The notes under the pieces: model-generated | Told to the model about the DNA's origin: nothing | Databases searched by the model: none | Seen by the model: the letters and a program-made list of their open reading frames with translations, nothing else | Shown: positions 1-64,000 of the stretch, piece by piece | Layout: every line of letters starts with the position of its first letter | Position numbering within the stretch: the first letter of the stretch is position 1 | Origin: a virus | Lineage: Duplodnaviria; Heunggongvirae; Uroviricota; Caudoviricetes | DNA length: 64,000 nt | Direction: 5' to 3' (one strand) | Virus record (IMG/VR): IMGVR_UViG_3300020576_002769 | Span: 17,985-81,984 of that record | Translations under genes and position numbers: made by a program

Positions 1-683
1 AACATCATTCCACATAGTCCATCCTTTATTTTTATAAAACATATGAGGTTTTTTTGGTATATTTTCAGGTACCTCACCCATTTTAACTCTATTAAAAAAT
101 TCTTTCGATGTTTTTATTTGGTTATCATTAATCCATTCTTTAAATTTTTCAAAAGGCACATTATTCTCAATATAATAATTAGGACTTTTATTCCCAGTAT
201 TCAAAAAATCACCCCAAGAAACCCAACCTCTATTAGAATATACTTTATTAGGATTTACAGGTATTTGTTCGTACTTACCACTATTAATAAAATCTCTCCA
301 TTTTTTTTGGTTAGTACAATTTTCAGGTAAATTAGTGTTTTTCCATTTAACTAACTCATCATAAGACAAATTAAAAGACCTAGGAGACCCTCCAATACCA
401 CCTTTTGACGTATTTGTTAAATTATCATATAAACTCATATATTTACATTCAAATTCTTCCCATTTATCAATCTCACATTCATCAAGAACAATATATTTTA
501 TGTTTTCACCTTTATTTAAAACATTTCTAATCCAACAACACTTATGAGTTTTATTTTCGTTATTATTTTTACGACACTCATATAAATGTTTTCTTAACCT
601 ATCTTTTGGGTCATTCGCCTTTCCCACATATCTAATTTCGTTATCATCCGATGAATATAACCCATATATAAATGTTGTTACCA
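1..683 (-). CDS. GIY-YIG homing endonuclease, 3'-truncated by window edge
   Basis: Minus-strand ATG at 681-683. N-terminus is MVTTFIYGLYSSDDNEIRYVGKANDPKDRLRKH (GIY..YVG..R..H). Downstream ~35-aa repeats end in GW.SWGDFL. Absent from the ORF track because there is no stop inside the window. The track ORF 43-330(+) is antisense to it. Confidence 0.75.
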
Positions 684-809
684 TAATTCTTTTATTTATA
701 AATATCTCTAAAAATGTAAAAGTTAGGTTATTTATAGTATTTGTGGTAATGTTCCTGTTGTTTTTATTTATTTTTTTATCTATTTTTAAATAAAAAAATA
801 AATAAAAAT

Positions 810-1136
810 ATGTTTACACGAATTTACGGAGCGTCCGACGATTTAATCGAGATTGACGGACAAATTAGTGATGAAGTTGATGCGTATTCAGCTTCAGATG
901 AACCGGTGAAGTTTAAAACTTCATTAGGAACCAAGGGAACTATTACATATGATGGTGAATGGAAAATCACAATTAAAGAAGAAGGTTCTGATTTTGTTAG
1001 AGTTGTTGAATCGGTTGGTGATGATAATGACCATACCGAAGATGATACAAAAAACATTCCATCATATAGTGATGTCCTAATTTTAGACGGAGACCTTGAT
1101 TGGATTAAAGTTAAAGGTAAGAAATATAAAAAATAA
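810..1136 (+). CDS. hypothetical acidic protein (108 aa)
   Basis: Clean ORF, followed directly by a terminator hairpin. Confidence 0.4.
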   Translation: MFTRIYGASDDLIEIDGQISDEVDAYSASDEPVKFKTSLGTKGTITYDGEWKITIKEEGSDFVRVVESVGDDNDHTEDDTKNIPSYSDVLILDGDLDWIKVKGKKYKK

Positions 1137-1140
1137 TACA

Positions 1141-1170
1141 AAAAACCCCCAATTATTGTTGGGGGTTTTT
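1141..1170. terminator. bidirectional rho-independent terminator
   Basis: AAAAACCCCCAATTATTGTTGGGGGTTTTT lies between convergent genes. Confidence 0.6.
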
Positions 1171-2268
1171 ATCTTGTAATAATGAATAAATTTTGGATAT
1201 TTTTTTTAACATTTTTGATGAAATATAATTAATCTGTTTTAATTCGTATCTAAAAAATCGTTCATAATCTTCACCAAATCTATTAAGTTTATTAATATAT
1301 TTTATAAAATATTTTTTCTTTTTACCCTCAAACCCAAGTAATGTTTCAATAAAATTATCTGTTAATAATTGGTGCATTAAACCGCCTTTCCAATTAATCA
1401 TTGTTTCATAAAACTCTTTTAACGTAAAATCAACAATCTCTTCGTCTGACCCATTTTCCGGATACTGAATATTATTATCATCAAAAGTTGATTTTATCTC
1501 AGAGATATCATCCAATAATTGTTCTCTTAATTTTTCATAGGTTAATTGAGACGCGTCTTTATATGTTTGATAGGTTTTGTTATTAAGAATGAAATTATAA
1601 AATTCTTGTTTAGTAATCCCAAGTTCTTCCAATGATGAATATATTTCTGTTGGTCTAACTAAATTTTCCGTAATATGTGAAAAATACATATAATGGATAA
1701 ATTTATTTAAAGGTTCTATACCTCCAAAAGAACGTTTTGAACCGGTTTCATAATCAACACGTTTTGATGTGTTAATATTAGGGTTCATCACATCGTCGTA
1801 CGCGTGTTTAATTTCGTGAACCAAACTAGAAACTATCGTCACTCTATCTTTTCTAAATGTGTCGATTAAATCTTGAGTGGTTGTTTGAGAATTTACCGCC
1901 AACTTTATAAATAAATTAATCGTAGTTGGATTTGTTGTTGAGATATAATTAAAATTTTTAGCCATTTCTATAGTACCTCGTTGGGTCATTCCTAAAACAA
2001 TCAACTTAATATCATTATCGTTTAAATCATAATCATCCAAGTCCTGAAGTTTAAAATCAAGTATGATTCTATTAAAAGTAGTATTATTAATCACAAATGA
2101 ACCATTTAATTCTATCTCATTTGTTAAAAAATCTTGAATGTCTATATTTGGATGTAATATCGACATCATATTTTCATAAACTTGTCTTGCAATATCAACA
2201 ATGTTGGTAGGTACACCAACCGCTTCTGTTAATGTTTTATATTGATTTTCTTTAATTCTAATTTTCAT
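1153..2268 (-). CDS. putative HExxH zinc-metallopeptidase-like protein, member of the MKI.I.E N-terminal family
   Basis: HEIKH motif (LVHEIKHAYDD). N-terminus MKIRIKEN. Upstream ATATTTATAGAT-ATG motif. Confidence 0.5.
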   Translation of the reverse strand: MKIRIKENQYKTLTEAVGVPTNIVDIARQVYENMMSILHPNIDIQDFLTNEIELNGSFVINNTTFNRIILDFKLQDLDDYDLNDNDIKLIVLGMTQRGTIEMAKNFNYISTTNPTTINLFIKLAVNSQTTTQDLIDTFRKDRVTIVSSLVHEIKHAYDDVMNPNINTSKRVDYETGSKRSFGGIEPLNKFIHYMYFSHITENLVRPTEIYSSLEELGITKQEFYNFILNNKTYQTYKDASQLTYEKLREQLLDDISEIKSTFDDNNIQYPENGSDEEIVDFTLKEFYETMINWKGGLMHQLLTDNFIETLLGFEGKKKKYFIKYINKLNRFGEDYERFFRYELKQINYISSKMLKKISKIYSLLQDKNPQQ

Positions 2269-2350
2269 ATCTATAAATATATTTTAATAACTAGTGCTAG
2301 AAACTAGGCTACTAGTAATAATAAATATCTATAAAAATGCAAAAATTTGA

Positions 2351-2572
2351 TTATCTTCGTCTTCCACCGTAATAATGATGGTGATGAGGATTTGAAGGAT
2401 AAACATAAACCGGGGTAATAATTGGTTGATAAGTATATGGGGTGTAAAAATGATATACACGTCTTGGTCTTGGTTCCGGTCTTTGACGAATACCGTAAGA
2501 ATATACTACGGCCTGATAACCTTCACAAGAAGTTAAAACGACCAACATTAAAAGTAATAAAAATTTTTTCAT
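2351..2572 (-). CDS. small lipoprotein with His-rich C-terminus
   Basis: MKKFLLLLMLVVLTSC lipobox. Start taken at the internal Met of the track ORF. The overlapping plus ORF 2422-2625 is treated as spurious. Confidence 0.45.
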   Translation of the reverse strand: MKKFLLLLMLVVLTSCEGYQAVVYSYGIRQRPEPRPRRVYHFYTPYTYQPIITPVYVYPSNPHHHHYYGGRRR

Positions 2573-2652
2573 ATTTTCCAATAAAATCAAATATTATACC
2601 AATTCAGGTAATTATTTTCCATTAAAATCACATTTCTAACAAAAATTTTCCA

Positions 2653-2898
2653 CTATTTACGTTCATTGATAATTTGTTCAACATATTTATCTCTTTGTTC
2701 CAACAAATATTCGGTACGTTCAATTAATCTTTGTCTTTCACCGTCAGTTAATTTAAGTATTAAATCTTCCTTTTCCTTAATCATTTGTTTATATTCGTTC
2801 ATCTGAGATGTGAATACCATATTTTGATAATACATTATTCCGACTAATAAAATAATCGTAAATGATTGTTCTTTTAATTTTGATAAAAATTCATTCAT
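2653..2898 (-). CDS. hypothetical coiled-coil protein
   Basis: ORF that abuts the next gene. Confidence 0.4.
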   Translation of the reverse strand: MNEFLSKLKEQSFTIILLVGIMYYQNMVFTSQMNEYKQMIKEKEDLILKLTDGERQRLIERTEYLLEQRDKYVEQIINERK

Positions 2899-3287
2899 TA
2901 TTTTTTAATTGTTTTTACCGGGAATCCGAAATTATCCTCAAACCATTCAGCTAAAATAGGTTTCCATCTATTACCAAATAAATTTTCAAAGGTATCATAA
3001 TCGTCATCAGAATAAATCATAAGTATAGGAGATTCTTCAACTAATCTTTTAATTTTTTCTTCATTTTCATTACCAAAATCATCAGTTAACCAATAATCTT
3101 TTGAGTACCATCTAAACAAGTCTCCGTCATCACTAAAATTACCGGCATAAAATACTGCACCAATATCTGTTTCATTACCATCATCATCGAAGGCATAAGA
3201 CCAATTGATTTTATCAGGTTCATATTTGGAATTGATATATTTTAAAATATAATCATAAACCCTGTTTTCAGATATAATAAATTTCAT
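2898..3287 (-). CDS. hypothetical protein, MKFIISEN N-terminal family
   Basis: N-terminus MKFIISENRVYDYILKYINS. Upstream ATATTTATAGAT-ATG. Confidence 0.5.
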   Translation of the reverse strand: MKFIISENRVYDYILKYINSKYEPDKINWSYAFDDDGNETDIGAVFYAGNFSDDGDLFRWYSKDYWLTDDFGNENEEKIKRLVEESPILMIYSDDDYDTFENLFGNRWKPILAEWFEDNFGFPVKTIKK

Positions 3288-3289
3288 AT

Positions 3290-3796
3290 CTATAAATATA
3301 ACAATGAATCAATTTCATTTCCAATCTTCTTATAGACCGGACAATCCCGGTGAGGTTCTCTTTTCCCTATCGGAGTCTTAATAATTTTAACACCTAAGGA
3401 TTCAAATTTTTTGTAGTAGTTTTTAACTTTTGTATAAGTAATTCGTTTAACATTACCCCATCCCCAAGAACCCTGAACAACGTAAAGTTCGGCGTTTGGA
3501 AATGTCCTCCGGATTGTATTAATTAATGTTGAGATTCCCAAATCTAAATATCGGTCATTTGTCCCAATTGATATTACAATATTACAGATATCCGGGGAAA
3601 TTCGGTGGTTTTTAACCATTTTTGTTAGTTTTGGGACATTTATTCCTTTTTTCCATAGTCCAACACCTTTTTTAATTTTTGTTGAATGTAAATCAATATA
3701 TGGAGTTTGAGAGTCACCAATAATAAGATTGGGGTATGTTTGAGCATACCCCAAAGTTGAAAGTAATATTAAAAAATAAAAAAAATATCTAACCAT
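3290..3796 (-). CDS. secreted SGNH/GDSL-family hydrolase (esterase)
   Basis: Signal peptide MVRYFFYFLILLSTLGYAQ. Block I IIGDSQT (GDS). Block III GTND. A D..H-like block EPHRD. Confidence 0.65.
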   Translation of the reverse strand: MVRYFFYFLILLSTLGYAQTYPNLIIGDSQTPYIDLHSTKIKKGVGLWKKGINVPKLTKMVKNHRISPDICNIVISIGTNDRYLDLGISTLINTIRRTFPNAELYVVQGSWGWGNVKRITYTKVKNYYKKFESLGVKIIKTPIGKREPHRDCPVYKKIGNEIDSLLYL

Positions 3797-4082
3797 TTAA
3801 TTTAACAATTTTACCATTCTTCATCATAATTTTTATTACACTATTTTCTTTCGTAAAGAAAGGAAAAAAACCCTGAATGGTGTGTGCGAAGGTATCGACT
3901 GGTATTAATTTATTATCCATTAACCTTATTGAAGCTCTACCCTCATTTTCAAGGAAAACATTATAATCTTTAATGTTTTTAAATATGATTTCATATTTTC
4001 CTTTTTTCGTGATTCTGATTACGAATGATACATCCGGATATAATTTTTTTACTATTATTCGTAAAGATTCTAATTTATCCAT
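3789..4082 (-). CDS. hypothetical protein
   Basis: ORF of 97 aa. Confidence 0.4.
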   Translation of the reverse strand: MDKLESLRIIVKKLYPDVSFVIRITKKGKYEIIFKNIKDYNVFLENEGRASIRLMDNKLIPVDTFAHTIQGFFPFFTKENSVIKIMMKNGKIVKLNG

Positions 4083-4083
4083 T

Positions 4084-4281
4084 TTATTTTTCTCTACCCC
4101 AAGTATAATGAATTATTTCACCATTAACAAATTCTTTCCAATATTTTTTCCAAGGACCGGAAAATAATATCGTCATACATCCGTTGCTATTAGCGATTCT
4201 GTGATATGAATCCCGGGGAAAAAACATTAAAGTTTTTTCTCGTCTAACGATATGATACTCACCGGTGGTCTCATCATCCAA
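4084..4281 (-). CDS. hypothetical protein
   Basis: ORF of 65 aa. Confidence 0.35.
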   Translation of the reverse strand: MDDETTGEYHIVRREKTLMFFPRDSYHRIANSNGCMTILFSGPWKKYWKEFVNGEIIHYTWGREK

Positions 4282-4310
4282 GATGTGTTCGTCATACTCA
4301 CCAAATAGTT

Positions 4311-4469
4311 TTACCGACCAAGCATTAAATGAGTAATACCTTCATAATCGCACGGATACATAGTTTCCATTAATTTGTCAAGAAAAAATTCAACTTTACT
4401 CAATCTTCTTTTTATTGAAGAATCCATCTCCAATAATTTGTATTGTCTTTCTGTTATAATAAGTTTCAT
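4311..4469 (-). CDS. small protein (52 aa), MKLIITE N-terminal family
   Basis: Not in the track (<60 aa). Translates as MKLIITERQYKLLEMDSS... Preceded by ATATTTATTTAT-ATG. Confidence 0.4.
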   Translation of the reverse strand: MKLIITERQYKLLEMDSSIKRRLSKVEFFLDKLMETMYPCDYEGITHLMLGR

Positions 4470-4652
4470 ATAAATAAATATCCCCCCACTCTAAAAAAAA
4501 AATGACGAAATTTTTAATTAAACTATCAGACTTGATATGGTTACTAACAAACTAATCTTAATTTGTGTTTTACCCAACCTAAAATTTTTAATACATTAAT
4601 GTTAGGTATTTATATTAAAGTCATAACATGACATAACATTAAATTTAAAATT

Positions 4653-6158
4653 ATGAAAAAATTATTATCAATTTTATTTTTGTTAATTACATTAACATTA
4701 ATGTCTCAGACCGTAACTTATCAAACAAATAATTCGGTTATTTCTAACCCGGAAAAAGGGTTTTATCACTACACATCAACAGGTTCCGGCGGTGGGTATA
4801 ATTTACTAAACCAAACTACATTATCAGGGTATAGAACAAACGAAAATATCACCGTAATACAAAGACAATTCTTTTTACGAGATTTTATTACAGGAATTCC
4901 AATTACATCAACATATCTTACAAATATGCAAACCGATTTTAATAGAATCAGAAATGCCGGAGCTAAAGTAATTGTTAGATTTACATACACATCTTCAAGT
5001 TCTTATACAGTATTCCAACCAACAAAGGCTCAAATACTTGCCCATATTCAACAACTAACTCCGGTGGTAAATGCTAATAAAGATATTATAGTTGCTATTC
5101 AGGCAGGTTTCATTGGTAAGTATGGAGAATGGTATTATACCGGTTCTTCAGAATTTGGTAATGGGAACTACACCATATTAACTACGACACAATGGAACAA
5201 CAGAAAAGAAGTAATGGATAGGATGATTAATTCATTTGACATTTCAATCCCGTTACAATTAAGGTATCTATATGCTAAACAAAAAATGTATGGTAATACT
5301 TATGTTGGTCGAATAGGTTTTTATAATGATTCTTTCTTAGGAACATATGGGGATAGTGGGACATTTCTTGTTAGTGGTTCTCAAGGACAACCAAGTACGG
5401 CTGACGTAACCTATTGGCAAAATAACACCATAAATAACCCTGTAAGTGGTGAGAGTAATATGGTTAATTCTCCAAGAACAGATTGTCCAAATGCTATGAT
5501 TGAAATGGACAGATTTAATTGGAGTCTTATTAACAAAGATTATTTCCCTACGGTCATTTCTAACTGGCAAACAAATGGTTGTTTTACAACTATGCAAAGA
5601 AGTTTAGGATATGATTTTAGATTAAACAGTTCAAATATTACAAATGGTATTTTAACTATTAATATTGGTAACTATGGATATGCTAATTTGTTTAAAGATA
5701 GAAAAGCGTTTCTTGTATGTAAAAACACGACCACCAATGTTAATTACTCTTTCTTGATTGATTCGAATATCAAAAATTGTTCTACCACAAGTTATAACAT
5801 AGTGACGAATTTAACAACTTTAGGCTTACCGGTGGGTTCTTATAAACTATATCTTAATTTACCTGACCCTTTGTTAAATAATATCAATTATTCTATTAGA
5901 ACATCCAATTTAAATTTATGGACCACTGAAGGTTTTAATGATTTACAACAAACATACAGAGTATCAACCCTTACAATAAAAAACAACCGAGTTGATATTG
6001 AGGATGATAAAATTGTTAAAGTTAGAATATACAATTTATATGGTCAATTAATTTCAGAAGATTTGGATTTGTCTGTTTTAAATGAAGGTCTTTATATTAT
6101 GGTTGGTCAAACAATGACAAATAGAACTATCACTAAAAAATTCTATAACAACAAATAA
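4653..6158 (+). CDS. secreted glycoside-hydrolase-like protein with T9SS (Por) C-terminal sorting domain
   Basis: N-terminal signal peptide. The C-terminal ~70 aa (KIVKVRIYNLYGQLI...LNEGLYIMVGQ...TKKF) match the type IX secretion C-terminal-domain pattern. The NPEKGFYHY start resembles the Bacteroidota DUF4874/DUF4832 glycoside-hydrolase-like family (from memory). It is one of the few plus-strand genes. Confidence 0.7.
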   Translation: MKKLLSILFLLITLTLMSQTVTYQTNNSVISNPEKGFYHYTSTGSGGGYNLLNQTTLSGYRTNENITVIQRQFFLRDFITGIPITSTYLTNMQTDFNRIRNAGAKVIVRFTYTSSSSYTVFQPTKAQILAHIQQLTPVVNANKDIIVAIQAGFIGKYGEWYYTGSSEFGNGNYTILTTTQWNNRKEVMDRMINSFDISIPLQLRYLYAKQKMYGNTYVGRIGFYNDSFLGTYGDSGTFLVSGSQGQPSTADVTYWQNNTINNPVSGESNMVNSPRTDCPNAMIEMDRFNWSLINKDYFPTVISNWQTNGCFTTMQRSLGYDFRLNSSNITNGILTINIGNYGYANLFKDRKAFLVCKNTTTNVNYSFLIDSNIKNCSTTSYNIVTNLTTLGLPVGSYKLYLNLPDPLLNNINYSIRTSNLNLWTTEGFNDLQQTYRVSTLTIKNNRVDIEDDKIVKVRIYNLYGQLISEDLDLSVLNEGLYIMVGQTMTNRTITKKFYNNK

Positions 6159-6172
6159 TCTATTATAAAAAA

Positions 6173-6199
6173 TCCCCCAATCTAATTAAAGATGGGGGA
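6173..6199. terminator. bidirectional terminator hairpin
   Basis: TCCCCCAATCTAATTAAAGATGGGGGA flanked by A/T runs, between convergent genes. Confidence 0.5.
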
Positions 6200-6204
6200 T
6201 AATT

Positions 6205-6486
6205 TTATTTTTCCTTTAAGGTTCCGGGATGTATGTAAGAATCTTCAAAGGAGTCCGTTGAAACAAATTCACTCCTCATATATTCTATCACTTTTTCGAG
6301 TAATTCATAATCTTTTACATCACCTCGTTTATGACCGGCCTTAATTAGTAATGAAATTCCGGCCGATAAAATCATAGTAGAATCTTCAACACCTAATCCT
6401 CGTTGGTCTTTAGGGACTTGGATATCAAAATACGCTCTACCATCATTACCTCGTTTATGCTTAATAGTGATTGACGCTTCATCCAT
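6205..6486 (-). CDS. hypothetical protein
   Basis: ORF of 93 aa. Confidence 0.4.
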   Translation of the reverse strand: MDEASITIKHKRGNDGRAYFDIQVPKDQRGLGVEDSTMILSAGISLLIKAGHKRGDVKDYELLEKVIEYMRSEFVSTDSFEDSYIHPGTLKEK

Positions 6487-6487
6487 C

Positions 6488-6703
6488 TTACATCATTTCA
6501 ATATAATACATAGAATTTTTATTGGAATAACAACTTCCGTCCCGGGAGTCGTACCATTCACCACTTACTTTATAAATGTCGAATTTTTCACCGGTAATCT
6601 CATCAAATCGAGATTCAATTTTTTTAATGGTGTCTTCACCTGAATTTTGTTGTGCCATCGAGGTATAACCATCGATATATACTTTATCACCTACTTTTGC
6701 CAT
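6488..6703 (-). CDS. hypothetical protein
   Basis: ORF of 71 aa. Confidence 0.4.
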   Translation of the reverse strand: MAKVGDKVYIDGYTSMAQQNSGEDTIKKIESRFDEITGEKFDIYKVSGEWYDSRDGSCYSNKNSMYYIEMM

Positions 6704-6704
6704 A

Positions 6705-6905
6705 TTATAATAATGTTACAGATTCTTCCGGACACTGATATAATTGATTATCGTCGTCCGCTCTAACTATATAATCAATACCTTTTCTTTTCACTATGGA
6801 AAATGGATTCTCCCATTTCCTAATTTGTTCCACAACACCGGTGAATGGATTTTCTTCGTGAGGTACCTTAACCTTTACTTTTGAATTAACTTTAATTTTA
6901 CTCAT
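6705..6905 (-). CDS. hypothetical protein
   Basis: ORF of 66 aa. Confidence 0.4.
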   Translation of the reverse strand: MSKIKVNSKVKVKVPHEENPFTGVVEQIRKWENPFSIVKRKGIDYIVRADDDNQLYQCPEESVTLL

Positions 6906-6910
6906 AACGT

Positions 6911-7339
6911 TTACAATTGTATTGGTAATAATTTCTCAGGTAGATATTGTTCCGGACATACGATGGTAACACTATCAAGGTAACCGGTATATTCTAATAA
7001 ATTATCAGTTTCTATAATATCTCTATCAGTATAGTTTAAAACTATATATGGCGTTTTAACACTATTATCGATTTTGATTCTGGCTAATTCAAAATCAAAT
7101 TGAATGAATCGATATTCTCCTTTCACATTACCCATTAATTTAATAACAGTTTCAGTTGTTGTTTGACTTCGGTATGAACCGGCAATCAAGAAATAAGAAC
7201 CATAGGAATTCGTTTCTGTTACATCACGATTTACTAATTGTCTTAAATAAATTTTTTCACTATGTTGTTGTTTTTCAGGTGGAAGAGGTTGACATCCAAT
7301 CATAAATAACACAACAAATAATCCCAATAATTTTTTCAT
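6911..7339 (-). CDS. lipoprotein
   Basis: MKKLLGLFVVLFMIGC lipobox. A host-type -7 box lies upstream. Confidence 0.5.
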   Translation of the reverse strand: MKKLLGLFVVLFMIGCQPLPPEKQQHSEKIYLRQLVNRDVTETNSYGSYFLIAGSYRSQTTTETVIKLMGNVKGEYRFIQFDFELARIKIDNSVKTPYIVLNYTDRDIIETDNLLEYTGYLDSVTIVCPEQYLPEKLLPIQL

Positions 7340-7365
7340 ACAATTATGTTTTAAATTTTACGGGA

Positions 7366-7373
7366 CAAAGATA
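7366..7373 (-). promoter_or_regulatory. Bacteroidota-type -7 promoter box (TATCTTTG) for 6911-7339
   Basis: The coding strand reads TTTTATCTTTGTCCCG about 30 nt upstream of the ATG. Confidence 0.4.
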
Positions 7374-7382
7374 AAACAAAAA

Positions 7383-7406
7383 TCCCGATAAAAAAAATTA
7401 TCGGGA
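7383..7406 (-). terminator. terminator hairpin after 7414-7683
   Basis: TCCCGAT-AAAAAAAATT-ATCGGGA stem, then a U-run on the minus-strand RNA. Confidence 0.5.
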
Positions 7407-7413
7407 CATTTTT

Positions 7414-7683
7414 TTATAAGAGTGTTTTAACATTTAGTTTATGATGGGATTCGAACCATTCTTTTAAGTATATTTTAAATTCATCAATATCAACATTAAA
7501 CATTGGTCCAATATCAGTTTCAGCCCATATTGTATCAAAATACAATATGCTATTATTAATATCAAACATTATTTTTGATGAATCACCACCGGGAGAATAC
7601 CCATCGTTAATATTATCAAATTTAAGTTCTTCCCCTTGAAATCGTGTGAAATATTTAAATAATAATTCTTTTTTCTTATCCAT
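7414..7683 (-). CDS. hypothetical protein
   Basis: ORF of 89 aa. Confidence 0.45.
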   Translation of the reverse strand: MDKKKELLFKYFTRFQGEELKFDNINDGYSPGGDSSKIMFDINNSILYFDTIWAETDIGPMFNVDIDEFKIYLKEWFESHHKLNVKTLL

Positions 7684-7714
7684 AATATAAAATTAATAAT
7701 TTTCTTAAAAAGAA

Positions 7715-8230
7715 TCAAGAAATTTTAACACCCAAATTAGGATACCCTTTTTCTATTTTGAAATCTTCAAGAATATTTTTTATAACACTCCAACTATCTA
7801 TATGATATCCACCACGTCTCAACACCACAAAAACTTCTGGGTCATCATTAAGTGTTTTTTCGTCATAACGGACTGAATGGATAACATTACCGGCAGATGA
7901 TTCTCTTAATCTTTTTTTTAATTCCGGAAGAAACTTTTTACCGAATTGTTGTTTGTTTTTATAATGAACTGAAATACTTAAATATCCAATATTAAACATA
8001 TTTTTAGTAGAACCGTGATTTAATTTAGATTGGATGGTACCTCTATAAGGAATTACACCTTTAACAACTTCTTCCGCATCAATCCAAACTTTACATCCAA
8101 AGGATTCTGCACCATAATATCTACAAGGATACTCGTAACTTCTAACATCTTTATAACCCTGTTCTAAAATAGAATCCACAAAATATTGAATTCTTTTCGG
8201 TAATTCTTCGTAAGTTTTATATTCTATCAT
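7715..8230 (-). CDS. hypothetical protein
   Basis: ORF of 171 aa. Confidence 0.45.
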   Translation of the reverse strand: MIEYKTYEELPKRIQYFVDSILEQGYKDVRSYEYPCRYYGAESFGCKVWIDAEEVVKGVIPYRGTIQSKLNHGSTKNMFNIGYLSISVHYKNKQQFGKKFLPELKKRLRESSAGNVIHSVRYDEKTLNDDPEVFVVLRRGGYHIDSWSVIKNILEDFKIEKGYPNLGVKIS

Positions 8231-8232
8231 AA

Positions 8233-8592
8233 TTAATTCCAGGAACTCGGTATTGCAATATGGTTAATTTCATTAATAATTCCTAACTTAATTAAGATAG
8301 GGATTGCTTCAGTACCACCCTCAAATTGTAAAAAAGGTAATATCATCTGTAATGGTAATATATCATCACCGGTTTTTTCCCAAGGTAATGAAAACACTCC
8401 CATAAATGAATAAAATTCTTTTGGTGATAGTTTTAATCTACCCGGATATTCTTTATCGACACGGGCAACTGATTTACTATTTTTTACCCAAGTAACTGTA
8501 TTTTTTTCAATAACACATTCTAAATCACAATAAATGGTTGATAAATATTGTTTCATTAAAATTTCTAAATTTTCATTTATAAGAACACTCAT
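8233..8592 (-). CDS. hypothetical protein
   Basis: Start taken at the internal Met (MSVLINEN..) of the track ORF. Confidence 0.4.
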   Translation of the reverse strand: MSVLINENLEILMKQYLSTIYCDLECVIEKNTVTWVKNSKSVARVDKEYPGRLKLSPKEFYSFMGVFSLPWEKTGDDILPLQMILPFLQFEGGTEAIPILIKLGIINEINHIAIPSSWN

Positions 8593-8665
8593 ATAGTAAA
8601 ATTTCAGCAAATATACAATATTTTTTTAACACACAAAAAAAAATCCCATAAAATGATGAGATTAT

Positions 8666-9043
8666 TTATATTTCTTCTTCAACAAAGTTATCAATAATAA
8701 ATTTTAGAGAAATACCAAACATACTAAGTCCCATAAGAGATAATAGTTCGTAGTCCTCAATACGTACACCATAAGTATCATTATAATATCCACTATAAAT
8801 GTGCCACTCCCTGTTTTCACGTTGTTGAGCCAACCATATACCGTTTTCCGGAGTACGAAACCAATACATAGGTCCCCATTCATTCAATAATTTATTAAAT
8901 CTTTCTTTACTCGGAAACATATAACGACAATCAACCGGGGCTCCCTCCCAACTTGTTATCATTTCAATTCTATCCGACAAGTTATACCCCAACGTTTTGT
9001 TGATTAAATTTAATAATCTGTCCTCAGTTATTGTAATTTTCAT
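8666..9043 (-). CDS. hypothetical protein, MKITITED N-terminal family
   Basis: N-terminus MKITITEDRLLNLINKTLGYNLSD. Upstream GTATTTATTATT-ATG. Confidence 0.5.
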   Translation of the reverse strand: MKITITEDRLLNLINKTLGYNLSDRIEMITSWEGAPVDCRYMFPSKERFNKLLNEWGPMYWFRTPENGIWLAQQRENREWHIYSGYYNDTYGVRIEDYELLSLMGLSMFGISLKFIIDNFVEEEI

Positions 9044-9058
9044 AATAATAAATACCCG

Positions 9059-9370
9059 TTAGGACTGAATATACTTAATATCAACACCAAAATAGGTTTC
9101 AAACCAATTTTTGATTACCGATTCGGCTTGAGATTCATCCGGAAAATAAAGGGTTGCAAAATTTCGAATAAAATCATTATCAACATATAATCGTCCGTCC
9201 TCATAATCATATTCCATTAAAACTTCAGACAAATCATAATCATCCATATTTTCCGATGGATAATATATAATAATAAAATTATCAAACGAAGATACGTTAT
9301 ACCCAATGAGTTTATTCAGATAATTTATCTGCAAGTCCAAAAGTTTATTTTCAGAAATTATAATTTTCAT
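9059..9370 (-). CDS. hypothetical protein, MKIIISEN N-terminal family
   Basis: N-terminus MKIIISENKLLDLQINYLNKLIGYNVSS. Upstream ATATTTATTGTT-ATG. Confidence 0.5.
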   Translation of the reverse strand: MKIIISENKLLDLQINYLNKLIGYNVSSFDNFIIIYYPSENMDDYDLSEVLMEYDYEDGRLYVDNDFIRNFATLYFPDESQAESVIKNWFETYFGVDIKYIQS

Positions 9371-9408
9371 AACAATAAATATCCGGACAATTCAAAACGT
9401 GGGGATAA

Positions 9409-9783
9409 TTATAATTCAATAAGTCGTAATCCTTCCAACAATCCGACTTCTAAGGCTTCTTCCCAAGAATTATATCTATAATTTTTAACAGGTATCTCAC
9501 CCATTACAGAATAAGTATAATAACCGATTTCAATGTAACCGGTAAATCTAACCGGTTGAACATACACGTCGATGTTATGAACTTCTCTCAACCATTTCTG
9601 TAATAAGGATTGGGTAGGTCTTGCAATACTATCATCACTTGAATTATTACATTTTACGGCACCTTGTTTGGAAAACTTCCAACTCGACGCCGGTTCAATC
9701 CACCATCTACCATCACAAGGAATATTAAAACCTTTTTCTTTTGCCAACTTGGCAGTTTCAAACTCAATTAATTGTTCGTTCAT
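9409..9783 (-). CDS. hypothetical protein
   Basis: ORF of 124 aa. Confidence 0.45.
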   Translation of the reverse strand: MNEQLIEFETAKLAKEKGFNIPCDGRWWIEPASSWKFSKQGAVKCNNSSDDSIARPTQSLLQKWLREVHNIDVYVQPVRFTGYIEIGYYTYSVMGEIPVKNYRYNSWEEALEVGLLEGLRLIEL

Positions 9784-9785
9784 AA

Positions 9786-10142
9786 TTAAAAATAAATCAA
9801 ATCCTTACCAATCGTTCTTTTGAATTCCAATTCAATCTCGGGAACCGGATTATCTTTATGTAAATGACCATCCTCACCGGACCACCCCATATCTCCGGAA
9901 TAATACTCAACCAATTCATTACCATCTCGACTTCTCCAATCAATAAAATGTAAATCAATTAAATTATCAGGTTCGCTTTCCCAAGCATAAGATTTTAATG
10001 ATAAAGTTTCTTCTCTAACATATTCGTTACCCTTATAAACAATCCAATCTTTATATTCAACTCTCCTTGTCGGAGTTCTTGTTACATTCATTTCCATAAT
10101 CAAGACCAAATTGTAAATAAAGCAATACCCAAAACCATACAC
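9786..10142 (-). CDS. hypothetical protein
   Basis: ORF. The true start may be an internal Met. Confidence 0.4.
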   Translation of the reverse strand: MYGFGYCFIYNLVLIMEMNVTRTPTRRVEYKDWIVYKGNEYVREETLSLKSYAWESEPDNLIDLHFIDWRSRDGNELVEYYSGDMGWSGEDGHLHKDNPVPEIELEFKRTIGKDLIYF

Positions 10143-10291
10143 AACAAAACGATTCCACTAATAATTGAAACCTTAAACCAAGTGTCCTCGCGTTTTTCAT
10201 CAAGATTAAATAAAAACCAACTTCCCGAAAATAGAAGGGCAATCACAATCATTGTTGTGAAATAAATTTTTAACCAAATCAAATTATCCAT
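10100..10291 (-). CDS. small membrane protein
   Basis: Two TM helices. ATG at 10291, downstream of the promoter at 10306-10337. Confidence 0.4.
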   Translation of the reverse strand: MDNLIWLKIYFTTMIVIALLFSGSWFLFNLDEKREDTWFKVSIISGIVLLCMVLGIALFTIWS

Positions 10292-10305
10292 ATATAAAAT
10301 TTTCC

Positions 10306-10337
10306 ACAAAGATACAACAATATTTTAATCCACCAAA
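10306..10337 (-). promoter_or_regulatory. Bacteroidota sigma-A-type promoter (TTTG-N20-TATCTTTG)
   Basis: The coding strand reads ATTTATTTGgtggattaaaatattgttgTATCTTTGtgg. The -33 part overlaps the GC-rich repeat copy 1. Confidence 0.5.
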
Positions 10338-10398
10338 TAAATCTTCAAAAAAAAGGGGCGGGGGGATTGAGAACCGACCGGAGGGAGTTCGGTCCGGG
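10327..10398. repeat. GC-rich ~70-bp element, copy 1 (direct repeat of 13058-13127)
   Basis: TAATCCACCAAATAAATCTTCAAAAAAAAGGGGCGGGGGGATTGAGAACCGACCGGAGGGAGTTCGGTCCGGG is about 85-90% identical to copy 2. It has a G-run plus a CCGGA..TCCGG stem, and on the minus-strand RNA a U8 tract follows. Confidence 0.6.
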
Positions 10399-10409
10399 AA
10401 AGAATCAAA

Positions 10410-12449
10410 TTATTTCGGGAAAAACTCATCAATGTATCCTAATTTTTTTGCCACTTTATATGCACCACTATATTTAATCCTAAACTCTGACACATTTTTA
10501 CACTCAGATGATTTTTCTTTCATTAATTCATACGACCAAATTGATTTTCTAACCGGTCTATTTTCAACAGGAAAAAGTTCATTTAATATACCATATTTTT
10601 TCGCGACTTTGTATCCACCACTATATTTTATTTCAAATTCAGACCTATTCCTACACTCAGACGATTTCTCTATTATTAATTCGTAAGTCCATTTAGATGG
10701 TTTAGGAGTTCTTATTGGTTTTATCATATGAGAACATATTTCATCAATCCATCCATTTTTAACAGCAGAACGATAAAAAGGTCTGGAATTTACGGTAAAA
10801 TCTTTTTTATAATTGTATTTTAACGCTTCTTTTCGACATTCTTCTTTATCATTATATTTTTCAAGTAATAGTTCATTTAATGTTTTTGGGAAAACAACTT
10901 TCAATAAATTATTTCTATCTAAAAATTTAAGAAGACCCGGTTTACTCTTTTGTAAATGACTAATACAGTCATAATTTTTTGCCTCTTCTAACGCATTTTC
11001 CATATTCCATTCCCCCGGCATTTTTTTAGTTTTAACTAAATCAGATATTAAGTCTTCCCACCATCCATTTTCAATCGCAATGTTTCTAACCCAACTATTC
11101 ATTTTTTTTGAATATTCTTCTCTATTCTCACATCCTTCTTTCATTTTCACAAAATAATCATAAGTATATTTTGACTTCATAGCACCTAATGAACCGGCTT
11201 TAGCCTTATTTAATAGAATGTAACCCATATCACTATATTCCTTAACCCACATCGCCTCCATTTCAGGTGCATCTTCTTCTTTTATTGGTGTAGAAGTCAG
11301 AAGTTTGAATTCAGGTATTACGTTAATTTCTTTAATTTTTTCAAAAACGGGAGATTTACCTTTTTCAGTTCCATATAAATGAGCATTTTTCCTTCTTTTA
11401 ATTTGACAAGTTAATCCAACATAAGCATATTTAGGTATTGTTGTATTAAATTCAAACACATAAATAACTCTTTCTTTAAGAGTCATCTGTCTTTTCATAT
11501 GAGCAAAACAAATTTTATCCCAACTATTTTTAAGAATAATTCTATAAGCATAATTTGAATTTTCACACATATCACTTCTTGTCTGATATTTTAATGATTC
11601 TTCAGTACATTTTTCAATAGTATCAAAATCTTCAAAAACTTTCCTAACATTACCACTTTTAGTTATGTGTTGTATATGGTCAAGTAATTCTGTCCAATTA
11701 TTTTTATGAATAACATCATAAATGTTTGGGTAGTCTTTATAGAATTCAGAATGTACGGTATAGTTTTTAGTAATTTCTTTACATTTATCATAAGTCCAAT
11801 AACCATTAGGCTTAAAAATATAATCCATATGACTAACACAAGACAACCAAAATTCTTTATCTTCATCACTCGATGATAATTTCCTATAAGTTCTTGCGGT
11901 ATTGAATACTGAGCGGTCGTTTATTTCCCAATCTCTTTGATTATTATATTTAAGTGCAGATTCTAATATTTCTTCTTTGGTATATTGTTTAACAATTTTA
12001 GATTTACCCATATGTTTAACCGCCTCATCCATAATACCTAATCTTTTCGCAGCACCATATTGTCCGGGTGAATTAATTCTAAAATCATTTCTAGTTTTAT
12101 ACTTCAAAGACTCAGTTAACACTTCTTCATTAGTATATGGTTCCGATACTTGTCTTATTAAATGTTTTGTCAATTCATCCCACCAACCATCACGTTTAAT
12201 TGCGTTGATAACACTTGTCCCTTGTAAATCATTAAAATATTTGAACTTTAAGACCTCCTCTTTACATTTTTCATATGTCCATTTTGGATTTTTAGGAGAA
12301 TGTGGTGTCTCCCAATGAGATAACAAATCAAACCATCCTTTACTTCTTATCTTCATAATAATTGAAGGGTCGGTTTGATTTAATTCCGTATAACTGTTGT
12401 ATTTAGAAACCTCTTCTTGACATTTTTCATATGTTAAACTTCTTCTCAT
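10410..12449 (-). CDS. large GIY-YIG-type endonuclease with ~10 degenerate ~40-aa flanking repeats
   Basis: The core is ERVIYVFEF..KYAYVGLTCQIKRRKNAH. The repeats have the form W.YEKCKEE..KY....F.....Y..A.K.GW.DE...HM. DNA-level repeats are visible at 10420-10700. Confidence 0.65.
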   Translation of the reverse strand: MRRSLTYEKCQEEVSKYNSYTELNQTDPSIIMKIRSKGWFDLLSHWETPHSPKNPKWTYEKCKEEVLKFKYFNDLQGTSVINAIKRDGWWDELTKHLIRQVSEPYTNEEVLTESLKYKTRNDFRINSPGQYGAAKRLGIMDEAVKHMGKSKIVKQYTKEEILESALKYNNQRDWEINDRSVFNTARTYRKLSSSDEDKEFWLSCVSHMDYIFKPNGYWTYDKCKEITKNYTVHSEFYKDYPNIYDVIHKNNWTELLDHIQHITKSGNVRKVFEDFDTIEKCTEESLKYQTRSDMCENSNYAYRIILKNSWDKICFAHMKRQMTLKERVIYVFEFNTTIPKYAYVGLTCQIKRRKNAHLYGTEKGKSPVFEKIKEINVIPEFKLLTSTPIKEEDAPEMEAMWVKEYSDMGYILLNKAKAGSLGAMKSKYTYDYFVKMKEGCENREEYSKKMNSWVRNIAIENGWWEDLISDLVKTKKMPGEWNMENALEEAKNYDCISHLQKSKPGLLKFLDRNNLLKVVFPKTLNELLLEKYNDKEECRKEALKYNYKKDFTVNSRPFYRSAVKNGWIDEICSHMIKPIRTPKPSKWTYELIIEKSSECRNRSEFEIKYSGGYKVAKKYGILNELFPVENRPVRKSIWSYELMKEKSSECKNVSEFRIKYSGAYKVAKKLGYIDEFFPK

Positions 12450-12457
12450 ATAATTTA

Positions 12458-13012
12458 TTAAAAAATATTTGGTATTGAATAAACTAAATCACAAGGCTCT
12501 CCCTTAATTCTTAATTCATAATTAACAACAAATTCATCATAAGACATATTTTTTAATCGGATTAATTTGTCATAATACTTTTTGTAATAGTTTGGTGTTT
12601 TTAATTCATCAAGATATATAAGTGTTGAATTAATTCGTGATTGATGTGATGAAAACAATCCTAATAAATTATCACTTTTTCTAAATGACCTTGGACTATT
12701 ATATCTTGTTGGTATATTAACCAATAATGAGAATTCAATTGATTTAGCCAAACGTTTATTATTAACTATAATACATTTAGCAAAATCCCAATTTTTTACT
12801 TTTGAGGTTTCTGGGTATGAATGAGATTTTAATCTTTGAATTAAATCACCACTATATCCGATATACACAATATCATCACCCGACATAAGCCAATAAACAC
12901 CAATGTATTTACCGGAACGTTTATATATAATTCTGCCACTATCATCACGTTTAATTTTGTTAACAATTAATTGTTCCTCTTTTAAGTGTTTACGAATAAT
13001 ATCCAATATCAT
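12458..13012 (-). CDS. GIY-YIG homing endonuclease
   Basis: KYIGVYWLMSGDDIVYIGYSGDLIQRLKSH. Confidence 0.8.
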   Translation of the reverse strand: MILDIIRKHLKEEQLIVNKIKRDDSGRIIYKRSGKYIGVYWLMSGDDIVYIGYSGDLIQRLKSHSYPETSKVKNWDFAKCIIVNNKRLAKSIEFSLLVNIPTRYNSPRSFRKSDNLLGLFSSHQSRINSTLIYLDELKTPNYYKKYYDKLIRLKNMSYDEFVVNYELRIKGEPCDLVYSIPNIF

Positions 13013-13037
13013 ATTATTAGTTTTTTAATGATTGGTG

Positions 13038-13069
13038 CAAAGATAAGTATATTTTTTTAATCCACCAAA
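13038..13069 (-). promoter_or_regulatory. Bacteroidota sigma-A-type promoter for 12458-13012
   Basis: The coding strand reads TTATTTGgtggattaaaaaaatatactTATCTTTGcacc. The -33 region lies in repeat copy 2. Confidence 0.5.
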
Positions 13070-13127
13070 TAAATCATCAAAAAAAGGGGGCGGGGGGATT
13101 GGACAACGACCGGAGGGAGTCCGGTTT
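13058..13127. repeat. GC-rich ~70-bp element, copy 2
   Basis: TAATCCACCAAATAAATCATCAAAAAAAGGGGGCGGGGGGATTGGACAACGACCGGAGGGAGTCCGGTTT. Confidence 0.6.
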
Positions 13128-13659
13128 ATGTGAGACATCGATTGATTCCCCCAATATAATTCATTATAATTCCCATATGAATTTATATGAACAATACGAA
13201 AACTCAAAAATCGGGGGTGAAAACGATAAGATAAAAACAATCAATGATATCATAACCCAATACCCAAAAATAATCGACTACTTATATAACCGAATAGACA
13301 CCTGTTTCGGAAAACATATTGTATATGTTGTTCATATGAGGGTAGATAATATTGATATGATTAAAATAGGTTACACCAAAAATTCTGTAACCGGAAGATT
13401 CTCAGAAAAAAGATGGACAGACCATCATAAAATAGATATTGTGGAAATATTAAGAGAAAACACCCTTCAAGCAAAAGGAGCGGTGGATTTCGAAAAAGAA
13501 TTAAAATCACAATGTTCTCAATATACTATTAATTCAAACCTAAAACTCCCGGGAAAAAATGAATTTATGGATTTTAATAATAAAAATAACATACTATCAA
13601 AATACGACAACCTATTTCCAATTTACGAATCCATTATAGGATTAAAATCCCCCAACTAA
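13099..13659 (+). CDS. GIY-YIG-like (T5orf172-type) domain protein
   Basis: HIVYVVHMRVDNIDMIKIGYTKNSVTGRFSEKR. The true start may be the internal Met near 13177. Confidence 0.5.
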   Translation: MDNDRRESGLCETSIDSPNIIHYNSHMNLYEQYENSKIGGENDKIKTINDIITQYPKIIDYLYNRIDTCFGKHIVYVVHMRVDNIDMIKIGYTKNSVTGRFSEKRWTDHHKIDIVEILRENTLQAKGAVDFEKELKSQCSQYTINSNLKLPGKNEFMDFNNKNNILSKYDNLFPIYESIIGLKSPN

Positions 13660-13673
13660 CAAAAGAGGGAGAA

Positions 13674-14288
13674 TCAATCAAATCGAATTATTCTATATTC
13701 CTCAGTATTGGGATAAAATTCAACATTCTCATCATACTCCTCTTGTGATAAACTACGACACTTATCCAAAATATCCTTAATACCTCCATTACAAATGGTA
13801 TATCCTCGTTGAACATATTTCTGAACTCTCCTTAATGAATCAAATACATACAAAGGTTCCAAATGATTTATAACAATCCTCTTATGATGAACATCCAATA
13901 ATCCCGATGGACTACATAACACCTTCTCACCATCATACATAAACTGACATACCGTAAAATCAAACGAATCCAAAATACTCTCAAAAGTTTCATACTCCCG
14001 ATATATAATCTGAACCTTAATCTTCCCCTTCTTATAGGTCCTCAAGTTATCGTTGAAATAAACCAACCGATACCCCTTACCCTTAGTCAAATTCAAATTA
14101 ACAAATTCATCCAAGTCAGACTTACTCAATCCAAAGATATCAATATCATTGTACTTCTCACCAAATAAACTATCCCGAACACTCCCACCGGCAATAACAA
14201 CATTCAACTTCTTACCATCAACATCCTCAAACTTGAAGTCAGGTAGTTTAACCAACAACCCCTCCTTAGGTAATTCACAATATTTCAT
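13674..14288 (-). CDS. minimal class-II (Pol-beta superfamily) nucleotidyltransferase, CCA/poly(A)-polymerase head-like
   Basis: VVIAGGSVRDSLFGEKYNDIDIFG (GGxVRD..D.D) plus a degenerate RRDFTxNA-like SFDFTVCQF. Confidence 0.55.
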   Translation of the reverse strand: MKYCELPKEGLLVKLPDFKFEDVDGKKLNVVIAGGSVRDSLFGEKYNDIDIFGLSKSDLDEFVNLNLTKGKGYRLVYFNDNLRTYKKGKIKVQIIYREYETFESILDSFDFTVCQFMYDGEKVLCSPSGLLDVHHKRIVINHLEPLYVFDSLRRVQKYVQRGYTICNGGIKDILDKCRSLSQEEYDENVEFYPNTEEYRIIRFD

Positions 14289-14290
14289 AA

Positions 14291-14596
14291 TTAGAATTTT
14301 AAATCTGAAACATAAGTCTCTAACGATACCAATGGAATTATCTCTTTCATCCTATCAAGATTTCCAATACCATCAACAGCATCCCATCCATATCTTTCCC
14401 CCGCATTGAATGACTTTACAATCTCAGGAATAAGTGGAGTTGTTTGTGTTAAAATTTCTTTTAACCCTTCTAACACCCCCAAACATTTATGAGCATCAAT
14501 CATATTATTTTCCTTTTGATAAAACCTAACATCTTTCTCTAATGTCTCAATTCTTCCCTCAATAAACTCTCGGTCTATAATAACGTATTTATCCAT
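14291..14596 (-). CDS. hypothetical protein
   Basis: ORF of 101 aa. A TATCTTTG -7 box lies upstream (plus-strand ccacaaagata at about 14612-14622). Confidence 0.4.
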   Translation of the reverse strand: MDKYVIIDREFIEGRIETLEKDVRFYQKENNMIDAHKCLGVLEGLKEILTQTTPLIPEIVKSFNAGERYGWDAVDGIGNLDRMKEIIPLVSLETYVSDLKF

Positions 14597-14682
14597 ATCT
14601 TTTTATTTAGACCACAAAGATATAACAACCCCCCGGATTTACCAAATTTTTTTCCAAAAATTTTTTTTTGAGATTTGACCTT

Positions 14683-14955
14683 TTATTTAGATGGGGGGTC
14701 AATACCCGGAGGTAATCCATACGGATAATTATCATCATAATAATAACCCTGTTCCTTAATCCATTTATGAGCCAATCTTGGAGAATCAAATAACTTTACA
14801 TTATCCCCCTTCTTAATCGCCCATATTACATCACCACCATAATAATAATTCTCATTTATCACAATAACATAATACTCCTGACCCTCATCAATAATATCAC
14901 CAACATTATCAAGATAATAACCACGACTCCTAAAAACACAAAATCTTTTTTCCAT
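14683..14955 (-). CDS. hypothetical protein
   Basis: ORF of 90 aa. The overlapping track ORF 14607-14789 is treated as spurious. Confidence 0.4.
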   Translation of the reverse strand: MEKRFCVFRSRGYYLDNVGDIIDEGQEYYVIVINENYYYGGDVIWAIKKGDNVKLFDSPRLAHKWIKEQGYYYDDNYPYGLPPGIDPPSK

Positions 14956-14993
14956 AATTTATATTTTATAAAAAAATAAACAATTTTCCATAA

Positions 14994-15028
14994 ATAAAAA
15001 ACCCCACTTAATCAAATGTGGGGATAGG
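14994..15028 (-). terminator. rho-independent terminator after the HNH gene
   Basis: On the minus RNA: CCCCAC-AUUUGAUUAA-GUGGGG followed by UUUUUU. Confidence 0.6.
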
Positions 15029-16093
15029 TTTAACTTTTATATCAACATTATCTTTATAATCAATTGATATCTCATAATACGGAAACTTCTCTTTAAGGTA
15101 ACTCTTAAATGTCATTTGATTACCCTTCTTCAAATTGTCCTCAGCCCATAAAGGTTGAAAATTTGTATAATGACATAACTTCTTGATTTCTTCTAAAGTC
15201 TTAGCAGACGATATTGGAATGATGTGGTCAATATGCCAACCATAAAACCCATAGTTCTCCCAAGACATACCTTCCAAAAAATTAATCTCCAAATATTTTC
15301 TGAACTCCTCAGGTGTACATCCAATCATCTTAAACATTGGACTATCCTTTTTAGCCCCAATCTGTTTTATATATTGTTTAGTTCTATTACGAAGGTTACA
15401 TATCGCACGATAAAAAGGGTCTTTCTGTTTTCTTGATTTATGATACTCTTTTTTCTTAGTTGGATTATTTTCACGATATATCTTTCTACTCACCTTAATC
15501 TTATTCGTGTTGTTTTCACGATATTTTTTCTTAGTATTCTTAACCTTAGTTGGATGCTCAAGTCTATAAATCCTAATCCTTTCTTTTTCACATTCCCCAC
15601 ACTTTGTAACAGAACCTTTATAAAATTCAGATATAGGTTTGGTTAATCCACATTTATTACAAGTACTTTCAATCAAACTCTCCTGAATCATATCAATCTT
15701 TTCCTTACGAGTTAATTTAACTTTTACTGAATTGATTAATATAAAAGGTTTATTTGGATAATACCATATAATCTTAGAATATTTATCATTAATCTTTTTA
15801 GTCTTAGAATATTTATCATTAATCTTTTTAGTCTTAGAATATTTATTATTAATCTTTTTAGTCTTAAGAATATTTTTATCATATGTTTTTTCAGTTTTTC
15901 CTACCTTATTCTTCTCTCTATATCTCCTCTTAGATTCTTTTACCTTATCCGGATTATTCTTACGATATCTTTTTTTATCAATATTACAACACTCCCGACA
16001 TTGATAATGCAAACCATCAGAAGAACTCTTACGATTATTGAATTCTGACAATCCCTTCTCAATACCACATTTTGAACATCTCTTTAATTCCAT
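15008..16093 (-). CDS. HNH homing endonuclease with N-terminal zinc ribbons and an internal K-rich tandem repeat
   Basis: C-terminal WHIDHIIPISSAKTLEEIKKLCHYTNFQPLWAEDNLKKGN. N-terminal CSKCG..C..C motifs. It is a paralog of 59272-59991. Confidence 0.75.
   Translation of the reverse strand: MELKRCSKCGIEKGLSEFNNRKSSSDGLHYQCRECCNIDKKRYRKNNPDKVKESKRRYREKNKVGKTEKTYDKNILKTKKINNKYSKTKKINDKYSKTKKINDKYSKIIWYYPNKPFILINSVKVKLTRKEKIDMIQESLIESTCNKCGLTKPISEFYKGSVTKCGECEKERIRIYRLEHPTKVKNTKKKYRENNTNKIKVSRKIYRENNPTKKKEYHKSRKQKDPFYRAICNLRNRTKQYIKQIGAKKDSPMFKMIGCTPEEFRKYLEINFLEGMSWENYGFYGWHIDHIIPISSAKTLEEIKKLCHYTNFQPLWAEDNLKKGNQMTFKSYLKEKFPYYEISIDYKDNVDIKVKPIPTFD
15773..15872 (-). repeat. 33-bp in-frame tandem repeat (about 3 copies) inside the HNH gene
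   Basis: CTTAGAATATTTATCATTAATCTTTTTAGT repeated three times. It encodes the KTKKIN[ND]KYSK repeats. Confidence 0.7.
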
Positions 16094-16126
16094 AAAGGCA
16101 AAAATAATAAATTATTTATTTTTGTA

Positions 16127-16150
16127 AATTTTTTCCAGAATTTTTTTTAC
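16127..16150. repeat. direct repeat TTTTTTCCAGAATTTTTTT, copy A
   Basis: Same ~19-mer recurs at 16244-16268. A variant TTTTTTTCCAAAAATTTTTTTTT occurs at about 14648-14670. Confidence 0.4.
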
Positions 16151-16243
16151 TATTTGAGTAATTACCAACACTAAAGAATATTCCCCCAAATAACTTTAGT
16201 AATTCCCCACATATATAATAACCGGATACTAATTAACCGGGGG

Positions 16244-16268
16244 ATTTTTCCCCCAATTTTTTTCCAGA
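16244..16268. repeat. direct repeat TTTTTTCCAGAATTTTTTT, copy B
   Basis: See copy A. Confidence 0.4.
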
Positions 16269-16350
16269 ATTTTTTTAAGAATACTTCGTCTACGGGATTA
16301 TACCCCTATTTTGGGTATAAAAGGGGGGAGGAAGGGAGGTAGGATACGTC

Positions 16351-16417
16351 CCCCACCCATAGGGGAGCCCCCCTATGGGGTCTAATGGGGGTGGGATATA
16401 AATAACCCCCCATTAGG
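16351..16417. other. GC-rich nested-palindrome structure
   Basis: CCCATAGGGG-AGC-CCCCTATGGG is a 10-bp perfect stem. CTAATGGGGG ... CCCCCCATTAG is a second stem enclosing GGGATATAAATAA. Confidence 0.5.
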
Positions 16418-16862
16418 TGGAGGGTTTATAATCGACAATGAAGTTATTGATTTTAAACGATGATTCCATTATGGCTTGGTCACCTGTGAATTGACTAACG
16501 AAGAGATAAGTCCTTTGATATTCTCGGGGGATTTGTTTATAGAAGAACTCGCACCACTTCTCCATATCTTTCTTTGTGTTGTATGGTACCTTCCAACCTA
16601 TTGGTGATGTTAGGTACGCATCCAATGAGTAAGCAGTACTACCGATATACTCAGGGTCTCTCTCTATGAATCTTTGTTTGGCGTATGGTCTTATTGGTAC
16701 CCCGAAGTAATCAGATACCTTATCATAATCAACAATGATATCGATGAATGAGACTCTATACTCATCAAAGTTACGGGAAGGTTTCCATCCTATTACGAAG
16801 TTATATTTCCTCTTTAATGATTTGACTGTCATATCAAATCCTTTTTTTACATTATTATCCAT
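16413..16862 (-). CDS. hypothetical protein (GC-richer than the surroundings)
   Basis: ORF of 149 aa. Upstream ATATTTATTGTT-ATG. Confidence 0.4.
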   Translation of the reverse strand: MDNNVKKGFDMTVKSLKRKYNFVIGWKPSRNFDEYRVSFIDIIVDYDKVSDYFGVPIRPYAKQRFIERDPEYIGSTAYSLDAYLTSPIGWKVPYNTKKDMEKWCEFFYKQIPREYQRTYLFVSQFTGDQAIMESSFKINNFIVDYKPST

Positions 16863-17065
16863 AACAATAAATATTCTTATCTTTTTATTTGGCCAATTGA
16901 AATATTCTTTATACCTTTGTGTCGATAGACCGACTCGTTAGAGGAGTAGGACATTACCGGGGGAACCTTCATCGACAGATGAAGAACCAATCCGGATGGG
17001 GGCGTACCTTTTTAATCGGGGGTGGAAGAGTAGACGGATGGGTGCTCCATATTTTTATATATAAA

Positions 17066-17482
17066 TCAATCGTCTTCTCGGTAGTAGATGTCTGTCCGGT
17101 GTTCGTATATCTTTAAGTCCCCCACTATCCACTTGTTCTTTTCATCCACCTCACACACTACGTTCTTGTTGAAGTTATCTTTCCACCACAACATTCGTAG
17201 ATTATCTATGTGTGCAATATGTTTTGGGGGAATGTTATTATCAAATCCCCACTTTATACTAATCTTATGGTCTATGTGATATTTATGCCACCCCCGATTC
17301 TCAATCCCTTCTATAAGATGTTTAACCTTCTCGGTTAGTTCCATTACTTTCTCTTTATATAAATCAAACTTAGTTAGTGGTTTCTTCTTTTTACCTTTAG
17401 TCTTAGGTTTAATCGTTCTCTTCGGTTTTGGTTTCTCAGACCAAATAGGGGTTAAATCAATTTTCTTACGTAGTAGTCCCAT
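17066..17482 (-). CDS. HNH endonuclease
   Basis: WHKYHIDHKISIKWGFDNNIPPKHIAHIDNLRMLWWKDNFNKN. Composition is GC-richer than the window average. Confidence 0.65.
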   Translation of the reverse strand: MGLLRKKIDLTPIWSEKPKPKRTIKPKTKGKKKKPLTKFDLYKEKVMELTEKVKHLIEGIENRGWHKYHIDHKISIKWGFDNNIPPKHIAHIDNLRMLWWKDNFNKNVVCEVDEKNKWIVGDLKIYEHRTDIYYREDD

Positions 17483-17582
17483 AGTATTTAATGTTTTATC
17501 AATATAAATATCTATTCTTTGATAAAAACATAATCTAAACCGGACATTAATTTACAAATCAATAATTAAAACCGGAGATTTT

Positions 17583-17613
17583 TTTGTGAATTCCATAATT
17601 TGTATTATCTTTG
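17583..17613 (+). promoter_or_regulatory. Bacteroidota sigma-A-type promoter (TTTG-N19-TATCTTTG)
   Basis: TTTGtgaattccataatttgtatTATCTTTGtggg, followed 19 nt later by the ATG at 17633. Confidence 0.45.
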
Positions 17614-17632
17614 TGGGCTAAAATAGATTTGT

Positions 17633-17776
17633 ATGATTGTATTAGTTATTCTTGCTGTCTTGGTGATAGGGATGTTCCTTATTGATATACACGTAATCCC
17701 CCACCTTTCTTCGGATAATAAGTTCCGGAAGTGGTTTAAGACTTATCTTATTGATGATGACCCCGACCACGAATAA
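17633..17776 (+). CDS. small hydrophobic protein (47 aa)
   Basis: MIVLVILAVLVIGMFLIDIHV... Below the track threshold. It has its own promoter and overlaps the 3' end of 17748-18131. Confidence 0.35.
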   Translation: MIVLVILAVLVIGMFLIDIHVIPHLSSDNKFRKWFKTYLIDDDPDHE

Positions 17777-18131
17777 ACATCTCCACCTGATGTAGGGAAT
17801 GTTCCCTTATCTCCATATTGACCTTATTTAAATCCCCCTCGTTAAGTGGGGATTTTTTGTTTATCTCATCTATCACCCCGGACATATCACAATGGGTCAT
17901 AATTAATACCTCCTGTTTTATTCTGTTCCCCACTCTTGTTAGGACATAATGACAGGTTCCCATTCCATAATCTACCACATAGGTTTCTCCGGATTGTATA
18001 ACTGAAGGTTTTTCGTTGTTTAGGTACCCCGTCGGAAACGTGTTTTCGTACATATAATTTCTTTTATTATAAGTATATAAAATTGGGTTCTCGATGTAAA
18101 GAGGGGGAATTGTCTGTGTCAGATTTTCCAT
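17748..18131 (-). CDS. hypothetical protein
   Basis: ORF of 127 aa. A palindrome lies immediately upstream of its ATG. Confidence 0.4.
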   Translation of the reverse strand: MENLTQTIPPLYIENPILYTYNKRNYMYENTFPTGYLNNEKPSVIQSGETYVVDYGMGTCHYVLTRVGNRIKQEVLIMTHCDMSGVIDEINKKSPLNEGDLNKVNMEIREHSLHQVEMFIRGRGHHQ

Positions 18132-18134
18132 TTT

Positions 18135-18149
18135 CTGACAAAATGTCAG
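18135..18149. promoter_or_regulatory. operator-like perfect palindrome CTGACA-AAA-TGTCAG
   Basis: Located 3-17 nt upstream of the ATG of 17748-18131. Confidence 0.35.
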
Positions 18150-18692
18150 TCTGATTCATAATGGGGATAATCCCTTTCCCCACTTTTAACCCCCACCGGT
18201 AATACATTCCTTACCACTTTTTACCACCCATTATGGTCGTGCCGATAGTGTGAAGACCAATTTTTTCCCCCTGAGAGTATCAGGAAGACCAATTATTTTG
18301 ATAGTAGTGTTTCCCAGTAAAAAATGTTTATTATGAATGGTAACGCGGTGGAACACGTAGTGTGTTAGAGAAGTATCTTCAACGACCCCGAATAGGGGAT
18401 AAATTTAACCACTAATGGACGATTTAATGATTTATAATATGGGACACCATACAGACACAAAACACCATTAAAAGTATCGATAGACCGACCGAAGGAAGTT
18501 ATCATTTGTATCCGGATTGTGAGTTTTAAACTGACTACACTGATACAAAACATAACTTACCATAACAAGAACTCATCCGGATTATATTCATTTACATATA
18601 ATTAACCACTTGTGGTTCCCTTTATATGTATTTGCGTATAATCCACCATAACAATAATGTTAGTGTCCCTTAATCGTCCCCTTCTTTAGAGG

Positions 18693-18709
18693 GGGGAACT
18701 TCGTTCCCC
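18693..18709. other. perfect GC hairpin GGGGAAC-TTC-GTTCCCC
   Basis: 7-bp stem with a 3-nt loop, in a 730-bp noncoding stretch. Confidence 0.4.
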
Positions 18710-18728
18710 GTCTTCAAATGGGGGGAAA

Positions 18729-26248: not shown

Positions 26249-26604
26249 AACTCCCCCATCATACCTGCTAAACCCATACCTTCCCAATCTAATGAACCGG
26301 GTGACACAAAATAAACAGCATCCGGTTCTATATTGAGTCTGTTTTTAACCCACCAAGATACTAACATATTCTCCTCAATATCTTCAAATGAGAAAAGTCT
26401 TATAGAACTTATAAATCGTTCAGATACATAAAGATTATTTTGTTTTTTTGACCATCTCATAACAATATCACCATCATCATCAATTAATAATGTCTGTGGA
26501 TGGCCATCTAAGTCAAAATCTTTTCTTGTCAATTCACTTAATTTATCATCCAAGATACGATAAGCTAATTGTTTTCTCTTATCTTCAGTTATTAATATTT
26601 TCAT
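26245..26604 (-). CDS. hypothetical protein, MKILITED N-terminal family
   Basis: N-terminus MKILITEDKRKQLAYRILDDKLSELT. Confidence 0.5.
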   Translation of the reverse strand: MKILITEDKRKQLAYRILDDKLSELTRKDFDLDGHPQTLLIDDDGDIVMRWSKKQNNLYVSERFISSIRLFSFEDIEENMLVSWWVKNRLNIEPDAVYFVSPGSLDWEGMGLAGMMGEF

Positions 26605-26933
26605 TAATTCAATACAGATTTATTCACGTGATGGATTATTTTAACCGGTAATTCAAATTTTTGTGAAAACCACTTACCTACAACATCTTTAGCTTCTTTC
26701 GGAGTATAACCAAAAAACACAATTGGTCTAACAACATCCTCACAAATATATAGAACAGATATTCTATCACCATAAATCATAATAACACCATCACCATTAC
26801 GATAATTAATAATCTTCTGTTCCCCGAATGAATCTGTTTGGTAATTAACATCTTCATACATATTTGAAAACTCTTTATCTAATTCTCGGAAAGCTAATTG
26901 GTCTCTTTTGTTTTCTGTTAAAATAAATTTCAT
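26604..26933 (-). CDS. hypothetical protein, MKFILTEN N-terminal family
   Basis: Start at the internal Met MKFILTENKRDQLAFRELDKEFS. Upstream ATATTTATTAAT-ATG. Confidence 0.5.
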   Translation of the reverse strand: MKFILTENKRDQLAFRELDKEFSNMYEDVNYQTDSFGEQKIINYRNGDGVIMIYGDRISVLYICEDVVRPIVFFGYTPKEAKDVVGKWFSQKFELPVKIIHHVNKSVLN

Positions 26934-26967
26934 ATTAATAAATATCTTTAAAAATAAAAACCCCCAA

Positions 26968-27177
26968 TTAATCTTGGAGGTTTTCATCATCATTATTAAA
27001 TACTAAAAAATTATGTCCGTAATAAGGTAAATCCGGATTTTCACCAAAACCCATTCCCTCAACAATCTCTTCAAGTTCCTGATTTGTCATACGGTGAAGT
27101 ATGTCATATTGTAATCTTGATTGTATTAACGTAATAGCTTCATCACGACTAATATTTCTTGTTGATTTCCACCCCAT
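26968..27177 (-). CDS. hypothetical protein
   Basis: ORF of 69 aa. Confidence 0.4.
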   Translation of the reverse strand: MGWKSTRNISRDEAITLIQSRLQYDILHRMTNQELEEIVEGMGFGENPDLPYYGHNFLVFNNDDENLQD

Positions 27178-27178
27178 T

Positions 27179-27514
27179 TTACAATACTTCCGTTAGTATT
27201 CTCCATTCTTTTAATGTATTACCATCAAAAGTAACCTCAACCGGTTTCCCTTTTAACTTATCAACTGAATCCACCTTAGCATCTTTCAATAACTTTGAAA
27301 CATACCTCATAATTTCAGCATACCACACATCTCTATCTGATTCAGTCCATTTAGCGTGCTCTGAACAACTTATCATTTCAGCATCCCACTGAGCTCTTGA
27401 ATCACCAACACCCCAACCATTAGCACCTAATGTGAAGTGAATACCTAACATTACTCCTTGATAACCACCAAGACCGAAACTAACATCCTCGATTTTTCCT
27501 AATCTTTTTTCCAT
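27179..27514 (-). CDS. hypothetical protein
   Basis: ORF of 111 aa. Confidence 0.45.
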   Translation of the reverse strand: MEKRLGKIEDVSFGLGGYQGVMLGIHFTLGANGWGVGDSRAQWDAEMISCSEHAKWTESDRDVWYAEIMRYVSKLLKDAKVDSVDKLKGKPVEVTFDGNTLKEWRILTEVL

Positions 27515-27520
27515 ATATAT

Positions 27521-27862
27521 TTATTTACTATTAATCCACTCATTAAATCTACCAATAGTTTTCTCATACCCTTTAATCATAATATAAATCAACGCACCAA
27601 GACAAAGTAAACACCAAACTGACGGAGTTAACCATAACCACAAATGGTTTTCTAACTTTTCAGATTCACCAATACTATCAATTAATATCGCTAAAGCAAA
27701 AATAGACATCAACGTCAACACACACAATAGTGCTTCAAGAGAAATTGTACCTGTAATAATTAACCCAAGTAATAATAATCCATTCCAAAATTTAACACTA
27801 TTTGGAATATTTTTCCAATTCTCTTGAATAGTCTCCTTTAAAGTTTTTTTAGTTTCTTCCAT
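27521..27862 (-). CDS. membrane protein
   Basis: Three predicted TM helices. Confidence 0.45.
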   Translation of the reverse strand: MEETKKTLKETIQENWKNIPNSVKFWNGLLLLGLIITGTISLEALLCVLTLMSIFALAILIDSIGESEKLENHLWLWLTPSVWCLLCLGALIYIMIKGYEKTIGRFNEWINSK

Positions 27863-28266
27863 TATTCAATAGTTTTTTTAAAACTTTTCAATCTCTTTTG
27901 AGTTTCCTTTTCAATCAAATACAATCTCATTTCAGACATTGCTTTACGTAATTTTGAAGCCCGGTCACTAAATGGATTGTAGTAATCCCAAAAACTAATA
28001 CTCCAAGCAAAGATACCATTAATGTGAGCACCTGCCAATTCTTTATCAGAAAAAGTTATTTTTTCACCACTATTATTAATATATTCAGGACTATAATAAT
28101 CCACAAAACATCCGTCCATTCCACACATAACCTCTCTTGTCCACTTCTCTTTATCTTCAGTTAGAGATTGGATAATTCGGTCAATATACATTCTATTAAC
28201 TTCTTTAATAGTTAAATCTTTTGGTTTTTCACCCATTTCATTTTTAGTATATGAATACTCACTCAT
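27862..28266 (-). CDS. hypothetical protein
   Basis: ORF of 134 aa. Confidence 0.45.
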   Translation of the reverse strand: MSEYSYTKNEMGEKPKDLTIKEVNRMYIDRIIQSLTEDKEKWTREVMCGMDGCFVDYYSPEYINNSGEKITFSDKELAGAHINGIFAWSISFWDYYNPFSDRASKLRKAMSEMRLYLIEKETQKRLKSFKKTIE

Positions 28267-28768
28267 AATCTTCGTATTTTTTTATTGATACCGGTTCTTC
28301 ATATGTCCATTCAAGTAATTCCAATTCATTTCTCCACCCAAGAATATCTTCCTCAGTATATATTGGGGCGAAGCTTGGTCTAATATTAAATGATACATTA
28401 TTTCTGTTATTCCAACGTTCAATTTCTTTTTCTGCGGAATTAATTAAATTATGTAATTTTTCAGAATTTTTCCACTTTTCGTAATCTTCTTTTGAAAACA
28501 CATAATTAACCTCACCATCGTTTTCAATCTTAGCATTAGGATTAGTTGTATAAACATCAACAATCCCGTGTTCCCCATCATATTGATTACACAAATCATT
28601 CACCGATAATTCATTGGTTAAAATTTGTTCCCAAACACTACCATACAACCTAACACGGCAAATGTAAATGAACCCGTCTTCACGGGTAAAAATGTAATGA
28701 GAAATCTTATTTTCAAGCTCTCTTAACTCCTCAATAGAGTATTTTGTAAAGTCAATATCTAAATTCAT
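28259..28768 (-). CDS. hypothetical protein
   Basis: ORF of 169 aa. Confidence 0.45.
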   Translation of the reverse strand: MNLDIDFTKYSIEELRELENKISHYIFTREDGFIYICRVRLYGSVWEQILTNELSVNDLCNQYDGEHGIVDVYTTNPNAKIENDGEVNYVFSKEDYEKWKNSEKLHNLINSAEKEIERWNNRNNVSFNIRPSFAPIYTEEDILGWRNELELLEWTYEEPVSIKKYEDYE

Positions 28769-28821
28769 ACCGCAAATATAAGAATAAAAAAAAGAACCAC
28801 AAAATGATTCTTTATATTTTT

Positions 28822-29202
28822 TTACTTTTTATTGAATTGTTCGTCATCCATATGTTTCACAGTCCGGATTTCAACATCACATAATCTTCTATAATGATTA
28901 GTATATTTTTTATAAATTCGTTTAATAACTTCATTTTTAATAGTATCATATATTTTAGGAGACCCAACCCATACACTAACTAAATTATATAATTTTTCGT
29001 CATTTAAAACAATTAAACTTAAATCAGGATACATTCTAGCAATTACGTTGGCTCTTGAACCGGGAGTTAAGAATTGAATATATTCAAATTTACTACCTGA
29101 CCTACTTTGAAATGTGGTAAATATATCATCACTAATCCCAATACCATTAACTATAGTATCAATTATCTTTTCTAACTTATCCTCACTAATTCTAAAATCC
29201 AT
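28822..29202 (-). CDS. hypothetical protein, MDFRISED N-terminal family
   Basis: N-terminus MDFRISEDKLEKIIDTIVNGIG. Upstream CTATTTATTATT-ATG. Confidence 0.5.
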   Translation of the reverse strand: MDFRISEDKLEKIIDTIVNGIGISDDIFTTFQSRSGSKFEYIQFLTPGSRANVIARMYPDLSLIVLNDEKLYNLVSVWVGSPKIYDTIKNEVIKRIYKKYTNHYRRLCDVEIRTVKHMDDEQFNKK

Positions 29203-29221
29203 AATAATAAATAGTCATTAA

Positions 29222-29250
29222 ATAAAAAAACCCCACAAAAAGAGGGGTTA
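29222..29250 (-). terminator. terminator hairpin
   Basis: On the minus RNA: AACCCCUC-loop-GGGGUU followed by UUUUUUUAUU. Confidence 0.45.
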
Positions 29251-29825
29251 AGTTTCATTTCATTTTCATCAATTCAAGAATTTCTTTTTGAAGTTCCAAC
29301 ATTTCAGGGTCTGTCTCCATAATGTAACGAGTTTTCATATCGTGATAGTTCTCTTGGATATCTGAAAAACACCATCCAAGGAACACAAACCATAATTTAA
29401 CTCTTATTTTTATTTTCTTTAACCACATCTTTAATTAAATCAATAATAACTATTAAACACATAACCCCAACAAGGGAAATCATAAAATATCCCGGACCAA
29501 CAGGGTCAGAAGGTACCATCAATATTAAGTTTTAATTTTTATTTGCTATAAATATATTACTCACCTAATTTATTTCGATACTCTATAATTAATTTTCTAA
29601 TTTCTTGCCCTAATTCCATATCGTTAGGTATTTTTTTCTCTAACGAATCCGAATCTTCATAAAAATCAACGAAAATCAGTACATCATTTACTTCTTCCAT
29701 ATTACTTATTTAAATATTCTTGTTTTATGCGTCGAATAACTCTTGAGAATAACATTATCATAATGTAAAACCAAGAGAATAGTCCAATAATTATTACACC
29801 TAATAATATATATTTATACCACATA

Positions 29826-30227
29826 TTAACTGAAAACCCAAATTACTCGGGCGATTATTGATGTTATAACTATACCAACCGCCAATCCGTGGATAAAATA
29901 ATTTTTTGATTTAACCGGTTCCTGAATGACCTCAACAGGTTTTGGTTTGTTGTATTTTTTTCTATAATAAGGTCTCTTTTTCTTAACCGGGTCTTTACCT
30001 TCAGTTATTATTTGACTTTCAGGTTTTTTAGGTTGTTCTCCTTCCTTCATCACTTTTGGTTTTAAGTAATTAAGTTCAGCTCTCATTCTACCATCCATAC
30101 CGAGATGTTGATGATAATTAGATTCCGCAGTAACACTAATACTTATTTTACCATATAATTCAGGATAACTTTTTTGTAATATTCTTTGAAAATATTTAAC
30201 TTCTGTCGTCATTACCAACCCAATCAA
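29826..30227 (-). CDS. C-terminally membrane-anchored protein
   Basis: K/P-rich middle region and a C-terminal TM helix. Confidence 0.45.
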   Translation of the reverse strand: MIGLVMTTEVKYFQRILQKSYPELYGKISISVTAESNYHQHLGMDGRMRAELNYLKPKVMKEGEQPKKPESQIITEGKDPVKKKRPYYRKKYNKPKPVEVIQEPVKSKNYFIHGLAVGIVITSIIARVIWVFS

Positions 30228-30753
30228 TCTTTGGACAATACTTGTTGTATTTTGCTTTGATAAATTCTGATGTCATATTAACCTTTGTTTTCTTAACAAC
30301 CCATTTATCTTGTTGTTCATCATAATAAGAATCATTTGTGGTTGTATATTCTCTCAAATGTTTAACACCTTCAATGATTCCAATCACAATCAATCCCACC
30401 CAAATTAAAACTCCTCCCGCAACCAAAAATTCAAACCAACTACCTTTATCAACTTTGATGAACAAAGCAACTATTGCAGAGATTAATGCGGATATTGCAA
30501 ATAACGCAATATAAACACCAACACTAATACCTAATCTTTCACCGGTCTTTCTATCCCCATTTCTATATTGTTTATCAAACAAATCATAAACAACCACCGG
30601 AATTGAAAACAACACGTATGGAATAAATGTTAAATACATCAACACAACTTTCCAAAAGTATGGGCATAAGTTGTTTGGTAATCCTTCCCATTCACTCACA
30701 CCATAAAACCATTTATATAACCTTGAAGTAACCGAATTTTTATTTAATTTCAT
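30196..30753 (-). CDS. polytopic membrane protein
   Basis: At least four TM helices. Confidence 0.45.
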   Translation of the reverse strand: MKLNKNSVTSRLYKWFYGVSEWEGLPNNLCPYFWKVVLMYLTFIPYVLFSIPVVVYDLFDKQYRNGDRKTGERLGISVGVYIALFAISALISAIVALFIKVDKGSWFEFLVAGGVLIWVGLIVIGIIEGVKHLREYTTTNDSYYDEQQDKWVVKKTKVNMTSEFIKAKYNKYCPKIDWVGNDDRS

Positions 30754-30754
30754 A

Positions 30755-31063
30755 TTATTGTTCTTTTAATTCGTTATACATTTTTTGAATCTTGGAGTAT
30801 GATTTATACCATCTTGGAACCATACCCACACCTTCGATATAACACCCTAAAAGTATTCCTTTAATTGAATCTGAGATAAATCCCGGAACTTTATAGTTAG
30901 ATATAATTCGAGTTCCTCTAATTATGTAAGGGTCGTTTTCTCGTAATTTTTCGATAAAGTCTAAACATTCTTTATCAGATTTTGGGAATCCACATACCAT
31001 TATCCCGATAATATCACCAAGGAATATAAGGACTAGTATTGGAATAATTAAAAGTAATATCAT
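30755..31063 (-). CDS. small membrane protein, tandem paralog A
   Basis: N-terminal TM helix, GFPKSDK, and C-terminal PRWYKSYSKIQKMYNELKEQ. Paralog of 31065-31430. Confidence 0.5.
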   Translation of the reverse strand: MILLLIIPILVLIFLGDIIGIMVCGFPKSDKECLDFIEKLRENDPYIIRGTRIISNYKVPGFISDSIKGILLGCYIEGVGMVPRWYKSYSKIQKMYNELKEQ

Positions 31064-31064
31064 A

Positions 31065-31430
31065 TTATTTATTTTTTAATTCGTTATACAATTTACTAAT
31101 TTCTGAATGAGATTTATACCATCTCGGTACCGCACCCATACCATCTACATACCAACCAAATGTAAGACCTTTAATTCCCTTTGAGATAAATGGTTTCTGA
31201 AATGTATATATCAAAGTTTCGTCAAGAATTTTAGTATTATACATATTCTTAATTTGATTTCTAAAACTTTCATCAGGATACTCAATTTCACTTGGTTGAT
31301 TATTTTTTAACGTCTCAAGTAATTCTAAAATTTTCTTATCCGAAGTAGGGAATCCTACAACTGACATTACAACAATATCCCAAATTAGGATAAACCCCAG
31401 TACTACTAATCCAATAATAATTCCTATCAT
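31065..31430 (-). CDS. small membrane protein, tandem paralog B
   Basis: N-terminal TM helix, GFPTSDK, and C-terminal PRWYKSHSEISKLYNELKNK. Confidence 0.5.
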   Translation of the reverse strand: MIGIIIGLVVLGFILIWDIVVMSVVGFPTSDKKILELLETLKNNQPSEIEYPDESFRNQIKNMYNTKILDETLIYTFQKPFISKGIKGLTFGWYVDGMGAVPRWYKSHSEISKLYNELKNK

Positions 31431-31570
31431 AATTTTTGTTTGTTAAATCGTTGTGCTAAGTTCTCCTTTCTCAATACCGTGTCCAATCTTAATGTGTAGT
31501 GCAGCAGCCCACTGCAGTTCTCTCATCACCTGACCCCGATATACGTCAATCAACGATTATGATTTTATAA

Positions 31571-32416
31571 TTACTTTACGTTCATCAAGAACTTTTCACC
31601 TCCGTTGGCCATATAAGTCGGAACTTGCGCTCCACCTGATTTCCAAGCTTCAATCCATTGTTGTTGAAGTAACATAGGTGTTAAGGTTTGTTGTCTTAAT
31701 CTATTAGATTCGGCTTCAGCTCTAGCATTTGTTAATAATGCCTCAGCGTTACCATTAGCTGTCGCTACCTTAATTTTTGCTTCAGCTTCAGCCTGTTTAA
31801 CTTTATTCTCAGCCATTAATGCCGCTTGGACTGCATTATTCTTAGCGTTAATCGCTTTCTTAAATGAATCCGGATACACCAAATTAGAGGTGAACTGATT
31901 AATTATGAACCCTTCTTTAAGTAATTGTGTTTCTAACAATCGTCTAACTTCAACTTCGAATTGTTCTCGATTTCCAATCAAACCATCTGCGGTATATTTG
32001 TTAGTCGCCAAACGGAATGCGTCATATACTGCGGTTTTTAAGAATCCTTCCTCAATTTCACTCAAACTTCTTCTGTATTTAGCAAAGATTGTAGGAACTT
32101 TTTCCCTTTGAACCGAATAGTTCATAATTGGCGAAACACTAAATTCAGAACCATCTTTACTATTTACCACAAAAGAATTGTCTCCAGTATATTCTTTGTG
32201 TTGAATAAATGTTGGGAATTCATAAATTTTGGATGTGAATGGATTATAAAATGCCCATCCCGTTACTTCTGTAACATCATTTACCCCTTTACCACTTCCG
32301 TACATATCAACTTTGACACCCACGTGACCCGCGTCGATTCTTTCACAAGAATTCATCAAAAATAAACTAGCGAATACTAAAACAATCGCCCCTAAAATAA
32401 AACTACCTCTACTCAT
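31571..32416 (-). CDS. SPFH/band-7 (stomatin/prohibitin/HflC-like) lipoprotein
   Basis: Lipobox LFLMNSC. SPFH-like core. C-terminal Ala/Glu-rich helix AQAALMAENKVKQAEAEAKIKVATANGNAEALLTNARAEAE. Confidence 0.65.
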   Translation of the reverse strand: MSRGSFILGAIVLVFASLFLMNSCERIDAGHVGVKVDMYGSGKGVNDVTEVTGWAFYNPFTSKIYEFPTFIQHKEYTGDNSFVVNSKDGSEFSVSPIMNYSVQREKVPTIFAKYRRSLSEIEEGFLKTAVYDAFRLATNKYTADGLIGNREQFEVEVRRLLETQLLKEGFIINQFTSNLVYPDSFKKAINAKNNAVQAALMAENKVKQAEAEAKIKVATANGNAEALLTNARAEAESNRLRQQTLTPMLLQQQWIEAWKSGGAQVPTYMANGGEKFLMNVK

Positions 32417-32485
32417 TTTTTTCTTTTTTTAATTAATACTTTTTAAATTGGGTACAAAGATACAACTATTTTTTATACCACCAAA

Positions 32486-32734
32486 TTATTTTTCACTTTT
32501 TTTTTCATCATTTGAAAAAACACCCTTCATATTGGTTAAAAACATTATGATATTTTTTCTAAAATAAAAGATAGGACCTATTGTTATTGAAATTAACAAT
32601 AAAACCCCAAGATAAAACACGTAGGTATCACGATAATTCATTAACTCAAATGACACCCCTATTAATTCAAACCAAACAAAACCGATTAGTAATACACCCA
32701 AAAACTTCAATAAACTTTTCATATTTTTAATCAT
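32486..32734 (-). CDS. small membrane protein
   Basis: Two TM helices. A TATCTTTG -7 box lies nearby at about 32448-32460 (plus-strand gtacaaagata). Confidence 0.4.
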   Translation of the reverse strand: MIKNMKSLLKFLGVLLIGFVWFELIGVSFELMNYRDTYVFYLGVLLLISITIGPIFYFRKNIIMFLTNMKGVFSNDEKKSEK

Positions 32735-32829
32735 TAAATAAATTATTCAAATATCTAAACATCTCAGTATATGGATGTAAATTAATACATACCATATCAT
32801 TAACGTCATAACCCAACTGACGAATAAAT

Positions 32830-33306
32830 TCATCGGCACATATCTTGAAATCTTGGATGAGTTTCATCTACTCTATCTCTATGTCCATATGAACCTCTTG
32901 AAGTATAAGAATCCCACATAATTTCATAATAATTACGTATAATACCTCTTCTTCCTCTAGTATTTAATTCAATATCTAATCCTCCTCTGTCAGTTAAATC
33001 ACACCAATCTAAAATTTTATCAGTGGTGTTTAATAAAATTGAAATTAAGATATCTTGACTATTGTAATCACCATCTATTTCAAAGACCAAGGTATAATCT
33101 CTATAATATGGTGAGTACCTAACTAAGTATAATCTTCGAAGATTTGAATTACTAGACAATATATCTTTTCTAAACAAACAATAAATTAAATTGTTTATCA
33201 CATCAGTTTTTTTATCATAAGGAGTATCACAATAACTCCAATGTGAAGGATAATATACACTCATAGTAATTATTACTTTCGTTATTTGGGAGCAAAGATA
33301 AAACAA
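32830..33306 (-). CDS. hypothetical protein
   Basis: ORF of 158 aa. A TATCTTTG box lies upstream (plus-strand gagcaaagata at about 33285). Confidence 0.4.
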   Translation of the reverse strand: MFYLCSQITKVIITMSVYYPSHWSYCDTPYDKKTDVINNLIYCLFRKDILSSNSNLRRLYLVRYSPYYRDYTLVFEIDGDYNSQDILISILLNTTDKILDWCDLTDRGGLDIELNTRGRRGIIRNYYEIMWDSYTSRGSYGHRDRVDETHPRFQDMCR

Positions 33307-33343
33307 ATAATTTAAATAAACTATTTATTGTAAAATATTTTTT

Positions 33344-34159
33344 ATGGAAAAACATAAATTGATTAGATTGGTAGAAAGAAGTGGTAAAACATTTAAAAAT
33401 ATGAACCCAACTCGGGTATATCGTGAAATATTAGATAATAAATTCTACGAAGCCTTATCTCACGTATTGAAAGCGAAAGATTTAGTTATATTCTCTTTAT
33501 TAGTTCCAAGATTTAATATGGGTTCTGATATTGATGAAGACTACGATAGAATAGAATATAATATGTTCACAATTGAACTTGTTGAAATTTACAACTCTAA
33601 CCCTGACGTTAAATGCCCAAATTGTGATAATGGTGTGGTTAATTGTGATATGTGTGATGCTAATGGAGAAACTGAATGTGGTCGATGTGATGGTACCGGT
33701 GAAGAAGATTGTGACTATTGTGACGGTTCAGGGGTATATGAAGATGGTGAAGAATGTGATATGTGTGAAGGTTCCGGAAGAATGACTTGTGGAAAATGTA
33801 ACGGTTACGGTACCTCGTCTTGTGAATATTGTGGTGGTGATGGTGAAGATAAATGTTTAGAATGTTCCGGTAGTGGAACCATTGAGTCCGACACACAATC
33901 AGAAGTCACTTATACCGATTTTGTTTCTTGGAGTGGTCGTTGGAAAATGTATTTTTCAGGGATAAAACACGGAAAACAGATAGATATTCAAGATGCCGAT
34001 AATTTTTACAACAATAGTCAAACTTTGGTATTGAGAACTTATGACGAATTATCCGAAGAATATGAAGGATATGATGAAGGTGATACCTTTTTGTTCAGAA
34101 TGAATGAAAAACCGGATATTACTCAAAGAGATAACGGAAAAGGTGTTATTATTATCTAA
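33344..34159 (+). CDS. DnaJ-type zinc-finger (8 x CxxCxGxG) protein without a J domain
   Basis: CPNCDNG, CDMCDANG, CGRCDGTG, CDYCDGSG, CDMCEGSG, CGKCNGYG, CEYCGGDG, CLECSGSG. The internal track ORFs 33573-33785(+) and 33660-33896(-) are spurious. Confidence 0.65.
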   Translation: MEKHKLIRLVERSGKTFKNMNPTRVYREILDNKFYEALSHVLKAKDLVIFSLLVPRFNMGSDIDEDYDRIEYNMFTIELVEIYNSNPDVKCPNCDNGVVNCDMCDANGETECGRCDGTGEEDCDYCDGSGVYEDGEECDMCEGSGRMTCGKCNGYGTSSCEYCGGDGEDKCLECSGSGTIESDTQSEVTYTDFVSWSGRWKMYFSGIKHGKQIDIQDADNFYNNSQTLVLRTYDELSEEYEGYDEGDTFLFRMNEKPDITQRDNGKGVIII

Positions 34160-34667
34160 GATTACGATAATCCTCTAAATGTAATGAAATCACATTATAA
34201 ACTTGTGGTAAATAAAATCTTCGTATCCATTGACTATATAACGCTAGACTTTCAAAACCATCTTTCCATTTAATAAAGGTAAAACCATCATTTTCTAAAT
34301 CACCTTCAGTAAATTCAACATCTGAATCATCAGACGCTTTAACAATGTACGAAGTAGTATTAACGGGAACTCCATCACTTATATCCCAAAATGGTGTTGC
34401 GTGAGAATATGTTGTTTCACCATCCCAATCACAATACCAATCTACCGTACCTGCAAAACTATCATAACCTATTTGACAATTTTTATATTTTTTTGGAAAC
34501 AATTTTTCTTTAAATAAATCAAATATAATATCATTAGCCATACTTAAGTCAATATAACAATCACTTCTATTAATTAACTCAAGTTTAGATAAACCGGTAA
34601 TATTTTCCGCCTTTTGCAAACCAAGGTCCGAAATTAAATCATTTAATATTTTTTTTCTATCTTTCAT
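34152..34667 (-). CDS. hypothetical protein
   Basis: ORF of 171 aa. Confidence 0.4.
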   Translation of the reverse strand: MKDRKKILNDLISDLGLQKAENITGLSKLELINRSDCYIDLSMANDIIFDLFKEKLFPKKYKNCQIGYDSFAGTVDWYCDWDGETTYSHATPFWDISDGVPVNTTSYIVKASDDSDVEFTEGDLENDGFTFIKWKDGFESLALYSQWIRRFYLPQVYNVISLHLEDYRNLR

Positions 34668-34707
34668 ATTGTTGTAATCTATTTAATAAATATGTATATT
34701 TATAGTT

Positions 34708-35355
34708 ATGGTATCAGAAAAACTAATTAATATTTATTACAAAAATTTAAAAAAACCTACTATTATTAATGGATTGGTTTTACACCCATTTATGGTTGAT
34801 AAAAAAATAATTTGGGAAATAGATAATGTTAATGATGTATCATATAGTTCTTATGTGGTAGAGGGTCGTCTCGAACATCTATTATCCGATTTCTTAGATT
34901 TAGCAGGAGTTAAACCGGATGATTGGAACCAACTTTCTGTTGATTATTGTAGAGTAACAGAACCTGATGTATATGTTAATGATGAAGTTAGAAATAAAAT
35001 TAATAAATCATTAGAAACGTTTAATAATATTACATTAAATGATAGTGGTGAAATTTTAAAATCCGAATGTTTTGTTAAAGATTGGTCAATAGAATATAGA
35101 GATGAAGAGTTATTATTCCATTTAGATTTAGAATTATTTAATCCCAAATTAGATGATGTCGATATTGATGACGACCAATTACAGGATTTCATACAATCTT
35201 TCATTTACGATGAAACCTCAATAGAACAAGAGTGGGACTTAATACAAAATCAAATTAATATTATTTATTCAGAAAAAAATTTATTTGACAATATCTATAT
35301 GTTTTCAACTGCCGTTATAGGTTATTATGACACTTTCGGTAATGGATTAACTTAA
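34708..35355 (+). CDS. hypothetical acidic protein
   Basis: ORF of 215 aa. Confidence 0.4.
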   Translation: MVSEKLINIYYKNLKKPTIINGLVLHPFMVDKKIIWEIDNVNDVSYSSYVVEGRLEHLLSDFLDLAGVKPDDWNQLSVDYCRVTEPDVYVNDEVRNKINKSLETFNNITLNDSGEILKSECFVKDWSIEYRDEELLFHLDLELFNPKLDDVDIDDDQLQDFIQSFIYDETSIEQEWDLIQNQINIIYSEKNLFDNIYMFSTAVIGYYDTFGNGLT

Positions 35356-35714
35356 TTATAAGTTAAATCAACACAAACCATTGGTAAAAACTTTTCAATA
35401 TTATCTAATATTTTATCTGAAATATCGTCTTCAACCCAACTTGGTAAATCCCATATACTACATTTATCCCAATCCCCTTGAAATCCAACTCTAACATCAA
35501 TATCTAAATAAATAGTACCACTATACTTACATTGATTGTATTTTTCAGTTTCCCATAAACTTACCTTATCAACTTTAAATTCAACATTCCAATCAGCATA
35601 TTCATCATTTGACGTTGAATAGGGCATATTATATTGACCTTCCATTTTATTATCACTATTAATAATTCTACGGATAAGTTTGTCTAATTTTTCTATTTTT
35701 TCTTCCTGTATCAT
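35352..35714 (-). CDS. hypothetical protein
   Basis: ORF of 120 aa. Confidence 0.4.
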   Translation of the reverse strand: MIQEEKIEKLDKLIRRIINSDNKMEGQYNMPYSTSNDEYADWNVEFKVDKVSLWETEKYNQCKYSGTIYLDIDVRVGFQGDWDKCSIWDLPSWVEDDISDKILDNIEKFLPMVCVDLTYN

Positions 35715-36748
35715 TATATATAATCACCAAACATTTCGTTAATATATTTTTGAGTTAAACTCCAATCAGCATAATCCGGGATTCTAAAATCCAACCAAGG
35801 TTCTTCACCTTCTTGCATTAAATTTTCCATCATATCAACCCATTTCCCCCAATTCTCAAAACAGTTATCAGTATAACCCCATAAAGACCTATCACTAACG
35901 TATTTTAATATTGAGTTTTTTAATTCATTTGGGTTAAATTTAAGAACATAATGTTCTATAAGTTTTTCCTGGTTGTATCTTGATGGTATTGCCTCCCATT
36001 TAGCGGAAGAAGTATCAAAAAAAGTACTTAACTCACTCATAACATCATCATAAACTTCACTCTCATACGCACTATTATAAGCATTGTCGTGAATACTATA
36101 TAATTCACTTCTCAATTCATCTAAATAACCCTCATCCATAAGATAATTCATTGATTCTTCATCGCTAATAACATCACCAACATTTTCCGGTGTTAGATAA
36201 AAAATATCATCTTCAGAATAATTGTTAAATAAATCAGGAGAACTATCATCAACTTCAACTTTCCAATTGGTTAATATGTCCAACATATATTTTTTAAGTC
36301 GTTCAATATTCTCATTATCTAAAACATCTATCACATCACGATAAACGTCATCAGTTGTATCCCAATAACGTTCCATCGATTCTTCACCCAACACATATTT
36401 AACAGCATTTCTTGTTGAGCCATCTCGTCCTTCTCTTGGGTCAAATAAATCTGCCAAAGATTCTCTGTCAGATAGTTTTAAATAATACTCATTATTTTCA
36501 AATACAACGTCGTTAAACTGATTTATACATTTAAGTAACGTATCTTTATCATTGACAACATTTAATAAAAAATATAATATTTCATTTTGATAATCTGATA
36601 AATCACTACTAAATGGGTCAATAAGGTTAATAACACCTTTTTTATTGAAAAATTTTAAGATATTTTCAACATTATCAAAAAATGGGAGTAATTCCTCTAT
36701 TTCACCATTGTTAAATTCATTTACGTATTTTAAGTATTTTTCTTCCAT
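35714..36748 (-). CDS. hypothetical acidic protein
   Basis: ORF of 344 aa. Confidence 0.45.
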   Translation of the reverse strand: MEEKYLKYVNEFNNGEIEELLPFFDNVENILKFFNKKGVINLIDPFSSDLSDYQNEILYFLLNVVNDKDTLLKCINQFNDVVFENNEYYLKLSDRESLADLFDPREGRDGSTRNAVKYVLGEESMERYWDTTDDVYRDVIDVLDNENIERLKKYMLDILTNWKVEVDDSSPDLFNNYSEDDIFYLTPENVGDVISDEESMNYLMDEGYLDELRSELYSIHDNAYNSAYESEVYDDVMSELSTFFDTSSAKWEAIPSRYNQEKLIEHYVLKFNPNELKNSILKYVSDRSLWGYTDNCFENWGKWVDMMENLMQEGEEPWLDFRIPDYADWSLTQKYINEMFGDYI

Positions 36749-37269
36749 TATTGTTTACTTGTATATTCAGGTCTAAAAAAGATTACTTTAATTCCGGTTT
36801 TTGATGTTACAACTTCTTTGAAGTAATCATTCACACCCAGATTAACTTCATCTTCAATTTCCCATCCGTAATCTTCATTTTTTAATGCTTCTGATAATTT
36901 ATATGTATTACCATCAAATATTGTAACTTCACCACTTAAATCATCAACCTTAACTTTAACTGTGACAAATGGTTCATCATCATCAACACCCCACTTCTTA
37001 ATATCAGTTACCTCAAAAAAGAAATCATATCCACCAAAATCATCTATGTGATGTGGGTTCTGAAGTAATATGGTATTTGCAAGGTTTTTTGATTCCTCAA
37101 TACCTCTCCACTCAATAAGATATTTGTAGGCTTGTTCGTAAGTAATATCATTGTTTTCGTTATCCAATCCAAAATTAAGAATAAATTGTCTATTAATATC
37201 ACCCCCAAACTTATCAAAGTATCGGAATATTATGTTTTTGTATTTAGATTCGGTTATAATGAATTTCAT
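36748..37269 (-). CDS. hypothetical protein, MKFIITES N-terminal family
   Basis: N-terminus MKFIITESKYKNIIFRYFDKFGG. Confidence 0.5.
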   Translation of the reverse strand: MKFIITESKYKNIIFRYFDKFGGDINRQFILNFGLDNENNDITYEQAYKYLIEWRGIEESKNLANTILLQNPHHIDDFGGYDFFFEVTDIKKWGVDDDEPFVTVKVKVDDLSGEVTIFDGNTYKLSEALKNEDYGWEIEDEVNLGVNDYFKEVVTSKTGIKVIFFRPEYTSKQ

Positions 37270-37332
37270 TTATTTTAATGGATATTAAATTATAATTATA
37301 AATAGTTAATAAACTAATAAAATATTCAAAAT

Positions 37333-37683
37333 TTGGCCCATTCAGTAATTCACGCAAAATCATCCGCAAAAAAATATGGCGGATTATACACCGACTATTT
37401 ATTCCTTCACGAATGGATGGACGCTTCAAAAAATTGGTTACCACATTCATTACATAGAATGTTTCGCCATCATTGTATGGGGATTCAAGAAGCCGAAGAA
37501 CGATTTGGAACTCATTTTACAAACTCAGATGGTAAAGTTGTTTATACAAGATATATTTTAACTGACCATATTAAAGAAGATTGTTATAATTATGTCCCAA
37601 CACCTCGTGAATGGTTACAAGCCATAGAATCCAAAGAAAAACCTATTTGGATGCTTCGCACTTTAGACATTAACGTCGATTAA
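37333..37683 (+). CDS. hypothetical protein
   Basis: ORF of 116 aa. Confidence 0.4.
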   Translation: MAHSVIHAKSSAKKYGGLYTDYLFLHEWMDASKNWLPHSLHRMFRHHCMGIQEAEERFGTHFTNSDGKVVYTRYILTDHIKEDCYNYVPTPREWLQAIESKEKPIWMLRTLDINVD

Positions 37684-37705
37684 TATATTTATAACTAAAA
37701 AGATT

Positions 37706-38410
37706 ATGAGATTTACACCACCACAATTAACACCTGAAGAATTAAAAACATTACAAGTATTTGCGTATTATTGTCGTTCTCACGGAGCTGATAGTGTTTA
37801 TAAAACATATTATTTATCGGCTTGCGATATTGATTGGGAAGATGATTATTGGGGTTCAGTTTCTATCCGGGGTTCAATAGAAGGTTATGATAAAATTGAC
37901 GAATTAATTGATAAATTAGTACGTGAGGAATCAATTACCGACCATTTTGAAAATTGTGACGGTTCTCAAAGAATTGAAGTTGAAATCGATTGTGTTAAAA
38001 GAACATTAGAACTCCAATTATATGAAACAGTGTACGGGTCAGAACCTCACGGATTGTCTTACGATTTAGATGAGATTAAAAATGAATATGGTGAAGAAAC
38101 TAGAAAAGAGGTAGAATCTTTATTTGAACGATTAGGTAATAGCGAAGGTCGTGTTGATTTTAGCGGAGGTGGTGATGATGGTTATATCGAAGATAAAATG
38201 ATTATTGACAATGAACAAGTAGATATACCAAACTTGATTGAGAGTATGTTATATAGTATGATATCAAGTAATTTCGCCGGATGGGAAAATAATGAAGGTG
38301 CCCAAGGTAGTTGGCTTTTTGACCCGGTCGATAAATCAGTAATATTTGATTTCAATTATAACACCGAAGAAGAGGTTAGTGTTGATTTTAATTATGAATT
38401 AACTTTTTAA
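37706..38410 (+). CDS. hypothetical acidic protein
   Basis: ORF of 234 aa. Confidence 0.45.
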   Translation: MRFTPPQLTPEELKTLQVFAYYCRSHGADSVYKTYYLSACDIDWEDDYWGSVSIRGSIEGYDKIDELIDKLVREESITDHFENCDGSQRIEVEIDCVKRTLELQLYETVYGSEPHGLSYDLDEIKNEYGEETRKEVESLFERLGNSEGRVDFSGGGDDGYIEDKMIIDNEQVDIPNLIESMLYSMISSNFAGWENNEGAQGSWLFDPVDKSVIFDFNYNTEEEVSVDFNYELTF

Positions 38411-38416
38411 AAATAC

Positions 38417-38447
38417 AAAACCCCCGATTTCTCGAGGGTTTTTTTAT
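38417..38447 (+). terminator. rho-independent terminator
   Basis: AAAACCCCCGATTTCTCGAGGGTTTTTTT. Confidence 0.55.
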
Positions 38448-38636
38448 AGCCAGGTTGGAAGTTCAATAATAAAAATCTAAAAGAGGTTTAAGTTTTGACC
38501 GTTTAGGTTTGAAAATTTGAATCTTGAGTGTTAAACATCCGTCTTTATCACAATCAATTATCTTCGCTCTGTAAATATTTGTAGGGATATGGTAGTTACC
38601 ATATGTCTTATTATATCCCCTCCGAACACTAAACTA

Positions 38637-39074
38637 TTATATCTCGGTATTCTGATTATGGTTATCCAAAATATCCTGAAGGTCTTCAATTTGTCCTTCC
38701 ATATGTTTAATCATACTATCTCTTTCAACCACTGTTACCTCAGCAGTTTTTACCGGTGGATTCTCTCTATTTCGTGAGTAATAATCTGTACTCACACCTT
38801 CTGTACAATCTAAAGATTTTAATCTCGCAATTGTAGATTTTAATTCAGACAATCTGAAAATTTTATCATACACCGGAGTGTTCGCCTTGTGGATTTTGGT
38901 TTTAAGTTCCACCAACTCATTACTTTTTTCATTGATTTGCTCCAACATCTCTTTTGGAGAATAGGGTCTAACATTTCCAACCTCTACCGAATTGTACTGA
39001 GCCAATCTAGCATAAAGTTCTTGGATTTCTTTAACCAATCGGTTTTTTTCTTTAAGAGCTTTCTTAACGTTCAT
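38637..39074 (-). CDS. hypothetical coiled-coil protein
   Basis: ORF of 145 aa. Confidence 0.45.
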   Translation of the reverse strand: MNVKKALKEKNRLVKEIQELYARLAQYNSVEVGNVRPYSPKEMLEQINEKSNELVELKTKIHKANTPVYDKIFRLSELKSTIARLKSLDCTEGVSTDYYSRNRENPPVKTAEVTVVERDSMIKHMEGQIEDLQDILDNHNQNTEI

Positions 39075-39130
39075 AAATTTTTATTTGTTTTCTGTTTGTA
39101 TAATATAATCAATTTTTTTGAAAAGTCAAA

Positions 39131-39466
39131 TCACCATACCTCATATCCGAATACTTTGAATTCACTACCACGTAAATCTTTCGCTGATTCTATCATAACA
39201 TCCTCTTTAAGTTTTTTGAAATCCTCAGGTTTCATCAATACCCCTTCTCTAAATCCAAATAACTGCGAGGTTACATTAATGAAAACTAAAAATTCATCCC
39301 TATCTGAAAAAGGAATATTTTCTGTTAAAACAATAAAATATTCTTCAACCTTCGGGTAACCCCAATGCAAATAAAAAAACCGATATTCCGGGTGCCTCCT
39401 CATATGAGGAAACTCCTTGTATATTTCTAATAACAAGGAGTTTAACCTTTTACTATATTGTGACAT
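39131..39466 (-). CDS. hypothetical protein
   Basis: ORF of 111 aa. Confidence 0.4.
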   Translation of the reverse strand: MSQYSKRLNSLLLEIYKEFPHMRRHPEYRFFYLHWGYPKVEEYFIVLTENIPFSDRDEFLVFINVTSQLFGFREGVLMKPEDFKKLKEDVMIESAKDLRGSEFKVFGYEVW

Positions 39467-40233
39467 TAAATCATCTTTAAAACTATTTCAGTTTTACCTT
39501 CCCACTTCTTAACTTGAGATTTAGGAACCCAAAACTCAAACTCACCAATCTCATCAACTCTACGTAAATAATCTTCACGGAATCTATCAGCTTGACTTCT
39601 GTCTGTGATATATGGAACCCCCATATGCTCCGCACAGGTCTTCCCAACTCCGGTTAACATTGAAAATTCATCCGTCAATGTCCTTGCACAACATCTACAA
39701 ACTTTTCCTCTACTTTTTGTTAATTTACCCGAAAACTTTATAGCTTTTGGTGAAACACCTAATAACTTGGTAATATCAACAATCATTGGATTAAATTCTA
39801 ATCCGTATGTTTCTTTGATTTGTTGAGCAGTTCTACGACCAAGTGTTACTGTCTCACCCGGAGTTGGGATTCTCATTTTATGTGTGTTCGCCTTGTCAAT
39901 ATCTTTTTGTATCTGATTCAACGCGGCGAATACTTGTTTATCTGACAAAGTACCATACTTCATCAATTTACTTTTAATATCATTAACGAAGACATTATCA
40001 CCATCATATTTTGCTATCTTTTGTAAATCTTCCGACATTTGTTCAACATTTACATTTTGAACACTTTTCAACGCTTTTTCAGCAAATTCTAATTGTTTTG
40101 GTGTTAACCCTCCCCATCTTTGTAAAGATGATTTAAGATTTAACAAAAATTGGTTAGAACCTTCATAGTTTCTAACTCTTGAAATTGTAGTGGTAGTGGT
40201 AGTTGTCATATTATATCTGATTTGTGAGTACAA
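39466..40233 (-). CDS. hypothetical protein with Cys cluster (CRCC...C)
   Basis: ORF of 255 aa. A TATCTTTG box lies upstream (plus-strand gtacaaagata at about 40229). Confidence 0.45.
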   Translation of the reverse strand: MYSQIRYNMTTTTTTTISRVRNYEGSNQFLLNLKSSLQRWGGLTPKQLEFAEKALKSVQNVNVEQMSEDLQKIAKYDGDNVFVNDIKSKLMKYGTLSDKQVFAALNQIQKDIDKANTHKMRIPTPGETVTLGRRTAQQIKETYGLEFNPMIVDITKLLGVSPKAIKFSGKLTKSRGKVCRCCARTLTDEFSMLTGVGKTCAEHMGVPYITDRSQADRFREDYLRRVDEIGEFEFWVPKSQVKKWEGKTEIVLKMI

Positions 40234-40265
40234 AGATACTACTAATTTTCAAACTACCAAACTTT

Positions 40266-40300
40266 TTTATAAAAAAAAAGGAACTTTTTTCAAGTTCCTC
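40266..40300 (-). terminator. rho-independent terminator after 40305-41246
   Basis: On the minus RNA: GGAACUU-GAAAAA-AGUUCC followed by UUUUUUUUU. Confidence 0.6.
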
Positions 40301-40304
40301 TATA

Positions 40305-41246
40305 TTAGTGTATTACATCTATCTCAACATTATCATCCGTGAGATATTCCGGATTTGTTCTTATAATATTTTGTTTAATCGCCGTTTCAATATCATTGAC
40401 TAATCGTTCGTCATTTTGATAATCCGGATTCACAACCATTTTTCTACCTTCCATTCTTCCGGCTTTATTAACTCTTACAACAATTTTAATTTTACCATCA
40501 GCCTCAAATATGTCCGTAATTATATAACTTACTCTAACGGCATCATCACCCCATCCTGAACTAATTAGTTTTTTACTACTAACTAATTGATTTTTCATAT
40601 TTTTAACAAAGTTTGGAACCCTTGAAGATTTCATCCCTTCTAAGTCATACCTACCATTCATAAGATTACTCATTTCACTTCTAGTTACACCAACCACATT
40701 AGCTTTCAACCCACTATTCCAATGAATCGGATTAGCACCACTTAAATGTTTTCTTGTTGATGATGAATAAGAATCTAAAACTCTATACCATTGGTCATTA
40801 ATATATAAAAAAATTGGATACCAACCATATGATTCTACCACATAGTACCATTGATTATTATTATTCACCTTCCATTCACCTTCAAGATTAGACCCTTTGA
40901 ATGGTATTTTAGCCGAAGTATATTCATAAGCCTCATTATTTGGTGTCTTTTTAGCTTTGAATAATGTATAATCTCTAAACTCTTCCGGTGTTATATTTTC
41001 ATAATCACCATCAGGTCTATAATTAGCACTATAAACTTCATAATACAACTTATAGTCGTTTTCCGGTAACCCAAGAACACCCATCATAGTTTTAATGACT
41101 TTCATTAAACCTTCTTTGGTTTTAGCCTCTTTTTTGTGTTGATTAAGATACTTAAACAAAGTGACTTCTTTACGAGTCAAAGCACGTTTTTCAACCTCAG
41201 GACCAGGTATGGATTCTTTTAATATTTTAAGTATAAAATCTTTCAT
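40305..41246 (-). CDS. hypothetical protein
   Basis: ORF of 313 aa with N-terminus MKDFILKILKE. Confidence 0.45.
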   Translation of the reverse strand: MKDFILKILKESIPGPEVEKRALTRKEVTLFKYLNQHKKEAKTKEGLMKVIKTMMGVLGLPENDYKLYYEVYSANYRPDGDYENITPEEFRDYTLFKAKKTPNNEAYEYTSAKIPFKGSNLEGEWKVNNNNQWYYVVESYGWYPIFLYINDQWYRVLDSYSSSTRKHLSGANPIHWNSGLKANVVGVTRSEMSNLMNGRYDLEGMKSSRVPNFVKNMKNQLVSSKKLISSGWGDDAVRVSYIITDIFEADGKIKIVVRVNKAGRMEGRKMVVNPDYQNDERLVNDIETAIKQNIIRTNPEYLTDDNVEIDVIH

Positions 41247-41247
41247 C

Positions 41248-41724
41248 TTATTTTAAGAAACGTAACTTGTAAAGTGTTGAATATATTAATTCTTGTATGG
41301 TATCAATTTGATTTTGAATGAATGATTCTTTAATAGATTTTCTATTTTTTTCAATGTTATCATCTAAACCTTTGAAATAAGTAATTAATTGTTCCGTAGA
41401 CTTATAATCCTCAACATCAATTGTTTTATAACCGGTGATGATATCGTGTTTTCCTTGGTAACTCTCAACAAGACCATCTATTAAATCACCAATACCTTCA
41501 TAATAACCACCTAATACCATATGTTCAGCAAATGATGATTGTGACTTAGTTTGCCAATGGAAGATATGAACCTGACTTCTTGAATGTAGTAATGTTGATA
41601 CCATATCCTCAATTCCTCCTACCTCTTTCTTTACTTCAGGTTTAGTTTCAGGTTCTTCTTGTTCTCTTAAAAAGAAATCTTTTTTCTTAATTTCCATTAT
41701 TTTTTCTTTCATTTTATTTTCCAA
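41248..41724 (-). CDS. hypothetical protein
   Basis: ORF of 158 aa. Confidence 0.45.
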   Translation of the reverse strand: MENKMKEKIMEIKKKDFFLREQEEPETKPEVKKEVGGIEDMVSTLLHSRSQVHIFHWQTKSQSSFAEHMVLGGYYEGIGDLIDGLVESYQGKHDIITGYKTIDVEDYKSTEQLITYFKGLDDNIEKNRKSIKESFIQNQIDTIQELIYSTLYKLRFLK

Positions 41725-42040
41725 TTATTAGGTCGTTATACCCTAGTTTAGTCATACCACCAATTTCATTATCATCATCAGCAAATTCGTCATACATATA
41801 CGCTTTAACAACTGATGAAATACTTTCTTCTGCTTGAGCTATTTTTGATTCCATCCAATCGTCCAATTGAACATCTTCACCTTCTTCTTCCATTTTTTCC
41901 CACATAGTCTGAGCCATTTTAGCTATCACATATAATTGTTGACGTGCCATATATGAACCTTCTCTGTGGTCTTCTTTTAAGGTTTTCATTTTAGATACCA
42001 ACGCTTCAAATTGTTTTTCTGATAATATAATGTCTTTCAT
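41714..42040 (-). CDS. hypothetical acidic protein
   Basis: Start at the internal Met MKDIILSEK. Upstream ATATTTATAAATAAAAATACA-ATG. Confidence 0.4.
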   Translation of the reverse strand: MKDIILSEKQFEALVSKMKTLKEDHREGSYMARQQLYVIAKMAQTMWEKMEEEGEDVQLDDWMESKIAQAEESISSVVKAYMYDEFADDDNEIGGMTKLGYNDLIIGK

Positions 42041-42067
42041 TGTATTTTTATTTATAAATATCACATA

Positions 42068-42100
42068 AAACAAAAAACCCCCACGTTATGTGAGGGTTAA
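42068..42100 (-). terminator. terminator hairpin after 42152-42652
   Basis: On the minus RNA: an AACCCUCAC / GUGGGGGUU imperfect stem followed by a U-run. Confidence 0.45.
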
Positions 42101-42151
42101 TTTTAGGGCCGACTGAATCGTCGACGACTCCACCATCCTGTTTTGTGAGAA

Positions 42152-42652
42152 CTAGGAAAACTCTGTGTGTTTAGACACTCTAAGTCCATCAACTTCCTTA
42201 TCATAATAATCTTTCATACTAATCATAGGTCTGTAACGAGCTAATCTTTCTTGTTCATCAAAATAATCTTTGTTTAGAACTTTACCATCCGGTTGTCCCC
42301 ATTCTAAAGCCATCTTAATAAACTCTTCCGTATCTTGTAATTGACCATATTCATCAACCACTCTTCCGGAACGAATGAATTTCAAAAGTTGTTCTTTGTT
42401 TGAGTAAAACTTATCGTCATTAAAATTCCACAGGAATTTCCATCCGGAAGCTCTTTGCCCCAAATGAATTCTTATACCGTCAATGAATTCATCCCACGGA
42501 GACCATCTTTCAAAACCTTTTTCAATCGTTCTGAACTCATTATTAATGTTCTCCGGTGAGAATATATCCATATCCCCAATCTGTTCAACCAGGTCAAGAT
42601 ATTTATCTCTAACTTCTTTTTGTTTCGGTATCCTGTAGTAATTAGTAGACAT
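42152..42652 (-). CDS. hypothetical protein
   Basis: ORF of 166 aa. Confidence 0.45.
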   Translation of the reverse strand: MSTNYYRIPKQKEVRDKYLDLVEQIGDMDIFSPENINNEFRTIEKGFERWSPWDEFIDGIRIHLGQRASGWKFLWNFNDDKFYSNKEQLLKFIRSGRVVDEYGQLQDTEEFIKMALEWGQPDGKVLNKDYFDEQERLARYRPMISMKDYYDKEVDGLRVSKHTEFS

Positions 42653-42655
42653 AAT

Positions 42656-42871
42656 TTAATTTTTTAATTCATCAAATGTTGCAACACCATTTTTGATTGT
42701 TACAACTACTTTAATACCCATACCTTTAACACCATCTTCGGTTGTTAGTTCGTAGGTTTTACCTTTGTAATGTACTTCAATCACATAACCACCCCACGTT
42801 CCATTATATAAACCGTCCGGAAGTGTTGTAATTGTTGGTACTTTTTCTTTGATTTCTAAAATTTTACCCAT
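42656..42871 (-). CDS. hypothetical protein
   Basis: ORF of 71 aa. Confidence 0.4.
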   Translation of the reverse strand: MGKILEIKEKVPTITTLPDGLYNGTWGGYVIEVHYKGKTYELTTEDGVKGMGIKVVVTIKNGVATFDELKN

Positions 42872-42874
42872 AAC

Positions 42875-43111
42875 TTACCATTTTAACTTTAACCACTCAA
42901 TAGGATTTATTCCTTTGAAAATATTTATCCAATCCCAATCCATCACACCGAATAAGATAATATACACAATCGTAATAACACCGACCCCTAAAAGACCAAT
43001 GAGACCTCCAAGTTCATTAGTATATTCACCATCACTTAACTTATCAAGTAAAAACCAATATACACCAATTACCACGAAGTACATTACAATATCTAATATA
43101 TGTATAGTCAT
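42875..43111 (-). CDS. small membrane protein
   Basis: Two TM helices. The overlapping plus ORF 42849-43118 is spurious. Confidence 0.4.
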   Translation of the reverse strand: MTIHILDIVMYFVVIGVYWFLLDKLSDGEYTNELGGLIGLLGVGVITIVYIILFGVMDWDWINIFKGINPIEWLKLKW

Positions 43112-43114
43112 AAG

Positions 43115-43312
43115 TTAATCTTGTATAATTTCAATTCCTTGTTCTGTTACTCGATAACCAATCGGACTGTCTTTCAGTTCCATCAAACCATATTGTTGTC
43201 TAAACAATTGGATTGCCGCCTCAAAAGAAATAAATCTCACTGAATGACATCCGTTTTCAATTTCAAAATCAGTTTTATGACTTACTAATGACTTAGATTT
43301 AAATGTTCTCAT
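43115..43312 (-). CDS. hypothetical protein
   Basis: ORF of 65 aa. Confidence 0.4.
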   Translation of the reverse strand: MRTFKSKSLVSHKTDFEIENGCHSVRFISFEAAIQLFRQQYGLMELKDSPIGYRVTEQGIEIIQD

Positions 43313-43315
43313 AAT

Positions 43316-43507
43316 TTATTGTTTATAAATGTATAATGTATCAATTGTTTTTCCGTCAGTTGTAAGTTTCTTTTCCGGGATGATGATTTTATTACTTTGA
43401 ATAGTCGTTTCTCCGGAAAAAGACCAAAGAGCAACTAATATCGCGGTAATCATCCCACAAAACCAACCAAACATAAAAACGTCGTAAGAACTACTACCAC
43501 TACTCAT
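43316..43507 (-). CDS. small membrane protein
   Basis: One TM helix. Confidence 0.4.
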   Translation of the reverse strand: MSSGSSSYDVFMFGWFCGMITAILVALWSFSGETTIQSNKIIIPEKKLTTDGKTIDTLYIYKQ

Positions 43508-43916
43508 TACCGGTTATTTTAGTGAATACAAATTTTTGTGGAGCAACTCCTTCTTCTAAATAATCCGCGTTTAGATAGATATCTTCAGGTTTTAAACCTT
43601 TGAAGTAATTGTCCCTAACATTACGTTTTAACCCATCGAATAATCCGTCACTATTATCCCCAACCTCCAAAACACTAGTTAAGTTCTTATGGATAGTTTC
43701 CAATTGACCATACGGATTATCTCCAGAATATCTCTTACCTTCCAATCTGTTCTGTCCTACCTGACAAAAGGTTGATAAATGATAACCTAAAAGTGAATCA
43801 TCACTTACTTTTCTATATTCAACAACGTATTGGTTCTCACGTTCTTGATTCCGGTTGAATGTATCTTCTAATACTTTTGTTAGACCATCAACCACTTGAT
43901 TTACACTATTTTCCAT
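43500..43916 (-). CDS. hypothetical protein
   Basis: ORF of 138 aa. Confidence 0.45.
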   Translation of the reverse strand: MENSVNQVVDGLTKVLEDTFNRNQERENQYVVEYRKVSDDSLLGYHLSTFCQVGQNRLEGKRYSGDNPYGQLETIHKNLTSVLEVGDNSDGLFDGLKRNVRDNYFKGLKPEDIYLNADYLEEGVAPQKFVFTKITGNE

Positions 43917-44071
43917 ATCTTTGTTCTTCTTGTTTTTGTCTTAATTTTTTTCTCTCTCTTTTTTCAATGTCGTCGATAATGTAGGAATATATTTGATACC
44001 CCAAAAAGATTAACAACATTAATATAAACCCTAAAACTAAACTTATTAAAATTATTAAAAATATATTCATA

Positions 44072-44377
44072 TTACTCTGTTTCTTTAGTTACTAACGCCT
44101 CTACTTTACTTCTCATATGGTCAGCCAATGTCATATCAAATGTTGATGTAACAATAACCGAATCCACCAAATATTTAAATGGAACGTGAATCAAGAAATC
44201 AGTCCCGTTGAAGAACGTCAAATCGTTTTTCAATTCAAGACAACCTTGAACCATCTTCAAGAATAACTTGAATTGGATGGCATCCACGAATGTCTCGTGT
44301 AATAGTTTCCCGAACTTCTCGTTTTCAATTCTGATTGTATAATTTGATGTTTTCATATTATCTAATTTAGAGTACAA
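44072..44377 (-). CDS. hypothetical protein
   Basis: ORF of 101 aa. A TATCTTTG box lies upstream (plus-strand gtacaaagata at about 44374). Confidence 0.4.
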   Translation of the reverse strand: MYSKLDNMKTSNYTIRIENEKFGKLLHETFVDAIQFKLFLKMVQGCLELKNDLTFFNGTDFLIHVPFKYLVDSVIVTSTFDMTLADHMRSKVEALVTKETE

Positions 44378-44392
44378 AGATAGTACTATTTT

Positions 44393-44785
44393 TTAACTCT
44401 CCAAACTTTTTTTCACGATTGCCAATCTAATTTCTAAAAGTCTAATCTCTTCCTCTTTTTTCTTTCTTTCTTTGGTTTTACTATCCTCCAAATGTAACTT
44501 AACTTCATCATCGGTAGATTCGTTTATATGAAACCCATACAATTCCATTTCTCCGTGGTCACAATGCCATTCACATCCAACGTAGTTTGAACCTTTATCT
44601 TGTAACTTCAATAATTCTTGAATCAAGACATCAATTTTAACCAATCCGGAATCAGTATGATTCCAAACTTTATCACCTAATTCTTCACACTTTGAATGGG
44701 TTTCATAATCATAACCGAAATCTTCTTCAGGTCGTGAATAAATTTCAACTTTTTCTACAAATTTATAAGTAATATATTTATCCAT
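44393..44785 (-). CDS. hypothetical protein
   Basis: ORF of 130 aa. Confidence 0.4.
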   Translation of the reverse strand: MDKYITYKFVEKVEIYSRPEEDFGYDYETHSKCEELGDKVWNHTDSGLVKIDVLIQELLKLQDKGSNYVGCEWHCDHGEMELYGFHINESTDDEVKLHLEDSKTKERKKKEEEIRLLEIRLAIVKKSLES

Positions 44786-45122
44786 TTGTTACTTTTTTAG
44801 AGTTATTATAATCCGAATATGTCGGATAAATTGCTCGATGTTCGTCAATTAATTTTTTGTACTCATCAACAGTTTTTACCTCATCTCGATTAAATATAAA
44901 CATCGATTCTCCACCCATTCCCGGCTTTGCAAATAACTTATCCGGATTATCATTACACAACGGGTAACGTAAATCGTAACTATGTCCGTAACTATTAATG
45001 TAGGATAAGGAGATATCCGAAATCTCAGCAAATTTTTTCTTACTTGTTGTAACACAAACGTATTGTAATTCAATACCTCGATAATACTGAGTAATACTAA
45101 ATGTTTTATATTTTTTGTTCAT
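44778..45122 (-). CDS. hypothetical protein
   Basis: ORF of 114 aa. A TATCTTTG box lies upstream (plus-strand gcacaaagata at about 45137). Confidence 0.4.
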   Translation of the reverse strand: MNKKYKTFSITQYYRGIELQYVCVTTSKKKFAEISDISLSYINSYGHSYDLRYPLCNDNPDKLFAKPGMGGESMFIFNRDEVKTVDEYKKLIDEHRAIYPTYSDYNNSKKVTNG

Positions 45123-45157
45123 CTTTATAATTTAGAGCACAAAGATACAACTATTTT

Positions 45158-45517
45158 TTACTTCTCAAAATAAAATACAACTTTTTTTGGAAATTCTTGA
45201 ATTAATCCATAATCTAAAGACAATCTATATCCCGGTGAATCACGTTTTAACCTTTCCAATTGTAATTCAATTTCTTTTCTAAATTGTTCCAAGGAATGTG
45301 TTGATTTCCATTTGTTACATCTTGCACAAGTTGGAAGAAGATTATCATAATCATCTGTTCCCCTTGTTAAATTGTATCTCTCAATCTCTTCATCTTTCCA
45401 CCCCCTAAACACCGGGACGATGTGGTCTATTTGCATTTGTTTGAGTGTAATCTCATTCCCGCAATACCCACATCTTTTATTACATTTTAACCAAACATCT
45501 TCCCGTTTAATCTTCAT
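45158..45517 (-). CDS. small HNH endonuclease
   Basis: CNKRCGYCG...IDHIVPVFRGW...NLLPTCARCNKWK. Confidence 0.7.
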   Translation of the reverse strand: MKIKREDVWLKCNKRCGYCGNEITLKQMQIDHIVPVFRGWKDEEIERYNLTRGTDDYDNLLPTCARCNKWKSTHSLEQFRKEIELQLERLKRDSPGYRLSLDYGLIQEFPKKVVFYFEK

Positions 45518-46418
45518 TAATATAATTTAAAATTATTTCCTCAAAACATTCTTGATACCCATTAAATTTTAACAAAGGATTATATTTATGATTTTTGAAT
45601 TTATTTAATAAATCTCGTTCTTTATTATAAACAAACTCATAATCACCATTTATAATATTAAGTATATCATATTCATAACCTAAATGAGATAAAAATAACA
45701 TTCTTTCATTAATAGATTTGTAAGTTCTACCTATTTTAATAAAACTTTCATATTTATTATAAATTTTTATAATATAAACAACAGGATTACCATTATTTTT
45801 AATACCTACTGATTTCCATTTTTCTAATGTCCATCCAATATGATTTGTTGTTAAATTATTTATAGTGTTCTCAACACCGCATTTAGGACATCCACACCCA
45901 CGTAAATGATTAACAGGTTGTTGTGAAAAAATACCGTGAGTCGGACAAATAATATTAATTAATTTTCTAGTATCATAATACTTAACTAAAGAATAATCAT
46001 AAATCTCTCCGTGTATTTTTTTAGATTTTTTAATAAAACCATCAGTTTTATCTATTGCACTTTTTAAACTAGGTGTAGAAAAATCCTTTCTTAACAAATC
46101 TCCACACCAACATTTATAAATAATATCATCATTATCTTTAACTAAAATTTTATCATTAAAATTAGTGTATCCCGAAATATATGTTAAATTATTTTTTACT
46201 TTTAATATTGTCCTTATATATTCTTCAACATTATCAGAAGTTTTAATTGTTGGGTAACATCCTTTAAGTAAAGACCCCGGATATACATTATACTTTAACC
46301 CTAACTTATCTTCAACCAATATTTTATTTTTAGTCAAAGTGTATTCACCAATAATCTTAATGTCAGGTAAAATTTGTTTTATTTGTTTTACAAAATTTTC
46401 GTGTGTTATTTTTTTCAT
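45507..46418 (-). CDS. zinc-ribbon protein with C-terminal GIY-YIG-like (T5orf172-type) domain
   Basis: CPTHG...GCGCPKCG and NPVVYIIKIYNKYESFIKIGRTYKSINERMLF. Upstream ATATTTATATAAGT-ATG. Confidence 0.5.
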   Translation of the reverse strand: MKKITHENFVKQIKQILPDIKIIGEYTLTKNKILVEDKLGLKYNVYPGSLLKGCYPTIKTSDNVEEYIRTILKVKNNLTYISGYTNFNDKILVKDNDDIIYKCWCGDLLRKDFSTPSLKSAIDKTDGFIKKSKKIHGEIYDYSLVKYYDTRKLINIICPTHGIFSQQPVNHLRGCGCPKCGVENTINNLTTNHIGWTLEKWKSVGIKNNGNPVVYIIKIYNKYESFIKIGRTYKSINERMLFLSHLGYEYDILNIINGDYEFVYNKERDLLNKFKNHKYNPLLKFNGYQECFEEIILNYINED

Positions 46419-46489
46419 ACTTATATAAATATATTAAAAATATGGAAAATACACATCGTCCCGAACATTTTTGATATACTATTTCCCTA

Positions 46490-47380
46490 TCAATTTTCCC
46501 CACGTTCTCGTTCAATCTTAAAATAATCCAATAAGGAGTATTCGGAGAATGACTTACGATAATTACTTCTACTTGTTGGTGCGTAATGTTGTTTAACCGC
46601 ATCAATATACATTGTAAAAGTAAAATCATCACCCATATAAAATTTCTCCCATCCTTTATCAGTGAATAATCTACGAACATTTAATTGTTCGATTGCCAAG
46701 TTATCAAATGAAATAATAGATTTACCAAAATACTTTGGTAAATACATATACCAACGTCTAATATTTTGTTCCACTTTTGGGTTGTGATATTTAACACCAA
46801 ATCCAAAAGTTTTGTAACCAAGAACTAACACTTTACATTTACCCATTGAGATTAATTTATCCATAACCTCAACTTCATTTACACCAGCAATTAAATGATA
46901 AACAATATTATCCGTTAATTCCAACAATGGTTCAACATATTTGAAATTATTACTAGTGATTGAAATTCCAAGACCTTTTACCAAATCATCTTTAACCAAA
47001 TACTTAATTAAATCCTGATATGTTTTTAAGTGTCCTTGGTTTATAGTTAAGTTAGCATAAATCCCTCTTTCTTTTAACTTCACCAAGAAATCAACCAATC
47101 CGGGATGTGATAATGGATTACCTCCTCCGATTGCCAACTCAACACCTGAAGGTAATTCAGACAACACCTCAAATAATTTATCAAGGTCAGCGTGTTTTCC
47201 CTCTGTGGTTGAACTCTCGTGACAGTATGCACATCCTAAATCACAATAATTAGTAATTTTAACGTCAATACTCTCCGGATGAACAATGTTCGGAGTACCT
47301 TCATACTCACGAACTTTTGTTCCATCGTTATATAGGGTTACACTAGTGTTCCCGTTTTTATATGTATTAATGATTGTCAT
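46490..47380 (-). CDS. radical SAM enzyme of unknown specificity
   Basis: CDLGCAYC is the CxxxCxxC cluster. ELAIGGGNP matches the GGEP-like SAM-binding motif. The internal track ORF 46363-46680 is spurious. Confidence 0.7.
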   Translation of the reverse strand: MTIINTYKNGNTSVTLYNDGTKVREYEGTPNIVHPESIDVKITNYCDLGCAYCHESSTTEGKHADLDKLFEVLSELPSGVELAIGGGNPLSHPGLVDFLVKLKERGIYANLTINQGHLKTYQDLIKYLVKDDLVKGLGISITSNNFKYVEPLLELTDNIVYHLIAGVNEVEVMDKLISMGKCKVLVLGYKTFGFGVKYHNPKVEQNIRRWYMYLPKYFGKSIISFDNLAIEQLNVRRLFTDKGWEKFYMGDDFTFTMYIDAVKQHYAPTSRSNYRKSFSEYSLLDYFKIERERGEN

Positions 47381-47855
47381 TGTCTGTATGTAACCAAGAT
47401 TCTCTACTAAAAATAAAACGTCTCAAAATTTCTTTATCCTCAAAGATAAAATGATAATCATCATCCTCTATGGATTGGTGGTCAATATAACCAAAATCCG
47501 GCATCCCTCTCCATCCAATACCGTTAGCTTGGAACTCAACATCTATACATCCGGTTTGTTCCATAATTACGTCTTTCAACATTTGAGACATTTCCGATAA
47601 TCTATCACCACCACGAGCCATAAGATAAACCAACATATAGTTAGCTTTAGTATCAGCGTCGTAATAATCATCAACTTCCCATCCCCATTCACCACCGGTT
47701 AATACAACAACACCTTCTTCGTTAGGTGTGATTGTATCCATCATATCTTCTGTTAAGGTTTCCGCAACTGAAACCGAGTGTGTTGAAGAACTATTTGTCT
47801 CCCATACATTTTGTCTAATTTGTTTCATATTTTTTATATTTGAGTTTTCCACCAT
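47367..47855 (-). CDS. hypothetical protein
   Basis: ORF of 162 aa, overlapping the radical SAM gene by 14 nt (likely an operon). Confidence 0.45.
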   Translation of the reverse strand: MVENSNIKNMKQIRQNVWETNSSSTHSVSVAETLTEDMMDTITPNEEGVVVLTGGEWGWEVDDYYDADTKANYMLVYLMARGGDRLSEMSQMLKDVIMEQTGCIDVEFQANGIGWRGMPDFGYIDHQSIEDDDYHFIFEDKEILRRFIFSRESWLHTDNDNH

Positions 47856-48148
47856 TCTAAATCACCGTCGAGGGCATAATCAATTCTACCCACATCTAAT
47901 CCATAAATTTCTTTAAACCAATTTTTCAAGTTGTCCGTGAAATATTCAGACATCACGAACATCATTAAAAGAATATCCCATATCTTCTTTTTACTAACCC
48001 ATACATTACCATCACTTAGACTATGTTGGATTAATATTTCACCTTCACTATTTTTAAAGAAAACTAACTTTTGACCGTACTTAACAACATTAATCTGTTC
48101 TAAATCTCCAAATCGGTCACTCATTAATTTATTAAAATGTTTTCCCAT
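47834..48148 (-). CDS. hypothetical protein
   Basis: ORF of 104 aa. Confidence 0.4.
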   Translation of the reverse strand: MGKHFNKLMSDRFGDLEQINVVKYGQKLVFFKNSEGEILIQHSLSDGNVWVSKKKIWDILLMMFVMSEYFTDNLKNWFKEIYGLDVGRIDYALDGDLEWWKTQI

Positions 48149-48151
48149 TTT

Positions 48152-48985
48152 TTATAAGTTTTCAAATCTCTGAGCGTTTCTTCTCGCAGCATTTTTTAAA
48201 TATTCTAATACCTCCGGGACTTCATTTTCGTCAATGTTTTTGATATAAACACCACGAGAACATCCCTTTCTTGGATGTAACATCCATAATTGTAACCCAA
48301 CTCTTGCTTCAGGTTCGTCATAAATATTACCACCCTCACAATGTTCACACTCACCATAAACCCCTAAATGTTTTGCACGAGCTTTAACACAAATCCAACG
48401 ATTTATTGAGTCGTGACCCATACCAGGACCTCTATTCCAACTATTAACTTGTTCCGGAGTTGGGAATTCAGGTTGCTCACATTCCACCCATTGTCTCAAA
48501 CTAAATGGGGCTGTTCTATCCATAACCATCCAACTTTGTTTTTCCTCATCATAGTTATACCAATTATCACCGGTCAAATCAGTTAATCTACCACCTCGAA
48601 TTAATGCTTCGACTTCAACTTCAGTTAAATCATTACACCATCTACGTCCGGTACCCTCAAAATCATACCACTCATCAGATAATTTCTTAGTTTCCGGATT
48701 CAAATTTTCACCATCACAATGAGGACAAGTATGACTCTTACGATATACCTCAAAGTAGAAATTAACTAATTCATTATAATCATCTAATTCAAACGCTTCT
48801 TTGAATGATTCCAATTCAACAGGACTTCTCCACCCCGCGTCTTTGTCCGACATATAATCCTCATAATTACCCCAACAGGTATAACCCGGATTTTTCTTCA
48901 ACAATTCTAATTGCCATTGTTTCCCATTTAATAACTCAGCTTCTCTGATGTCGTACTCTTCTCTTAAATTTGGTGCGTTTCTCAT
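48152..48985 (-). CDS. hypothetical Cys/His-rich protein
   Basis: ORF of 277 aa with HTCPHC and CEHCEGG motifs. Somewhat GC-richer than the window average. Confidence 0.45.
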   Translation of the reverse strand: MRNAPNLREEYDIREAELLNGKQWQLELLKKNPGYTCWGNYEDYMSDKDAGWRSPVELESFKEAFELDDYNELVNFYFEVYRKSHTCPHCDGENLNPETKKLSDEWYDFEGTGRRWCNDLTEVEVEALIRGGRLTDLTGDNWYNYDEEKQSWMVMDRTAPFSLRQWVECEQPEFPTPEQVNSWNRGPGMGHDSINRWICVKARAKHLGVYGECEHCEGGNIYDEPEARVGLQLWMLHPRKGCSRGVYIKNIDENEVPEVLEYLKNAARRNAQRFENL

Positions 48986-49242
48986 AATGCAAAAGGTCTT
49001 TGTTTATCTCTACTGAACCACTCTTCTAACGTGAAAATATTATTTTCAATATCACTAATATCTTGGTCGTCTAACCACTCACCGAATAATTCGGCGTGAT
49101 GATGTTCTTTGAAGAATTTTTTATCAAATCTTTTTAGGACATCATAAACAAATTCATCTTTTCCTTTATACTCAAAAGGAATGATTGCTGTCCCTGAACA
49201 GGGTTCTCCACCCCAATGATATGTATAGATTAATTTTACCAT
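48982..49242 (-). CDS. hypothetical protein
   Basis: ORF of 86 aa. Confidence 0.4.
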   Translation of the reverse strand: MVKLIYTYHWGGEPCSGTAIIPFEYKGKDEFVYDVLKRFDKKFFKEHHHAELFGEWLDDQDISDIENNIFTLEEWFSRDKQRPFAL

Positions 49243-49886
49243 TATTTTATTTCATCAATTTTTGTTAATTCCAAAGTATTCTTATTCAACTTATAAACAC
49301 CTACCGGAAGTTTAACTTCGTAATAGTCGAAATTGTATCTGTTATCAAGATAAAGACATTCTTCACCAACTATCACCGATGATGGTCTGTAACAAATCTT
49401 TTCACCGGTAAGTAAATTATAGTAATAGTTACCCATAGAAGCTACGTTACCTCCCGTATGATACGGCCAATCAAGACCTATCATCGTTAAACAAATCTTA
49501 CCTTCAGTATTAACAATAACACTTTTACCAAAACTAAATCCGTTATCGTTTTTCTTAGGTTCGTTTGTTCTTGCGTAACGAATCAAAACACAATACCCGT
49601 CTTTAAATCCGTGACACAACCCACCTTTACGGAATATCTCATCAGATACCTTAACACCATCTTTGTAAAGGTGAGAGTATTTCATTTCAACAATTCTTGA
49701 ATTCTCGGATTCTTTGTTGGACAACTCAATTGGTCGTAATTCAAACCCATCATTCAAACTTTCATATGGATTAACCGGTTTTGGTTCTTTGGTTAAACCA
49801 CCAAAGATATTATACAAATCCCCATTAAAAGCCATCTGTGATGCTAACGTCATCACATCCAACATTTTTTTTGCGTCGTTATTCAT
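49242..49886 (-). CDS. hypothetical protein
   Basis: ORF of 214 aa. Confidence 0.45.
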   Translation of the reverse strand: MNNDAKKMLDVMTLASQMAFNGDLYNIFGGLTKEPKPVNPYESLNDGFELRPIELSNKESENSRIVEMKYSHLYKDGVKVSDEIFRKGGLCHGFKDGYCVLIRYARTNEPKKNDNGFSFGKSVIVNTEGKICLTMIGLDWPYHTGGNVASMGNYYYNLLTGEKICYRPSSVIVGEECLYLDNRYNFDYYEVKLPVGVYKLNKNTLELTKIDEIK

Positions 49887-49890
49887 ATTA

Positions 49891-50283
49891 TTAAATTACT
49901 TTACTTTTGTTTTTTGAAATAAAGTATGATTCACATTGTTTATAAATTCTTTCATACTCTTCTTGTTCTCTCTTAATAAAATCTTCCATTAACTTTGGAT
50001 TATTTTTATATTTTTCAGCATCTCTAACCGCCTCATCAAAATTACGATATAAAACCGGATGATACTTATTAGGATATGAACTTAATACCCCGATATGGAA
50101 TGTACGACATAACAAATTCCAAGGTATTAAAAAATTTAGAAATAACCAAAACCCGGTAATTTCTTTACGATATTCTATCGAGTAGTAGTCACCACCACTA
50201 CCATAAGGTTGAACTCTAAACTTTAATTCTGACATAATATTTAATTTTCGGTACAAAGATAAAAAAAAGTTTGGACTTGCCAA
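49891..50283 (-). CDS. hypothetical protein
   Basis: ORF of 130 aa. A TATCTTTG box lies upstream (plus-strand gtacaaagata at about 50254). Confidence 0.4.
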   Translation of the reverse strand: MASPNFFLSLYRKLNIMSELKFRVQPYGSGGDYYSIEYRKEITGFWLFLNFLIPWNLLCRTFHIGVLSSYPNKYHPVLYRNFDEAVRDAEKYKNNPKLMEDFIKREQEEYERIYKQCESYFISKNKSKVI

Positions 50284-50300
50284 ACTTTTTATAAATTATT

Positions 50301-51041
50301 TTATTGTTCCATTGTTGGTTTTAACCATAACCCACTATCTTTGAAGATGTATGTTTTTAATGTTGGAAATTCATTAAGAACTTTTAAGGTTTCCAAGGTG
50401 TCGTGTTTGAAACACTTAAATAATTCCTCCCTAATTCTTTCGGTTGACACCACACTCATCTTTTCATCGTAATTATAAGATTCGATTGTGAGTGCAATTG
50501 TTCCCGGAATCGTAAATCCTTTTGTAATTGAGAATCTGATTGCTCTTAAAATTCTAAGCGGGTCATCATTAAAAGTCACTTCAGTTGGCAACGGAGTTCT
50601 TAAAATTTTATCTCTTAAATCTTCAAGTCCATTGAAGAAGTCGATAATTTTACCATCCTCATCTTTAGCTAAAGCATTTAATGTAAAATCTCTTCTTTCC
50701 AAATCATCATATAATGTCCCTGGCTTAACGATTGGTGTTCTTGTTCCCGGAATGTATCCAACTTCTTTACGAGCCATTACGAAATCCGCAACCCCACTAT
50801 ACTTGTGGTCTTTTGGGAACATCGCTCTAATGGTAAAACAATCCGGAGTGATTAAGAAAATTTCAAATTTAGTTTCACGTAAGAATGTAACTAAAATTTC
50901 AAACATTTCCTCAGCTTCGGTATATTGAGATAATAATGAGTCATTAGGTACCGCAACGTAATCCACGTCTTTGGATTTAAGACCTAAAATCTCATCTCTA
51001 ACTTTTCCACCTACCTCGTAAAATCTAAATAAATTCTCCAT
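50301..51041 (-). CDS. truncated class-II tRNA nucleotidyltransferase (CCA-adding/poly(A)-polymerase head+neck)
   Basis: YEVGGKVRDEILGLKSKDVDYVAV, TIRAMF, ARKEVGY..GTRTP, DDLERRDFTLNALA, DFFNGLEDLRDKILRT, DDPLRILRAIRFSITKGF. At 246 aa it lacks the body and tail domains. Confidence 0.8.
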   Translation of the reverse strand: MENLFRFYEVGGKVRDEILGLKSKDVDYVAVPNDSLLSQYTEAEEMFEILVTFLRETKFEIFLITPDCFTIRAMFPKDHKYSGVADFVMARKEVGYIPGTRTPIVKPGTLYDDLERRDFTLNALAKDEDGKIIDFFNGLEDLRDKILRTPLPTEVTFNDDPLRILRAIRFSITKGFTIPGTIALTIESYNYDEKMSVVSTERIREELFKCFKHDTLETLKVLNEFPTLKTYIFKDSGLWLKPTMEQ

Positions 51042-51306
51042 CTCTTTTAATTATATAATGGTTTGATTGGTATGATACATTTTCTCTACCTGATTCACTA
51101 CCAAATAAGTTACATTCAATTATACATTTTTCACCAGTAACTTTGATGGTATTAGTGTCTTCATCAATCTCAACATTTACATTATAATGTTTCTCAAAAT
51201 TATAATAATTTGATGTCTCAATCGTTAAGGTTCCATTATGAATGGAAATACCACATTTTTCAAAAGTTAAATTTGTTTTTGACATATTTTCTAATTTACC
51301 GGACAA
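51025..51306 (-). CDS. hypothetical protein
   Basis: ORF of 93 aa between the Thg1-like and CCA-like genes. Confidence 0.4.
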   Translation of the reverse strand: MSGKLENMSKTNLTFEKCGISIHNGTLTIETSNYYNFEKHYNVNVEIDEDTNTIKVTGEKCIIECNLFGSESGRENVSYQSNHYIIKRDGEFI

Positions 51307-51327
51307 AGGTATAAAAAAAATCCCGAA

Positions 51328-52095
51328 CTAAAAATTATTCGGGATTAAATTTTCTAAAAATTCTCTATCTTGGGTAAATACAGGTGTTTCAACCAACTTC
51401 CACTTACTTCTTGGGAATGTTACGTCACCCTGGGTTATCTCAACTTGAACTTTCGTAATCACCCCACCACGTTTTTCCCGGAAATCATAATCATTCCAAT
51501 TAATTCCCTTTTGGAAAATCATTTCTTGTTGTTGATTACCATTCTTTCCGTTTAATTCCTTTGGAGAATATAAACTCTGAGCCACAGATGCAATTGAGTT
51601 TCTCACCGCGTCTTGTTGTCTCCAATATAAATAATTCAACACCTCAACCTTTTGTGGTATTTGGAAGACACGAGCATCAAACTCAGCCATTCTGAATTGT
51701 TTAATATCATAAACACTCATCGGTAATACCCCCCCCATTAATCTTAATCGGTTAAACTCTGATGTCGCCATTGACGCAGCAACACTACACATCTTCTGAA
51801 GGTTATTATCAAACCAAGCCTGAGTTGAGATGTCCTCAAAATCTGTAATCACAATCGATATTTCATCTGACTGAACGTAAGCCAACTTGGCACCCATAAT
51901 ATTTTTACACAGGTATGCCGCAGTTGCGTTCATATCCTCAATCAATCGTCTATCAAAAGGTCTATTCAACCCTTTTGTATATGTGTGGAACGCTTTACCA
52001 TCAATTCTAATTACGGTATAACTTCTCCTTGGTAACGAAATCCTTGTGCGGTTTTCGTAATTTTCTTTCATTCTATTTCCTAAATCGTCTCTCAT
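51328..52095 (-). CDS. Thg1-like protein (tRNA-His guanylyltransferase family, 3'-5' polymerase)
   Basis: Collinear with human THG1: YTVIRIDGKAFHTYT ~ VVVRLDGRNFHRF. PFDRRLIEDM ~ PNDSRALQLM. LAYVQSDEISIV ~ IAYGQSDEYSFV. FDARVFQIP ~ FDGRVVVYP. YLYWRQQDAVRNS ~ YLSWRQADCHINN. Confidence 0.85.
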   Translation of the reverse strand: MRDDLGNRMKENYENRTRISLPRRSYTVIRIDGKAFHTYTKGLNRPFDRRLIEDMNATAAYLCKNIMGAKLAYVQSDEISIVITDFEDISTQAWFDNNLQKMCSVAASMATSEFNRLRLMGGVLPMSVYDIKQFRMAEFDARVFQIPQKVEVLNYLYWRQQDAVRNSIASVAQSLYSPKELNGKNGNQQQEMIFQKGINWNDYDFREKRGGVITKVQVEITQGDVTFPRSKWKLVETPVFTQDREFLENLIPNNF

Positions 52096-52107
52096 CTTAT
52101 TAATACT

Positions 52108-52557
52108 TTATATATAATCGTGTAATTGTTCATCACCTGTTGGAAAAGCAAAATACCTACTTCCATCATCCCTATAACATTTAGTGAAACCTTCTAACTC
52201 TTCACTATGTGTATCATCACCAAATAACAGTCTAGACATTCTATCTCGTTCTTTGTCTGACATTGAACTTGTTCTGTAAACATACCTCCTAATAATCGTA
52301 GGATTAAATCTATAAGCCTTTGTTCTTTCATCCGTTGTACGAATATTAAGAATAGCGTTCGCTTGTTTCCAAGTTATAAACTCGTGGGTCACCGCAAAAT
52401 CTAATACACTTCTACAGAATATTTTAGTATCTTCAAAATATTCATCTGAATAAAGTACTAAACCTAATTTATTAATAATATACAAATATTCTCCAAATAA
52501 TTCATCCGGAGTAATATAAGATTTATTATTCAACCATTCTTTATTTTTCACCCACAT
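52108..52557 (-). CDS. hypothetical protein
   Basis: ORF of 149 aa. Confidence 0.45.
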   Translation of the reverse strand: MWVKNKEWLNNKSYITPDELFGEYLYIINKLGLVLYSDEYFEDTKIFCRSVLDFAVTHEFITWKQANAILNIRTTDERTKAYRFNPTIIRRYVYRTSSMSDKERDRMSRLLFGDDTHSEELEGFTKCYRDDGSRYFAFPTGDEQLHDYI

Positions 52558-52776
52558 TTACTCAACCACTTTTATAAATTCACTGTTAATTTCGTAAATC
52601 TCATACTCATCAGAGTGTTCACCCGCACGACTTCTAATGAAATCCCTTGTGTTAATAGCATCCTCTATAGTCCCATAAAAAACCGTTGCCCCGTAACTAT
52701 AACAACACAACGATGTTGAAGGTCCATTCGGATGCCAAGGTCGTGCAATAACATAATTAAACCGTTCCACTTCCAT
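52558..52776 (-). CDS. hypothetical protein
   Basis: ORF of 72 aa. Confidence 0.4.
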   Translation of the reverse strand: MEVERFNYVIARPWHPNGPSTSLCCYSYGATVFYGTIEDAINTRDFIRSRAGEHSDEYEIYEINSEFIKVVE

Positions 52777-53026
52777 TTTCTTTCATCGGTATTAAAAGTT
52801 TGTCTAACGTTGATTTGTATGCAGCAAACGCAAAAGGATTATCCTTTTCCGGGTTGGTGATACATTCGTTGTAAGCCCCCTCAAACAATTCAATCGCAAC
52901 ATCAATACCCTTATGTTCCACAATCATTTTTGCCGCCGCAGGAATCACGATTGGTTGTCCCAAATTATATTCATCACAAATACTATCTACCGTTTCCCTA
53001 ATCTTTTCTATGTAAGTTTTTTCCAT
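52757..53026 (-). CDS. hypothetical protein
   Basis: ORF of 89 aa. Confidence 0.4.
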   Translation of the reverse strand: MEKTYIEKIRETVDSICDEYNLGQPIVIPAAAKMIVEHKGIDVAIELFEGAYNECITNPEKDNPFAFAAYKSTLDKLLIPMKENGSGTV

Positions 53027-53340
53027 TATTTTTGTTCTTTAACAATTTCAATTAATTCCTTTAATACTAGCAGTTGAGATTCAGTATCTAAAGGCATTAT
53101 CCCTTTTTCAACTTCTAATTTTTGATATAACCATCTAAATGCTTGTGAGAATGTTGGTGCATTAGTGTCTGCGTCATTATTGTGATTTTTTATTAAATCA
53201 AATAAATTTCCGCCAGAATAAACATCAAATTCTATTGAAGTAAATTCTTTATTTTCATTCCAAAAACCAAAACAAGGTTCATCAAACCCTAATTCTTTCA
53301 AAGCTAAAGCTTCATTGTATAGTACAAATTCTTTTTCCAT
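53026..53340 (-). CDS. hypothetical protein
   Basis: Start at the internal Met MEKEFVLYNE so that it abuts the upstream gene. Confidence 0.4.
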   Translation of the reverse strand: MEKEFVLYNEALALKELGFDEPCFGFWNENKEFTSIEFDVYSGGNLFDLIKNHNNDADTNAPTFSQAFRWLYQKLEVEKGIMPLDTESQLLVLKELIEIVKEQK

Positions 53341-53341
53341 C

Positions 53342-53602
53342 TTAATACTCTGTAATGTTATACATACCACATACTCTATGTGACCTACCAAACTCATCCT
53401 TGAATGTTACACACCCATCTTTCTCCACATAACTATTGGTGTAGAAACTTGTCTCTTGACGTTTGTTACCCGGAATGGTGATTTCGTATAAATGTTTTCC
53501 ATCCTTGGTCATTGTTGTTACAAGATAAGCCTTATAACCAAAGATACAAATAACAATTAAAAACATTATCACAATCAAACCTTTTATTGTATTTCTTTCC
53601 AT
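53342..53602 (-). CDS. small secreted/membrane protein
   Basis: Start at the internal Met MERNTIKGLIVIMFLIVICIFG (signal or TM). Confidence 0.35.
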   Translation of the reverse strand: MERNTIKGLIVIMFLIVICIFGYKAYLVTTMTKDGKHLYEITIPGNKRQETSFYTNSYVEKDGCVTFKDEFGRSHRVCGMYNITEY

Positions 53603-53603
53603 C

Positions 53604-53786
53604 TTAATCAAATTCTTCGTTAATAATTCCGGCACCAATTCCCGAACAAACACCAATACCAATAAAGAAATAACCCGGTATTTTGTAAAAGTCACCACCA
53701 CATAATATAACCGTAAGAATTAATAAACCGGTTAACACACAATACAATAGGATTGAGAAAGCAATCCCTCTAAATAATTTATCCAT
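53604..53786 (-). CDS. small membrane protein
   Basis: Two TM helices. Confidence 0.35.
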   Translation of the reverse strand: MDKLFRGIAFSILLYCVLTGLLILTVILCGGDFYKIPGYFFIGIGVCSGIGAGIINEEFD

Positions 53787-53787
53787 T

Positions 53788-54213
53788 TTAATTGAATTTT
53801 TCTAATTGTTTTCTAATTTTTTCTGCTAATTCGTAATCTTCTTCTTCAAGAGCCTGTTTCAAATAAGCTTGACATTCTGTTTCATTCATTGATGAAATAT
53901 CTTTACCATTTGTGGTCCCACTATCTGATGGTTTATATGTGTATAATTCACCCCCTTTATGGTAAGCCAACCCTTCGTTTAACATTCTATAATATTTGAA
54001 TATTTCCGGATACATTGGATGACTTTCCGGTTTATGTCCTCTACATTCAAATTTATATTTTTTGGTAACATCATTAAATAGAATATCAAAATGACAATAT
54101 TCATTATAAAAATTCTTACCATAAGTAGTAATCTTCCAAGTACCCGACTTACTATAAACAACCTCAAAGGTTCCTTTGTCTTTGAATCCTAAAATTTTTT
54201 CTAACCAAGTCAT
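53788..54213 (-). CDS. hypothetical protein with C-terminal UVR-like motif
   Basis: ECQAYLKQALEEEDYELAEKIRKQLEKF at the C-terminus. Confidence 0.45.
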   Translation of the reverse strand: MTWLEKILGFKDKGTFEVVYSKSGTWKITTYGKNFYNEYCHFDILFNDVTKKYKFECRGHKPESHPMYPEIFKYYRMLNEGLAYHKGGELYTYKPSDSGTTNGKDISSMNETECQAYLKQALEEEDYELAEKIRKQLEKFN

Positions 54214-54216
54214 ATA

Positions 54217-54600
54217 TTATTTATTAAACCACATTACTTCATCAAAATCTTTTCGATATTTACCGGAGGTTATATCTGAAGGGTAAACATCAATATCTGA
54301 TTCTTCATTCCCCTTAATATACCTACCAAACCCATCATAATCAATAAACCCACCACCTTTACAACACGAGATAAATGTACCCATAGACATTCTATCACCA
54401 TAATCATAATCAATTGGGGTCATTACCGGAGGTTTAATTAATCTATACTCTCTACTAGCATTACTCAACTCTCGTTGATATGGTTCCAAATATTTTTGAC
54501 ATTCCTCCCAAGAATCTTTATCCAAAGATATTTGCCAATGTTTTGAATGTTCTTTACGAGCCTTTTCTAATCTATCAAGAGCTTCTTTTACTTTATCCAT
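54217..54600 (-). CDS. hypothetical protein
   Basis: ORF of 127 aa. Confidence 0.4.
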   Translation of the reverse strand: MDKVKEALDRLEKARKEHSKHWQISLDKDSWEECQKYLEPYQRELSNASREYRLIKPPVMTPIDYDYGDRMSMGTFISCCKGGGFIDYDGFGRYIKGNEESDIDVYPSDITSGKYRKDFDEVMWFNK

Positions 54601-54767
54601 TTTATTTATTTTTATAATAAAACACTTTATAATTAAACCAACCTAAACCGAGTATTTTAACTTTGATTCTACACCCAACTAATGGAAAATAATGACCCCA
54701 CTTTTCAAGGTGACAATCACCATACAAATATTCTTTACGAAAATCCGTTATAAGTAATTTAACCATC

Positions 54768-55277
54768 TTATCTAAATTTTTCCATTCTCTGTTTAATCAA
54801 CTCAGCAGTGTCGTAATCTTCCTCTTCCAAAGCTTTTTTCAAATAAACCTCACACTCAATCTCAGTCATTAAATCAATTGGTTTTCCACTATAAGTTTTA
54901 CCGGTAGATTCTGAACTATCACCAACACTTCCACTAAATGCCGGGTCACAACCCATAAAATTCTTAGCGTTCTCGTAGTTTTCTCTCCAAATCGCAGATT
55001 TGTTAAAATTCATTACCTGCCAATCCACTTGATATATCATATTATCACCACAATCAATATAAAGATTTTCCAAATCCCATCCTTTGAGTATTGCAAATTC
55101 TTTTTTCTTTCTATCTAAAATATCATAATACCGGTTACCTCGACACAAAGCCAATTTATCACCAACTTTCCAATTTTTACATTTTGCTTTCCTATTCTTA
55201 TCTTGAATAGAGCCACCAACACCTATTAGGGCAATTATCAATAAAATAACTCCACCTATAATTCCTAATACTATCAT
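54768..55277 (-). CDS. membrane-anchored protein with C-terminal UVR-like motif
   Basis: N-terminal TM helix. C-terminal IECEVYLKKALEEEDYDTAELIKQRMEKF. Paralogous to the tail of 53788-54213. Confidence 0.45.
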   Translation of the reverse strand: MIVLGIIGGVILLIIALIGVGGSIQDKNRKAKCKNWKVGDKLALCRGNRYYDILDRKKKEFAILKGWDLENLYIDCGDNMIYQVDWQVMNFNKSAIWRENYENAKNFMGCDPAFSGSVGDSSESTGKTYSGKPIDLMTEIECEVYLKKALEEEDYDTAELIKQRMEKFR

Positions 55278-55279
55278 AA

Positions 55280-55585
55280 TTAACTAATTATATTGAACAT
55301 CAAATAAGCAAATCCCCAAATAAAAAGAATCCCAAACAACTTAATAATAAGTTTTTCACCCCAACCATAATCACCTTCTTCACTTTTCTTGTTACCAACT
55401 TTGTACGTCAAAAGACCAACACAAATAGTAAGACCAAATATTTGCCCAAATTTTAACTTACTAAGAACCGGTACATTGTATAAAATACTAATGTCTTGGA
55501 GGATATGAGCTTCAAGTAACCCAAATAATCCACCCATAGTTAAAATACCCGCAATAACAAATAAACCTGCTAAAAAATTATTCAT
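55280..55585 (-). CDS. small three-TM membrane protein (holin-like topology)
   Basis: ORF of 101 aa with three hydrophobic helices. A TATCTTTG box lies upstream (plus-strand ggacaaagata at about 55613). Confidence 0.4.
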   Translation of the reverse strand: MNNFLAGLFVIAGILTMGGLFGLLEAHILQDISILYNVPVLSKLKFGQIFGLTICVGLLTYKVGNKKSEEGDYGWGEKLIIKLFGILFIWGFAYLMFNIIS

Positions 55586-55641
55586 AATAATATAGTTTTT
55601 TAAATTTCACGGGACAAAGATAATACTATTTTTGATATAAA

Positions 55642-55680
55642 CAAAAAAAACCTCAACAAATTTTACTCTGTTGAGGTTTC
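55642..55680 (-). terminator. rho-independent terminator after the Nudix gene
   Basis: On the minus RNA: AACCUCAACAGAGUAAAAUUUGUUGAGGUU followed by UUUUUUUU. Confidence 0.6.
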
Positions 55681-55771
55681 AATGTGTCCAACCGATAATT
55701 TCAGAAAGGAGGTTGTTGGCTATGAAACTATAAATATTATGAAAATTTAAAAAAGTTAATTTTTTTTATTG

Positions 55772-56191
55772 TTATTGTAAAATTCTTTTAATTAGACGAC
55801 ATAGTTGGTCATTTTTATCCTTAAATGGTAAGTTGTTAACATTAAAATAACCACACATAGTGTGCTCATCACCATCAATAGCATTTTCCAAATCCGGATT
55901 AATTTTTTCGTCAGTTTCCATCATAAACACATACATTAATCCTCTAACTTCAGAACCATCCCGATTATATCGTTTAACAAAACCAACCAATTTCAAACTA
56001 TTATCTAACGTATAATTGGTCTCTTCCTTAAATTCTCGTTTAACACCATCCATCGGATGTTCTGCTTTTTCTAAATGACCACAAGGAATACTCCACTGAC
56101 CAGGTAAGGTTCCTGTCGCAATTCTTTTACAAAGTAACACTTCATCACCACATTTAACTATTACCCCGGAATATCGTTTGGTTTCTTTCAT
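55772..56191 (-). CDS. Nudix hydrolase
   Basis: The Nudix box GHLEKAEHPMDGVKREFKEETNY fits G-x5-E-x7-R-E-U-x-E-E. Confidence 0.75.
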   Translation of the reverse strand: MKETKRYSGVIVKCGDEVLLCKRIATGTLPGQWSIPCGHLEKAEHPMDGVKREFKEETNYTLDNSLKLVGFVKRYNRDGSEVRGLMYVFMMETDEKINPDLENAIDGDEHTMCGYFNVNNLPFKDKNDQLCRLIKRILQ

Positions 56192-56202
56192 TTTATATTT
56201 TT

Positions 56203-56568
56203 TTGCGTATTTATATGTATATGGAACTAATAATAAATAAAAACAAATTCAAAGTCAAAACTGTAATATCATCAAAAGACACTAGTCGAGGTATGATGAA
56301 CAAAAAATTTGACGATACATTTAACGGTATGTTATTTATTATGTCTGAAGGACAACACTGCTTTTGGATGAAGAATTGTATTATACCACTCGATATTATT
56401 TTCATCGACAATGGTATTATAACAAAAATTCACCACAATTGTCCCCCTTGTAAAAGTAAGGAATGTAAGAACTACTGTGGTGAAGGTGATACTATCCTTG
56501 AAATTCAGGGAGGTACTTGTAAAGAGTTGAATATTAAGATTGGTGATTCAATTCATTCGTTAGATTAA
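56203..56568 (+). CDS. DUF192-family protein
   Basis: FWMKNCIIPLDIIFIDNGIITKI matches the DUF192 core (from memory). The true start may be an internal Met at 56215 or 56221. Confidence 0.5.
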   Translation: MRIYMYMELIINKNKFKVKTVISSKDTSRGMMNKKFDDTFNGMLFIMSEGQHCFWMKNCIIPLDIIFIDNGIITKIHHNCPPCKSKECKNYCGEGDTILEIQGGTCKELNIKIGDSIHSLD

Positions 56569-56993
56569 TCTAAACCGAAAAAGTGTAATCCTTTATCAAA
56601 AATATCCCCCTCGTCAGAAATACATTGTTTAAATATTTGAACGTCATTGTTTGGCATCTTATTTTGAGTTTCAGGACCCCAAACACCATCCGCTGTTACA
56701 CCAATCTTGGATTGATATTTACTTAATGCTTCGGCCGTTTTACCAGCTAACAATCCATCAACTTTTAATGGTTGGTTAGAATCGTCTTTGAACCCTTTTT
56801 TATTTAGAAAACATTGGATAGCTTTCTTCATTCTAACATCATCACTTTGTTCCATAACAAGTGGTTTAACATCCCCTAATTTAGTATTAACTAATTTTGA
56901 GAAATTTTCGTTCACAATCTTCATTCCTCCGGTATGTTGCTCACGGATTGCGTTTTTTTCCTCCTCCGTTAAATTATTTAATAAATGTTTCAT
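56565..56993 (-). CDS. peptidoglycan-binding-domain protein (possible lysis-associated)
   Basis: KVDGLLAGKTAEALSKYQSKIGVTADGVWGPETQNKM is PG_binding_1-like. Upstream ATATTTATAAATAAAAATATAATT-ATG. Confidence 0.5.
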   Translation of the reverse strand: MKHLLNNLTEEEKNAIREQHTGGMKIVNENFSKLVNTKLGDVKPLVMEQSDDVRMKKAIQCFLNKKGFKDDSNQPLKVDGLLAGKTAEALSKYQSKIGVTADGVWGPETQNKMPNNDVQIFKQCISDEGDIFDKGLHFFGLD

Positions 56994-57023
56994 AATTATA
57001 TTTTTATTTATAAATATCCGGGA

Positions 57024-57052
57024 AATAAAAAAAGAGGAAATTACTCCTCTTT
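57024..57052 (-). terminator. rho-independent terminator after the MTase gene
   Basis: On the minus RNA: AGAGGAG-UAAUU-UCCUCU followed by UUUUUUU. Confidence 0.55.
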
Positions 57053-57910
57053 TAATTCTAATTCTAGTTGTTTTCTTTCTTCAATAAACGCATTTACACG
57101 TTTTCTTGCAATATCAGTATAACTTGGTGATAGTTCAATTCCCAACCATTGTCTTTCCAAAATCTCCGCAGCCACCGCTGAGGTTCCACTACCCATAAAA
57201 GGGTCAAGGACTATATCATTTTTATATGATAATATCTTAATTGCCTTCATTGGAATATCCATTGAGAAGGTTGCTTTGGTTAATGATTTGGTATCCGCAA
57301 AATATTCCCATCGGCCAAACACCAATTTCATAAATTCTTTTTTATCTTCTTCTTGGTAGAGTACTTTATTTTTGATGGTTCCATCAGGTTGTTCAACATC
57401 AGTTACGATACCTTTCCATTGAGATTCCCCTTTTGTTAGTTTCTTATTTGTTTTTTTGTACGCCAATATCACACATTCTTTCGGATTGTAGATGTAAGGA
57501 CAACTAGCACTCATCCAACTCCCCCAAGCCGTTTGTCTAACTCGATGTGGTGAGTCTTCAGTTAAATCAACCATTCCAAAGAATTTGAATCCAACTTGTT
57601 TCATCATCATCCAAAACTCAGCATTGAATAGAATTCTTCCCCCTCTTTCTTGAACGTTTAATTCTATTGGAACATTTATTGCGACTCTACCATCGTCTTT
57701 TAATATTCTTAATGATTCCGATAACCACTCTCGGGTGAACCCCCAATAATCATCCATTGAACGTCCATCATCATATACATCATATTTAACATTAACATTA
57801 TAAGGACAGCTAGTAACCATTAAATCTATACATCCCTCAGGTAATGTTTTCATTACCTCAACACAATCTCCATTAATTATTGTATTTATAATATTCTCTA
57901 AATCTTTCAT
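57041..57910 (-). CDS. beta-class N6-adenine/N4-cytosine DNA methyltransferase
   Basis: Motif IV-like TSCPYNV (an S-C-P-Y variant of SPPY) is N-terminal. Motif I DPFMGSGTSAVAA is C-terminal. That order is the beta class. Confidence 0.8.
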   Translation of the reverse strand: MKDLENIINTIINGDCVEVMKTLPEGCIDLMVTSCPYNVNVKYDVYDDGRSMDDYWGFTREWLSESLRILKDDGRVAINVPIELNVQERGGRILFNAEFWMMMKQVGFKFFGMVDLTEDSPHRVRQTAWGSWMSASCPYIYNPKECVILAYKKTNKKLTKGESQWKGIVTDVEQPDGTIKNKVLYQEEDKKEFMKLVFGRWEYFADTKSLTKATFSMDIPMKAIKILSYKNDIVLDPFMGSGTSAVAAEILERQWLGIELSPSYTDIARKRVNAFIEERKQLELELKEE

Positions 57911-58670
57911 ATATTTCTTTTTTTCTTTCTAAATAAACAGTTGCGTTATTGTAAATGTAATTATAAAATTTGTTATTATCAATTTTATTTTGAATTAAAA
58001 GACTAATTCCTCCATAGTAATTAACTTTAATATCATTTTTTAACAATTCTTCAATCAAAAAACCTCTAAAACTTTCAGACGCACAGGCAATACCGGTTGT
58101 ATTATGTTTTTTCTCAACAAATCTAAAAGTCCCATCACCATCAAAGTATCCCCTAACAAAATGATTCATTAAAGAATCATTAATTTTAGGTTGTTCAATT
58201 GTAAATGTTTTTCTTGAATGGAACCCTTGAGTTTTAATTGATTTAACCAATTGTTGTGAATATATTGCCAATGATGACATATGTGATGACGAAACCCCAC
58301 CTTTATATTTAACAGTATTAAACCCATCCACAATTTTATGATTAGACTCTATAGATTCACGAAATCGTTCTAAATGGTGTTTATCTTTAATCGATAATTT
58401 CATTTCTAATGAGTTACCGGATTTTCTTTCTCTAATATAACCATCAGCATAAAGAAATCCTAACCAATAAGCCTTTTCTTCTGTATCTATTATGTCGAAA
58501 TAATTATGATTAACATAATATCTTCTGTTAGTTAATTCAAACCCATTTAATTTAAGAATCCTATTAATCGGTGATATTGATACATTAAAATATTCTGCAA
58601 CTTTATGAATACTTTTTAATTGTTTGTACTGATTTACAACATCAGTTTCATTTAATAATAACTTCTCCAT
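57873..58670 (-). CDS. LAGLIDADG homing endonuclease
   Basis: Two LAGLIDADG motifs: YWLGFLYADGYI and FVRGYFDGDGTF. Its 3' end overlaps the MTase 5' end by 38 nt. Upstream ATATTTATTAGT-ATG. Confidence 0.75.
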   Translation of the reverse strand: MEKLLLNETDVVNQYKQLKSIHKVAEYFNVSISPINRILKLNGFELTNRRYYVNHNYFDIIDTEEKAYWLGFLYADGYIRERKSGNSLEMKLSIKDKHHLERFRESIESNHKIVDGFNTVKYKGGVSSSHMSSLAIYSQQLVKSIKTQGFHSRKTFTIEQPKINDSLMNHFVRGYFDGDGTFRFVEKKHNTTGIACASESFRGFLIEELLKNDIKVNYYGGISLLIQNKIDNNKFYNYIYNNATVYLERKKEIYERFREYYKYNN

Positions 58671-58719
58671 ACTAATAAATATCAGTTAGTTAGGAGAAGT
58701 AACAATAAAGAATAATAAA

Positions 58720-59022
58720 TTATTCTTTGAGTTGGTATTCCCAACCATTTTCTTTTTTTATTGGTATTATCTCTAAATCCAAGAACACCGCATTTTGTTC
58801 GTTAGCATATAAACCCAAGATATTATAATCGTAGAATTCTTCCGCTTCACCTTCCGTCATTAAATCTCGTTCTTGTAGGATATTAAGTATTTTTCTCTTT
58901 GAATACAACATCTTTCTACCCGGAGAACCAAAGTCCTCAACAATCCCAACGATAGCACCTTCCAATCCGGTTAACATTACAGCCCCTTCTGCGTATTCAT
59001 CAATATCAACTAACATTTTCAT
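58720..59022 (-). CDS. hypothetical protein
   Basis: ORF of 100 aa. Confidence 0.4.
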   Translation of the reverse strand: MKMLVDIDEYAEGAVMLTGLEGAIVGIVEDFGSPGRKMLYSKRKILNILQERDLMTEGEAEEFYDYNILGLYANEQNAVFLDLEIIPIKKENGWEYQLKE

Positions 59023-59138
59023 ATTTTTTAATTTATAAAATTATAGTTATTTTATTTAATATTGTCTATTATTAAAAAATATTTTTTATAAAGTATAACT
59101 TTTCATACTTTTCGTGATATTTATATATAAAGACAATT

Positions 59139-59291
59139 ATGAAACCAAGAAAAAAAGAAGAAGATAAAAAAATTAAATTCGCAATTAGTTTAGACCCTAA
59201 ACTTTTTAAGAGAATGGATAAGGAAATGATAAACAAATCAAGATTGATTGAAAATTTAATTAGAGAATATTATGGAAACAAAGATTTGTAA
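59139..59291 (+). CDS. small ribbon-helix-helix-like protein (50 aa)
   Basis: MKPRKKEEDKKIKFAISLDPKLFKRMDKEMINKSRLIENLIREYY shows a beta-strand/helix/helix pattern. Below the track threshold. Overlaps the HNH start by 20 nt. Confidence 0.4.
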   Translation: MKPRKKEEDKKIKFAISLDPKLFKRMDKEMINKSRLIENLIREYYGNKDL

Positions 59292-59991
59292 TAAGTGTAA
59301 AGAAGAAAAAGAGATTTGTGAATTTGGTGTAAATAAATCAAACAAAGATAAACTTCAAAGTATCTGTAAATGTTGCGATAAATTAAAATCAAAAGAATAC
59401 AGAGAAAAGAATAGAGAAAAATACTTGTTATCCCAAAAAAAATCTTATTATGAAAATAAAGAAAAACGGTCTATATCTAGTAAACAATATTATAAAGATA
59501 ATAGGGATAATATTATTAATAGAAATAAAAAATATTATCGTAATAATATAGACAAATATAAAATTACAAAAAAAGAATGGCACGAAAAAAATAAAGAAAA
59601 AGTTTTAAAAAAATCAAAAGAATATAGTCAAAAAAATAGGAAATTATTATCAGAATACGAAAAAAATAGACGACATACTGACCCATTATTTAGAACCGTA
59701 AGATATGTCAGAAATAGAATTAACCAATACCTAAAATCTAAAAATTTTAAGAAAAACAGTCAATCATTTGAACTCGTTGGTTGTTCTCCTGAAATACTTA
59801 AAAACCATATTGAAAATCAATTCACCGAAGGAATGACTTGGGAATTAATGGGTAGATACATTCATATAGACCACATAATACCATTATCATCCGCAAAAAC
59901 CGAGGATGAAGTAAAAAAATTATGTCATTATACTAATCTACAACCTTTATGGGCTAAAGATAATTTAATAAAATCAAATAAAATAGAATAA
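59272..59991 (+). CDS. HNH homing endonuclease (paralog of 15008-16093)
   Basis: N-terminal CNKCK..C..C zinc ribbon. C-terminal YIHIDHIIPLSSAKTEDEVKKLCHYTNLQPLWAKDNLIKSN. Confidence 0.75.
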   Translation: METKICNKCKEEKEICEFGVNKSNKDKLQSICKCCDKLKSKEYREKNREKYLLSQKKSYYENKEKRSISSKQYYKDNRDNIINRNKKYYRNNIDKYKITKKEWHEKNKEKVLKKSKEYSQKNRKLLSEYEKNRRHTDPLFRTVRYVRNRINQYLKSKNFKKNSQSFELVGCSPEILKNHIENQFTEGMTWELMGRYIHIDHIIPLSSAKTEDEVKKLCHYTNLQPLWAKDNLIKSNKIE

Positions 59992-60017
59992 CGGGGTCAT
60001 ACCCCGTTATTTTTTTC
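59990..60017. terminator. terminator hairpin
   Basis: AACGGGGT-CATA-CCCCGTT followed by ATTTTTTT. Confidence 0.6.
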
Positions 60018-60236
60018 CAAGTTTTTTATTTTTCTATCCAAATAAAACATAGCTTTCTTCAAATCCTCAATTTCTTTAGATGGGTCTTTCTTACCGGCTC
60101 TTGAGATATACTTTACCGTATTACCCAAATGAAAATCTAAGTTCCAATTTTCTATCACCTTTATCGCTTCATACGGATTCGAAGCTCCCCCATAATGGTC
60201 AGGGTTTTTCACCATTTCTTTATTATTTTCCATCAT
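59997..60236 (-). CDS. hypothetical protein
   Basis: ORF of 79 aa. Confidence 0.4.
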   Translation of the reverse strand: MMENNKEMVKNPDHYGGASNPYEAIKVIENWNLDFHLGNTVKYISRAGKKDPSKEIEDLKKAMFYLDRKIKNLEKNNGV

Positions 60237-60615
60237 CTTCTTTTTTAATATCTTGACACAATAAATTTATATCCTCAGGTTTGATAACAAATCTAAATTT
60301 AACAACTAACAATTCACCACCACTATAATCACCAATCATTTCCATATTAGAACCTTTAACTAACATATGTAATCCACCAACTAAATCACCAACAGGTCCT
60401 AAAAATTTAAGAACAATTTCTGTAATATTAGTCAAGTCAGCAGGATTAAATGTATATTTAACTGTTTGGTAGATTTCTGTTGTGAAAATAAAATCTTCAC
60501 CAACATTCTCAATATGGAATTTACGGAACAAATATTCCGGAACATCAACTCCAACAAAATTTATAATGAACCTATTATCCATTAAAGGTTCTATTGCTTC
60601 AAAAATTTTATTCAT
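60223..60615 (-). CDS. hypothetical protein
   Basis: ORF of 130 aa. Confidence 0.4.
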   Translation of the reverse strand: MNKIFEAIEPLMDNRFIINFVGVDVPEYLFRKFHIENVGEDFIFTTEIYQTVKYTFNPADLTNITEIVLKFLGPVGDLVGGLHMLVKGSNMEMIGDYSGGELLVVKFRFVIKPEDINLLCQDIKKEDDGK

Positions 60616-60848
60616 AATTTTACTATATAATATTTTCCTAATTTAATACTTTTTACATACCCATTTCTCACCGAGAATAATGGTTTTGTTGTTACGTTCA
60701 TCCCAAATCCGGGAGAACCAAATCGTATAGACCATCCATCCGATGATTTGTTATATAAAATCGGGTAATTTAATATTCGTATTATGGTCTGACTAAGATT
60801 TGTTCCAATAGTGTAAGTTTTTTTAGACAGCCACATAATACCCTTCAC
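60612..60848 (-). CDS. hypothetical protein
   Basis: ORF of 78 aa. Confidence 0.4.
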   Translation of the reverse strand: MKGIMWLSKKTYTIGTNLSQTIIRILNYPILYNKSSDGWSIRFGSPGFGMNVTTKPLFSVRNGYVKSIKLGKYYIVKL

Positions 60849-61032
60849 TCAGATTACTCTCTTTAACATAACCTTCAGATATTAAAATGTCTAATTGTTG
60901 TTTCGTCTTATCCTCATCAAGTTTAAGGATGTACTTTGAAATGTAACTAATGTGGATTGGTTGTCTTAACTTATCCATTAACGCTTTGATTTGATTCTTG
61001 TCCATTTTTATATAAATTTGATTTAATTTCAT
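60823..61032 (-). CDS. hypothetical protein
   Basis: ORF of 69 aa. It overlaps the next ORF, so one of the two may be wrong. Confidence 0.35.
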   Translation of the reverse strand: MKLNQIYIKMDKNQIKALMDKLRQPIHISYISKYILKLDEDKTKQQLDILISEGYVKESNLSEGYYVAV

Positions 61033-61189
61033 CCTCTGTTAAACCTTCAACATACCAGTAATAAACTTTTGAAGAGATTTCATCTAAAAAAATAATGGCA
61101 TCAGCGTTAAATAATTTTTTTAACCCCAATCCATTATTTATATAAATTTCGATTGTTTCTTTATTTACGTATCTTTTATTAAAACTCAT
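60971..61189 (-). CDS. hypothetical protein
   Basis: ORF of 72 aa. Confidence 0.35.
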   Translation of the reverse strand: MSFNKRYVNKETIEIYINNGLGLKKLFNADAIIFLDEISSKVYYWYVEGLTEDEIKSNLYKNGQESNQSVNG

Positions 61190-61953
61190 TGTAATAATTT
61201 TCTAACAACTTTTTCGCTCTGATGAATATATGATAATATCTTTCGTTTAAATATCGGTAGTAGAGTTTGTTCTAATGGAAACACATCACTACAAAACACT
61301 TCAAACACAGGATAAGTACTCTCGTTATTCTTTTCGTATGTTTTAGAAAATTTAGAGATAATTTCTGAGATAGTCAAATTATTTTGCTCACCTTCATAAA
61401 TTAATTTTAATGAAGTTTTAGTTTGTCCATTTGTTTTATAAATTCTTCTTGTAGTGTATTGCCAAATATAGACTTTTTCAGGCGTTTTATAAGTGAAGAA
61501 CCCGGATTTGCTTTGGAGATTGTTTTTATTTTTCTTTACAACAACATCAATAGAATCATAAACTATACTCCATATTGATTTAGCAAAGTTAAAATAATCG
61601 TAAAGTTGTGGCTGACTATTCTTTAATATTTTGTGATATTCAACCACCTCTTCATCATCCAATACAGGAATATCCTTAACCTTCAAATCAGATAACACCA
61701 GTTCATCGTCATTGGAGGTTAATTTCCTGTCGGTATATAAAATTTTGTTTTGGGTTAATAATGTTTGCATATTCCCTAAGTGAAGGGAAAGCTCTATAAA
61801 CATAGGATATACTTCCATTCGTTCAAGATATTGATTCATCTTTTGGAAGTAATCTAATAAAACATATTGTTTTTGTTCCGCATCAAGAATACCATCGAAT
61901 AACCAATCGGTATTCATAATAAAATTGTTCTTATTTTTTCGTTTCTTTTCCAT
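61186..61953 (-). CDS. hypothetical protein
   Basis: ORF of 255 aa. Confidence 0.45.
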   Translation of the reverse strand: MEKKRKNKNNFIMNTDWLFDGILDAEQKQYVLLDYFQKMNQYLERMEVYPMFIELSLHLGNMQTLLTQNKILYTDRKLTSNDDELVLSDLKVKDIPVLDDEEVVEYHKILKNSQPQLYDYFNFAKSIWSIVYDSIDVVVKKNKNNLQSKSGFFTYKTPEKVYIWQYTTRRIYKTNGQTKTSLKLIYEGEQNNLTISEIISKFSKTYEKNNESTYPVFEVFCSDVFPLEQTLLPIFKRKILSYIHQSEKVVRKLLQ

Positions 61954-61999
61954 ATTCTATAAATAAAGATAAAATAAAAAATGGAAAAAATGAATAGTT

Positions 62000-63358
62000 T
62001 TAGTTAATTCTCATTACATAGTATGTTATACCATTAACATCTTCGTAGTCATAATTACCATCATAATCATTCATAACACCATAACCATCAGCATCAACTA
62101 ACCCTTGAGCTAAAGCATCCTCATCAATATAATTTTTAATATCTAATCCCATCTCTTTTAGATAATTTAAAGGGTCTCTTCTAACGTATCTAACATATTC
62201 TTCCACTTTATCCTCAATCATTTCTTCCGTTGGTTCAGTTTCAGGTTCGATACTGTCTAATTCTTCTTGAAGAGCGTCGATATGGTTTTGAAAGTCCTCA
62301 TAAAAGTCATCATAATTTTCATCATCAGGGTCTAAGTCCGATTGTTGTTGTTCAAAGTCAGCAATTTCAGATTCAAGTTCCTCAATTCTTCTTTCTTGTT
62401 CCGGAGTTAATTCAAAGTCACTATCATCAAAGTAACCTTCAGGATAATCTCTAATTTGAGAATCATAATCTTCCTCAGCCATTCTAACAATTTCGTCTTC
62501 ATCTAAATAATCATCAATAAATCCGGCTCTAAACCCATCAAGTCCCACATCATCAATAAAACTTTTAGCATACTCTAAAGCACCACTCTCCATTTCTTCC
62601 TCGGTACCCACGGTATATTCTCTATCTTTAAACCCGTCAATTAAAACTTCAAATGTTGTTAATCCATAATGAGTGTACTTTCTTGGGTACATCATATATA
62701 CATCCACATTATTTTCTTCTAACTCTTCAATTTCTTCTTTTGTTTCTTCAATAGCATCAAACAAATCAGACACTCTATCACTATCTTCGATTTCTTCATA
62801 CTCTCTTTCTAAATCTTGAAGTTTTCTTTTTAGAATAATAAGTTTTTCTTTATCATCATCTGATAAAGGTTCAATATCACCGTTATTTTCCAAATAATCA
62901 AATAATGCGTGAGCCTTTTCACCTAATTCGTCCGTATTTTCAAGGTTCCATTCATCATCTTCTCGAAGTGATTCTTGTTCGGATAATTTTGCGTTTAATT
63001 CTTGTCTTTCTCTAATTTTCGCTCTTTTACTATCATAATCACTAACATACCCTTTAACATTCGTCCCTTCAATTGATGAAATATTAGTTCTTGAAATGTT
63101 TAAGTTTCCTTCAACATACCCAACGTTACCCAAACTGTCTGTTGGTGTACCATCAAGATTTAAATCCCCGGTAATCCATAATGGTTTCCCTTGGAATTTT
63201 TTCATTTTAGTTACCGCTTTACCGTGATAACTACCGTAACTCATTAGTTCCAAATATTCTTCCGGACTAATTTTATAATATTCATCCTCAACTTGTTCAG
63301 CAAGTCTTCTAATATATTGAGATAACTCTTCCCTATTTAATTGTATTTTTCTACTCAT
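62000..63358 (-). CDS. hypothetical acidic coiled-coil protein
   Basis: ORF of 452 aa, very Glu/Asp-rich. Upstream ATATTTATAGGT-ATG. Confidence 0.45.
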   Translation of the reverse strand: MSRKIQLNREELSQYIRRLAEQVEDEYYKISPEEYLELMSYGSYHGKAVTKMKKFQGKPLWITGDLNLDGTPTDSLGNVGYVEGNLNISRTNISSIEGTNVKGYVSDYDSKRAKIRERQELNAKLSEQESLREDDEWNLENTDELGEKAHALFDYLENNGDIEPLSDDDKEKLIILKRKLQDLEREYEEIEDSDRVSDLFDAIEETKEEIEELEENNVDVYMMYPRKYTHYGLTTFEVLIDGFKDREYTVGTEEEMESGALEYAKSFIDDVGLDGFRAGFIDDYLDEDEIVRMAEEDYDSQIRDYPEGYFDDSDFELTPEQERRIEELESEIADFEQQQSDLDPDDENYDDFYEDFQNHIDALQEELDSIEPETEPTEEMIEDKVEEYVRYVRRDPLNYLKEMGLDIKNYIDEDALAQGLVDADGYGVMNDYDGNYDYEDVNGITYYVMRIN

Positions 63359-63428
63359 ACCTATAAATATTCACAAAGATATAAAATATATTTACAAATT
63401 ACCATTATGTTTGATATTTATTAGTAAT

Positions 63429-64000
63429 ATGAATTGTGGTATATATAAAATTCAAAACATTAAAAATAATAAAATCTATATTGGTAGTTCAGTAAATATT
63501 ACTAATAGAGAATATAAACATTTTTGGATGTTAAATAAAAATGTTCACGACAATAGTTATTTACAAAATTCATTCAATAAATTTGGTAAAGATTCTTTTT
63601 TATTTGAAATAATAGAACTTTGTTCTTATGAAGAATTAATAATTAAAGAAAATTACTACATTAGTAAATATAATTCAAACAACCCTGAGTTTGGGTATAA
63701 TTTAGCAACCGTAAACGAATTCAGACGAAATACATTTAATAATGAAGTTAAAGTTAAATTATCAAAACATAATTTAGAAAAAAATGGTAATTTTAATAAG
63801 TTTTCATTAATAAACATACTAACCAATGAAGAATTCATTTTTGAATCCTTAGTTGATGGAGCTAATTATTTAATAAATAATGGATTCACAAATGGTAGCC
63901 CAAGAAATGTAAGGATGAAATTATCAAATTCACTGAGGAATAAAGAAGTTAATAATGGTGGTTCAGGAAGTATAAGAAAAACTTGTTATAAACATAAATT
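63429..64000 (+). CDS. GIY-YIG homing endonuclease (I-TevI/Seg-like), 3'-truncated by window edge
   Basis: MNCGIYKIQNIKNNKIYIGSSVNITNREYKHFWMLNKNVHDNSYLQNSFNKFG. Open to the window end. Absent from the track because there is no stop. The track ORF 63656-63838(-) is antisense to it. Confidence 0.85.
   Translation, partial: MNCGIYKIQNIKNNKIYIGSSVNITNREYKHFWMLNKNVHDNSYLQNSFNKFGKDSFLFEIIELCSYEELIIKENYYISKYNSNNPEFGYNLATVNEFRRNTFNNEVKVKLSKHNLEKNGNFNKFSLINILTNEEFIFESLVDGANYLINNGFTNGSPRNVRMKLSNSLRNKEVNNGGSGSIRKTCYKHK

Follow-up and report, generated by a model that had tools for sequence, protein, structure and literature searches.

The window analysed here, a stretch of 64,000 nucleotides, comes from an uncultured jumbo phage of Flavobacteria. 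ClpP is encoded immediately upstream of the window on the contig, which also encodes DnaJ and FKBP. Nine genes of the window, all on the minus strand, begin with M-[KD]-[IFL]-x-[IL]-[STK]-E-[NDRS], their true N-termini being located at 2268, 3287, 4469, 9043, 9370, 26604, 26933, 29202 and 37269. Their strand, coordinates and N-termini agree with the preliminary description of this DNA, and the two looser variants mentioned there were recovered at the starts 41246 (MKDFILKILKE) and 42040 (MKDIILSEKQF). The motif is real, far above chance level and strictly N-terminal: in the 131 predicted proteins (19,104 residues) the expression [IFL][IRT][IL][STK]E[NDRS] matches eight times at residue 3 and never internally, and in the six-frame translation of the window the full motif is confined to the nine gene starts. 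Counting other leader types, about 15 of the 131 genes carry a leader.

Four of the nine proteins are homologous over their full length (BLASTP E 1.6e-9 to 2e-3) and have a C-terminal W[FV]..x..G/L.V..I in common: a 103-aa core member (9059..9370, leader MKIIISENKL), a 109-aa protein (26604..26933, MKFILTENK), a 119-aa protein (26245..26604, MKILITEDK), whose gene shows translational coupling to the one upstream and lacks the TATTTAT element described below, and a 129-aa protein (2898..3287, MKFIISEN). They are matched by three leaderless paralogues, at 7414..7683 (minus strand), where the first helix and a C-terminal WFE..H.LNVK motif are kept, at 47834..48148 (minus strand; BLASTP E 1.6e-6 to the 9059 protein) and at 20875..21240 (plus strand; E 1.2e-7 to the 47834 protein). 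These seven proteins share a new small alpha/beta fold. Two further carriers are weakly related to this family: the 125-aa protein of 8666..9043 (leader MKITITEDRLLNLI, E about 1e-3; orthologues P0011, P0051 and P0083-P0097) and the 173-aa protein of 36748..37269 (leader MKFIITESKYKNII), whose match to the family HMM, 18 bits, is owed mainly to its N-terminus. The AF2 model of the 9059..9370 protein (pLDDT 84.7) has a coil at residues 1-6 and a helix at residues 7-22; among its 62 orthologues, conservation is 90% at residues 1-10 versus 72-75% elsewhere.

The other three carriers are unrelated to the rest. The 371-aa protein of 1153..2268, with leader MKIRIKENQYKTLTE followed by AVGVP, contains the HExxH motif noticed earlier; this was confirmed as VHEIKH at residues 150-155 and does not vary within the family. 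Whatever the leader type, the Glu preceding AVGVP is also invariant in this family, alongside the catalytic H-E-H; this Glu (E15) has L/I-x before it. A G-V-P coil separates leader and domain in the AF2 model, and residues 1-6 form a low-confidence coil outside the fold in this model as in that of the 9059 protein. The 126-aa protein of 28822..29202 has a variant leader (MDFRISEDKLEKII), its orthologues starting with MDIKISEEKIEKL and MEIKISEDKLNYL. The 52-aa ORF of 4311..4469 (MKLIITERQYKLLE followed by M) is probably a copy, cut short at its 3' end, of a family of about 90 aa containing '..MYPCDY..' (compare MKIIITEEQNTSLRRRFYYIKKVLDVVLDNMYPCDY in L060). The idea of one large paralogous family was thus abandoned, since the leader is a module fronting unrelated proteins and full-length homology does not extend to all carriers. 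The statement that the genes diverge completely after their start holds for 1153, 28822 and 4311, and fails for 9059, 26604, 26245 and 2898.

Additional minus-strand genes of the window have looser or different leaders. The 108-aa protein of 41714..42040 starts with MKDIILSEKQFEAL; its gene is preceded by a terminator-like hairpin (42098-42076) and by TATTTAT (42060-42054). The 313-aa protein of 40305..41246 has a type-2-like leader, MKDFILKILKE followed by SIPGP, comparable to MRDLIRRILKE followed by AVGVP in the HExxH family. A type-2 leader is present at 22714..23070 (MTLRNNIKRILREES), and another recurrent leader, type 3, at 20041..20523 (MNLQENIYRIKEMMGL) and 23074..23502 (MNLQENIHRIKTLM), in both cases behind TATTTAT-N4-ATG. 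A Sec, Tat or lipoprotein signal peptide, which would show a positive n-region and then an h-region of about 7-15 hydrophobic residues, was considered and discarded: the leader has only three hydrophobic residues, followed by T-E-x-Q and charged residues, and true lipoprotein signals of the window look different (e.g. MKKFLLLLMLVVLTSC).

The search for the leader in related phages, suggested in the preliminary description, was carried out on IMG/VR and gave at least 150 matches; the consensus, codon and cluster counts below are among the matches listed. Nearly all listed matches are at ORF starts, on low-GC contigs, and the sequences that follow the leader form at least 63 unrelated clusters of 50 to 518 aa. 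Among the proteins carrying it are an ECF-type sigma factor, a pterin-4a-carbinolamine dehydratase and, read by eye from an HQDLDG motif, a probable DHH-type phosphoesterase. Without being forced, the consensus over the 63 clusters reaches residue ~15 ([SEN]8-Q9-[YFL]10-[KR]11-x-[LI]13, with Q9 in 56/63 and L/I13 in 55/63 families), the overall form being MKIIITExQ..L..E. Prokaryote genomes totalling 596 Gbp contain five matches to a 30-nt leader pattern, each of them on a short MAG contig, and IMG/VR contains at least 120. The leader is therefore widespread and virus-specific. At least four leader types are interchangeable and swap within single orthologous families. In the 110-aa L047 family (1664 homologues), which adjoins the protease in one lineage, MKIIITEEQLKKIK, MKELIKKLLRE, MDIKKLIKEE and MKLIELLNE replace one another ahead of a constant core.

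Synonymous usage at leader positions equals background over the 63 independent families listed: Q9 is CAA in 0.84 of cases (background 0.85), L13 uses five codons and S8 both serine boxes. Since, in addition, the upstream DNA element accompanies only 23 of the 63, selection acts on the peptide; the earlier argument from varying synonymous codons thus extends well beyond the window.

This upstream element, TATTTAT-N4-ATG, precedes seven of the nine window leader genes. It is well illustrated at 9375..9381 (minus strand), 4 nt upstream of the ATG of the 9059 gene, and is found on the same strand at 2273-2279, 3292-3298, 4474-4480, 9048-9054, 26938-26944 and 29207-29213. Other genes have it as well, on the minus strand at 16867-16873, 20528-20534, 23507-23513, 58675-58681 and 63363-63369, and on the plus strand at 34697-34703. 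In 1556 genes of related DNA it lies most often 4 nt (97 genes) or 5 nt (71 genes) from the ATG, versus ~0.9 expected per position. Of the genes with the element, 18% carry leader types that had played no part in locating the loci, versus 3.5% of the other genes. The element is probably a late promoter, judging from the genes it precedes, because in related contigs TATTTAT-N4/5-ATG also stands ahead of the large terminase, a gp25-like baseplate wedge and the S77 prohead protease.

Related leader-bearing contigs encode Portal_T4, Peptidase_S77 and Gp23, and a scaffold-like gene is also present. In two lineages leader genes directly follow the protease and precede the scaffold and capsid genes. 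Our window shares many genes with leader-bearing contigs, including L025, which carries a Gp23-like capsid gene. No head genes, S77 protease or scaffold were found in the window or its sampled flanks, so that an S77 protease in this phage is inferred from its relatives. As proposed earlier, the I-[ST]-E present at residues 5-7 of all carriers fits the (L/I)-x-E pattern cleaved by gp21, and candidate sites of this kind include the invariant one of the HExxH family. A second candidate, hydrophobic-x-E with Glu at residues 13-18, occurs in 32 of 59 families among the matches listed, versus 13% of background windows, and the residue after it is mostly S, N, D, A or G. Members of the small family have no second (L/I)xE, and their helix after residue 7 belongs to the fold; the removable peptide would therefore be only 7 residues long.

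The best reading of these data, which we put forward tentatively, is that the leader is a capsid-targeting propeptide, modelled on the T4 capsid-targeting sequence (CTS) and the gp21-cleaved propeptides. It would be a phage-specific module of about 7 to 17 residues at the N-terminus, built of a short extended MKIIIT segment and an amphipathic helix ending in hydrophobic-x-Glu, and placed on many unrelated late proteins in what would be a T4-like clade of jumbo phages infecting Flavobacteriia. The tag would bind the scaffolding core, so that the protein becomes part of the prohead; the Peptidase_S77 prohead protease would then cut after the Glu of (L/I)-x-E, at I-[ST]-E (residues 5-7) or, in about half of the families, at the second site (residues 13-18); the mature protein would remain in the head and enter the host with the DNA. 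A targeting or propeptide role had been suggested from the window, and it gains from peptide-level selection, modularity, virus-specificity, the late-type element, the T4-type head genes, protease adjacency and the (L/I)xE sites. It loses its framing as a paralogous family, and some carriers are hard to see as virion cargo: a sigma factor, a pterin dehydratase and a probable DHH phosphoesterase are not typical of capsids. Also against it, about 15 leader genes among 131 would imply dozens of cargo species per virion, and most S77 loci (group B) have no leader gene between protease and scaffold gene.

Carriers such as the sigma factor and the pterin dehydratase look cytoplasmic, as would be expected if the leader were a phage sorting or recognition signal unrelated to the capsid, serving either another late assembly (baseplate or tail, membrane, a replication or assembly factory) or a phage proteostasis set (ClpP, DnaJ, FKBP) for folding or timed degradation. 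Such a signal would explain peptide-level conservation, modularity and virus-specificity equally well. Leader genes are interspersed with baseplate genes (L024), the genes of the proteostasis set lie on the same contig, with ClpP next to the window, and the helices, read from the sequences, appear amphipathic with one basic face, like membrane- or partner-binding helices. It leaves unexplained, however, the invariant Glu after L/I-x at the leader-domain junction and the place of leader genes beside the S77 protease, and the candidate partner ClpP is not consistently linked to leader genes; we consider it rather unlikely. A smaller share of belief goes to a purely structural cap, a first strand and first helix that would stabilise many small phage proteins and would have spread by duplication and N-terminal exon-like shuffling without any targeting role. 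Four to seven window genes are indeed true paralogues whose helix 7-22 is packed onto the domain, the helix is retained in leaderless paralogues, and about 10 paralogues of this fold occur in consecutively numbered 'uncultured Caudovirales phage' entries, probably of one genome. This does not fit with the breadth of the at least 63 unrelated families, with residues 1-6 outside the fold in predicted structures, with the G-V-P coil of the HExxH family, with orthologues exchanging leader types on an unchanged core, or with a conservation higher in the leader than in the domain.

The very sharp spacing of TATTTAT-N4/5-ATG, which suggests leaderless transcripts, together with A/T-rich leader codons and an enrichment of AAA at codon 2 (0.94 vs 0.81), could point instead to gene expression, through a recombining promoter or leaderless-mRNA start cassette or through a coding start optimal for initiation and early elongation. 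We regard this as improbable: synonymous sites are otherwise free, many element-bearing genes have no leader, and the conserved Q9 and L/I13 show helix periodicity. The N-terminus is essentially never used by host or other prokaryote genomes, as would not be expected of a translation optimum general to Bacteroidota. The cassette version recalls the PeSL, mobile promoter cassettes of T4-type phages reportedly described by Arbiol et al. in 2010: here too, small genes of plastic regions begin with repeated elements, and a terminator-like hairpin and promoter-like box lie upstream of some leader genes. But PeSL are non-coding and conserved as DNA, whereas the leader is coding and conserved in its amino acids alone; with silent sites at background usage and 40 of the 63 leaders listed lacking the box, a PeSL-like mobile DNA cassette was rejected.

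The capsid-targeting reading has parallels in well-studied phages. In phiKZ-like phages and SPN3US the cleavage motif is reported to be S/A/G-x-E. These jumbo phages load about 50 different proteins into their heads, among them paralogous families of ejection proteins, and the propeptides of head and ejection proteins are cut after Glu by a gp21-like protease of T4 type (PMC5694885, PMC10052503). Their propeptides, however, are long rather than one shared short tag, and their hosts are Proteobacteria. In T4, core proteins and a CTS of ~10 aa have been described (PMC9958956); the CTS, MKTYQEFIAE, belongs to the internal proteins IPII and IPIII (Mullaney & Black 1996; reviewed in PMC9958956). 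It is likewise a short N-terminal peptide common to otherwise different proteins, encoded away from the head module as here; in T4 it is sufficient for placement in the scaffolding core, and the gp21 protease cuts it off after Glu. By inspection, leader and CTS have no significant sequence similarity, but their patterns are alike (MK start, amphipathic, hydrophobic-x-E end). The leader, known here from sequence alone, is longer (about 15 residues), starts with I-I-I-T-E, has at least four interchangeable types and serves dozens of families per clade, compared with two or three proteins for the CTS. The gp21-cleaved propeptides of gp24, gp22, gp67 and gp68 are, like the leader, amphipathic N-termini ending in L/I-x-E, although they belong to structural core or vertex proteins whereas carriers here include enzymes and regulators. 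Thus MAKINELLRE before S in gp24 and MLKEQLIAE before A in gp22 can be compared with MKELIKKLLRE before Q and ..LIKE before AVGVP here. Portal, protease and capsid protein are of one type in T4 and the relatives of our phage, and in both, small core-protein genes lie beside the protease gene, T4 keeping its core genes 67, 68 and 22 near the position that matches that of the leader genes.

The nine genes that the preliminary description had named as sharing an N-terminal motif are all present in the gene calls of the window, with N-termini as stated. They lie on the minus strand, with start codons at 2268, 3287, 4469, 9043, 9370, 26604, 26933, 29202 and 37269, and two genes with looser leaders start at 41246 and 42040. 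The window has a GC content of about 30%, and its genes are short, dense and mostly on the minus strand. Over the 19,104 residues of the 131 predicted proteins, the core [IFL][IRT][IL][STK]E[NDRS] has 8 matches at residue 3 and none internally, so composition does not account for the motif; in the six reading frames of the window the full leader motif is confined to these gene starts. Ten carriers gave no significant Pfam or PHROGs match. No close deposited phage was found: against 50,697 phage records, neither megablast of 25 kb nor tblastn of the HExxH protein, of a leader-lysozyme and of a leader peptide of 26 aa gave a match. The window matches approximately 17,985-81,984 of the 106,033-bp JGI contig Ga0364485_10109. 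A metagenome protein present on contigs as long as 114,813 bp has the same sequence as the 9059-9370 product, and the 214,776-bp IMG/VR contig IMGVR_UViG_3300032330_001609 is syntenic with the window and carries the same kinds of leader genes. Two ORFs look like cut-down versions of longer genes in relatives: the 52-aa leader ORF 4311-4469 resembles a shortened form of a gene of about 90 aa in the related locus L060, and the short ORF 4084-4281 a shortened form of a 136-aa gene at L001:15514-15924, which suggests that 4084-4469 is a decayed or rearranged spot.

The carriers had been taken for a single paralogous family whose members diverge completely after the leader. They are not a single family: the HExxH protein 1153-2268 (371 aa), 28822-29202 and 4311-4469 have nothing in common with the four genes named next beyond the leader. 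Complete divergence is wrong for 9059-9370, 26604-26933, 26245-26604 and 2898-3287, which by all-against-all BLASTP and an iterated local HMM are whole-length homologues, with a common C-terminal motif W[FV]e..f.l.Vk.I. Three leaderless proteins (7414-7683, 47834-48148 and 20875-21240) are also homologous to these four. In this small family the helix after residue 7 belongs to the fold, and the leader is therefore likely to be partly structural there.

The distribution of the leader (about 15 residues, MKIIITExQ..L..E) was analyzed across viral DNA. A scan of IMG/VR for ATGAARATHATHATHACNGAR gave at least 150 matches in at least 120 loci; nearly all of the matches listed are at ORF starts, on contigs of up to 322 kb with 25-38% GC (most about 30%). 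Among the matches listed, the parts beyond residue 20 form at least 63 clusters without detectable mutual similarity. Positions not forced by the search are still conserved in the 63 listed clusters, namely Q9 (56/63), L or I at residue 13 (55/63), Y, F or L at residue 10 and K or R at residue 11, and conservation falls to background by about residue 16. A 30-nt leader pattern has at least 120 matches in IMG/VR and 5 in bacterial and archaeal genomes totalling 596 Gbp, each of the 5 on a MAG contig no longer than about 8 kb. The leader is thus, as judged from sequence matches, a widespread virus-only module. Among the carriers whose domains can be recognised are a GH24 lysozyme, a SleB-type cell-wall hydrolase with a PG-binding domain, an M78-like peptidase, LRR proteins, an ECF-type sigma factor and a pterin-4a-carbinolamine dehydratase. 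By eye, a 503-aa carrier family looks like a DHH phosphoesterase (..IYFHQDLDGVT..). A string search of the literature with six leader variants found no description of the leader.

Conservation had been proposed to act on the peptide and not just on a DNA signal, and this was confirmed in 63 independent families, where synonymous codon use at leader positions equals the background of the same contigs. The Q9 codon is CAA at a frequency of 0.84, compared to 0.85 in the background; L13 uses five codons, S8 both TCN and AGY, and the Ile positions ATT, ATA and ATC. Among 62 orthologues of 9059-9370, conservation is 90% over residues 1-10 and 72-75% over the remainder.

To these peptides is added a DNA element: TATTTAT is found exactly 4 nt before the ATG in 7 of the 9 window leader genes. 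Occurrences at this spacing are located on the minus strand at 2273-2279, 3292-3298, 4474-4480, 9048-9054, 9375-9381, 16867-16873, 20528-20534, 23507-23513, 26938-26944, 29207-29213, 58675-58681 and 63363-63369, and on the plus strand at 34697-34703. Over 1556 genes in 1.06 Mb of related DNA, the spacing to the start is most often 4 nt (97 genes) or 5 nt (71 genes), where about 0.9 is expected per position, and there is another, broader maximum at 12-17 nt. The same arrangement is present upstream of the large terminase (locus L071), the gp25-like baseplate wedge (L024) and the prohead protease (L047). Element and leader are separable: 40 of 63 leaders have no element, and terminase, baseplate and homing-endonuclease genes have the element and no leader. 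Genes with the element are richer in N-terminal leaders: three further leader types, which played no part in finding the loci, are present in 18% of them versus 3.5% of the genes without it. The late promoter of T4 is TATAAATA, and the element recalls it; from what is known of T4, TATTTAT probably marks a late promoter yielding leaderless mRNAs, and its spacing would put the transcription start at or beside the ATG. Sigma-70-type promoters and intrinsic terminators were not above shuffled expectation in a scan between 24 and 43 kb.

At least three to four further recurrent leader types were seen in the window and related contigs, and they replace one another within orthologous families. In the window they are MNLQENIxRIK (20041-20523, 23074-23502 and 18866-19792), ..I[KL][RK]IL[RK]E (22714-23070 and 40305-41246) and ..LTEEEKNAIREQH (56565-56993); a further type reads MKKIIKLTESDLxRIIKRVIKE. 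The MKIIITE leader is absent from the 635-kb huge phage LR745206 (locus L126 is LR745206.1, 60001-110000). Many genes of this phage start with MKYLKxF..F.E behind a TAATATATA-like box, and this MKYLKxFxxF N-terminus looks like the leader's counterpart in that clade. Recurrent N-termini of its own, MKKSQLRxIIKE and MENxFDLKKFLVENKL, are also present in a cultured phage of Flavobacterium, immuto (vB_FspM_immuto, NC_055915). Since both of these Bacteroidota phages show such N-termini of their own, recurrent leaders may be general. Just upstream of the window start, a ClpP-family protease is encoded (L124:8036-8773), whose closest homologues are in huge phages and Lak megaphages of Bacteroidota, the closest match being LR745206. 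A full-length DnaJ and an FKBP-type isomerase are encoded at L002:107-1033 and L125:747-1172, respectively.

Head genes of T4 type are present in relatives. T4 gp20, gp21 and gp23, used as tblastn queries, match several leader-bearing loci, and Pfam confirms Portal_T4, Gp23 and Peptidase_S77 (the last above gathering score in three lineages) in such loci. In the lineage of L047, L034 and L128-L134 the protease is followed in turn by a basic protein of 52 aa, a 114-aa protein with another recurrent N-terminus (type 4), an MKIIITE leader protein of 114 aa, small ORFs, a scaffold-like protein of about 430 aa and the capsid protein. In L027 three leader-type proteins come after the protease; in the commonest lineage the scaffold gene directly follows it. 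No head gene, S77 protease included, was found in the window or about 10 kb on either side. Many window genes are common to leader loci (33-95% amino-acid identity), and one gene-sharing relative, a contig of 184 kb, has a Gp23-like capsid gene. Flavobacteriia jumbo phages of 293-331 kb and 31-34% GC that carry a 'prohead core scaffolding and protease' gene are on record (PMC9723584). At L071:6057-9668, an intein that contains an HNH endonuclease splits a T4-type portal gene (Portal_T4, Intein_splicing, HNH_3).

In T4, gp21 cuts short N-terminal peptides off core proteins and a 10-residue peptide off gp24 (PMC9958956). The T4 sequences read MAKINELLRE, followed by S, for gp24 and MLKEQLIAE, followed by A, for gp22. 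Every leader has I-[ST]-E at residues 5-7. A second hydrophobic-x-E, with its Glu at residues 13-18 (mostly 15-16), is present in 32 of 59 families versus 13% of control windows, and the residue after it is mainly S, N, D, A or G. The HExxH family (250 members) has very different N-termini (MKIIITENQLKLIKE, MRDLIRRILKE, MSLIVKNLLSE, MKKNIRE), all of which end in L/I-x-E directly before AVGVP. In 53 of its sequences, at about 30% identity, E15, G18, V19 and P20 are invariant, on par with the metal-site H-E-H. In an AF2 model of the HExxH protein (pLDDT 90.7), residues 1-4 score below pLDDT 50, residues 7-17 form a helix and a coil follows at G-V-P. For a 110-aa family encoded beside the protease in the L047 lineage, databases contain 1664 homologues, in which leader types are swapped before a constant core. 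A cut after (L/I)xE would leave the N-termini AVGVPTNIVDIAR on the 1153-2268 product and NKLLDLQINYLNK on that of 9059-9370.

Other genes of the window were noted. By eye, 21335-22680, 50301-51041 and 51328-52095 encode an RNA-ligase-like protein, a polynucleotide kinase-phosphatase and a CCA-adding-type nucleotidyltransferase, which look like a tRNA/RNA repair or maturation set; a Thg1 family gene was matched by Pfam. On the plus strand, 4653-6158 encodes a 501-aa protein with a signal peptide, DUF4874 and DUF4832, whose C-terminal 80 or so residues resemble by eye a type IX secretion sorting domain that Pfam did not report. Three further local paralogue pairs are one with a common 45-residue C-terminal module (..YLKQALEEEDYELAEKIRKQLEKF; 53788-54213 and 54768-55277), tandem small membrane proteins with 40% identity (30755-31063 and 31065-31430) and two HNH-type proteins with 35% identity (15008-16093 and 59272-59991), the first of which has a KTKKINDKYS tandem repeat near 15736-15882.

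Several explanations of the leader were weighed. Mobile DNA or a promoter cassette is rejected as the main cause, silent sites being free and most leaders having no upstream box, and so, in view of the five matches in 596 Gbp of prokaryote genomes, is a general Bacteroidota N-terminal or host-type translation optimum. A secretion signal is rejected on composition, and the clamp-binding motif QLxLF because the leader has the spacing of a helix (Q-hydrophobic-x-x-hydrophobic). Taken together, the results favour a targeting or propeptide function like that of T4, a tentative reading to which we give slightly less than an even chance. A phage-specific sorting tag for a non-capsid destination agrees with most of the data: ClpP, DnaJ and FKBP are encoded on the contig, baseplate genes also have leader genes among them, and some carriers look cytoplasmic. 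A wider form of this explanation, which we consider unlikely, is that the four or more interchangeable leaders are a phage 'address code' unrelated to the capsid, by which dozens of late proteins would be delivered to some phage-specific machine or compartment (e.g. the proteostasis set of the phage itself, ClpP/DnaJ/FKBP, or a factory for assembly or replication), with codes differing among Bacteroidota jumbo phage clades, e.g. those of LR745206 (MKYLKxFxxF) and immuto (MKKSQLRxIIKE).

If the leader is a capsid-targeting propeptide, the co-injected protein cargo of uncultured jumbo phages would be legible straight from sequence. This cargo would likely include proteins for anti-defence and host takeover (metalloproteins, lysozymes, a sigma factor and LRR proteins, along with a large family of small new-fold proteins), the T4 internal-protein paradigm would grow from two or three proteins to dozens, and a short portable packaging tag would be at hand for engineering Bacteroidota phages. 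A tag serving another purpose would still be a clade-wide, virus-only sorting signal without described counterpart. Of known systems, the T4 capsid-targeting sequence, with the propeptides cleaved by gp21, comes closest. The leader has no significant sequence similarity to the T4 capsid-targeting sequence; the likeness lies in position, modularity and site pattern.

Follow-up and report, generated by a model that had tools for sequence, protein, structure and literature searches.

A conserved 8-base motif as the likely core of a promoter class in uncultivated giant phages of Bacteroidota-type hosts

Many genes are preceded by the 8-base word ATATTTAT, which most likely forms the core of a promoter class found specifically in one large group of uncultivated giant phages with Bacteroidota-type hosts. 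The word was studied in a window of 64,000 nucleotides (positions 17,985 to 81,984 of IMG/VR record IMGVR_UViG_3300020576_002769) and in the surrounding phage clade, which comprises more than 250 IMG/VR contigs of up to 322 kb with about 30% GC.

Position of the motif in the window

An earlier note had proposed a motif search in the 40 nt upstream of start codons. This was performed as an unbiased count of all 8-mers ahead of 129 gene starts, and ATATTTAT ranked first (20 genes, p = 2e-17), followed by the host-type TATCTTTG (14 genes, p = 1e-12). The arrangement ATATTTAT-N4-ATG was found 11 times with 0.4 expected, or 13 times if variants with G or C as first base are counted. For ATATTTATNNNNATG, 11 matches were obtained with 0.41 expected, a number reached in none of 100 dinucleotide-preserving shuffles. 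The TATTTAT core is not over-represented in the whole window (80 vs 70.5 expected), and therefore the signal lies in the location of the motif and not in base composition. Non-coding DNA, 12% of the sequence, holds 26 of the 39 window copies of ATATTTAT. Transcription units are preceded by at least 25 sense-oriented copies, which lie at a distance of 4-7 or 13-28 nt. The sites are as follows (Nx, spacing to the start codon).

698..705, minus: ATATTTAT N13, GIY-YIG gene (start 684, continues past the window start; L001 21766-22040, 362 aa)
2273..2280, minus: ATATTTAT N4, gene 1153-2268 (371 aa, unknown function)
2321..2328, minus: extra ATATTTAT copy, 52 nt ahead of the ATG of gene 1153-2268
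3292..3299, minus: ATATTTAT N4, gene 2898-3287 (MKxxI[ST]E family); inside the 3' end of the upstream gene
4474..4481, minus: ATATTTAT N4, gene 4311-4469 (52 aa)
9048..9055, minus: GTATTTAT N4, gene 8666-9043
9375..9382, minus: ATATTTAT N4, gene 9059-9370
16867..16874, minus: ATATTTAT N4, gene 16413-16862
17504..17511, minus: ATATTTAT N21, gene 17066-17482 (endonuclease VII-like)
20528..20535, minus: ATATTTAT N4, gene 20041-20523; immediately preceded by terminator-like hairpin and T-run
23507..23514, minus: ATATTTAT N4, gene 23074-23502; immediately preceded by terminator-like hairpin and T-run
26938..26945, minus: ATATTTAT N4, gene 26604-26933; terminator-like hairpin precedes
29207..29214, minus: CTATTTAT N4, gene 28822-29202; terminator-like hairpin precedes
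29548..29555, minus: ATATTTAT N28, small gene 29397-29519
34686..34693, minus: ATATTTAT N18, gene 34152-34667; half of a back-to-back divergent pair
34696..34703, plus: ATATTTAT N4, gene 34708-35355 (plus); other half of this pair
37685..37692, plus: ATATTTAT N13, gene 37706-38410 (plus, DUF6878)
42054..42061, minus: ATATTTAT N13 with A-rich leader, gene 41714-42040; terminator-like hairpin precedes
46425..46432, minus: ATATTTAT N6, gene 45507-46418 (DUF723/HNH-type endonuclease)
55730..55737, minus: ATATTTAT without downstream ORF, heading a candidate small RNA
55643..55725, minus: candidate small RNA of ~83 nt with 5' hairpin (CCAAC/GGUUGG), C/U-rich loop and intrinsic terminator
57010..57017, minus: ATATTTAT N16, gene 56565-56993 (PG_binding_1); terminator-like hairpin precedes
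58675..58682, minus: ATATTTAT N4, gene 57873-58670 (LAGLIDADG-type endonuclease); kept in L013 and L014
59117..59124, plus: gtgATATTTAT N14, genes 59139-59291 and 59272-59991 (HNH/endonuclease VII-like)
63363..63370, minus: ATATTTAT N4, gene 62000-63358 (452 aa)
63414..63421, plus: ATATTTAT N7, divergent GIY-YIG gene (start 63429, continues past the window end)
28773..28780, minus: comparator, canonical host-type promoter TTTG-N19-TATATTTG, gene 28259-28768; its -7 box ends 4 nt before the ATG

All 15 start sites that had been listed earlier carry the motif as described. In 12 of these, [A/G/C]TATTTAT ends exactly 4 nt before the ATG, and the spacing is looser at 42040 (N13), 46418 (N6) and 56993 (N16). 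The plus-strand site 34696-34703 before gene 34708-35355 adds a 13th N4 case that was not in the first list. The host-type promoters named in the earlier note could also be identified, the one at 17633 preceding a small plus-strand ORF. Its statement that motif genes lack a host box holds for TAnnTTTG in general and fails at 63358 and the divergent 63429, where a box abuts the motif.

The median upstream gap is 49 nt for motif genes, 76 nt for host-box genes and 2 nt for genes with neither signal. Gaps of at least 30 nt belong to 18 motif genes, 18 host-box genes, 2 genes with both and 23 with neither, the last number including several errors of the rough gene caller. In six cases a terminator-like hairpin lies at most 90 nt before the motif. 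Gene 26245-26604, a paralog of gene 26604-26933, carries no motif and has a 4-nt overlap, and is thus operon-internal. ATATTTAT marks the starts of transcription units.

Inside coding sequence the motif was observed 26 times on the antisense strand compared with 67 expected, which makes it the fifth most depleted of 243 A/T-only 8-mers, and 40 times on the sense strand compared with 58 expected. This depletion within genes, strongest on the antisense strand, reflects selection at the DNA level.

Conservation, spacing and flanking sequence

In 14 diverse clade loci, too, no 8-mer is more enriched ahead of genes than ATATTTAT (49 of 363 genes, p = 2.5e-40), and its reverse complement ATAAATAT occurs in 6 gene upstreams. 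Sense-oriented TATAAATA, the T4-type word, is not enriched upstream of clade genes, and no enrichment of the motif was found in the Tenacibaculum jumbo phage PTm1, which has a Bacteroidota host.

Motif and N4 spacing are invariant in orthologs with 56-92% protein identity, while the flanks diverge. For gene 62000-63358 both are invariant in 8 diverged orthologous loci and the adjacent TATCTTTG box is not; the reverse complement ATAAATAT of the motif at 63414..63421 is invariant in the ortholog alignment as well. The orthologs of gene 1153-2268 in L016 and L017 keep [G/A]TATTTAT-N4-ATG behind different upstream sequence. Orthologs of gene 56565-56993, whose PG_binding_1 domain matches the binding domain of endolysin families, retain cccggATATTTATaa. 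Most motif genes are not paralogous to each other, but a single diverged family accounts for 5-7 of the 13 N4 genes, so that the independent N4 cases number fewer than 13. The paralogs of this family share 17-33% protein identity and keep the exact 8-mer and spacing.

Distances between motif and ATG cluster at 4 and at 13-18 nt, and most clade copies belong to the second group. Here the distance drifts from N15 to N18 among orthologs, whereas the motif is unchanged together with the 9 nt that follow it. At leadered sites an A is found 5 nt after the motif in 27 of 30 cases, and A-richness starts there. Directly upstream, 51 of 106 sites have G (background 12%) and 23 of 106 have TG (background 4.7%), with a T-tract 11-17 nt upstream of the motif; these are promoter-like features.

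The N4 genes all begin with ATG, and the common trinucleotides at this start position across the clade do not include GTG or TTG. They lack the A-rich -12..-3 region found in other genes. The earlier claim that Shine-Dalgarno sequences are missing is correct nearly everywhere, a single gene of 128 having an SD-like core in -20..-4.

With N4 spacing, ATATTTAT occupies -12..-5 from the A of the ATG, and in Flavobacterium psychrophilum the same interval relative to mapped start sites (-12..-5) holds the sigma-A box TAnnTTTG (PMC9723704). The window host box before gene 28259-28768 likewise stands at N4. In the same register ATATTTAT and the host box match at only two T positions; if they are aligned TA to TA, the expected start moves one base, to the T of the ATG. 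Few mRNAs of the studied Bacteroidota hosts are leaderless (5.5%), and leaders below 10 nt account for 3.7%.

The candidate small RNA and its motif are conserved together in 5 other distinct relatives. Its predicted folding energy is -24.8 kcal/mol (z = -4.05), and no match was found in Rfam. Since the base 5 nt downstream of this motif copy is T (TCA) in all orthologs, a start at this site would lie 1-2 nt further on.

Known promoter systems and the phage sigma factor

Bacteroidota sigma-A promoters (-33 TTTG / -7 TAnnTTTG) resemble the motif in having an 8-bp element at -12..-5 from the start, which is presumed in our case (PMC9723704), followed by a T-A initiator, with short leaders and no Shine-Dalgarno sequence. 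Shifted by one base, TATTTAT(W) shows the TA..T.T pattern of TAnnTTT(G). However, the motif lacks the terminal G, has A for T at the shifted sixth position, and carries an upstream (T)G and T-tract instead of the -33 TTTG. Genuine host-type promoters are present in the window as a separate set.

T4 late promoters (TATAAATA; gp55 with gp33 and gp45) also consist of a single A/T-only 8-bp element near -10 without a -35 partner, often stand ahead of homing-endonuclease genes, and are phage-specific and served by a phage sigma on host core polymerase, as is proposed here. They differ in the sense word, TATAAATA in place of ATATTTAT, and in their minimal sigma gp55, whereas the candidate described below is RpoD-like with region 4; moreover, many transcripts here would be leaderless. 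The -10-type element at a fixed short distance, the start at the A of AUG, the missing upstream ribosome-binding region and the required ATG are shared with leaderless promoters of Actinobacteria, Deinococcus and archaea. Unlike in those systems, a single phage regulon would be involved, the host phylum having few leaderless mRNAs, and the same element would also drive leadered genes.

A sigma-A-like sigma factor of 266 aa with Sigma70 regions 1.2, 2 and 4 is encoded on the source contig (record positions 100318-101118, 18 kb past the window). Its counterparts in 70 clade loci are 75-91% identical, and among cellular proteins Bacteroidota/FCB sigma-A is closest to it (about 40% identity). Compared with Bacteroidota sigma-A, regions 2.3/2.4 and 4.2 are retained, region 1.2 is altered and region 3 has a deletion of about 24 residues. 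Region 4 of the phage sigma is intact, yet the motif has no -33 TTTG with it. The sigma gene sits behind a TATCTTTG host-type promoter and is adjoined by SbcC/SbcD (gp46/47-like) genes, an arrangement that resembles the T4 46-47-55 gene neighbourhood. RpoD-like sigmas were described in gp23-type jumbo phages, Bacteroidota phages included, and 'group 2' jumbo phages were reported to have both minimal and RpoD-like sigmas plus gp33; the overview gives no promoter motif for the RpoD-like ones (PMC7824862). The sigma studied here differs from those of group 2 by the missing residues of region 3.

Promoter reading and its alternatives

The motif is very probably a promoter-type DNA signal. The earlier note had considered a phage-specific promoter with leaderless or near-leaderless transcripts; this is supported by all computational tests run, by the N4 conservation in diverged orthologs and the -12..-5 position, and further by the leadered spacing class, the small-RNA copy, the antisense depletion and the sigma on the contig. 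The (T)G-ATATTTAT core would act as the -10 or '-7' box, and RNA polymerase would begin some 5 nt past the 8-mer, in most cases at an A that follows a T. With a spacing of exactly 4 nt this A would be the A of the start codon; judged from this predicted start position, the 13 N4 genes of the window are probably leaderless. Spacings of 13-21 nt would give mRNAs with a short A-rich leader, and one copy would drive the small non-coding RNA.

Transcription is most likely carried out by host core polymerase with the 266-aa phage sigma, and it is somewhat favoured that this sigma itself reads the motif. Less probably, though still a serious candidate, the promoter is read by host sigma-A with a phage co-factor (appropriation of the T4 MotA/AsiA type) or by a minimal late sigma of the gp55 kind from another part of the ~320-kb genome, and the RpoD-like sigma then serves the consensus-like TTTG-N19-TATCTTTG promoters. 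Because regions 2.3/2.4 and the 4.2 helix of the phage sigma are nearly identical to those of host sigma-A, it might read host-type boxes and not ATATTTAT. An 8-bp element without -33 box also has the architecture of T4 late promoters, and the sigma repertoire of group 2 phages (PMC7824862) fits. The position of SbcC/SbcD beside the sigma gene, with its likeness to T4, points the same way. On the other hand, the Pfam lists for the loci read, which cover less than one third of a genome, include no gp55, gp33, MotA or AsiA homolog, and the (T)G upstream of the motif suits an RpoD-like sigma in extended -10 mode. Furthermore, the operon of the sigma has a host-type box, so host sigma-A suffices for the host-type class.

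A translation-initiation element, the second option of the earlier note, is improbable, whether as an operator of a RegA-like repressor or as an AU-rich enhancer replacing the A-rich Bacteroidota initiation region. The AUG distance would be fixed because the motif acts in initiation, which fits the strict N4 in 13 genes and their orthologs and the replacement of the A-rich -12..-3 region. T4 RegA operators are also AU-rich and abut the AUG of many early-region genes, and ATTGTTATG, present in three sites, appears to resemble the T4 RegA SELEX consensus. However, RegA sites are of degenerate sequence and without exception overlap the region of initiation, whereas the motif has an exact sequence, is frequently found 13-28 nt from the AUG at distances that drift among orthologs, and in one conserved copy has no ORF. 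Its depletion on the antisense strand of genes concerns sequence absent from those mRNAs. The location directly after terminators, the promoter-like upstream G/TG and T-tract, the lack of the motif in PTm1 and the missing Translat_reg (RegA) domain among the Pfam domains listed for the loci read also argue against it.

Even less likely is an RNA processing site, at which a phage endoribonuclease similar in action to T4 RegB would cut polycistronic RNA just before the motif genes and produce their short 5' ends. The fixed, strand-specific position near cistron 5' ends would agree with this; the antisense depletion is not expected of an RNA site, and in many cases an intrinsic terminator precedes the motif, so that little read-through RNA would be available. 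In addition, the genes on either side of the divergent copies at 34686-34703 and 63363-63421 point in opposite directions and would share no common precursor RNA.

The least likely explanation, either an opposite-strand late promoter of T4 type ([T/A]ATAAATA) or a functionless passenger of duplicated or mobile gene cassettes, could draw on the ATAAATA core in the reverse complement, on the homing endonucleases and the paralog family among the motif genes, and on terminator-plus-motif modules reminiscent of the PeSL cassettes of T4-type phages, but leaves the exact sense-strand N4-ATG link unexplained and is contradicted by an orientation that tracks the downstream gene (49 sense vs 6 antisense, sense TATAAATA not enriched), by exact 8-mer and spacing in strongly diverged paralogs, by motif copies on unrelated genes and by a motif fixed between diverging flanks. 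The reverse complement of TATAAATA is TATTTATA, which is contained in the motif only if the next base is A, a correction to the earlier note; the suspected coincidental nature of the T4 likeness is borne out by the differing orientation.

The promoter reading as a whole, a phage-clade promoter for leaderless and short-leader mRNAs that is read by a phage sigma and may act in the middle or late phase, is considered reasonably likely. As in the SPO1 cascade of the Bacillus phage (gp28, gp33/34), in which a phage sigma transcribed early by the host redirects host core polymerase, the sigma described here would itself be expressed from its host-type (early) promoter, and the ATATTTAT genes would then form the later, middle or late, regulon of these phages.

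Upstream position of the motif and layout of transcription units

The sites at which the earlier note had placed the motif ATATTTAT (core heptamer TATTTAT), most of them ending 4 nt before the ATG (N4), were all read and were all as described. The fixed ATATTTATNNNNATG arrangement occurred 11 times compared to 0.41 expected, a count equalled in 0 of 100 shuffles. With G- and C-first variants, 13 genes in the window had the motif at N4, one of them on the + strand at 34696 and absent from the earlier list. When 8-mers were counted without a prior in the 40 nt upstream of 129 gene starts, ATATTTAT was the most enriched (20/129 genes, p = 2e-17), followed by the host-type box TATCTTTG. The core heptamer was not over-represented in the window overall, indicating that the signal is positional. 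Of the 39 copies, 26 were located in the non-coding 12% of the sequence, and nearly all of these face the next gene. In 14 diverse loci of the clade of IMG/VR relatives (363 genes), ATATTTAT again ranked first among upstream 8-mers (49 genes, p = 2.5e-40). The motif is thus found upstream of transcription units, oriented as the downstream gene: it lay in sense upstream of 49 of the 363 clade genes and as the reverse complement upstream of 6. On these orientation counts, an opposite-strand T4 late promoter was rejected. The T4 late promoter word TATAAATA itself was present in sense upstream of 10/363 clade genes, with 101 copies in total and no enrichment, and the motif sites do not show the T4-type arrangement, in which TATAAATA precedes a gene on its non-template strand. 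No gp55, gp33 or sliding-clamp activator was seen in the Pfam lists for the ~100 kb read of the ~320-kb genome.

Genes with neither the motif nor a host-type box had a median gap to the preceding neighbour of 2 nt and are therefore operon-internal, and the median upstream gap was 49 nt for motif genes and 76 nt for host-box genes. Of the gaps of at least 30 nt, 18 had the motif, 18 a host box, 2 both and 23 neither; several of these 23 trace back to errors of the rough gene caller. Six motif sites follow a terminator-like hairpin at a distance of at most 90 nt. A generic sigma-70 promoter scan, with 141 matches versus 127 expected, was uninformative. The host-type promoters shared sequence beyond the Bacteroidota consensus, TTTGG(T/A)G(G/A)nT(T/A)AAAAAnTAnT(T/A)GTATCTTTG, and this extended conservation is reminiscent of T4 early promoters.

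10307, 13038, 24345, 24722, 32455, 40231 and 44375: examples of extended host-type promoters in the window

At 17583-17633 on the + strand, a consensus host-type promoter is followed by a very small hydrophobic ORF from 17633 (MIVLVILAVLVIGMF...), which reads antisense toward gene 17748-18131. The earlier note had stated that the motif genes lack the host-type promoter. TAnnTTTG was indeed absent at motif sites, apart from two loci at which the box beside the motif lacks conservation. Motif sites did not show the host sigma-A combination of TAnnTTTG with TTTG ~19 nt upstream, and no enrichment of TTTG at -33 was found.

Genes carrying the motif and their relatives

The window, bases 17985-81984 of the 106-kb metagenome contig JGI 3300033069 Ga0364485_10109 (the source contig), has a GC content of ~30% and ~128 mostly small genes, of which 109 are on the minus strand. 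No tRNAs were found in the 64-kb window, and Rfam searches with the window and with the region 16000-19000 gave no match. Phage nucleic-acid genes in the flanks and the interior encode an RNA ligase, polynucleotide kinase, thymidylate synthase, thioredoxin and glutaredoxin, together with Dam and N4/N6 methylases, Thg1 and many GIY-YIG, HNH and LAGLIDADG endonucleases. Megablast of the window against cultured phages yielded no close relative, tblastn of the 452-aa protein no cultured relative, and tblastn of the sigma factor described below only matches under 40% identity, so that no annotated genome could be used. Relatives in IMG/VR are plentiful (77 loci with the conserved 142-aa protein, 252 with the SbcC-like protein), on contigs of up to 322 kb and ~30% GC. 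With no close cultured phage and relatives on contigs of this size, the window is assigned to an uncultivated jumbo phage clade. The TTTG-N19-TAnnTTTG promoters are one pointer to a Bacteroidota-type host.

Most motif-driven genes had no family match. Matches included the following:

57873-58670: LAGLIDADG endonuclease-like
63429 and 684: GIY-YIG endonuclease-like genes
45507-46418: HNH/DUF723 endonuclease-like
59272-59991 and 17066-17482: EndoVII/HNH endonuclease-like genes
56565-56993: peptidoglycan-binding protein, match to endolysin families

More homing-endonuclease-like motif genes were present in the flanks, and in relatives the motif precedes genes for an SLT transglycosylase, a Dam methylase, LRR proteins and a conserved 428-489-aa protein. 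Lysis-type and endonuclease genes would fit a late or middle class, which is only suggestive.

Paralogy was considered as a trivial cause of the shared motif and rejected, as all-against-all blastp among motif genes showed almost no similarity. Alignment revealed one diverged N-terminal family comprising 5-7 of the 13 N4 genes, which is a caveat and not an explanation. This diverged, multi-copy family of small proteins has the N-terminus MK[IFL]xI[ST]E[ND][KR] (MKxxI[ST]E) and a C-terminal W...F...V motif, had no match in Pfam or PHROG, and most of its members have their own N4 motif.

2898-3287, 9059-9370, 26604-26933 and 26245-26604: members of the small-protein family
8666-9043, 28822-29202, 4311-4469 and 1153-2268: probable members

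The otherwise dissimilar proteins of 18866-19792, 20041-20523 and 23074-23502 all begin with MNLQ(E/K)N; two share MNLQENIxRIK, and the third has a similar LQETIRRIL ~25 residues in. Two of these genes lie behind near-identical modules consisting of a terminator hairpin (GAAGTAACATTCTC) and the motif, which suggests cassette-like shuffling of 5' ends. A 66-bp tandem repeat (21110-21331, ~3.4 copies, 75-84% match) covers the 3' part of gene 20875-21240 and extends into the next gap.

Structural genes were searched for by walking along IMG/VR relatives of 215-321 kb. The genes met on the way included those for the sigma factor and SbcC/SbcD, one primase-like gene and a series of large genes (801-1634 aa); no recognisable capsid or tail gene was among them.

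L274:15561-24688 and L191:10001-22433 (loci of the 321-kb relative IMGVR_UViG_3300031951_000002): block of large genes, 801-1634 aa, some with leucine-rich repeats

This block, found in few relatives only, lies partly behind motif copies (N17, N15, N5). Searches of the large genes against PHROGs, Pfam and PDB gave no usable annotation, the sole match being a weak one to a neck-whisker protein (E = 0.0016).

Geometry, spacing and conservation of the motif

The sigma-A box TAnnTTTG of Flavobacterium psychrophilum occupies -12 to -5 relative to mapped starts, and leaderless transcripts make up 5.5% of the mRNAs of this species (PMC9723704); for Bacteroides thetaiotaomicron, the share of 5' UTRs under 10 nt is 3.7% (PMC7366714). 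At N4 sites, the 8-mer occupies positions -12 to -5 relative to the A of the ATG. When host box and motif are aligned TA with TA, TATTTAT(W) and TAnnTTT(G) share TA..T.T, and the A of the ATG falls one base before the canonical start, an offset that lies inside the normal flexibility of start sites, given the T-A initiator. A T directly before the ATG was present at 13/13 N4 sites and also in 57% of other genes. The canonical host promoter TTTG-N19-TATATTTG-cggt-ATG before gene 28259-28768 is at N4 as well; the phage thus appears to place both kinds of box alike, so that transcripts would be leaderless. Immediately 5' of the motif, G was found at 51/106 non-redundant sites versus a background of 12%, and TG, reminiscent of extended -10 promoters, at 23/106 versus 4.7%. 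A T-tract is located 11-17 nt 5' of the motif. The upstream G/TG and the T-tract lend support to a promoter.

Beyond N4, spacings in the window were N6, N7, N13 (three), N14, N16, N18, N21 and N28, and the distances in relatives were bimodal, with peaks at 4 and 13-18 nt. At these longer-spaced, leadered sites, the fifth base after the motif was A in 27/30 independent groups, and the A-rich stretch begins exactly there. Among 550 unique clade contexts, the trinucleotide at this position was mostly AAA, ATG, ATA or ACA, and GTG and TTG were not among the common ones. The motif-ATG distance varied from N15 to N18 among the orthologs of one gene, with the motif and the next nine bases constant, and N4 sites showed no spacing drift among orthologs. 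All N4 sites have an ATG start, and there the T-rich motif replaces the A-rich -12 to -3 region of other genes, i.e. the upstream initiation region these genes use is lacking. A RegA-type translational operator, which would abut or overlap the start codon of every target, is unlikely because most clade copies lie 13-18 nt upstream at varying distance and one copy has no ORF.

This copy heads a candidate small RNA:

55643-55737, minus strand: candidate small RNA of ~83 nt with its ATATTTAT copy

Here the motif (55730-55737) leads into a hairpin and an intrinsic terminator without an ORF, where a translation signal would be pointless. The unit including the motif was kept in five other distinct relatives (L006, L008, L009, L011 and L014), folded with z = -4.05 and had no family match in Rfam. 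Its 5' hairpin has the stem CCAAC/GGUUGG, and in this phage the loop is ACCUCCUUUCU, the same sequence as the anti-Shine-Dalgarno tail at the 3' end of Bacteroidota 16S rRNA. The exact loop is not conserved, the relatives having CCCC(C)UUUCU.

Orthologs of the 452-aa gene (56-92% identity) kept TATTTAT-N4-ATG without exception; the motif of the divergent partner was kept too, and the neighbouring TATCTTTG decays. In orthologs of the 371-aa gene, the motif was retained despite different upstream sequence. Intragenic copies were compared with codon-shuffled genes. On the antisense strand of coding sequence, 26 copies were observed versus 67 expected, making the motif the fifth most depleted of 243 A/T-only 8-mers, and 40 sense copies were observed versus 58 expected, which indicates selection against chance copies within genes. 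As the antisense strand is not part of the mRNA, its avoidance there favours a signal at the DNA level. A 30-bp tandem repeat (15772-15875, 3.4 copies, 97% match) within the EndoVII/HNH gene 15008-16093 has an antisense ATATTTAT in each unit, and three of the window's 10 antisense copies within genes stem from it.

The cultured jumbo phage PTm1 of a Bacteroidota host (Tenacibaculum; AP019524.1, bases 1-50000) showed no enrichment of the motif, indicating that ATATTTAT is specific to this clade and not a general host feature. PTm1 was therefore rejected as a cultured model. Its top upstream heptamer was ATACATA (10 genes, p = 1e-9), often in catatacata-like runs preceding structural genes, and this may be its own promoter word.

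A candidate sigma factor and the reading of the motif

From the right flank of the window, a 266-aa protein with Sigma70 regions 1.2, 2 and 4 was reached in a 215-kb relative, and the identical protein is encoded on the source contig, ~18.3 kb beyond the end of the window:

100318-101118 of the source contig record (L179:4916-5716), strand of most window genes: sigma factor gene

The protein contains the Pfam domains Sigma70_r1_2, r2 and r4 and matched SigA/RpoD chains in the PDB at E = 1e-46 to 1e-35. It resembles both RpoD and RpoS, scoring below the NCBIfam equivalog cut-offs for both. It is 75-91% identical across 70 loci and very common in metagenomes. The closest cellular homologs (~40% identity) are mostly primary sigmas of Bacteroidota and other FCB-group bacteria. 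The alignment showed regions 2.3/2.4 (FISYAVWW[V/I][K/R]QSILQ) and the 4.2 helix (TKERVRQIKEKAL) almost as in cellular sigmas; as in the sigma-70 family, core-binding and DNA-melting residues are conserved, including FISYAVWW. Region 1.2 is altered (YLKDIRK versus YLQEIGK) and followed by a six-residue insert, and region 3 is shorter by ~24 residues. The gene belongs to a two-gene operon, which has a host-type TATCTTTG box in front of it both in the source contig and in relatives. The adjoining SbcC/SbcD-like genes recall the T4 gene 46-47-55 neighbourhood. A 4.5-kb contig labelled as a Dehalococcoidales MAG (CAYRYW010000094.1, 34% GC) encodes a sigma 68% identical to that of the phage and contains a ATATTTAT-N18-ATG site; a misbinned phage fragment is the probable explanation.

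The most economical account is that the motif very likely represents a phage-specific promoter class with the core (T)G-ATATTTAT. Initiation would take place ~5 nt downstream of the motif, so that N4 spacing would give leaderless mRNA and other spacings a short A-rich leader. Judged from the N4 geometry, the N4 transcripts are likely to be leaderless. The sigma-A-like protein of the phage may well be the reader of the motif, and host-type promoters would then form an early class that also produces this sigma. The main rival explanation retains the promoter and assigns its recognition to another factor. Readings of the motif as a translation operator, an RNA-processing site, an opposite-strand T4 late promoter or a passively inherited sequence are each at odds with several of the results.

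RpoD-like sigmas of gp23-type jumbo phages were described by comparative genomics (PMC7824862). Genomes have revealed jumbo phages that combine the host polymerase with RpoD-like sigma factors of their own. Transcription control in phages of Bacteroidota is, to our knowledge, almost undescribed. No cognate promoter for this clade was described in the literature or phage collections searched, and nothing relevant was found on ATATTTAT as a phage promoter word.

A more specific version of the promoter reading is speculative: a diverged host primary sigma, with altered region 1.2 and shortened region 3, would retarget the RNA polymerase of Bacteroidota to a modified '-7 box' with a largely leaderless regulon. 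In this version, a small RNA with the loop ACCUCCUUUCU would also be transcribed from this promoter. If such retargeting occurs, the phage would switch transcription and translation-initiation mode together, and this could sustain these genes when initiation dependent on A-rich leaders is shut down or remodelled. Bacteroidota ribosomes do not use Shine-Dalgarno pairing, and the efficiency of leaderless translation in these bacteria therefore becomes a question. The promoter reading predicts 5' triphosphate ends at the A of the ATG. With the motif, transcription units can be annotated and start codons corrected in hundreds of contigs from uncultivated phages, and the sigma-promoter pair could serve as an orthogonal genetic tool for Bacteroidota. 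For this phage clade, what is gained is a clade-wide promoter word with defined geometry and a candidate sigma partner.

Follow-up and report, generated by a model that had tools for sequence, protein, structure and literature searches.

A large-phage DUF4874/DUF4832 protein with a Sec signal peptide and a T9SS type-A-like C-terminal domain

[quoted passage not shown] 2020, PMC7468147). The cargo genes of Cryophage belong to flexible genome regions that undergo recombination, and otherwise near-identical phages differ in the alleles that they carry. It was the one precedent found for phage-encoded T9SS cargo, in agreement with the original prediction for the locus described here, which had called such cargo rarely reported. 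In addition, the proteins of Porphyromonas gingivalis phages that have Sec signals exposing an N-terminal Gln were read as an adaptation to export in Bacteroidota (PMC10367356).

The window analysed in this study, a stretch of DNA of 64,000 nucleotides, is assigned to a large, uncultured phage whose host would be Flavobacterium-like (Bacteroidota). Its phage has in common with Cryophage a gene for a (here predicted) glycoside hydrolase with a (here putative) T9SS type-A sorting domain, and the allelic variation of the Cryophage cargo genes has its counterpart here in a tract covering codons 193–287 of the glycosidase gene. The two systems differ in the type of phage (76 kb in the case of Cryophage, contigs of 106–433 kb with an early-region-like gene content here) and in the enzyme family (endoglucanase, GH39 and PA14 versus DUF4874/DUF4832). 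Moreover, the copies considered here come from more than 100 phage variants in one clade and have a shortened tail; the likeness to Cryophage is one of description, not of sequence comparison. The P. gingivalis phage proteins share the Q-rule signal peptides with the exported proteins of the window, but no T9SS tag was reported for them and their function was not assigned in that study (PMC10367356), whereas the glycosidase described here has a putative tag. Phage T9SS cargo is already known from Cryophage; here, a gene for predicted cargo of this kind is conserved across more than 100 large-phage variants.

The assignment of the window to a phage is based on its gene content and its relatives in IMG/VR. 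The window consists of dense one-strand arrays of small open reading frames (ORFs) without bacterial housekeeping genes. It encodes endonuclease VII, several homing endonucleases, PNKP, Thg1 and phage-only PHROGs, and its other proteins match large or jumbo phages only; such content is typical of the accessory regions of large phages. IMG/VR contains one contig that is 97–100% identical to it and ten further contigs with the gene, and a 430-kb relative is also viral. Meanwhile, no capsid, portal, terminase or other virion hallmark was seen in the scanned ORFs of the 64-kb window, nor was there a DNA match to deposited phage genomes, as would be expected if the region were a bacterial chromosome or another mobile element and the gene an ordinary bacterial T9SS cargo. 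In view of the gene content and the viral relatives, and since the true chromosomal homologues look quite unlike the window, we give this origin hardly any credence. The Flavobacterium-like host is suggested by the chromosomal sister clade of the glycosidase, the Q-rule signal peptides and a GC content of ~30%.

According to the JGI gene calls, the glycosidase gene is the sole plus-strand gene between ~1153 and 13012. The gene and its flanks are organised as follows:

4470–4652, no strand: AT-rich divergent intergenic region of 183 bp upstream of the glycosidase gene
4653–6158, plus strand: gene of the predicted T9SS-tagged glycosidase, a 501-aa pre-protein with a signal peptide, a DUF4874/DUF4832 body, a beta-sandwich and a T9SS type-A-like C-terminal domain (CTD)
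4653–4706, plus strand: Sec/SPI signal peptide, residues 1–18 (MKKLLSILFLLITLTLMS), from a hydrophobic-core heuristic, with predicted cleavage exposing Gln19
4710–5612, plus strand: predicted (beta/alpha)8 barrel, residues ~20–320, with Glu159 and Glu267
5229–5513, plus strand: recombination tract, codons 193–287, from the comparison with contig L005
5613–5936, plus strand: beta-sandwich, residues ~321–428, the C-terminal part of DUF4832, with a conserved G(F/Y)NDL motif at its end
5937–6155, plus strand: seven-strand CTD, residues 429–501, read as a T9SS type-A sorting signal
6165–6212, no strand: GC-rich hairpin (AUCCCCCA...UGGGGGAU) with A- and T-runs on its flanks, from sequence and folding

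Both ORFs to which the original prediction had drawn attention, 4653–6158 and 3290–3796, are in place, and the peptide strings that it quoted are present. The cleavable signal peptide that it had ascribed to the first of them is borne out by the N-terminus, MKKLLSILFLLITLTLMS followed by QTV, which has the features of a typical SPI signal and places Gln at +1; by the heuristic test, its n-region is basic, its core is hydrophobic, and positions −3 and −1 are occupied by small residues. The cleavage pattern, (S/A/C) before Q, is kept across 84 members of the glycosidase family. Gln at +1 after the signal peptide is usual in Bacteroidetes (PMC5837995), and the predicted exposure of Gln19 fits this Q-rule.

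The promoter of the glycosidase gene is presumed to lie within 4470–4652. No Shine–Dalgarno sequence was seen in this region upstream of the gene, and the sigma-70 scan of it performed no better than on shuffled sequences; in contig L005, a 1.9-kb insertion is found just upstream. On the other side, the hairpin at 6165–6212 separates the convergent genes 4653–6158 (plus strand) and 6205–6486 (minus strand). It folds with a dG of −17.1 kcal/mol (z −2.48) and is likely a bidirectional intrinsic terminator. It should be noted that the consensus terminator scanner missed this hairpin because its loop is longer than 8 nt.

The resemblance of the body to the DUF4874/DUF4832 glycoside-hydrolase-like proteins, proposed earlier from the letters of the sequence, was confirmed by profiles that score far above their gathering cut-offs. 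DUF4874 (PF16173) covers residues 32–206 (E = 1.6e-37, 129.0 bits, cut-off 30.1) and is followed by DUF4832 (PF16116) at residues 220–419 (E = 3.7e-38, 131.9 bits, cut-off 29.2). The AF2 model of the 501-aa protein (pLDDT 89.8) is composed of a barrel, a sandwich and a seven-strand tail, and its body models as a clan-GH-A-like TIM-barrel glycosidase of predicted retaining type. Namely, the barrel with glutamates after strands 4 and 7 that is characteristic of clan GH-A is matched in the model: Glu159 (nt 5127–5129) stands after strand beta4 (146–150) and Glu267 (nt 5451–5453) after strand beta7 (264–266), the strand positions being those of the model. Both glutamates are invariant in 37 sequences and are the putative acid/base and nucleophile. 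Clan GH-A enzymes canonically have Asn-Glu as the acid/base motif where beta4 ends, whereas the phage protein has Gly-Glu (G158-E159, in GKYGEW) eight residues past the strand; for this reason we describe it as GH-A-like and assign it to no GH family. The structural neighbours of the model belong to GH5, GH14 and GH30 and comprise endoglucanases, mannanases and amylases, with an identity of only 4–16% to GH5 endoglucanases and mannanases and to GH14 beta-amylases. No solved structure was related to the body at the sequence level, and no biochemistry of DUF4832 was found in the literature.

The C-terminal domain was compared with the two models of the T9SS type-A tail, which have curated cut-offs of 27 bits (PF18962) and 23 bits (TIGR04183). 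The full 501-aa protein scored 17.0 and 12.5 bits, respectively, and its last 90 residues alone scored 22.7 bits (E = 1.3e-4) and 20.8 bits (E = 2.9e-4). Thus, the sorting-domain match claimed in the original prediction, which had proposed the TIGR04183 search, holds as far as the E-values are significant, but the scores of the single protein stay under the curated cut-offs, and the case for T9SS is made by family-level and motif-level evidence. Among the 44 family tails, 38 matched PF18962 and 42 matched TIGR04183 with E ≤ 0.01 (best E-values of 1.8e-13 and 2.2e-13), and the tails also matched several other T9SS-specific NCBIfam models. The single-sequence search of the tail against 1.84 billion proteins returned nothing beyond fragments of this family and a single repeat artefact. 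Meanwhile, the profile of the family tails matched the solved T9SS CTDs 8glk_D (4.3e-6), RgpB, HBP35, RemZ and mirolase. With a profile built from phage tails only, the CTDs of 8glk_D and RgpB were the top three of 177,635 PDB sequences, and the alignment covered 59 of 64 positions, with Gly464 placed onto RgpB Gly699. In the HMMER alignment, IYNLYG464 corresponds to FDMNG699 of RgpB, G479-L-Y481 to NGVY, and K496 to the beta7 lysine. The equivalent of motif D in the tail is formed by Gly479, Tyr481 and Ile482, while the C-terminal motif consists of Lys496 and Phe497 (Ile in 89% of family copies), after which comes the four-residue extension YNNK. Seven strands lie between residues 429 and 499 (pLDDT ~86–93), as predicted secondary structure without superposition on a solved CTD.

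In RgpB, the substitution G699R blocks secretion and the beta7 lysine region is required, while C-terminal extensions are tolerated; CTDs can also be species-specific (PMC11285876). In HBP35, motifs D and E suffice for secretion, and the N-terminal motifs A and B, although conserved in the CTD family, are reported to be dispensable (PMC10202324). The phage tails lack these PNP-type motifs, and their profile match begins at model position 10–11, indicating that the phage tail is a trimmed variant. The missing motifs, the single-protein scores below the cut-offs, the reduced length of the phage tails and a weak match of the first half of the tail to NHL/WD40 proteins of the repeat type would also suit a module without a present role as a T9SS signal, be it a relic or a generic domain of the Ig-like or carbohydrate-binding type; the enzyme would then be periplasmic or reach its substrate only at lysis. 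However, the pattern of conservation is unexpected under decay. In 101 phage copies, the identity of the tail is only 40% compared with 72% for the body, yet G464 is kept in 100%, Y481 in 99%, G479 in 98%, I482 in 96%, and L476 and K496 in 91% each, and the conserved positions are those experimentally shown to matter (PMC11285876, PMC10202324). In addition, the tail has no mismatches between the window and the otherwise near-identical contig L005, and nearly all family tails match TIGR04183 along with the other T9SS-specific models. We therefore consider a relic tail unlikely. In the 501-aa protein, the sequence evidence supports each part expected of a T9SS type-A cargo, from the Sec signal through a folded, glycoside-hydrolase-like body to the sorting domain at the C-terminus. 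What the analysis shows is this domain anatomy, the homology, the phage context and the conserved sorting motifs; the secretion itself, and the substrate, timing and benefit discussed below, are inferred.

The chromosomal homologues of Flavobacterium, with identities of 50% and 40%, share the body of the phage protein and likewise carry a CTD, and the catalytic candidates are all invariant in them. The proteins of F. lotistagni (NZ_JAAJBU010000006, 547 aa) and of a Flavobacterium metagenome-assembled genome (MAG; JANOPO010000021, 545 aa) have the same style of signal peptide and the same body as the phage protein. The group of F. lotistagni and P0116 contains a Thr/Pro-rich linker, which the phage proteins and the MAG copy lack. 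The MAG copy has a full-length CTD with an N-terminal PNP-type motif and scores 48 bits, above the cut-off, while the tail of F. lotistagni scores 18 bits, below it. The chromosomal tails are 96–119 aa long versus 53–74 aa without the PNP motif in phages, and in one phage subclade the tail has only ~54 residues. The context-verified phage copies all belong to one clade, the sister of which is the chromosomal Flavobacterium group. Judging from these sequences, and with ~50% identity to the chromosomal sister clade, the gene came into phages by capture from Flavobacterium and would afterwards have spread among phage contigs of 106–433 kb as a mobile accessory gene. The related phage loci do not share the genes that surround the glycosidase. 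When the window was compared with contig L005, all 36 differing codons of the gene were found within 193–287, 23 of them synonymous and 13 non-synonymous; this recombination tract spans beta5–beta7 and the loops around Glu267.

As for the substrate, the MAG gene is adjacent and convergent to a cluster whose products are a GH114 enzyme, a membrane protein and a DUF2194/deacetylase-like protein; in Gram-positives, pel loci are accompanied by DUF4832 genes (10.1101/768473). Where the original prediction had suggested that the host capsule or surface glycans could be remodelled, for superinfection exclusion or progeny release, these two observations, a single bacterial locus and an association from the literature, hint at an exopolysaccharide instead. 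Alternatively, the protein could be a T9SS-secreted auxiliary metabolic enzyme that digests environmental polysaccharides and feeds the infected cell during the long cycle of a large phage. Digestive glycosidases are common among the T9SS cargoes of Flavobacterium, the structural neighbours of the model are enzymes of this kind, and the chromosomal copies of F. lotistagni and P0116 lie amid housekeeping genes and not in an exopolysaccharide locus. Nevertheless, no SusC/SusD or other uptake genes stand alongside the gene in phage or bacterium, the GH114/DUF2194 cluster and the pel association point away from nutrition, and an allelic tract over substrate-facing loops is more like variation of the host-range or receptor type. 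A nutritional role thus has a rather small chance of being correct.

The second ORF of interest encodes a smaller exported protein:

3290–3796, minus strand: gene of an SGNH-fold enzyme, 168 aa, signal peptide residues 1–18 with cleavage between A and Q, no T9SS tag

The earlier description of this product as a signal-peptide SGNH protein proved correct. Its signal peptide, MVRYFFYFLILLSTLGYA, is followed by QTY, and the protein has the three-layer alpha/beta/alpha SGNH fold. The residues of SGNH blocks I, II, III and V (G27-D28-S29-Q30, G51, G78-x-N80 and H149) do not vary among 45 sequences, including the catalytic and oxyanion residues Ser29, Gly51, Asn80 and His149. Block V reads (D/E)-P-H, with the acid at −2 from His and not in the DxxH spacing, and in some members the acid is replaced by Asn. 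The protein had no Pfam or NCBIfam match, and one of the 45 homologues weakly matched Lipase_GDSL_2 (E = 0.0067); by sequence, the family is best described as a divergent member of the superfamily without a curated profile. Its best structural match is the peptidoglycan O-acetyltransferase domain of OatA. The C-terminal domain of OatA, Ape1 and PatB, which are SGNH enzymes adding O-acetyl groups to peptidoglycan or removing them, are 13–19% identical to the phage protein and have DxxH in place of (D/E)-P-H, and carbohydrate and sialate esterases score nearly as high as these three.

In the reading implied by the original prediction, the glycosidase and the SGNH esterase would act jointly on a single O-acetylated polysaccharide of the capsule or surface. 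The two genes are indeed separated by 860 bp and belong to a cluster encoding four exported proteins, and carbohydrate O-acetylesterases are numerous among the structural neighbours of the SGNH protein. However, since this protein has no CTD, it is expected to stop in the periplasm, in a different compartment from the glycosidase. Of the 13 phage-context loci that carry the glycosidase gene, 11 have no SGNH gene within ±10 kb of it; the two occur together only in the contig of the window itself and in L005. The SGNH family was seen only in phage-like contexts, and its gene belongs to a conserved phage block of its own (SGNH, 129 aa, 371 aa, ClpP). Moreover, fusions to peptidoglycan-binding domains in 3 of 45 homologues, together with the OatA match, point to peptidoglycan and not to the capsule as the substrate. 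We therefore abandon the linked pair, and regard joint action on one polysaccharide as improbable.

The explanation that we favour as a whole, and hold to be reasonably probable, is a captured, T9SS-exported phage glycosidase with a separate SGNH function. An ancestral phage would have acquired the gene from the chromosome of Flavobacterium, where it encodes a DUF4874/DUF4832 enzyme secreted by T9SS; in the phage, the copy would have lost the Thr/Pro linker, its sorting domain would have been trimmed to ~55–75 residues, and the gene would have passed among large phages by recombination. During infection, the glycosidase pre-protein would be exported by Sec, cut by signal peptidase I before Gln19 and folded in the periplasm. 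The host T9SS would then recognise the C-terminal domain and transport the protein across the outer membrane, where the tag would be removed and the enzyme released or attached to the surface. The most likely substrate would be an extracellular polysaccharide made by the host (biofilm matrix or capsule), the cutting of which may release the progeny or remove a receptor or barrier. The SGNH protein would fulfil a separate phage function in the periplasm, most likely the removal or transfer of O-acetyl groups on peptidoglycan.

A virion-associated depolymerase, such as a tail spike or fibre domain used for adsorption, is a very remote prospect: a Sec signal and a T9SS tag would take the protein away from the cytoplasm, where virions are assembled, structural genes are not nearby, no N-terminal tail-attachment domain is present, and the architecture is the same as in the bacterial secreted homologues. 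A more far-reaching version of the favoured T9SS export, which we put forward tentatively, is that a large freshwater phage clade (contigs up to 430–505 kb) routinely uses the host T9SS with a tag pared by selection to a minimal ~55–70 residues, and that recombination of the loops retargets this captured, uncharacterised enzyme to the exopolysaccharides of different host strains. If true, the enzyme would represent a secreted, non-virion depolymerase system, and the phage tails would be a natural deletion series defining the minimal type-A T9SS signal.

The region was also said to contain lipoproteins, and both ORFs concerned have lipobox-type N-termini:

2351–2572, minus strand: small putative lipoprotein, 73 aa from the ATG start (MKKFLLLLMLVVLTS before C; LTS before C), pattern match only
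6911–7339, minus strand: putative lipoprotein, 142 aa (MKKLLGLFVVLFMIG before C; MIG before C), pattern match only

The product of 6911–7339 had no family match in the profile searches. The C-terminus of the product of 2351–2572 is rich in His, Tyr and Arg.

The two open reading frames (ORFs) of the original prediction, 4653-6158 (+), coding for a 501-aa putative glycosidase, and 3290-3796 (-), coding for a 168-aa SGNH protein, are present in the window exactly as described. The Pfam analysis of the 501-aa protein identified the domains DUF4874 (E 1.6e-37) and DUF4832 (E 3.7e-38). The PDB sequence search with this protein returned no related solved structure, the PHROGs search gave no match, and the literature on DUF4832 and DUF4874 offered no functional data except an association with pel loci. 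DUF4874/DUF4832 proteins are widespread, and none is known to have been studied biochemically. The AlphaFold model of the protein, built on 37 homologues (pLDDT 89.8), shows the following parts:

N-terminus: signal helix
Residues ~20-320: (beta/alpha)8 barrel
Residues ~322-420: beta-sandwich
Residues 429-499: third module, all-beta, of seven strands

The N-terminus is a standard SPI signal (MKKLLSILFLLITLTLMS/QTV). A small residue followed by Gln at position +1 is conserved in 84 family members, a pattern that matches the Q-rule of Bacteroidetes (PMC5837995). The C-terminal tail had been predicted to be a type IX secretion system (T9SS) sorting domain. Both relevant profiles did match it: PF18962 scored 17.0 bits with the full protein and 22.7 bits (E 1.3e-4) with the tail alone, and TIGR04183 scored 12.5 and 20.8 bits (E 2.9e-4), respectively. 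The profile match whose absence would have refuted the prediction thus exists, but it lies below the curated cut-offs of 27 bits (PF18962) and 23 bits (TIGR04183), and the 501-aa protein alone would escape automatic T9SS annotation.

Four lines of sequence comparison appear to close most of this gap. Among the tails of the family, PF18962 was found at E<=0.01 in 38 of 44 and TIGR04183 in 42 of 44 (best E ~2e-13), and several other T9SS-specific NCBIfam models matched as well. The profile built from the family tails matched solved T9SS C-terminal sorting domains (CTDs) as single domains, namely 8glk_D (E 4.3e-6), which is the CTD of an F. johnsoniae substrate bound to the SprA translocon, and those of RgpB, HBP35, RemZ, and mirolase. 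As a control, a profile was made of phage-type tails only; the top three of 177,635 PDB sequences were then 8glk_D and two RgpB CTD entries. In the alignment of this profile with RgpB, which covers 59 of 64 positions, the family-invariant Gly464 falls on RgpB Gly699 within FDMNGRR. Secretion is blocked by the G699R substitution and depends on the region of the conserved beta7 lysine, and it tolerates extensions of the C-terminus (PMC11285876); the critical CTD motifs are D and E (PMC10202324). Finally, the mean pairwise identity of 101 phage-clade sequences is 40% in the tail vs 72% in the body, and the tail residues G464 (100%), Y481 (99%), G479 (98%), I482 (96%), L476 (91%), and K496 (91%) are conserved. 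Such positions kept in a divergent tail probably mark a retained signal and not a decaying remnant.

The phage tail carries no N-terminal PNP-type motif, and past the conserved G(F/Y)NDL motif it extends for 53-74 residues, compared with 96-119 in the bacterial proteins; it is best described as a putative trimmed CTD. The tails of one subclade (P0080, P0084, P0089, and P0092; locus L024, on a 433-kb contig) are shorter still, with 53-57 residues past GYNDL. They lack the first two strands and keep the VKIFDMSG...GIYIVK...KIKR motifs, and are thus naturally occurring candidates for a minimal T9SS signal of type A. The phage tails would then be natural minimal sorting signals of this type in which the residues kept are exactly those essential by mutagenesis, and this ready-made series makes the question of what the T9SS reads directly testable.

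Matches of the tail profiles to WD40, NHL, and CD2 proteins were rejected, since they come from repeat proteins and either no stretch passed on its own or only the beta-hairpin 'v-k-i-Y-d-x-x-G' was covered. The search of the 72-residue tail against 1.84 billion representatives, which has little power with so short a query, gave six matches. Five were fragments of the same family, and the sixth, a giant cadherin-like repeat adhesin, was rejected as an artefact. About ten phage copies (P0008, P0010, P0014, P0018, and others, with N-termini ...VIISCQNVTY) have Cys directly before the conserved Gln. Reading their I-I-S-C-Q as a lipobox would make these variants possible lipoproteins instead of SPI substrates.

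The window belongs to a JGI metagenome contig of 106 kb, has a GC content of ~30%, and consists almost entirely of short, tightly packed ORFs on the minus strand. The recognisable genes, of a kind usual in accessory or early regions of large phages, are the following:

Polynucleotide kinase-phosphatase, Thg1, CCA-adding-type nucleotidyltransferase, and RNA ligase
NUDIX protein and radical-SAM protein
N6/N4 DNA methylase
Endonuclease VII, and LAGLIDADG, HNH, and GIY-YIG-like homing endonucleases
Several phage-only PHROGs

No tRNA, capsid, or terminase genes were found in the 64-kb window. In IMG/VR, one contig is 97-100% identical across the region, and ten further viral contigs, one of them 430 kb long, encode the same glycosidase. 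Neither megablast of 3000-8000 nor tblastn with the glycosidase and the SGNH protein gave a match among 50,697 deposited phage genomes, and among these there is therefore no cultured relative that would give direct evidence of the host. The other window proteins matched large or jumbo phages only.

Chromosomal homologues of the glycosidase with the same style of signal peptide and the same body were found in two Flavobacterium genomes, F. lotistagni (50% identity) and a Flavobacterium MAG (40%). The CTD of the MAG copy is full-length and scores 48 bits. In F. lotistagni there is a Thr/Pro-rich linker, and the tail reaches only 18 bits, short of the cut-off. P0116, another copy on a chromosome, is found in the same aconitase-to-permease setting and adjoins another T9SS cargo gene. 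The copies on contigs of 106, 112, 305, 430, and 433 kb all lie amid arrays of small unannotated ORFs. Neighbour joining on the body sequences groups all context-verified phage copies into a single clade, sister to the chromosomal group.

Within +/-10 kb, the neighbours of the gene in the window are common to no other phage locus except the near-identical contig L005. Some phages carry a second copy: L006 has another DUF4874/DUF4832 gene (13232-14380, 39% identical) and L025 a tandem DUF4832-only gene (8529-9383, 284 aa), a sign that phages have duplicated this enzyme family or captured it repeatedly. In the window, the glycosidase gene is the sole plus-strand gene within a 12-kb minus-strand run. 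It is followed by a strong 3' hairpin with T-runs on either side, which folding supports; the terminator scanner reported no terminator because the loop is 13 nt long. The sigma-70 promoter scan was uninformative (15 sites vs 14.3 expected), and Bacteroidota promoters differ from the sigma-70 model. The unshared neighbours, second copies, lone plus-strand position, and 3' hairpin show that the gene behaves as a mobile accessory cassette.

The comparison of the window with L005 revealed allelic mosaicism. The flanking genes differ by 0-0.6 mismatches per 100 nt and the signal peptide and tail by none, while the barrel has 45 mismatches. All 36 differing codons lie within codons 193-287, which span strands 5-7 and the loops around the putative catalytic E267. 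The changes are 23 synonymous and 13 non-synonymous, and a dN/dS of 0.19 together with their confinement to one tract rejects positive selection and points to recombination. The differences therefore form a recombination tract from a diverged allele and are not mutations scattered along the gene. In addition, L005 carries an insertion of 1.9 kb directly upstream of the glycosidase gene (7771-9998, between the positions equivalent to window 4329 and 4650). It replaces the window ORF 4311-4469, and its products are a 368-aa protein rich in ENGV(K/R)ET-type repeats and a pair of small multi-pass membrane proteins.

The DUF4874/DUF4832 T9SS cargo gene of the Flavobacterium MAG is convergent with a cluster on the opposite strand (L017 9645-17402, JANOPO010000021), which encodes:

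1291-aa DUF2194/DUF2334 (deacetylase-like) lipoprotein
660-aa polytopic membrane protein
GH114-family enzyme
363-aa protein without matches

This cluster looks like an undescribed exopolysaccharide locus, and in streptococci and clostridia DUF4832 genes accompany pel exopolysaccharide loci (10.1101/768473). We therefore favour the reading that the glycosidase would be a depolymerase of exopolysaccharide or capsule that reaches its target by secretion from the infected cell and not with the virion. The anatomy of the protein, with its signal peptide, body, and T9SS-type tail, is convincing; its secretion and substrate, and any gain for the phage, are predicted. The family's link to exopolysaccharide loci, together with its mosaic alleles in phages, suggests a definite class of candidate substrates.

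As the original prediction had stated, phage-encoded T9SS cargo is rarely reported. The one known report, on Cryophage, lists an endoglucanase, a GH39, and a PA14 protein and calls the case a unique occurrence; the Cryophage cargo genes are variable, like the glycosidase alleles here (PMC7468147). Unlike in Cryophage, the enzyme family is DUF4874/DUF4832, the phage type is different and much larger, and the gene is preserved as more than 100 variants, all in a single clade, on phage contigs reaching 433 kb, with a naturally minimised sorting tag. Among phage proteins, Q-rule signal peptides have been described in P. gingivalis phages. If our reading is true, phage use of the Bacteroidota-specific T9SS would move from a single anecdote to a conserved trait, and phages could reshape secretion and display by infected Flavobacterium, which would affect the turnover of biofilm matrix, the dispersal of phages, and lake polysaccharide cycling.

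The SGNH protein has a Q-rule signal peptide and no T9SS tag, so it is predicted to stay periplasmic. PHROGs gave only a weak match (E 0.0013). Ribosomal protein L10 matches in the PDB (E 4e-4 and weaker) were dismissed as chance, since the fold search was unanimously SGNH. Every context examined for this family was phage-like, and in L018 the gene sits in the block that it also occupies in the window (SGNH, 129 aa, 371 aa, ClpP, Y16D). Peptidoglycan-binding domains occur in 3 of 45 homologues, and a Tae4-type amidase is encoded near one homologue. Read most economically, the protein may edit peptidoglycan O-acetylation independently of the glycosidase. This small family, found here in phage-like contexts only, is not recognised by current profiles and may be a phage tool for such editing.

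Several other window genes deserve mention. A full tRNA repair/maturation set (polynucleotide kinase-phosphatase, RNA ligase, CCA-adding-type nucleotidyltransferase, and Thg1) maps to 21763-22680 (+), 50301-51041 (-), and 51328-52095 (-), the position of the RNA ligase ORF not being pinned down; such a set without a tRNA gene suggests a countermeasure against host anticodon nucleases. Further ORFs are:

13674-14288 (-), L001 19022-19636 on the window's own contig: 204-aa nucleotidyltransferase-like protein with a precomputed Pfam Gad2 match and PHROG nucleotidyltransferase matches, which may be an anti-defence or defence-related gene
56565-56993 (-): 142-aa protein that contains a PG_binding_1 domain (E 4e-9), lacks a signal peptide, and may be part of the lysis apparatus
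31571-32416 (-): SPFH/Band-7 protein (E 3.7e-22) with a lipoprotein-type N-terminus (...LFLMNS/C), the fifth predicted envelope-targeted phage protein in the window
2351-2572 (-): small putative lipoprotein with an unusual Pro/Tyr/Arg-rich mature part ending in HHHHYYGGRRR

The N-terminal motif M-K-(I/L/F)-x-I-(S/T/K)-E, as in MKITITEDRLLNLINK and MKLIITERQYKLLEM, is shared by 7 of 163 window ORFs of at least 50 aa that are otherwise unrelated (1153-2268, 2898-3287, 4311-4469, 8666-9043, 9059-9370, 26245-26604, and 36748-37269, all on the minus strand). The longer SGNH homologues P0203, P0216, and P0180 begin with the same motif, which may be a common N-terminal module or a targeting or regulatory tag of this phage group.

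Follow-up and report, generated by a model that had tools for sequence, protein, structure and literature searches.

In the 64,000-nt stretch of phage DNA analyzed in this work (the window), two GC-rich direct repeats have been found that are probably conserved modules, each composed of a promoter and a DNA hairpin, acting as crossover points where a 2.7-kb block of two genes comes or goes. The repeats (10323-10393 and 13055-13125) are 71 nt long and 90% identical in a repeat search, so the originally described pair of about 70 bp is real; the longest exact identity between them is 21 nt. Their core GGGGCGGGGGGATTG is present at only two sites in 64 kb, one per copy, and its GC content (0.73 and 0.69 versus 0.306 for the window) agrees with the description of GC-rich elements in an AT-rich genome. 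Each copy consists of an AT-rich half, which contains the -33 region of a promoter, and a GC-rich half, which contains the core of a larger family. On the plus strand, copy 1 carries an A8 run (10347-10354), a double G tract GGGGCGGGGGG (10355-10365) and the mini-hairpin CGA-CC-GGA-GG-GAG (10375-10387), here on the template strand for the flanking genes. The corresponding elements of copy 2 are an A7 run (13079-13085), the double G tract GGGGGCGGGGGG (13086-13097) and the same mini-hairpin (13107-13119), also on the plus strand. Between the copies lie the two predicted open reading frames, both on the minus strand and exactly where they had been placed (10410-12449, 679 aa; 12458-13012, 184 aa).

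The host-type promoter proposed to overlap each repeat has also been recovered. Both copies cover the -33 TTTG of the motif TTTG-N19/20-TAnnTTTG, the -33/-7 consensus used here being taken from PMC6847099. The copy-1 promoter (10307-10337, minus strand) has the form TTTG-N19-TAnnTTTG, with the -33 TTTG at 10334-10337 and the -7 box TATCTTTG at 10307-10314, 15 nt before an ATG. The motif match at copy 2 (13038-13069, minus strand) has its -33 TTTG at 13066-13069 and its -7 box at 13038-13045. As predicted from the motif, the copy-1 promoter would drive the gene of a small membrane protein of 63 aa (10100-10291, minus strand; identified as an open reading frame with its translation), and the copy-2 promoter would drive the 184-aa and 679-aa genes. 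About 15 Bacteroidota-type -33/-7 promoters are present across the window, and these sister promoters normally have a hairpin+U terminator just before them.

The block enclosed by the repeats is an indel that they bound, as had been suspected: in L095, a metagenome contig 96-98% identical to the window, a single junction connects the left flank of copy 1 with the right flank of copy 2. L095 conserves the 63-aa gene, lacks both GIY-YIG-like genes, carries an additional 96-aa gene and has one hybrid copy of the repeat, copy-1-like to the left of the A run and G tract and copy-2-like to the right of them, with the crossover zone in the A run/G tract region itself (copy-1 10347-10365). In the alignment, the unit missing from the single-copy allele is 2,732 bp (10370-13101) and comprises one repeat equivalent and both cargo genes. 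In a second contig, L096, the same module stands between unrelated genes, with no nuclease gene in its 1.5 kb. The single-copy allele is documented by two short metagenome contigs, of 1.1 and 1.5 kb. A chimeric origin of the L095 junction seems unlikely, because the crossover falls outside the 21-nt identity and the A-run lengths differ from those of the window. We infer that the L095 indel would have been caused by recombination at the repeats, as either a gain or a loss and by either a homologous or a site-specific route.

Further relatives show the same region in other states. In L005/L089 (95.6% relative) a gene-conversion patch from copy 2 to copy 1 is visible, similarity to the window ends exactly at the -7 box of copy 1, and the 63-aa membrane-protein gene is swapped for a TnpB gene. 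Two copies bracket a formylglutamate amidohydrolase gene in L004/L087. At one orthologous junction the 44-nt GC module is cleanly present or absent without any cargo. In a 208-kb contig the bracket around the homologue of the 679-aa protein is conserved and the 184-aa gene is missing. Indels not bounded by the element have been found in the same region as well, namely those of the 184-aa gene (208-kb contig), of an HNH gene (L005) and of the 96-aa gene (L095), and no cassette differences were seen between near-identical contig pairs. The suggestion of a recombination hotspot used for cassette exchange is supported by the repeat-bounded indel of L095, the conversion patch of L005/L089 and the module in L096.

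A family of 60 copies, spread over 37 viral contigs, includes the GC-rich half, and the core conserved in this family consists of an A/T run, a pair of G tracts and a GNA-triloop mini-hairpin that covaries. The A run and double G tract are kept in all 45 distinct copies; the G tracts shrink to 3+3 in a divergent subfamily. The mini-hairpin is likewise present in 45/45 copies, always with a GAA or GGA loop and CGA..GAG flanks; 100% of the cells are paired and 10 have changes on both sides, which none of 500 shuffles reached. The stem in the main family has two Watson-Crick pairs, a closing C-G and possible tandem G.A pairs, and stems of 5-6 bp occur only in outliers (L030 and an upstream partial copy in L009). 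Flanks of the CGA..GAG type can form sheared G.A pairs. Its carriers belong to a clade of uncultivated, AT-rich phages whose contigs reach 322 kb, and genomes of 150-320 kb have two or three co-oriented copies within a single stretch of 1.5-4.3 kb; such clustering is seen in all nine multi-copy contigs above 150 kb (rough chance probability 1.6e-19). The hairpin side is found -7 to +50 nt beyond a stop codon of the same orientation in 29 of 33 cases, and in 24 of 29 the next gene in that orientation starts 20-60 nt past the U run; five copies sit in divergent intergenic regions, where no upstream gene is co-oriented. The element is tightly coupled to start modules downstream: in 22 of 43 copies an RTATTTAT box has its first base 16-21 nt past the C run, and in 10 of 43 a host-type promoter follows. 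Searches of Rfam covariance models gave no match to the element at gathering or E-value thresholds. Among deposited phages no near relatives of the window were found by DNA and protein matches were only distant, no relation to T4-type phages was detected, and relatives sought through the 124-aa gene at 9409-9783 were not found.

The genes flanking the element fall into at least 26 unrelated families upstream and at least 22 downstream, and only 3 of 54 distinct flanking proteins have a nuclease-type Pfam domain, two of the three being the window's own genes again in L005. The element thus stands, as in the refuting case set out originally, at unrelated sites with no specific endonuclease link, and the idea of a boundary or scar specific to the insertion of an endonuclease cassette has to be abandoned: the module is conserved and its cargo varied, nuclease genes being one cargo among many.

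According to the explanation we favor, the portable unit would be a module of about 110-125 bp comprising, in gene direction, the GNA-triloop mini-hairpin, the double G tract 10-12 nt further on, the T run and the promoter, the last made of Bacteroidota-type -33/-7 motifs and a short leader. Its GC-rich half would be a conserved, strand-specific cis element, confined in each genome to a single local group of two or three copies, all in one orientation and set apart by small, variable accessory genes. Because they are direct repeats, the copies could be sites of crossover. A cassette between them would be removed or added when one copy recombines with another or when a circle bearing a single copy integrates, and the same events may place the module before new genes. 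The cassette of the window would be an operon of the 184-aa and 679-aa GIY-YIG-like genes under the copy-2 promoter, and the copy-1 promoter would begin the next transcription unit. As to the native role of the GC core, our best guess is a template-strand, DNA-level hairpin signal that marks the start of a transcription unit.

Such a signal, a GRA-triloop mini-hairpin followed by G tracts, may perhaps be read as single-stranded DNA, with a phage enzyme dedicated to it; it would then be either a hairpin promoter in the style of N4, from which the first transcription units are launched, or a site of the attC kind at which cassettes recombine. This is a tentative proposal. N4 promoters have been described as hairpins of the template strand that carry GGA or GAA loops and occur as a cluster of three per genome (PMC4496689; PMC13037366), and in phage LUZ7 transcription starts 13-14 nt away from the centre of the hairpin (PMC9163698). 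Applied to the element, as a promoter of this type or a related start signal, a phage polymerase would read the hairpin with its GRA triloop, extruded on the template strand, and start 11-14 nt away through the G tract in the direction of the downstream gene, which we consider possible but clearly short of probable. The likeness to virion RNA polymerase promoters of N4 includes the covarying template-strand hairpin with an invariably GAA or GGA triloop, a sheared G:A pair (PMC4496689; LUZ7, PMC9163698), the conserved CGA..GAG flanks, the grouping of two or three copies in each genome and the small, early-type genes that follow. The LUZ7 start distance lands on a near-invariant ATT of the element, and the five copies in divergent regions, with no co-oriented gene upstream, would also be explained. 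However, the stem of 5-7 bp in N4 is replaced here by two Watson-Crick pairs with a closing C-G and G.A pairs, followed by a G tract and a T run, and the predicted transcript would have an atypical beginning, A/U and then a C run. Among 48 large ORFs of the genome fragments, no T7/N4-type polymerase and no virion RNA polymerase was found. The window's copies already have host-type promoters, and in the 208-kb contig a terminator and a convergent gene lie ahead of the copy-1 orthologue. A promoter of this type would be compatible with the recombination account, since it concerns the function of the core.

The nature of the cargo bears on another, rather unlikely, origin of the repeats, in which a GIY-YIG-type nuclease would have cut a genome lacking the cassette near its single element and double-strand break repair would have copied in the block with its own module, the second copy being cargo. 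Both genes of the block had been taken for GIY-YIG endonucleases; weak GIY-YIG-like profile matches are indeed present, but the assignments stay below threshold. The 184-aa protein (absent from L095 and the 208-kb contig) matches PF01541 at E=6e-4 and gives weak PDB matches to UvrC and T4 EndoII. The 679-aa protein (absent from L095) is built of repeated modules around a central domain with a GIY-YIG match at E=1.4e-3; its homologues deposited from Rhizobium phages carry a GIY-YIG nuclease annotation, and its family is multi-copy in KVP40-like phages, as selfish genes are. A third nuclease-like gene, overlooked originally, starts 50 nt to the right of copy 2, outside the bracketed block and pointing away from it (13177-13659, plus strand); it encodes a T5orf172 domain of the GIY-YIG superfamily (PF10544, E=4.7e-4), adjoins an element also in L005, L001 and L090-93, and has the element at its 5' side in four lineages. 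Together with the HNH gene at 15008-16093, present in the window and missing in L005, and the TnpB gene of relatives, these genes are crowded in a 6-kb region as homing would suggest, and the conversion patch of L005/L089 could be a co-conversion tract. Yet direct repeats are not produced by homing alone, cargo other than nucleases and at least 26 unrelated gene families adjoin the element across its family, the module of L096 has no nuclease gene in its 1.5 kb, and the consistent endonuclease linkage of a homing footprint was not seen among the flanking proteins (3 of 54 nuclease-type). A link of the element to TnpB and IS200/IS605 has been rejected separately: TnpB is the neighbor of copy 1 in L005/L089, stands at a distance of 1.5 kb from the cluster in L090-93, and is absent at every other locus.

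Site-specific exchange in the manner of integrons appears doubtful. A dedicated recombinase would bind the folded single-stranded hairpin and move cassettes as circles in a once-per-genome array, and the one cluster per genome, the co-oriented sites at ORF 3' ends, the variable cargo between them, the DNA-type hairpin of the core and the precise hybrid junction of L095 all resemble attC arrays. Against this, no integrase or other recombinase was found among the 54 flanking proteins, the R''/R' consensus (RYYYAAC/GTTRRRY) was not present on inspection of the alignments, and the sequence of the element is strongly conserved. Unlike integron cassettes, those described here bring their own promoters; the 44-nt core is present or absent by itself, without cargo, and 71-nt repeats of 90% identity suffice for phage homologous recombination. 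More generally, the flanking proteins and the 48 large ORFs of genome fragments included no recombinase, polymerase or primase that could be linked with the element.

The original prediction assigned to each repeat a minus-strand hairpin plus U8 acting as a terminator behind the preceding gene. The element is not a canonical intrinsic terminator: the C run at the U run is unpaired in 24 of 34 copies, at least four of the last six bases before the U run are paired in only 5 of 34, and the folds are no better than shuffled ones (z-scores about 0). A 5-bp hairpin, CCGRA/UYCGG, recognized by eye is 82% paired, but its covariation equals the shuffle mean. Of the proposed terminator/promoter cassette, the promoter half is supported. 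At copy 2 there is also no co-oriented gene before the repeat, because the T5orf172 gene points away. A non-canonical terminator or insulator, made of a weak hairpin, an unstructured C-rich tract and U7-10, is as doubtful as the integron-like route; it would halt or slow read-through before the next promoter, for example with Rho or a sequence-specific phage polymerase, and its copies would be alike only through their common function. It would account for the position close behind stop codons in 29 of 33 cases, for the mRNA-strand U run that always adjoins the element, for a location in the slot where the window's other promoters have hairpin+U terminators, and for the 208-kb contig, where a normal terminator stands next to the copy at a convergent gene end. 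But, in addition to the unpaired C run, a U run without an abutting stem differs from Rho-independent terminators, and ordinary terminators of the same genomes, e.g. CCCCCGC-loop-GUUGGGGG-U6, are quite unlike the element. A complete canonical terminator is often already present upstream, and the covarying hairpin favors the opposite, G-rich strand (GNA loop, G.A flanks, one T-G pair). Such a signal would not be expected to cluster, with two or three copies, within 4 kb of a genome of 200-300 kb, nor to lack a co-oriented gene upstream, as five copies do.

It is improbable that the element is a priming signal of a replication origin, like the single-strand initiation site ssiA of RSF1010 or the complementary-strand origin of phage G4. 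In favor of it, the heptamer CCGAAGG (17 of 45 copies) equals the ssiA mini-hairpin (PMC13037366), there is one cluster per genome, and one locus has a DnaG-type primase and DnaB helicase. Against it, cumulative GC skew shows no switch at 10-13 kb, the copies are kilobases apart with genes between, their close spacing to gene-start motifs is unexpected for an origin, and the primase locus is not linkable to the element family. The likeness of the CCGAAGG/CCGGAGG type, with its C-G closing pair and GNA loop, to mini-hairpin DNA d(GCGNAGC) and to ssiA (PMC13037366) is one of heptamer type; the context differs, the element being a promoter-associated intergenic module of a double-stranded-DNA phage.

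Several other identities have been rejected. The mRNA-strand TTCAAAT-CCCCC-CGCCCCC fits the T-loop, T-stem and acceptor lengths of a tRNA fragment or att site, but there are no nearby tRNA genes and no partner strand, and none of 35 genome matches to a 19-mer is a tRNA end; these matches belong to an unrelated repeat that a Candidatus Anammoxibacter MAG contains in abundance. Only in subsets of copies can the G/C run pair at long range with a C5/G5 downstream. An intramolecular G-quadruplex was rejected since conservation does not extend to a third and a fourth G tract (variants CGAGTGAAACGAG and CGAACGAAGTGAG; 3+3 in the divergent subfamily). Every reading frame is broken by indels among copies, a retroposon-like poly(A) would be at the wrong end whichever strand is considered, and the clean 44-nt indel has no terminal inverted repeats or target-site duplication of a MITE or IS-derived element.

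The closest parallel to the favored recombination of promoter-hairpin modules is offered by PeSLs (promoter-early stem-loop), the mobile regulatory cassettes of T4-type phages (Arbiol et al. 2010, PMC2839356; Comeau et al. 2014, PMC4122927). Both systems are short composites in which about 100 bp hold a structured GC element together with an early host-type promoter, as in both copies of the window, and occur in several copies in a hyperplastic or hypervariable region beside accessory ORFs that vary among close relatives. In both, motif-bounded indels with a hybrid motif at the junction (here L095) are seen, and cassette shuffling by motif recombination has been proposed. The differences are that the promoter is sigma-70 in PeSLs and Bacteroidota -33/-7 here, and that the G(n)-loop-C(n) terminator stem is replaced by a GNA-triloop mini-hairpin with a double G tract, structured on the template strand. 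Furthermore, the element has only two or three copies in one cluster per genome, and its core is conserved across very divergent genomes, with no T4-type kinship found. Our verdict is that it is a PeSL-like mobile regulatory cassette with a new kind of core, not a member of the PeSL family by descent.

The repeats provide a sequence-level example of accessory-gene cassette swapping in very large uncultivated phages, with donor, recipient and conversion intermediates all visible in public data, and they extend the PeSL idea, described until now in T4-type phages, to another host phylum and another kind of motif. In any genome of the clade, the hypervariable cluster can be located by a 45-nt signature (A run, two G tracts, CGA-xy-GRA-y'x'-GAG). 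If the core is indeed a single-stranded DNA signal, it would be the first such system in huge phages of Bacteroidota and would explain why there is exactly one small cluster of sites per genome, in its most variable region. The protein that recognizes the mini-hairpin, whether a polymerase, a primase or a recombinase, is now a well-posed target.

The presence of two direct repeats was confirmed at 10323-10393 (copy 1) and 13055-13125 (copy 2) of the window, with a length of 71 nt and an identity of 90%. The 15-mer GGGGCGGGGGGATTG is unique to the two copies within 64 kb, and a profile search of the 64-kb window found no additional copies, even degenerate ones; the copies lie 2.7 kb apart, with none across the other 61 kb. 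The GC content of their cores reaches 69-73% versus 30.6% for the window. Almost every gene in this region is encoded on the minus strand, and on that strand each copy reads from the GC-rich part (the element) through a C-rich run, U7-8, TTTG, 19-20 nt, TATCTTTG and a further ~15-25 nt to ATG. The -33/-7 promoter consensus of Bacteroidota is TTTG/TAnnTTTG (PMC6847099), and the AT-rich half of the repeat (TAATCCACCAAATAAATC) corresponds to the -33 region of such promoters, in agreement with the host-type promoter postulated at each copy.

About 15 Bacteroidota-type promoters have been found in the window, 15-30 nt 5′ of start codons; across the window (e.g. 55645, 44405, 40261, 32485, 24692 and 14646) they follow the extended consensus AAAWWTTTGGTGGNTTAAAAAWTNGTTGTATCTTTG. 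The GC element takes the terminator slot at only two of them, and ordinary hairpin plus U-run terminators abut the -33 motif of most others, so that a terminator followed by a promoter is the general arrangement in this genome. A neighbouring protein has a weak match to a T9SS sorting domain along with DUF4832/DUF4874, and these likewise point to a Bacteroidota host. A second motif, RTATTTAT, is linked to start codons in the window: 19 of its 45 occurrences are found no more than 30 nt upstream of a start (1.4 expected), 14 of these 19 in the form RTATTTAT-N4-ATG. The latter is seen window-wide (e.g. 4481, 9382, 9055, 16874, 20535 and 23514), several times directly behind a hairpin plus U terminator, and may mark the start of translation or be a second promoter type, specific to the phage, that gives near-leaderless mRNAs.

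Both minus-strand ORFs expected between the copies are present, at 10410-12449 (679 aa) and 12458-13012 (184 aa). Their assignment to the GIY-YIG nucleases is plausible, although the scores are below threshold: the 184-aa protein matches PF01541 with E=6e-4, with weak UvrC and T4 EndoII matches, and the central domain of the 679-aa protein covers the profile almost end to end with E=1.4e-3. Rhizobium phage homologues of the latter have been deposited as GIY-YIG nucleases. The 679-aa protein consists of ~50-aa repeated modules (W-x-Y-E-x-C...G-W) flanking the nuclease-like core, the direct DNA repeats in its gene include 10417-10545/10570-10698, and KVP40-like Vibrio jumbo phages encode 6-7 homologues per genome. 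A third nuclease-like gene, overlooked in the original prediction, is the T5orf172 gene (13177-13659, plus strand), directed away from copy 2. Its upstream region (window 13128-13176; L001:830-876 and L094:6950-7000 in other contigs) contains a conserved sigma-70-like motif TTGATT-N17-TATAAT (window 13142-13170) not of the Bacteroidota type, which is retained in L094 although the neighbouring element has decayed there.

The block between the repeats had been proposed to be an indel, and the relatives were compared accordingly. One of them (contig L005/L089) is 95.6% identical to window 10308-14700 and keeps both copies and both cargo genes; its similarity ends exactly at the copy-1 -7 box, beyond which L089 carries a complete TnpB gene and the window a gene for a 63-aa membrane protein. 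A central patch of ~50 nt in its copy 1 equals copy 2 between copy-1-type flanks, and outgroups indicate conversion of copy 1 by copy 2. In a 208-kb contig (adjacent pieces L019 and L001) the 679-aa gene has a homologue that is again bracketed by two elements; T5orf172 lies on the right, and the 184-aa gene is absent. L087/L088 share the genes on both sides with the window, and 1.2 kb with three other small genes and one degenerate element copy replaces window 9050-13674. In L090-L094 T5orf172 is retained amid divergent element copies and there are no GIY-YIG genes. At one orthologous junction the 44-nt GC module alone is cleanly present (L006) or absent (L028); it follows the stop codon and precedes the T run, without target-site duplication.

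The indel was tested decisively by scanning metagenome contigs for the junction predicted of a recombinant, and two contigs matched it, L095 (Ga0222712) and L096 (JACCDN01, an independent assembly). L095 contains, in order, window 9910-10301 (96.4% identity), an extra 96-aa gene, one element and window 13055-13318 (98.1%). Its element shows full identity to copy 1 as far as ATCTTC, the copy-1-specific spacer included, and to copy 2 from the G tract on, and the 2,732-bp unit carrying both cargo genes is missing. L096 has the same hybrid module between flanking genes unrelated to those of the window on both sides. A mis-assembled window-like genome is an unlikely source: the window copies share at most 21 nt of uninterrupted identity, the crossover falls outside that stretch, and the A runs are A11 and A9 where the window has A8 and A7. 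The single-copy allele is documented by two short contigs. Other indels of the region lack the element at their ends.

Several further features were noted in the neighbourhood. The extra 96-aa gene of L095 (reverse complement, 495-785) lies exactly between the module leader and the membrane-protein gene, making another gene-sized indel at the module edge. The TnpB-type RNA-guided nuclease gene (400 aa, complete at L089:2905-4107, on the same contig as L005:3-812, and at L090-L093:4197-5396) is located just downstream of the copy-1 promoter in the 95.6% relative, and four other contigs carry a copy of 85% identity at a distance of 1.5 kb from the cluster; the truncated copy matches NCBIfam IS200_TnpB with E=2e-16, and Pfam recognizes Cas12f1-like TNB and OrfB_IS605 domains. 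A free-standing HNH/endonuclease VII-like gene (15008-16093; phrog_1035, E=8e-32) is a presence/absence indel: window 14700-16256, which includes it, has no L005 counterpart, the 208-kb contig encodes it at 65% amino acid identity, and a partial paralogue lies at window 59554-59985. Long non-coding, GC-richer stretches at 16100-17060, 17500-17750 and 18130-18860, with dense G5+/C5+ runs and short palindromes (e.g. 16323-16411), are 91-97% conserved in L005 and gave nothing in Rfam. The perfect 18-bp palindrome TGTATATTATAATATACA occurs twice, 41 nt apart, at 18729-18790, just downstream of a ParB-like gene (18866-19792, minus strand), and may be a parS-like or operator site.

IMG/VR was scanned with patterns built on the G tracts and, in an independent second round, on the hairpin half. 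With a profile search added, this gave 60 copies of the element in 37 AT-rich viral contigs, the largest of 322 kb; the phage collection contains no close cultured relative. On the window plus strand the consensus is A4-10, G3-7, 1-3 nt, G3-7, (A/T)TT, 6-9 nt, CGA-xy-GRA-y'x'-GAG-T. Ten extra matches to the G-tract pattern alone were rejected as family members, as was TTCAAATCCCCCCGCCCCCTTTTCTAAAGGGGA, a chance match of a 19-mer scan that occurs at least 13 times in one Candidatus Anammoxibacter MAG (L042, L048, L049, L053, L056, L059, L060, L062, L064, L066, L067, L074 and L075), with similar forms in several other bacteria. In a divergent copy (L090:3040-3170) the 17-nt hairpin unit GACCGGACGAAGTGAGT forms a tandem array of three. 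A second hairpin, GAC-GAA-GTC, occurs in L025 and L036, and partial copies in tandem lie upstream in L009 and L007.

All copies of the element are intergenic and have a strict orientation, with the hairpin side -7 to +50 nt from the co-oriented upstream stop codon in 29 of 33 cases and the next co-oriented start 20-60 nt beyond the U run in 24 of 29. The RTATTTAT box starts 16-21 nt past the C run in 22 of 43 distinct copies, and a host-type promoter follows in 10 of 43, mostly at 17-18 nt; the coupling to downstream features is tighter than that to upstream ones. A specific link with endonucleases, as originally proposed, did not hold, since at least 26 unrelated gene families flank the element upstream and at least 22 downstream, a nuclease-type Pfam domain occurs in just 3 of 54 distinct flanking proteins, and in L004/L087 a pair of copies encloses two genes, one for a formylglutamate amidohydrolase and one for a 205-aa protein. 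This is the outcome that the original prediction had itself named as refuting an endonuclease-specific link.

Covariation was found for a compact hairpin of the G-rich strand, C-G-A-[xy]-G-R-A-[y'x']-G-A-G. Among the first 34 copies 100% of cells were paired and 10 had changes on both sides; neither value was matched in 500 shuffles, and pairing collapsed when the partner was shifted by one position. The stems of 45 distinct copies are CC/GG (35), AC/GT (6) or GT/AC (4), the loops GAA (26) or GGA (19), and 42 of the 45 have the CGA..GAG flanks; any such 7-mer appears in only 12.7% of shuffled sequences. A 5-bp hairpin visible by eye is without covariation, a tRNA origin was rejected, and Rfam gave no match to the element. 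The G-rich strand is the template strand for the flanking genes, and a structure on this strand is favoured because of the GNA loop, the G.A-capable flanks and one T-G pair. Mini-hairpins with GNA loops are DNA-specific and unusually stable, their RNA versions being much weaker (PMC13037366; PMC4496689).

All roles proposed for the core are inferences from sequence, and each has counter-examples. Ranked first, though still tentative, is a start signal of the N4 kind formed by a DNA hairpin on the template strand: N4 virion RNA polymerase uses promoters that form hairpins with a GGA or GAA loop on the template strand (PMC4496689; PMC13037366), but one copy-1 orthologue faces a terminator and a convergent gene. 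An attC-like site for site-specific recombination would be a rather improbable reading of the sequence. Equally doubtful is a non-canonical terminator or insulator. The hairpin plus U8 terminator suggested earlier is not canonical, the C run by the U run being unpaired on the mRNA strand in 24 of 34 copies; the two window copies fold no better than shuffled sequence, many loci already have a complete terminator between the upstream gene and the element, and five copies are without a co-oriented upstream gene. A priming signal is ranked last and seems more unlikely still. In RSF1010, the mini-hairpin of ssiA is made by the heptamer CCGAAGG (PMC13037366).

All nine contigs longer than 150 kb with more than one copy carry every copy inside a single stretch of 1.5-4.3 kb (e.g. 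3 copies in 3.9 kb of 318 kb or 3 in 1.6 kb of 215 kb), as seen by exact-pattern scans over whole contigs, which divergent copies elsewhere would escape; uniform placement would give this with a rough probability of ~1.6e-19 (7 distinct arrangements). The two window copies agree with the one-cluster pattern. In what it does the element resembles PeSL, the promoter-early stem-loop cassette of T4-type phages (PMC4122927). It differs from PeSL in the kind of promoter, in having a conserved core of mini-hairpin and G tracts, in the strand that is structured, in its clustering once per genome and in the host phylum. The observations are best fitted by a portable regulatory module whose copies would be the sites at which crossover adds, removes or swaps cassettes of accessory genes, with the nuclease genes as cargo in the window's lineage. 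Besides being cargo, these genes may use the conserved module as a landing site, and the crowding of nuclease-type genes around it here would then be explained.
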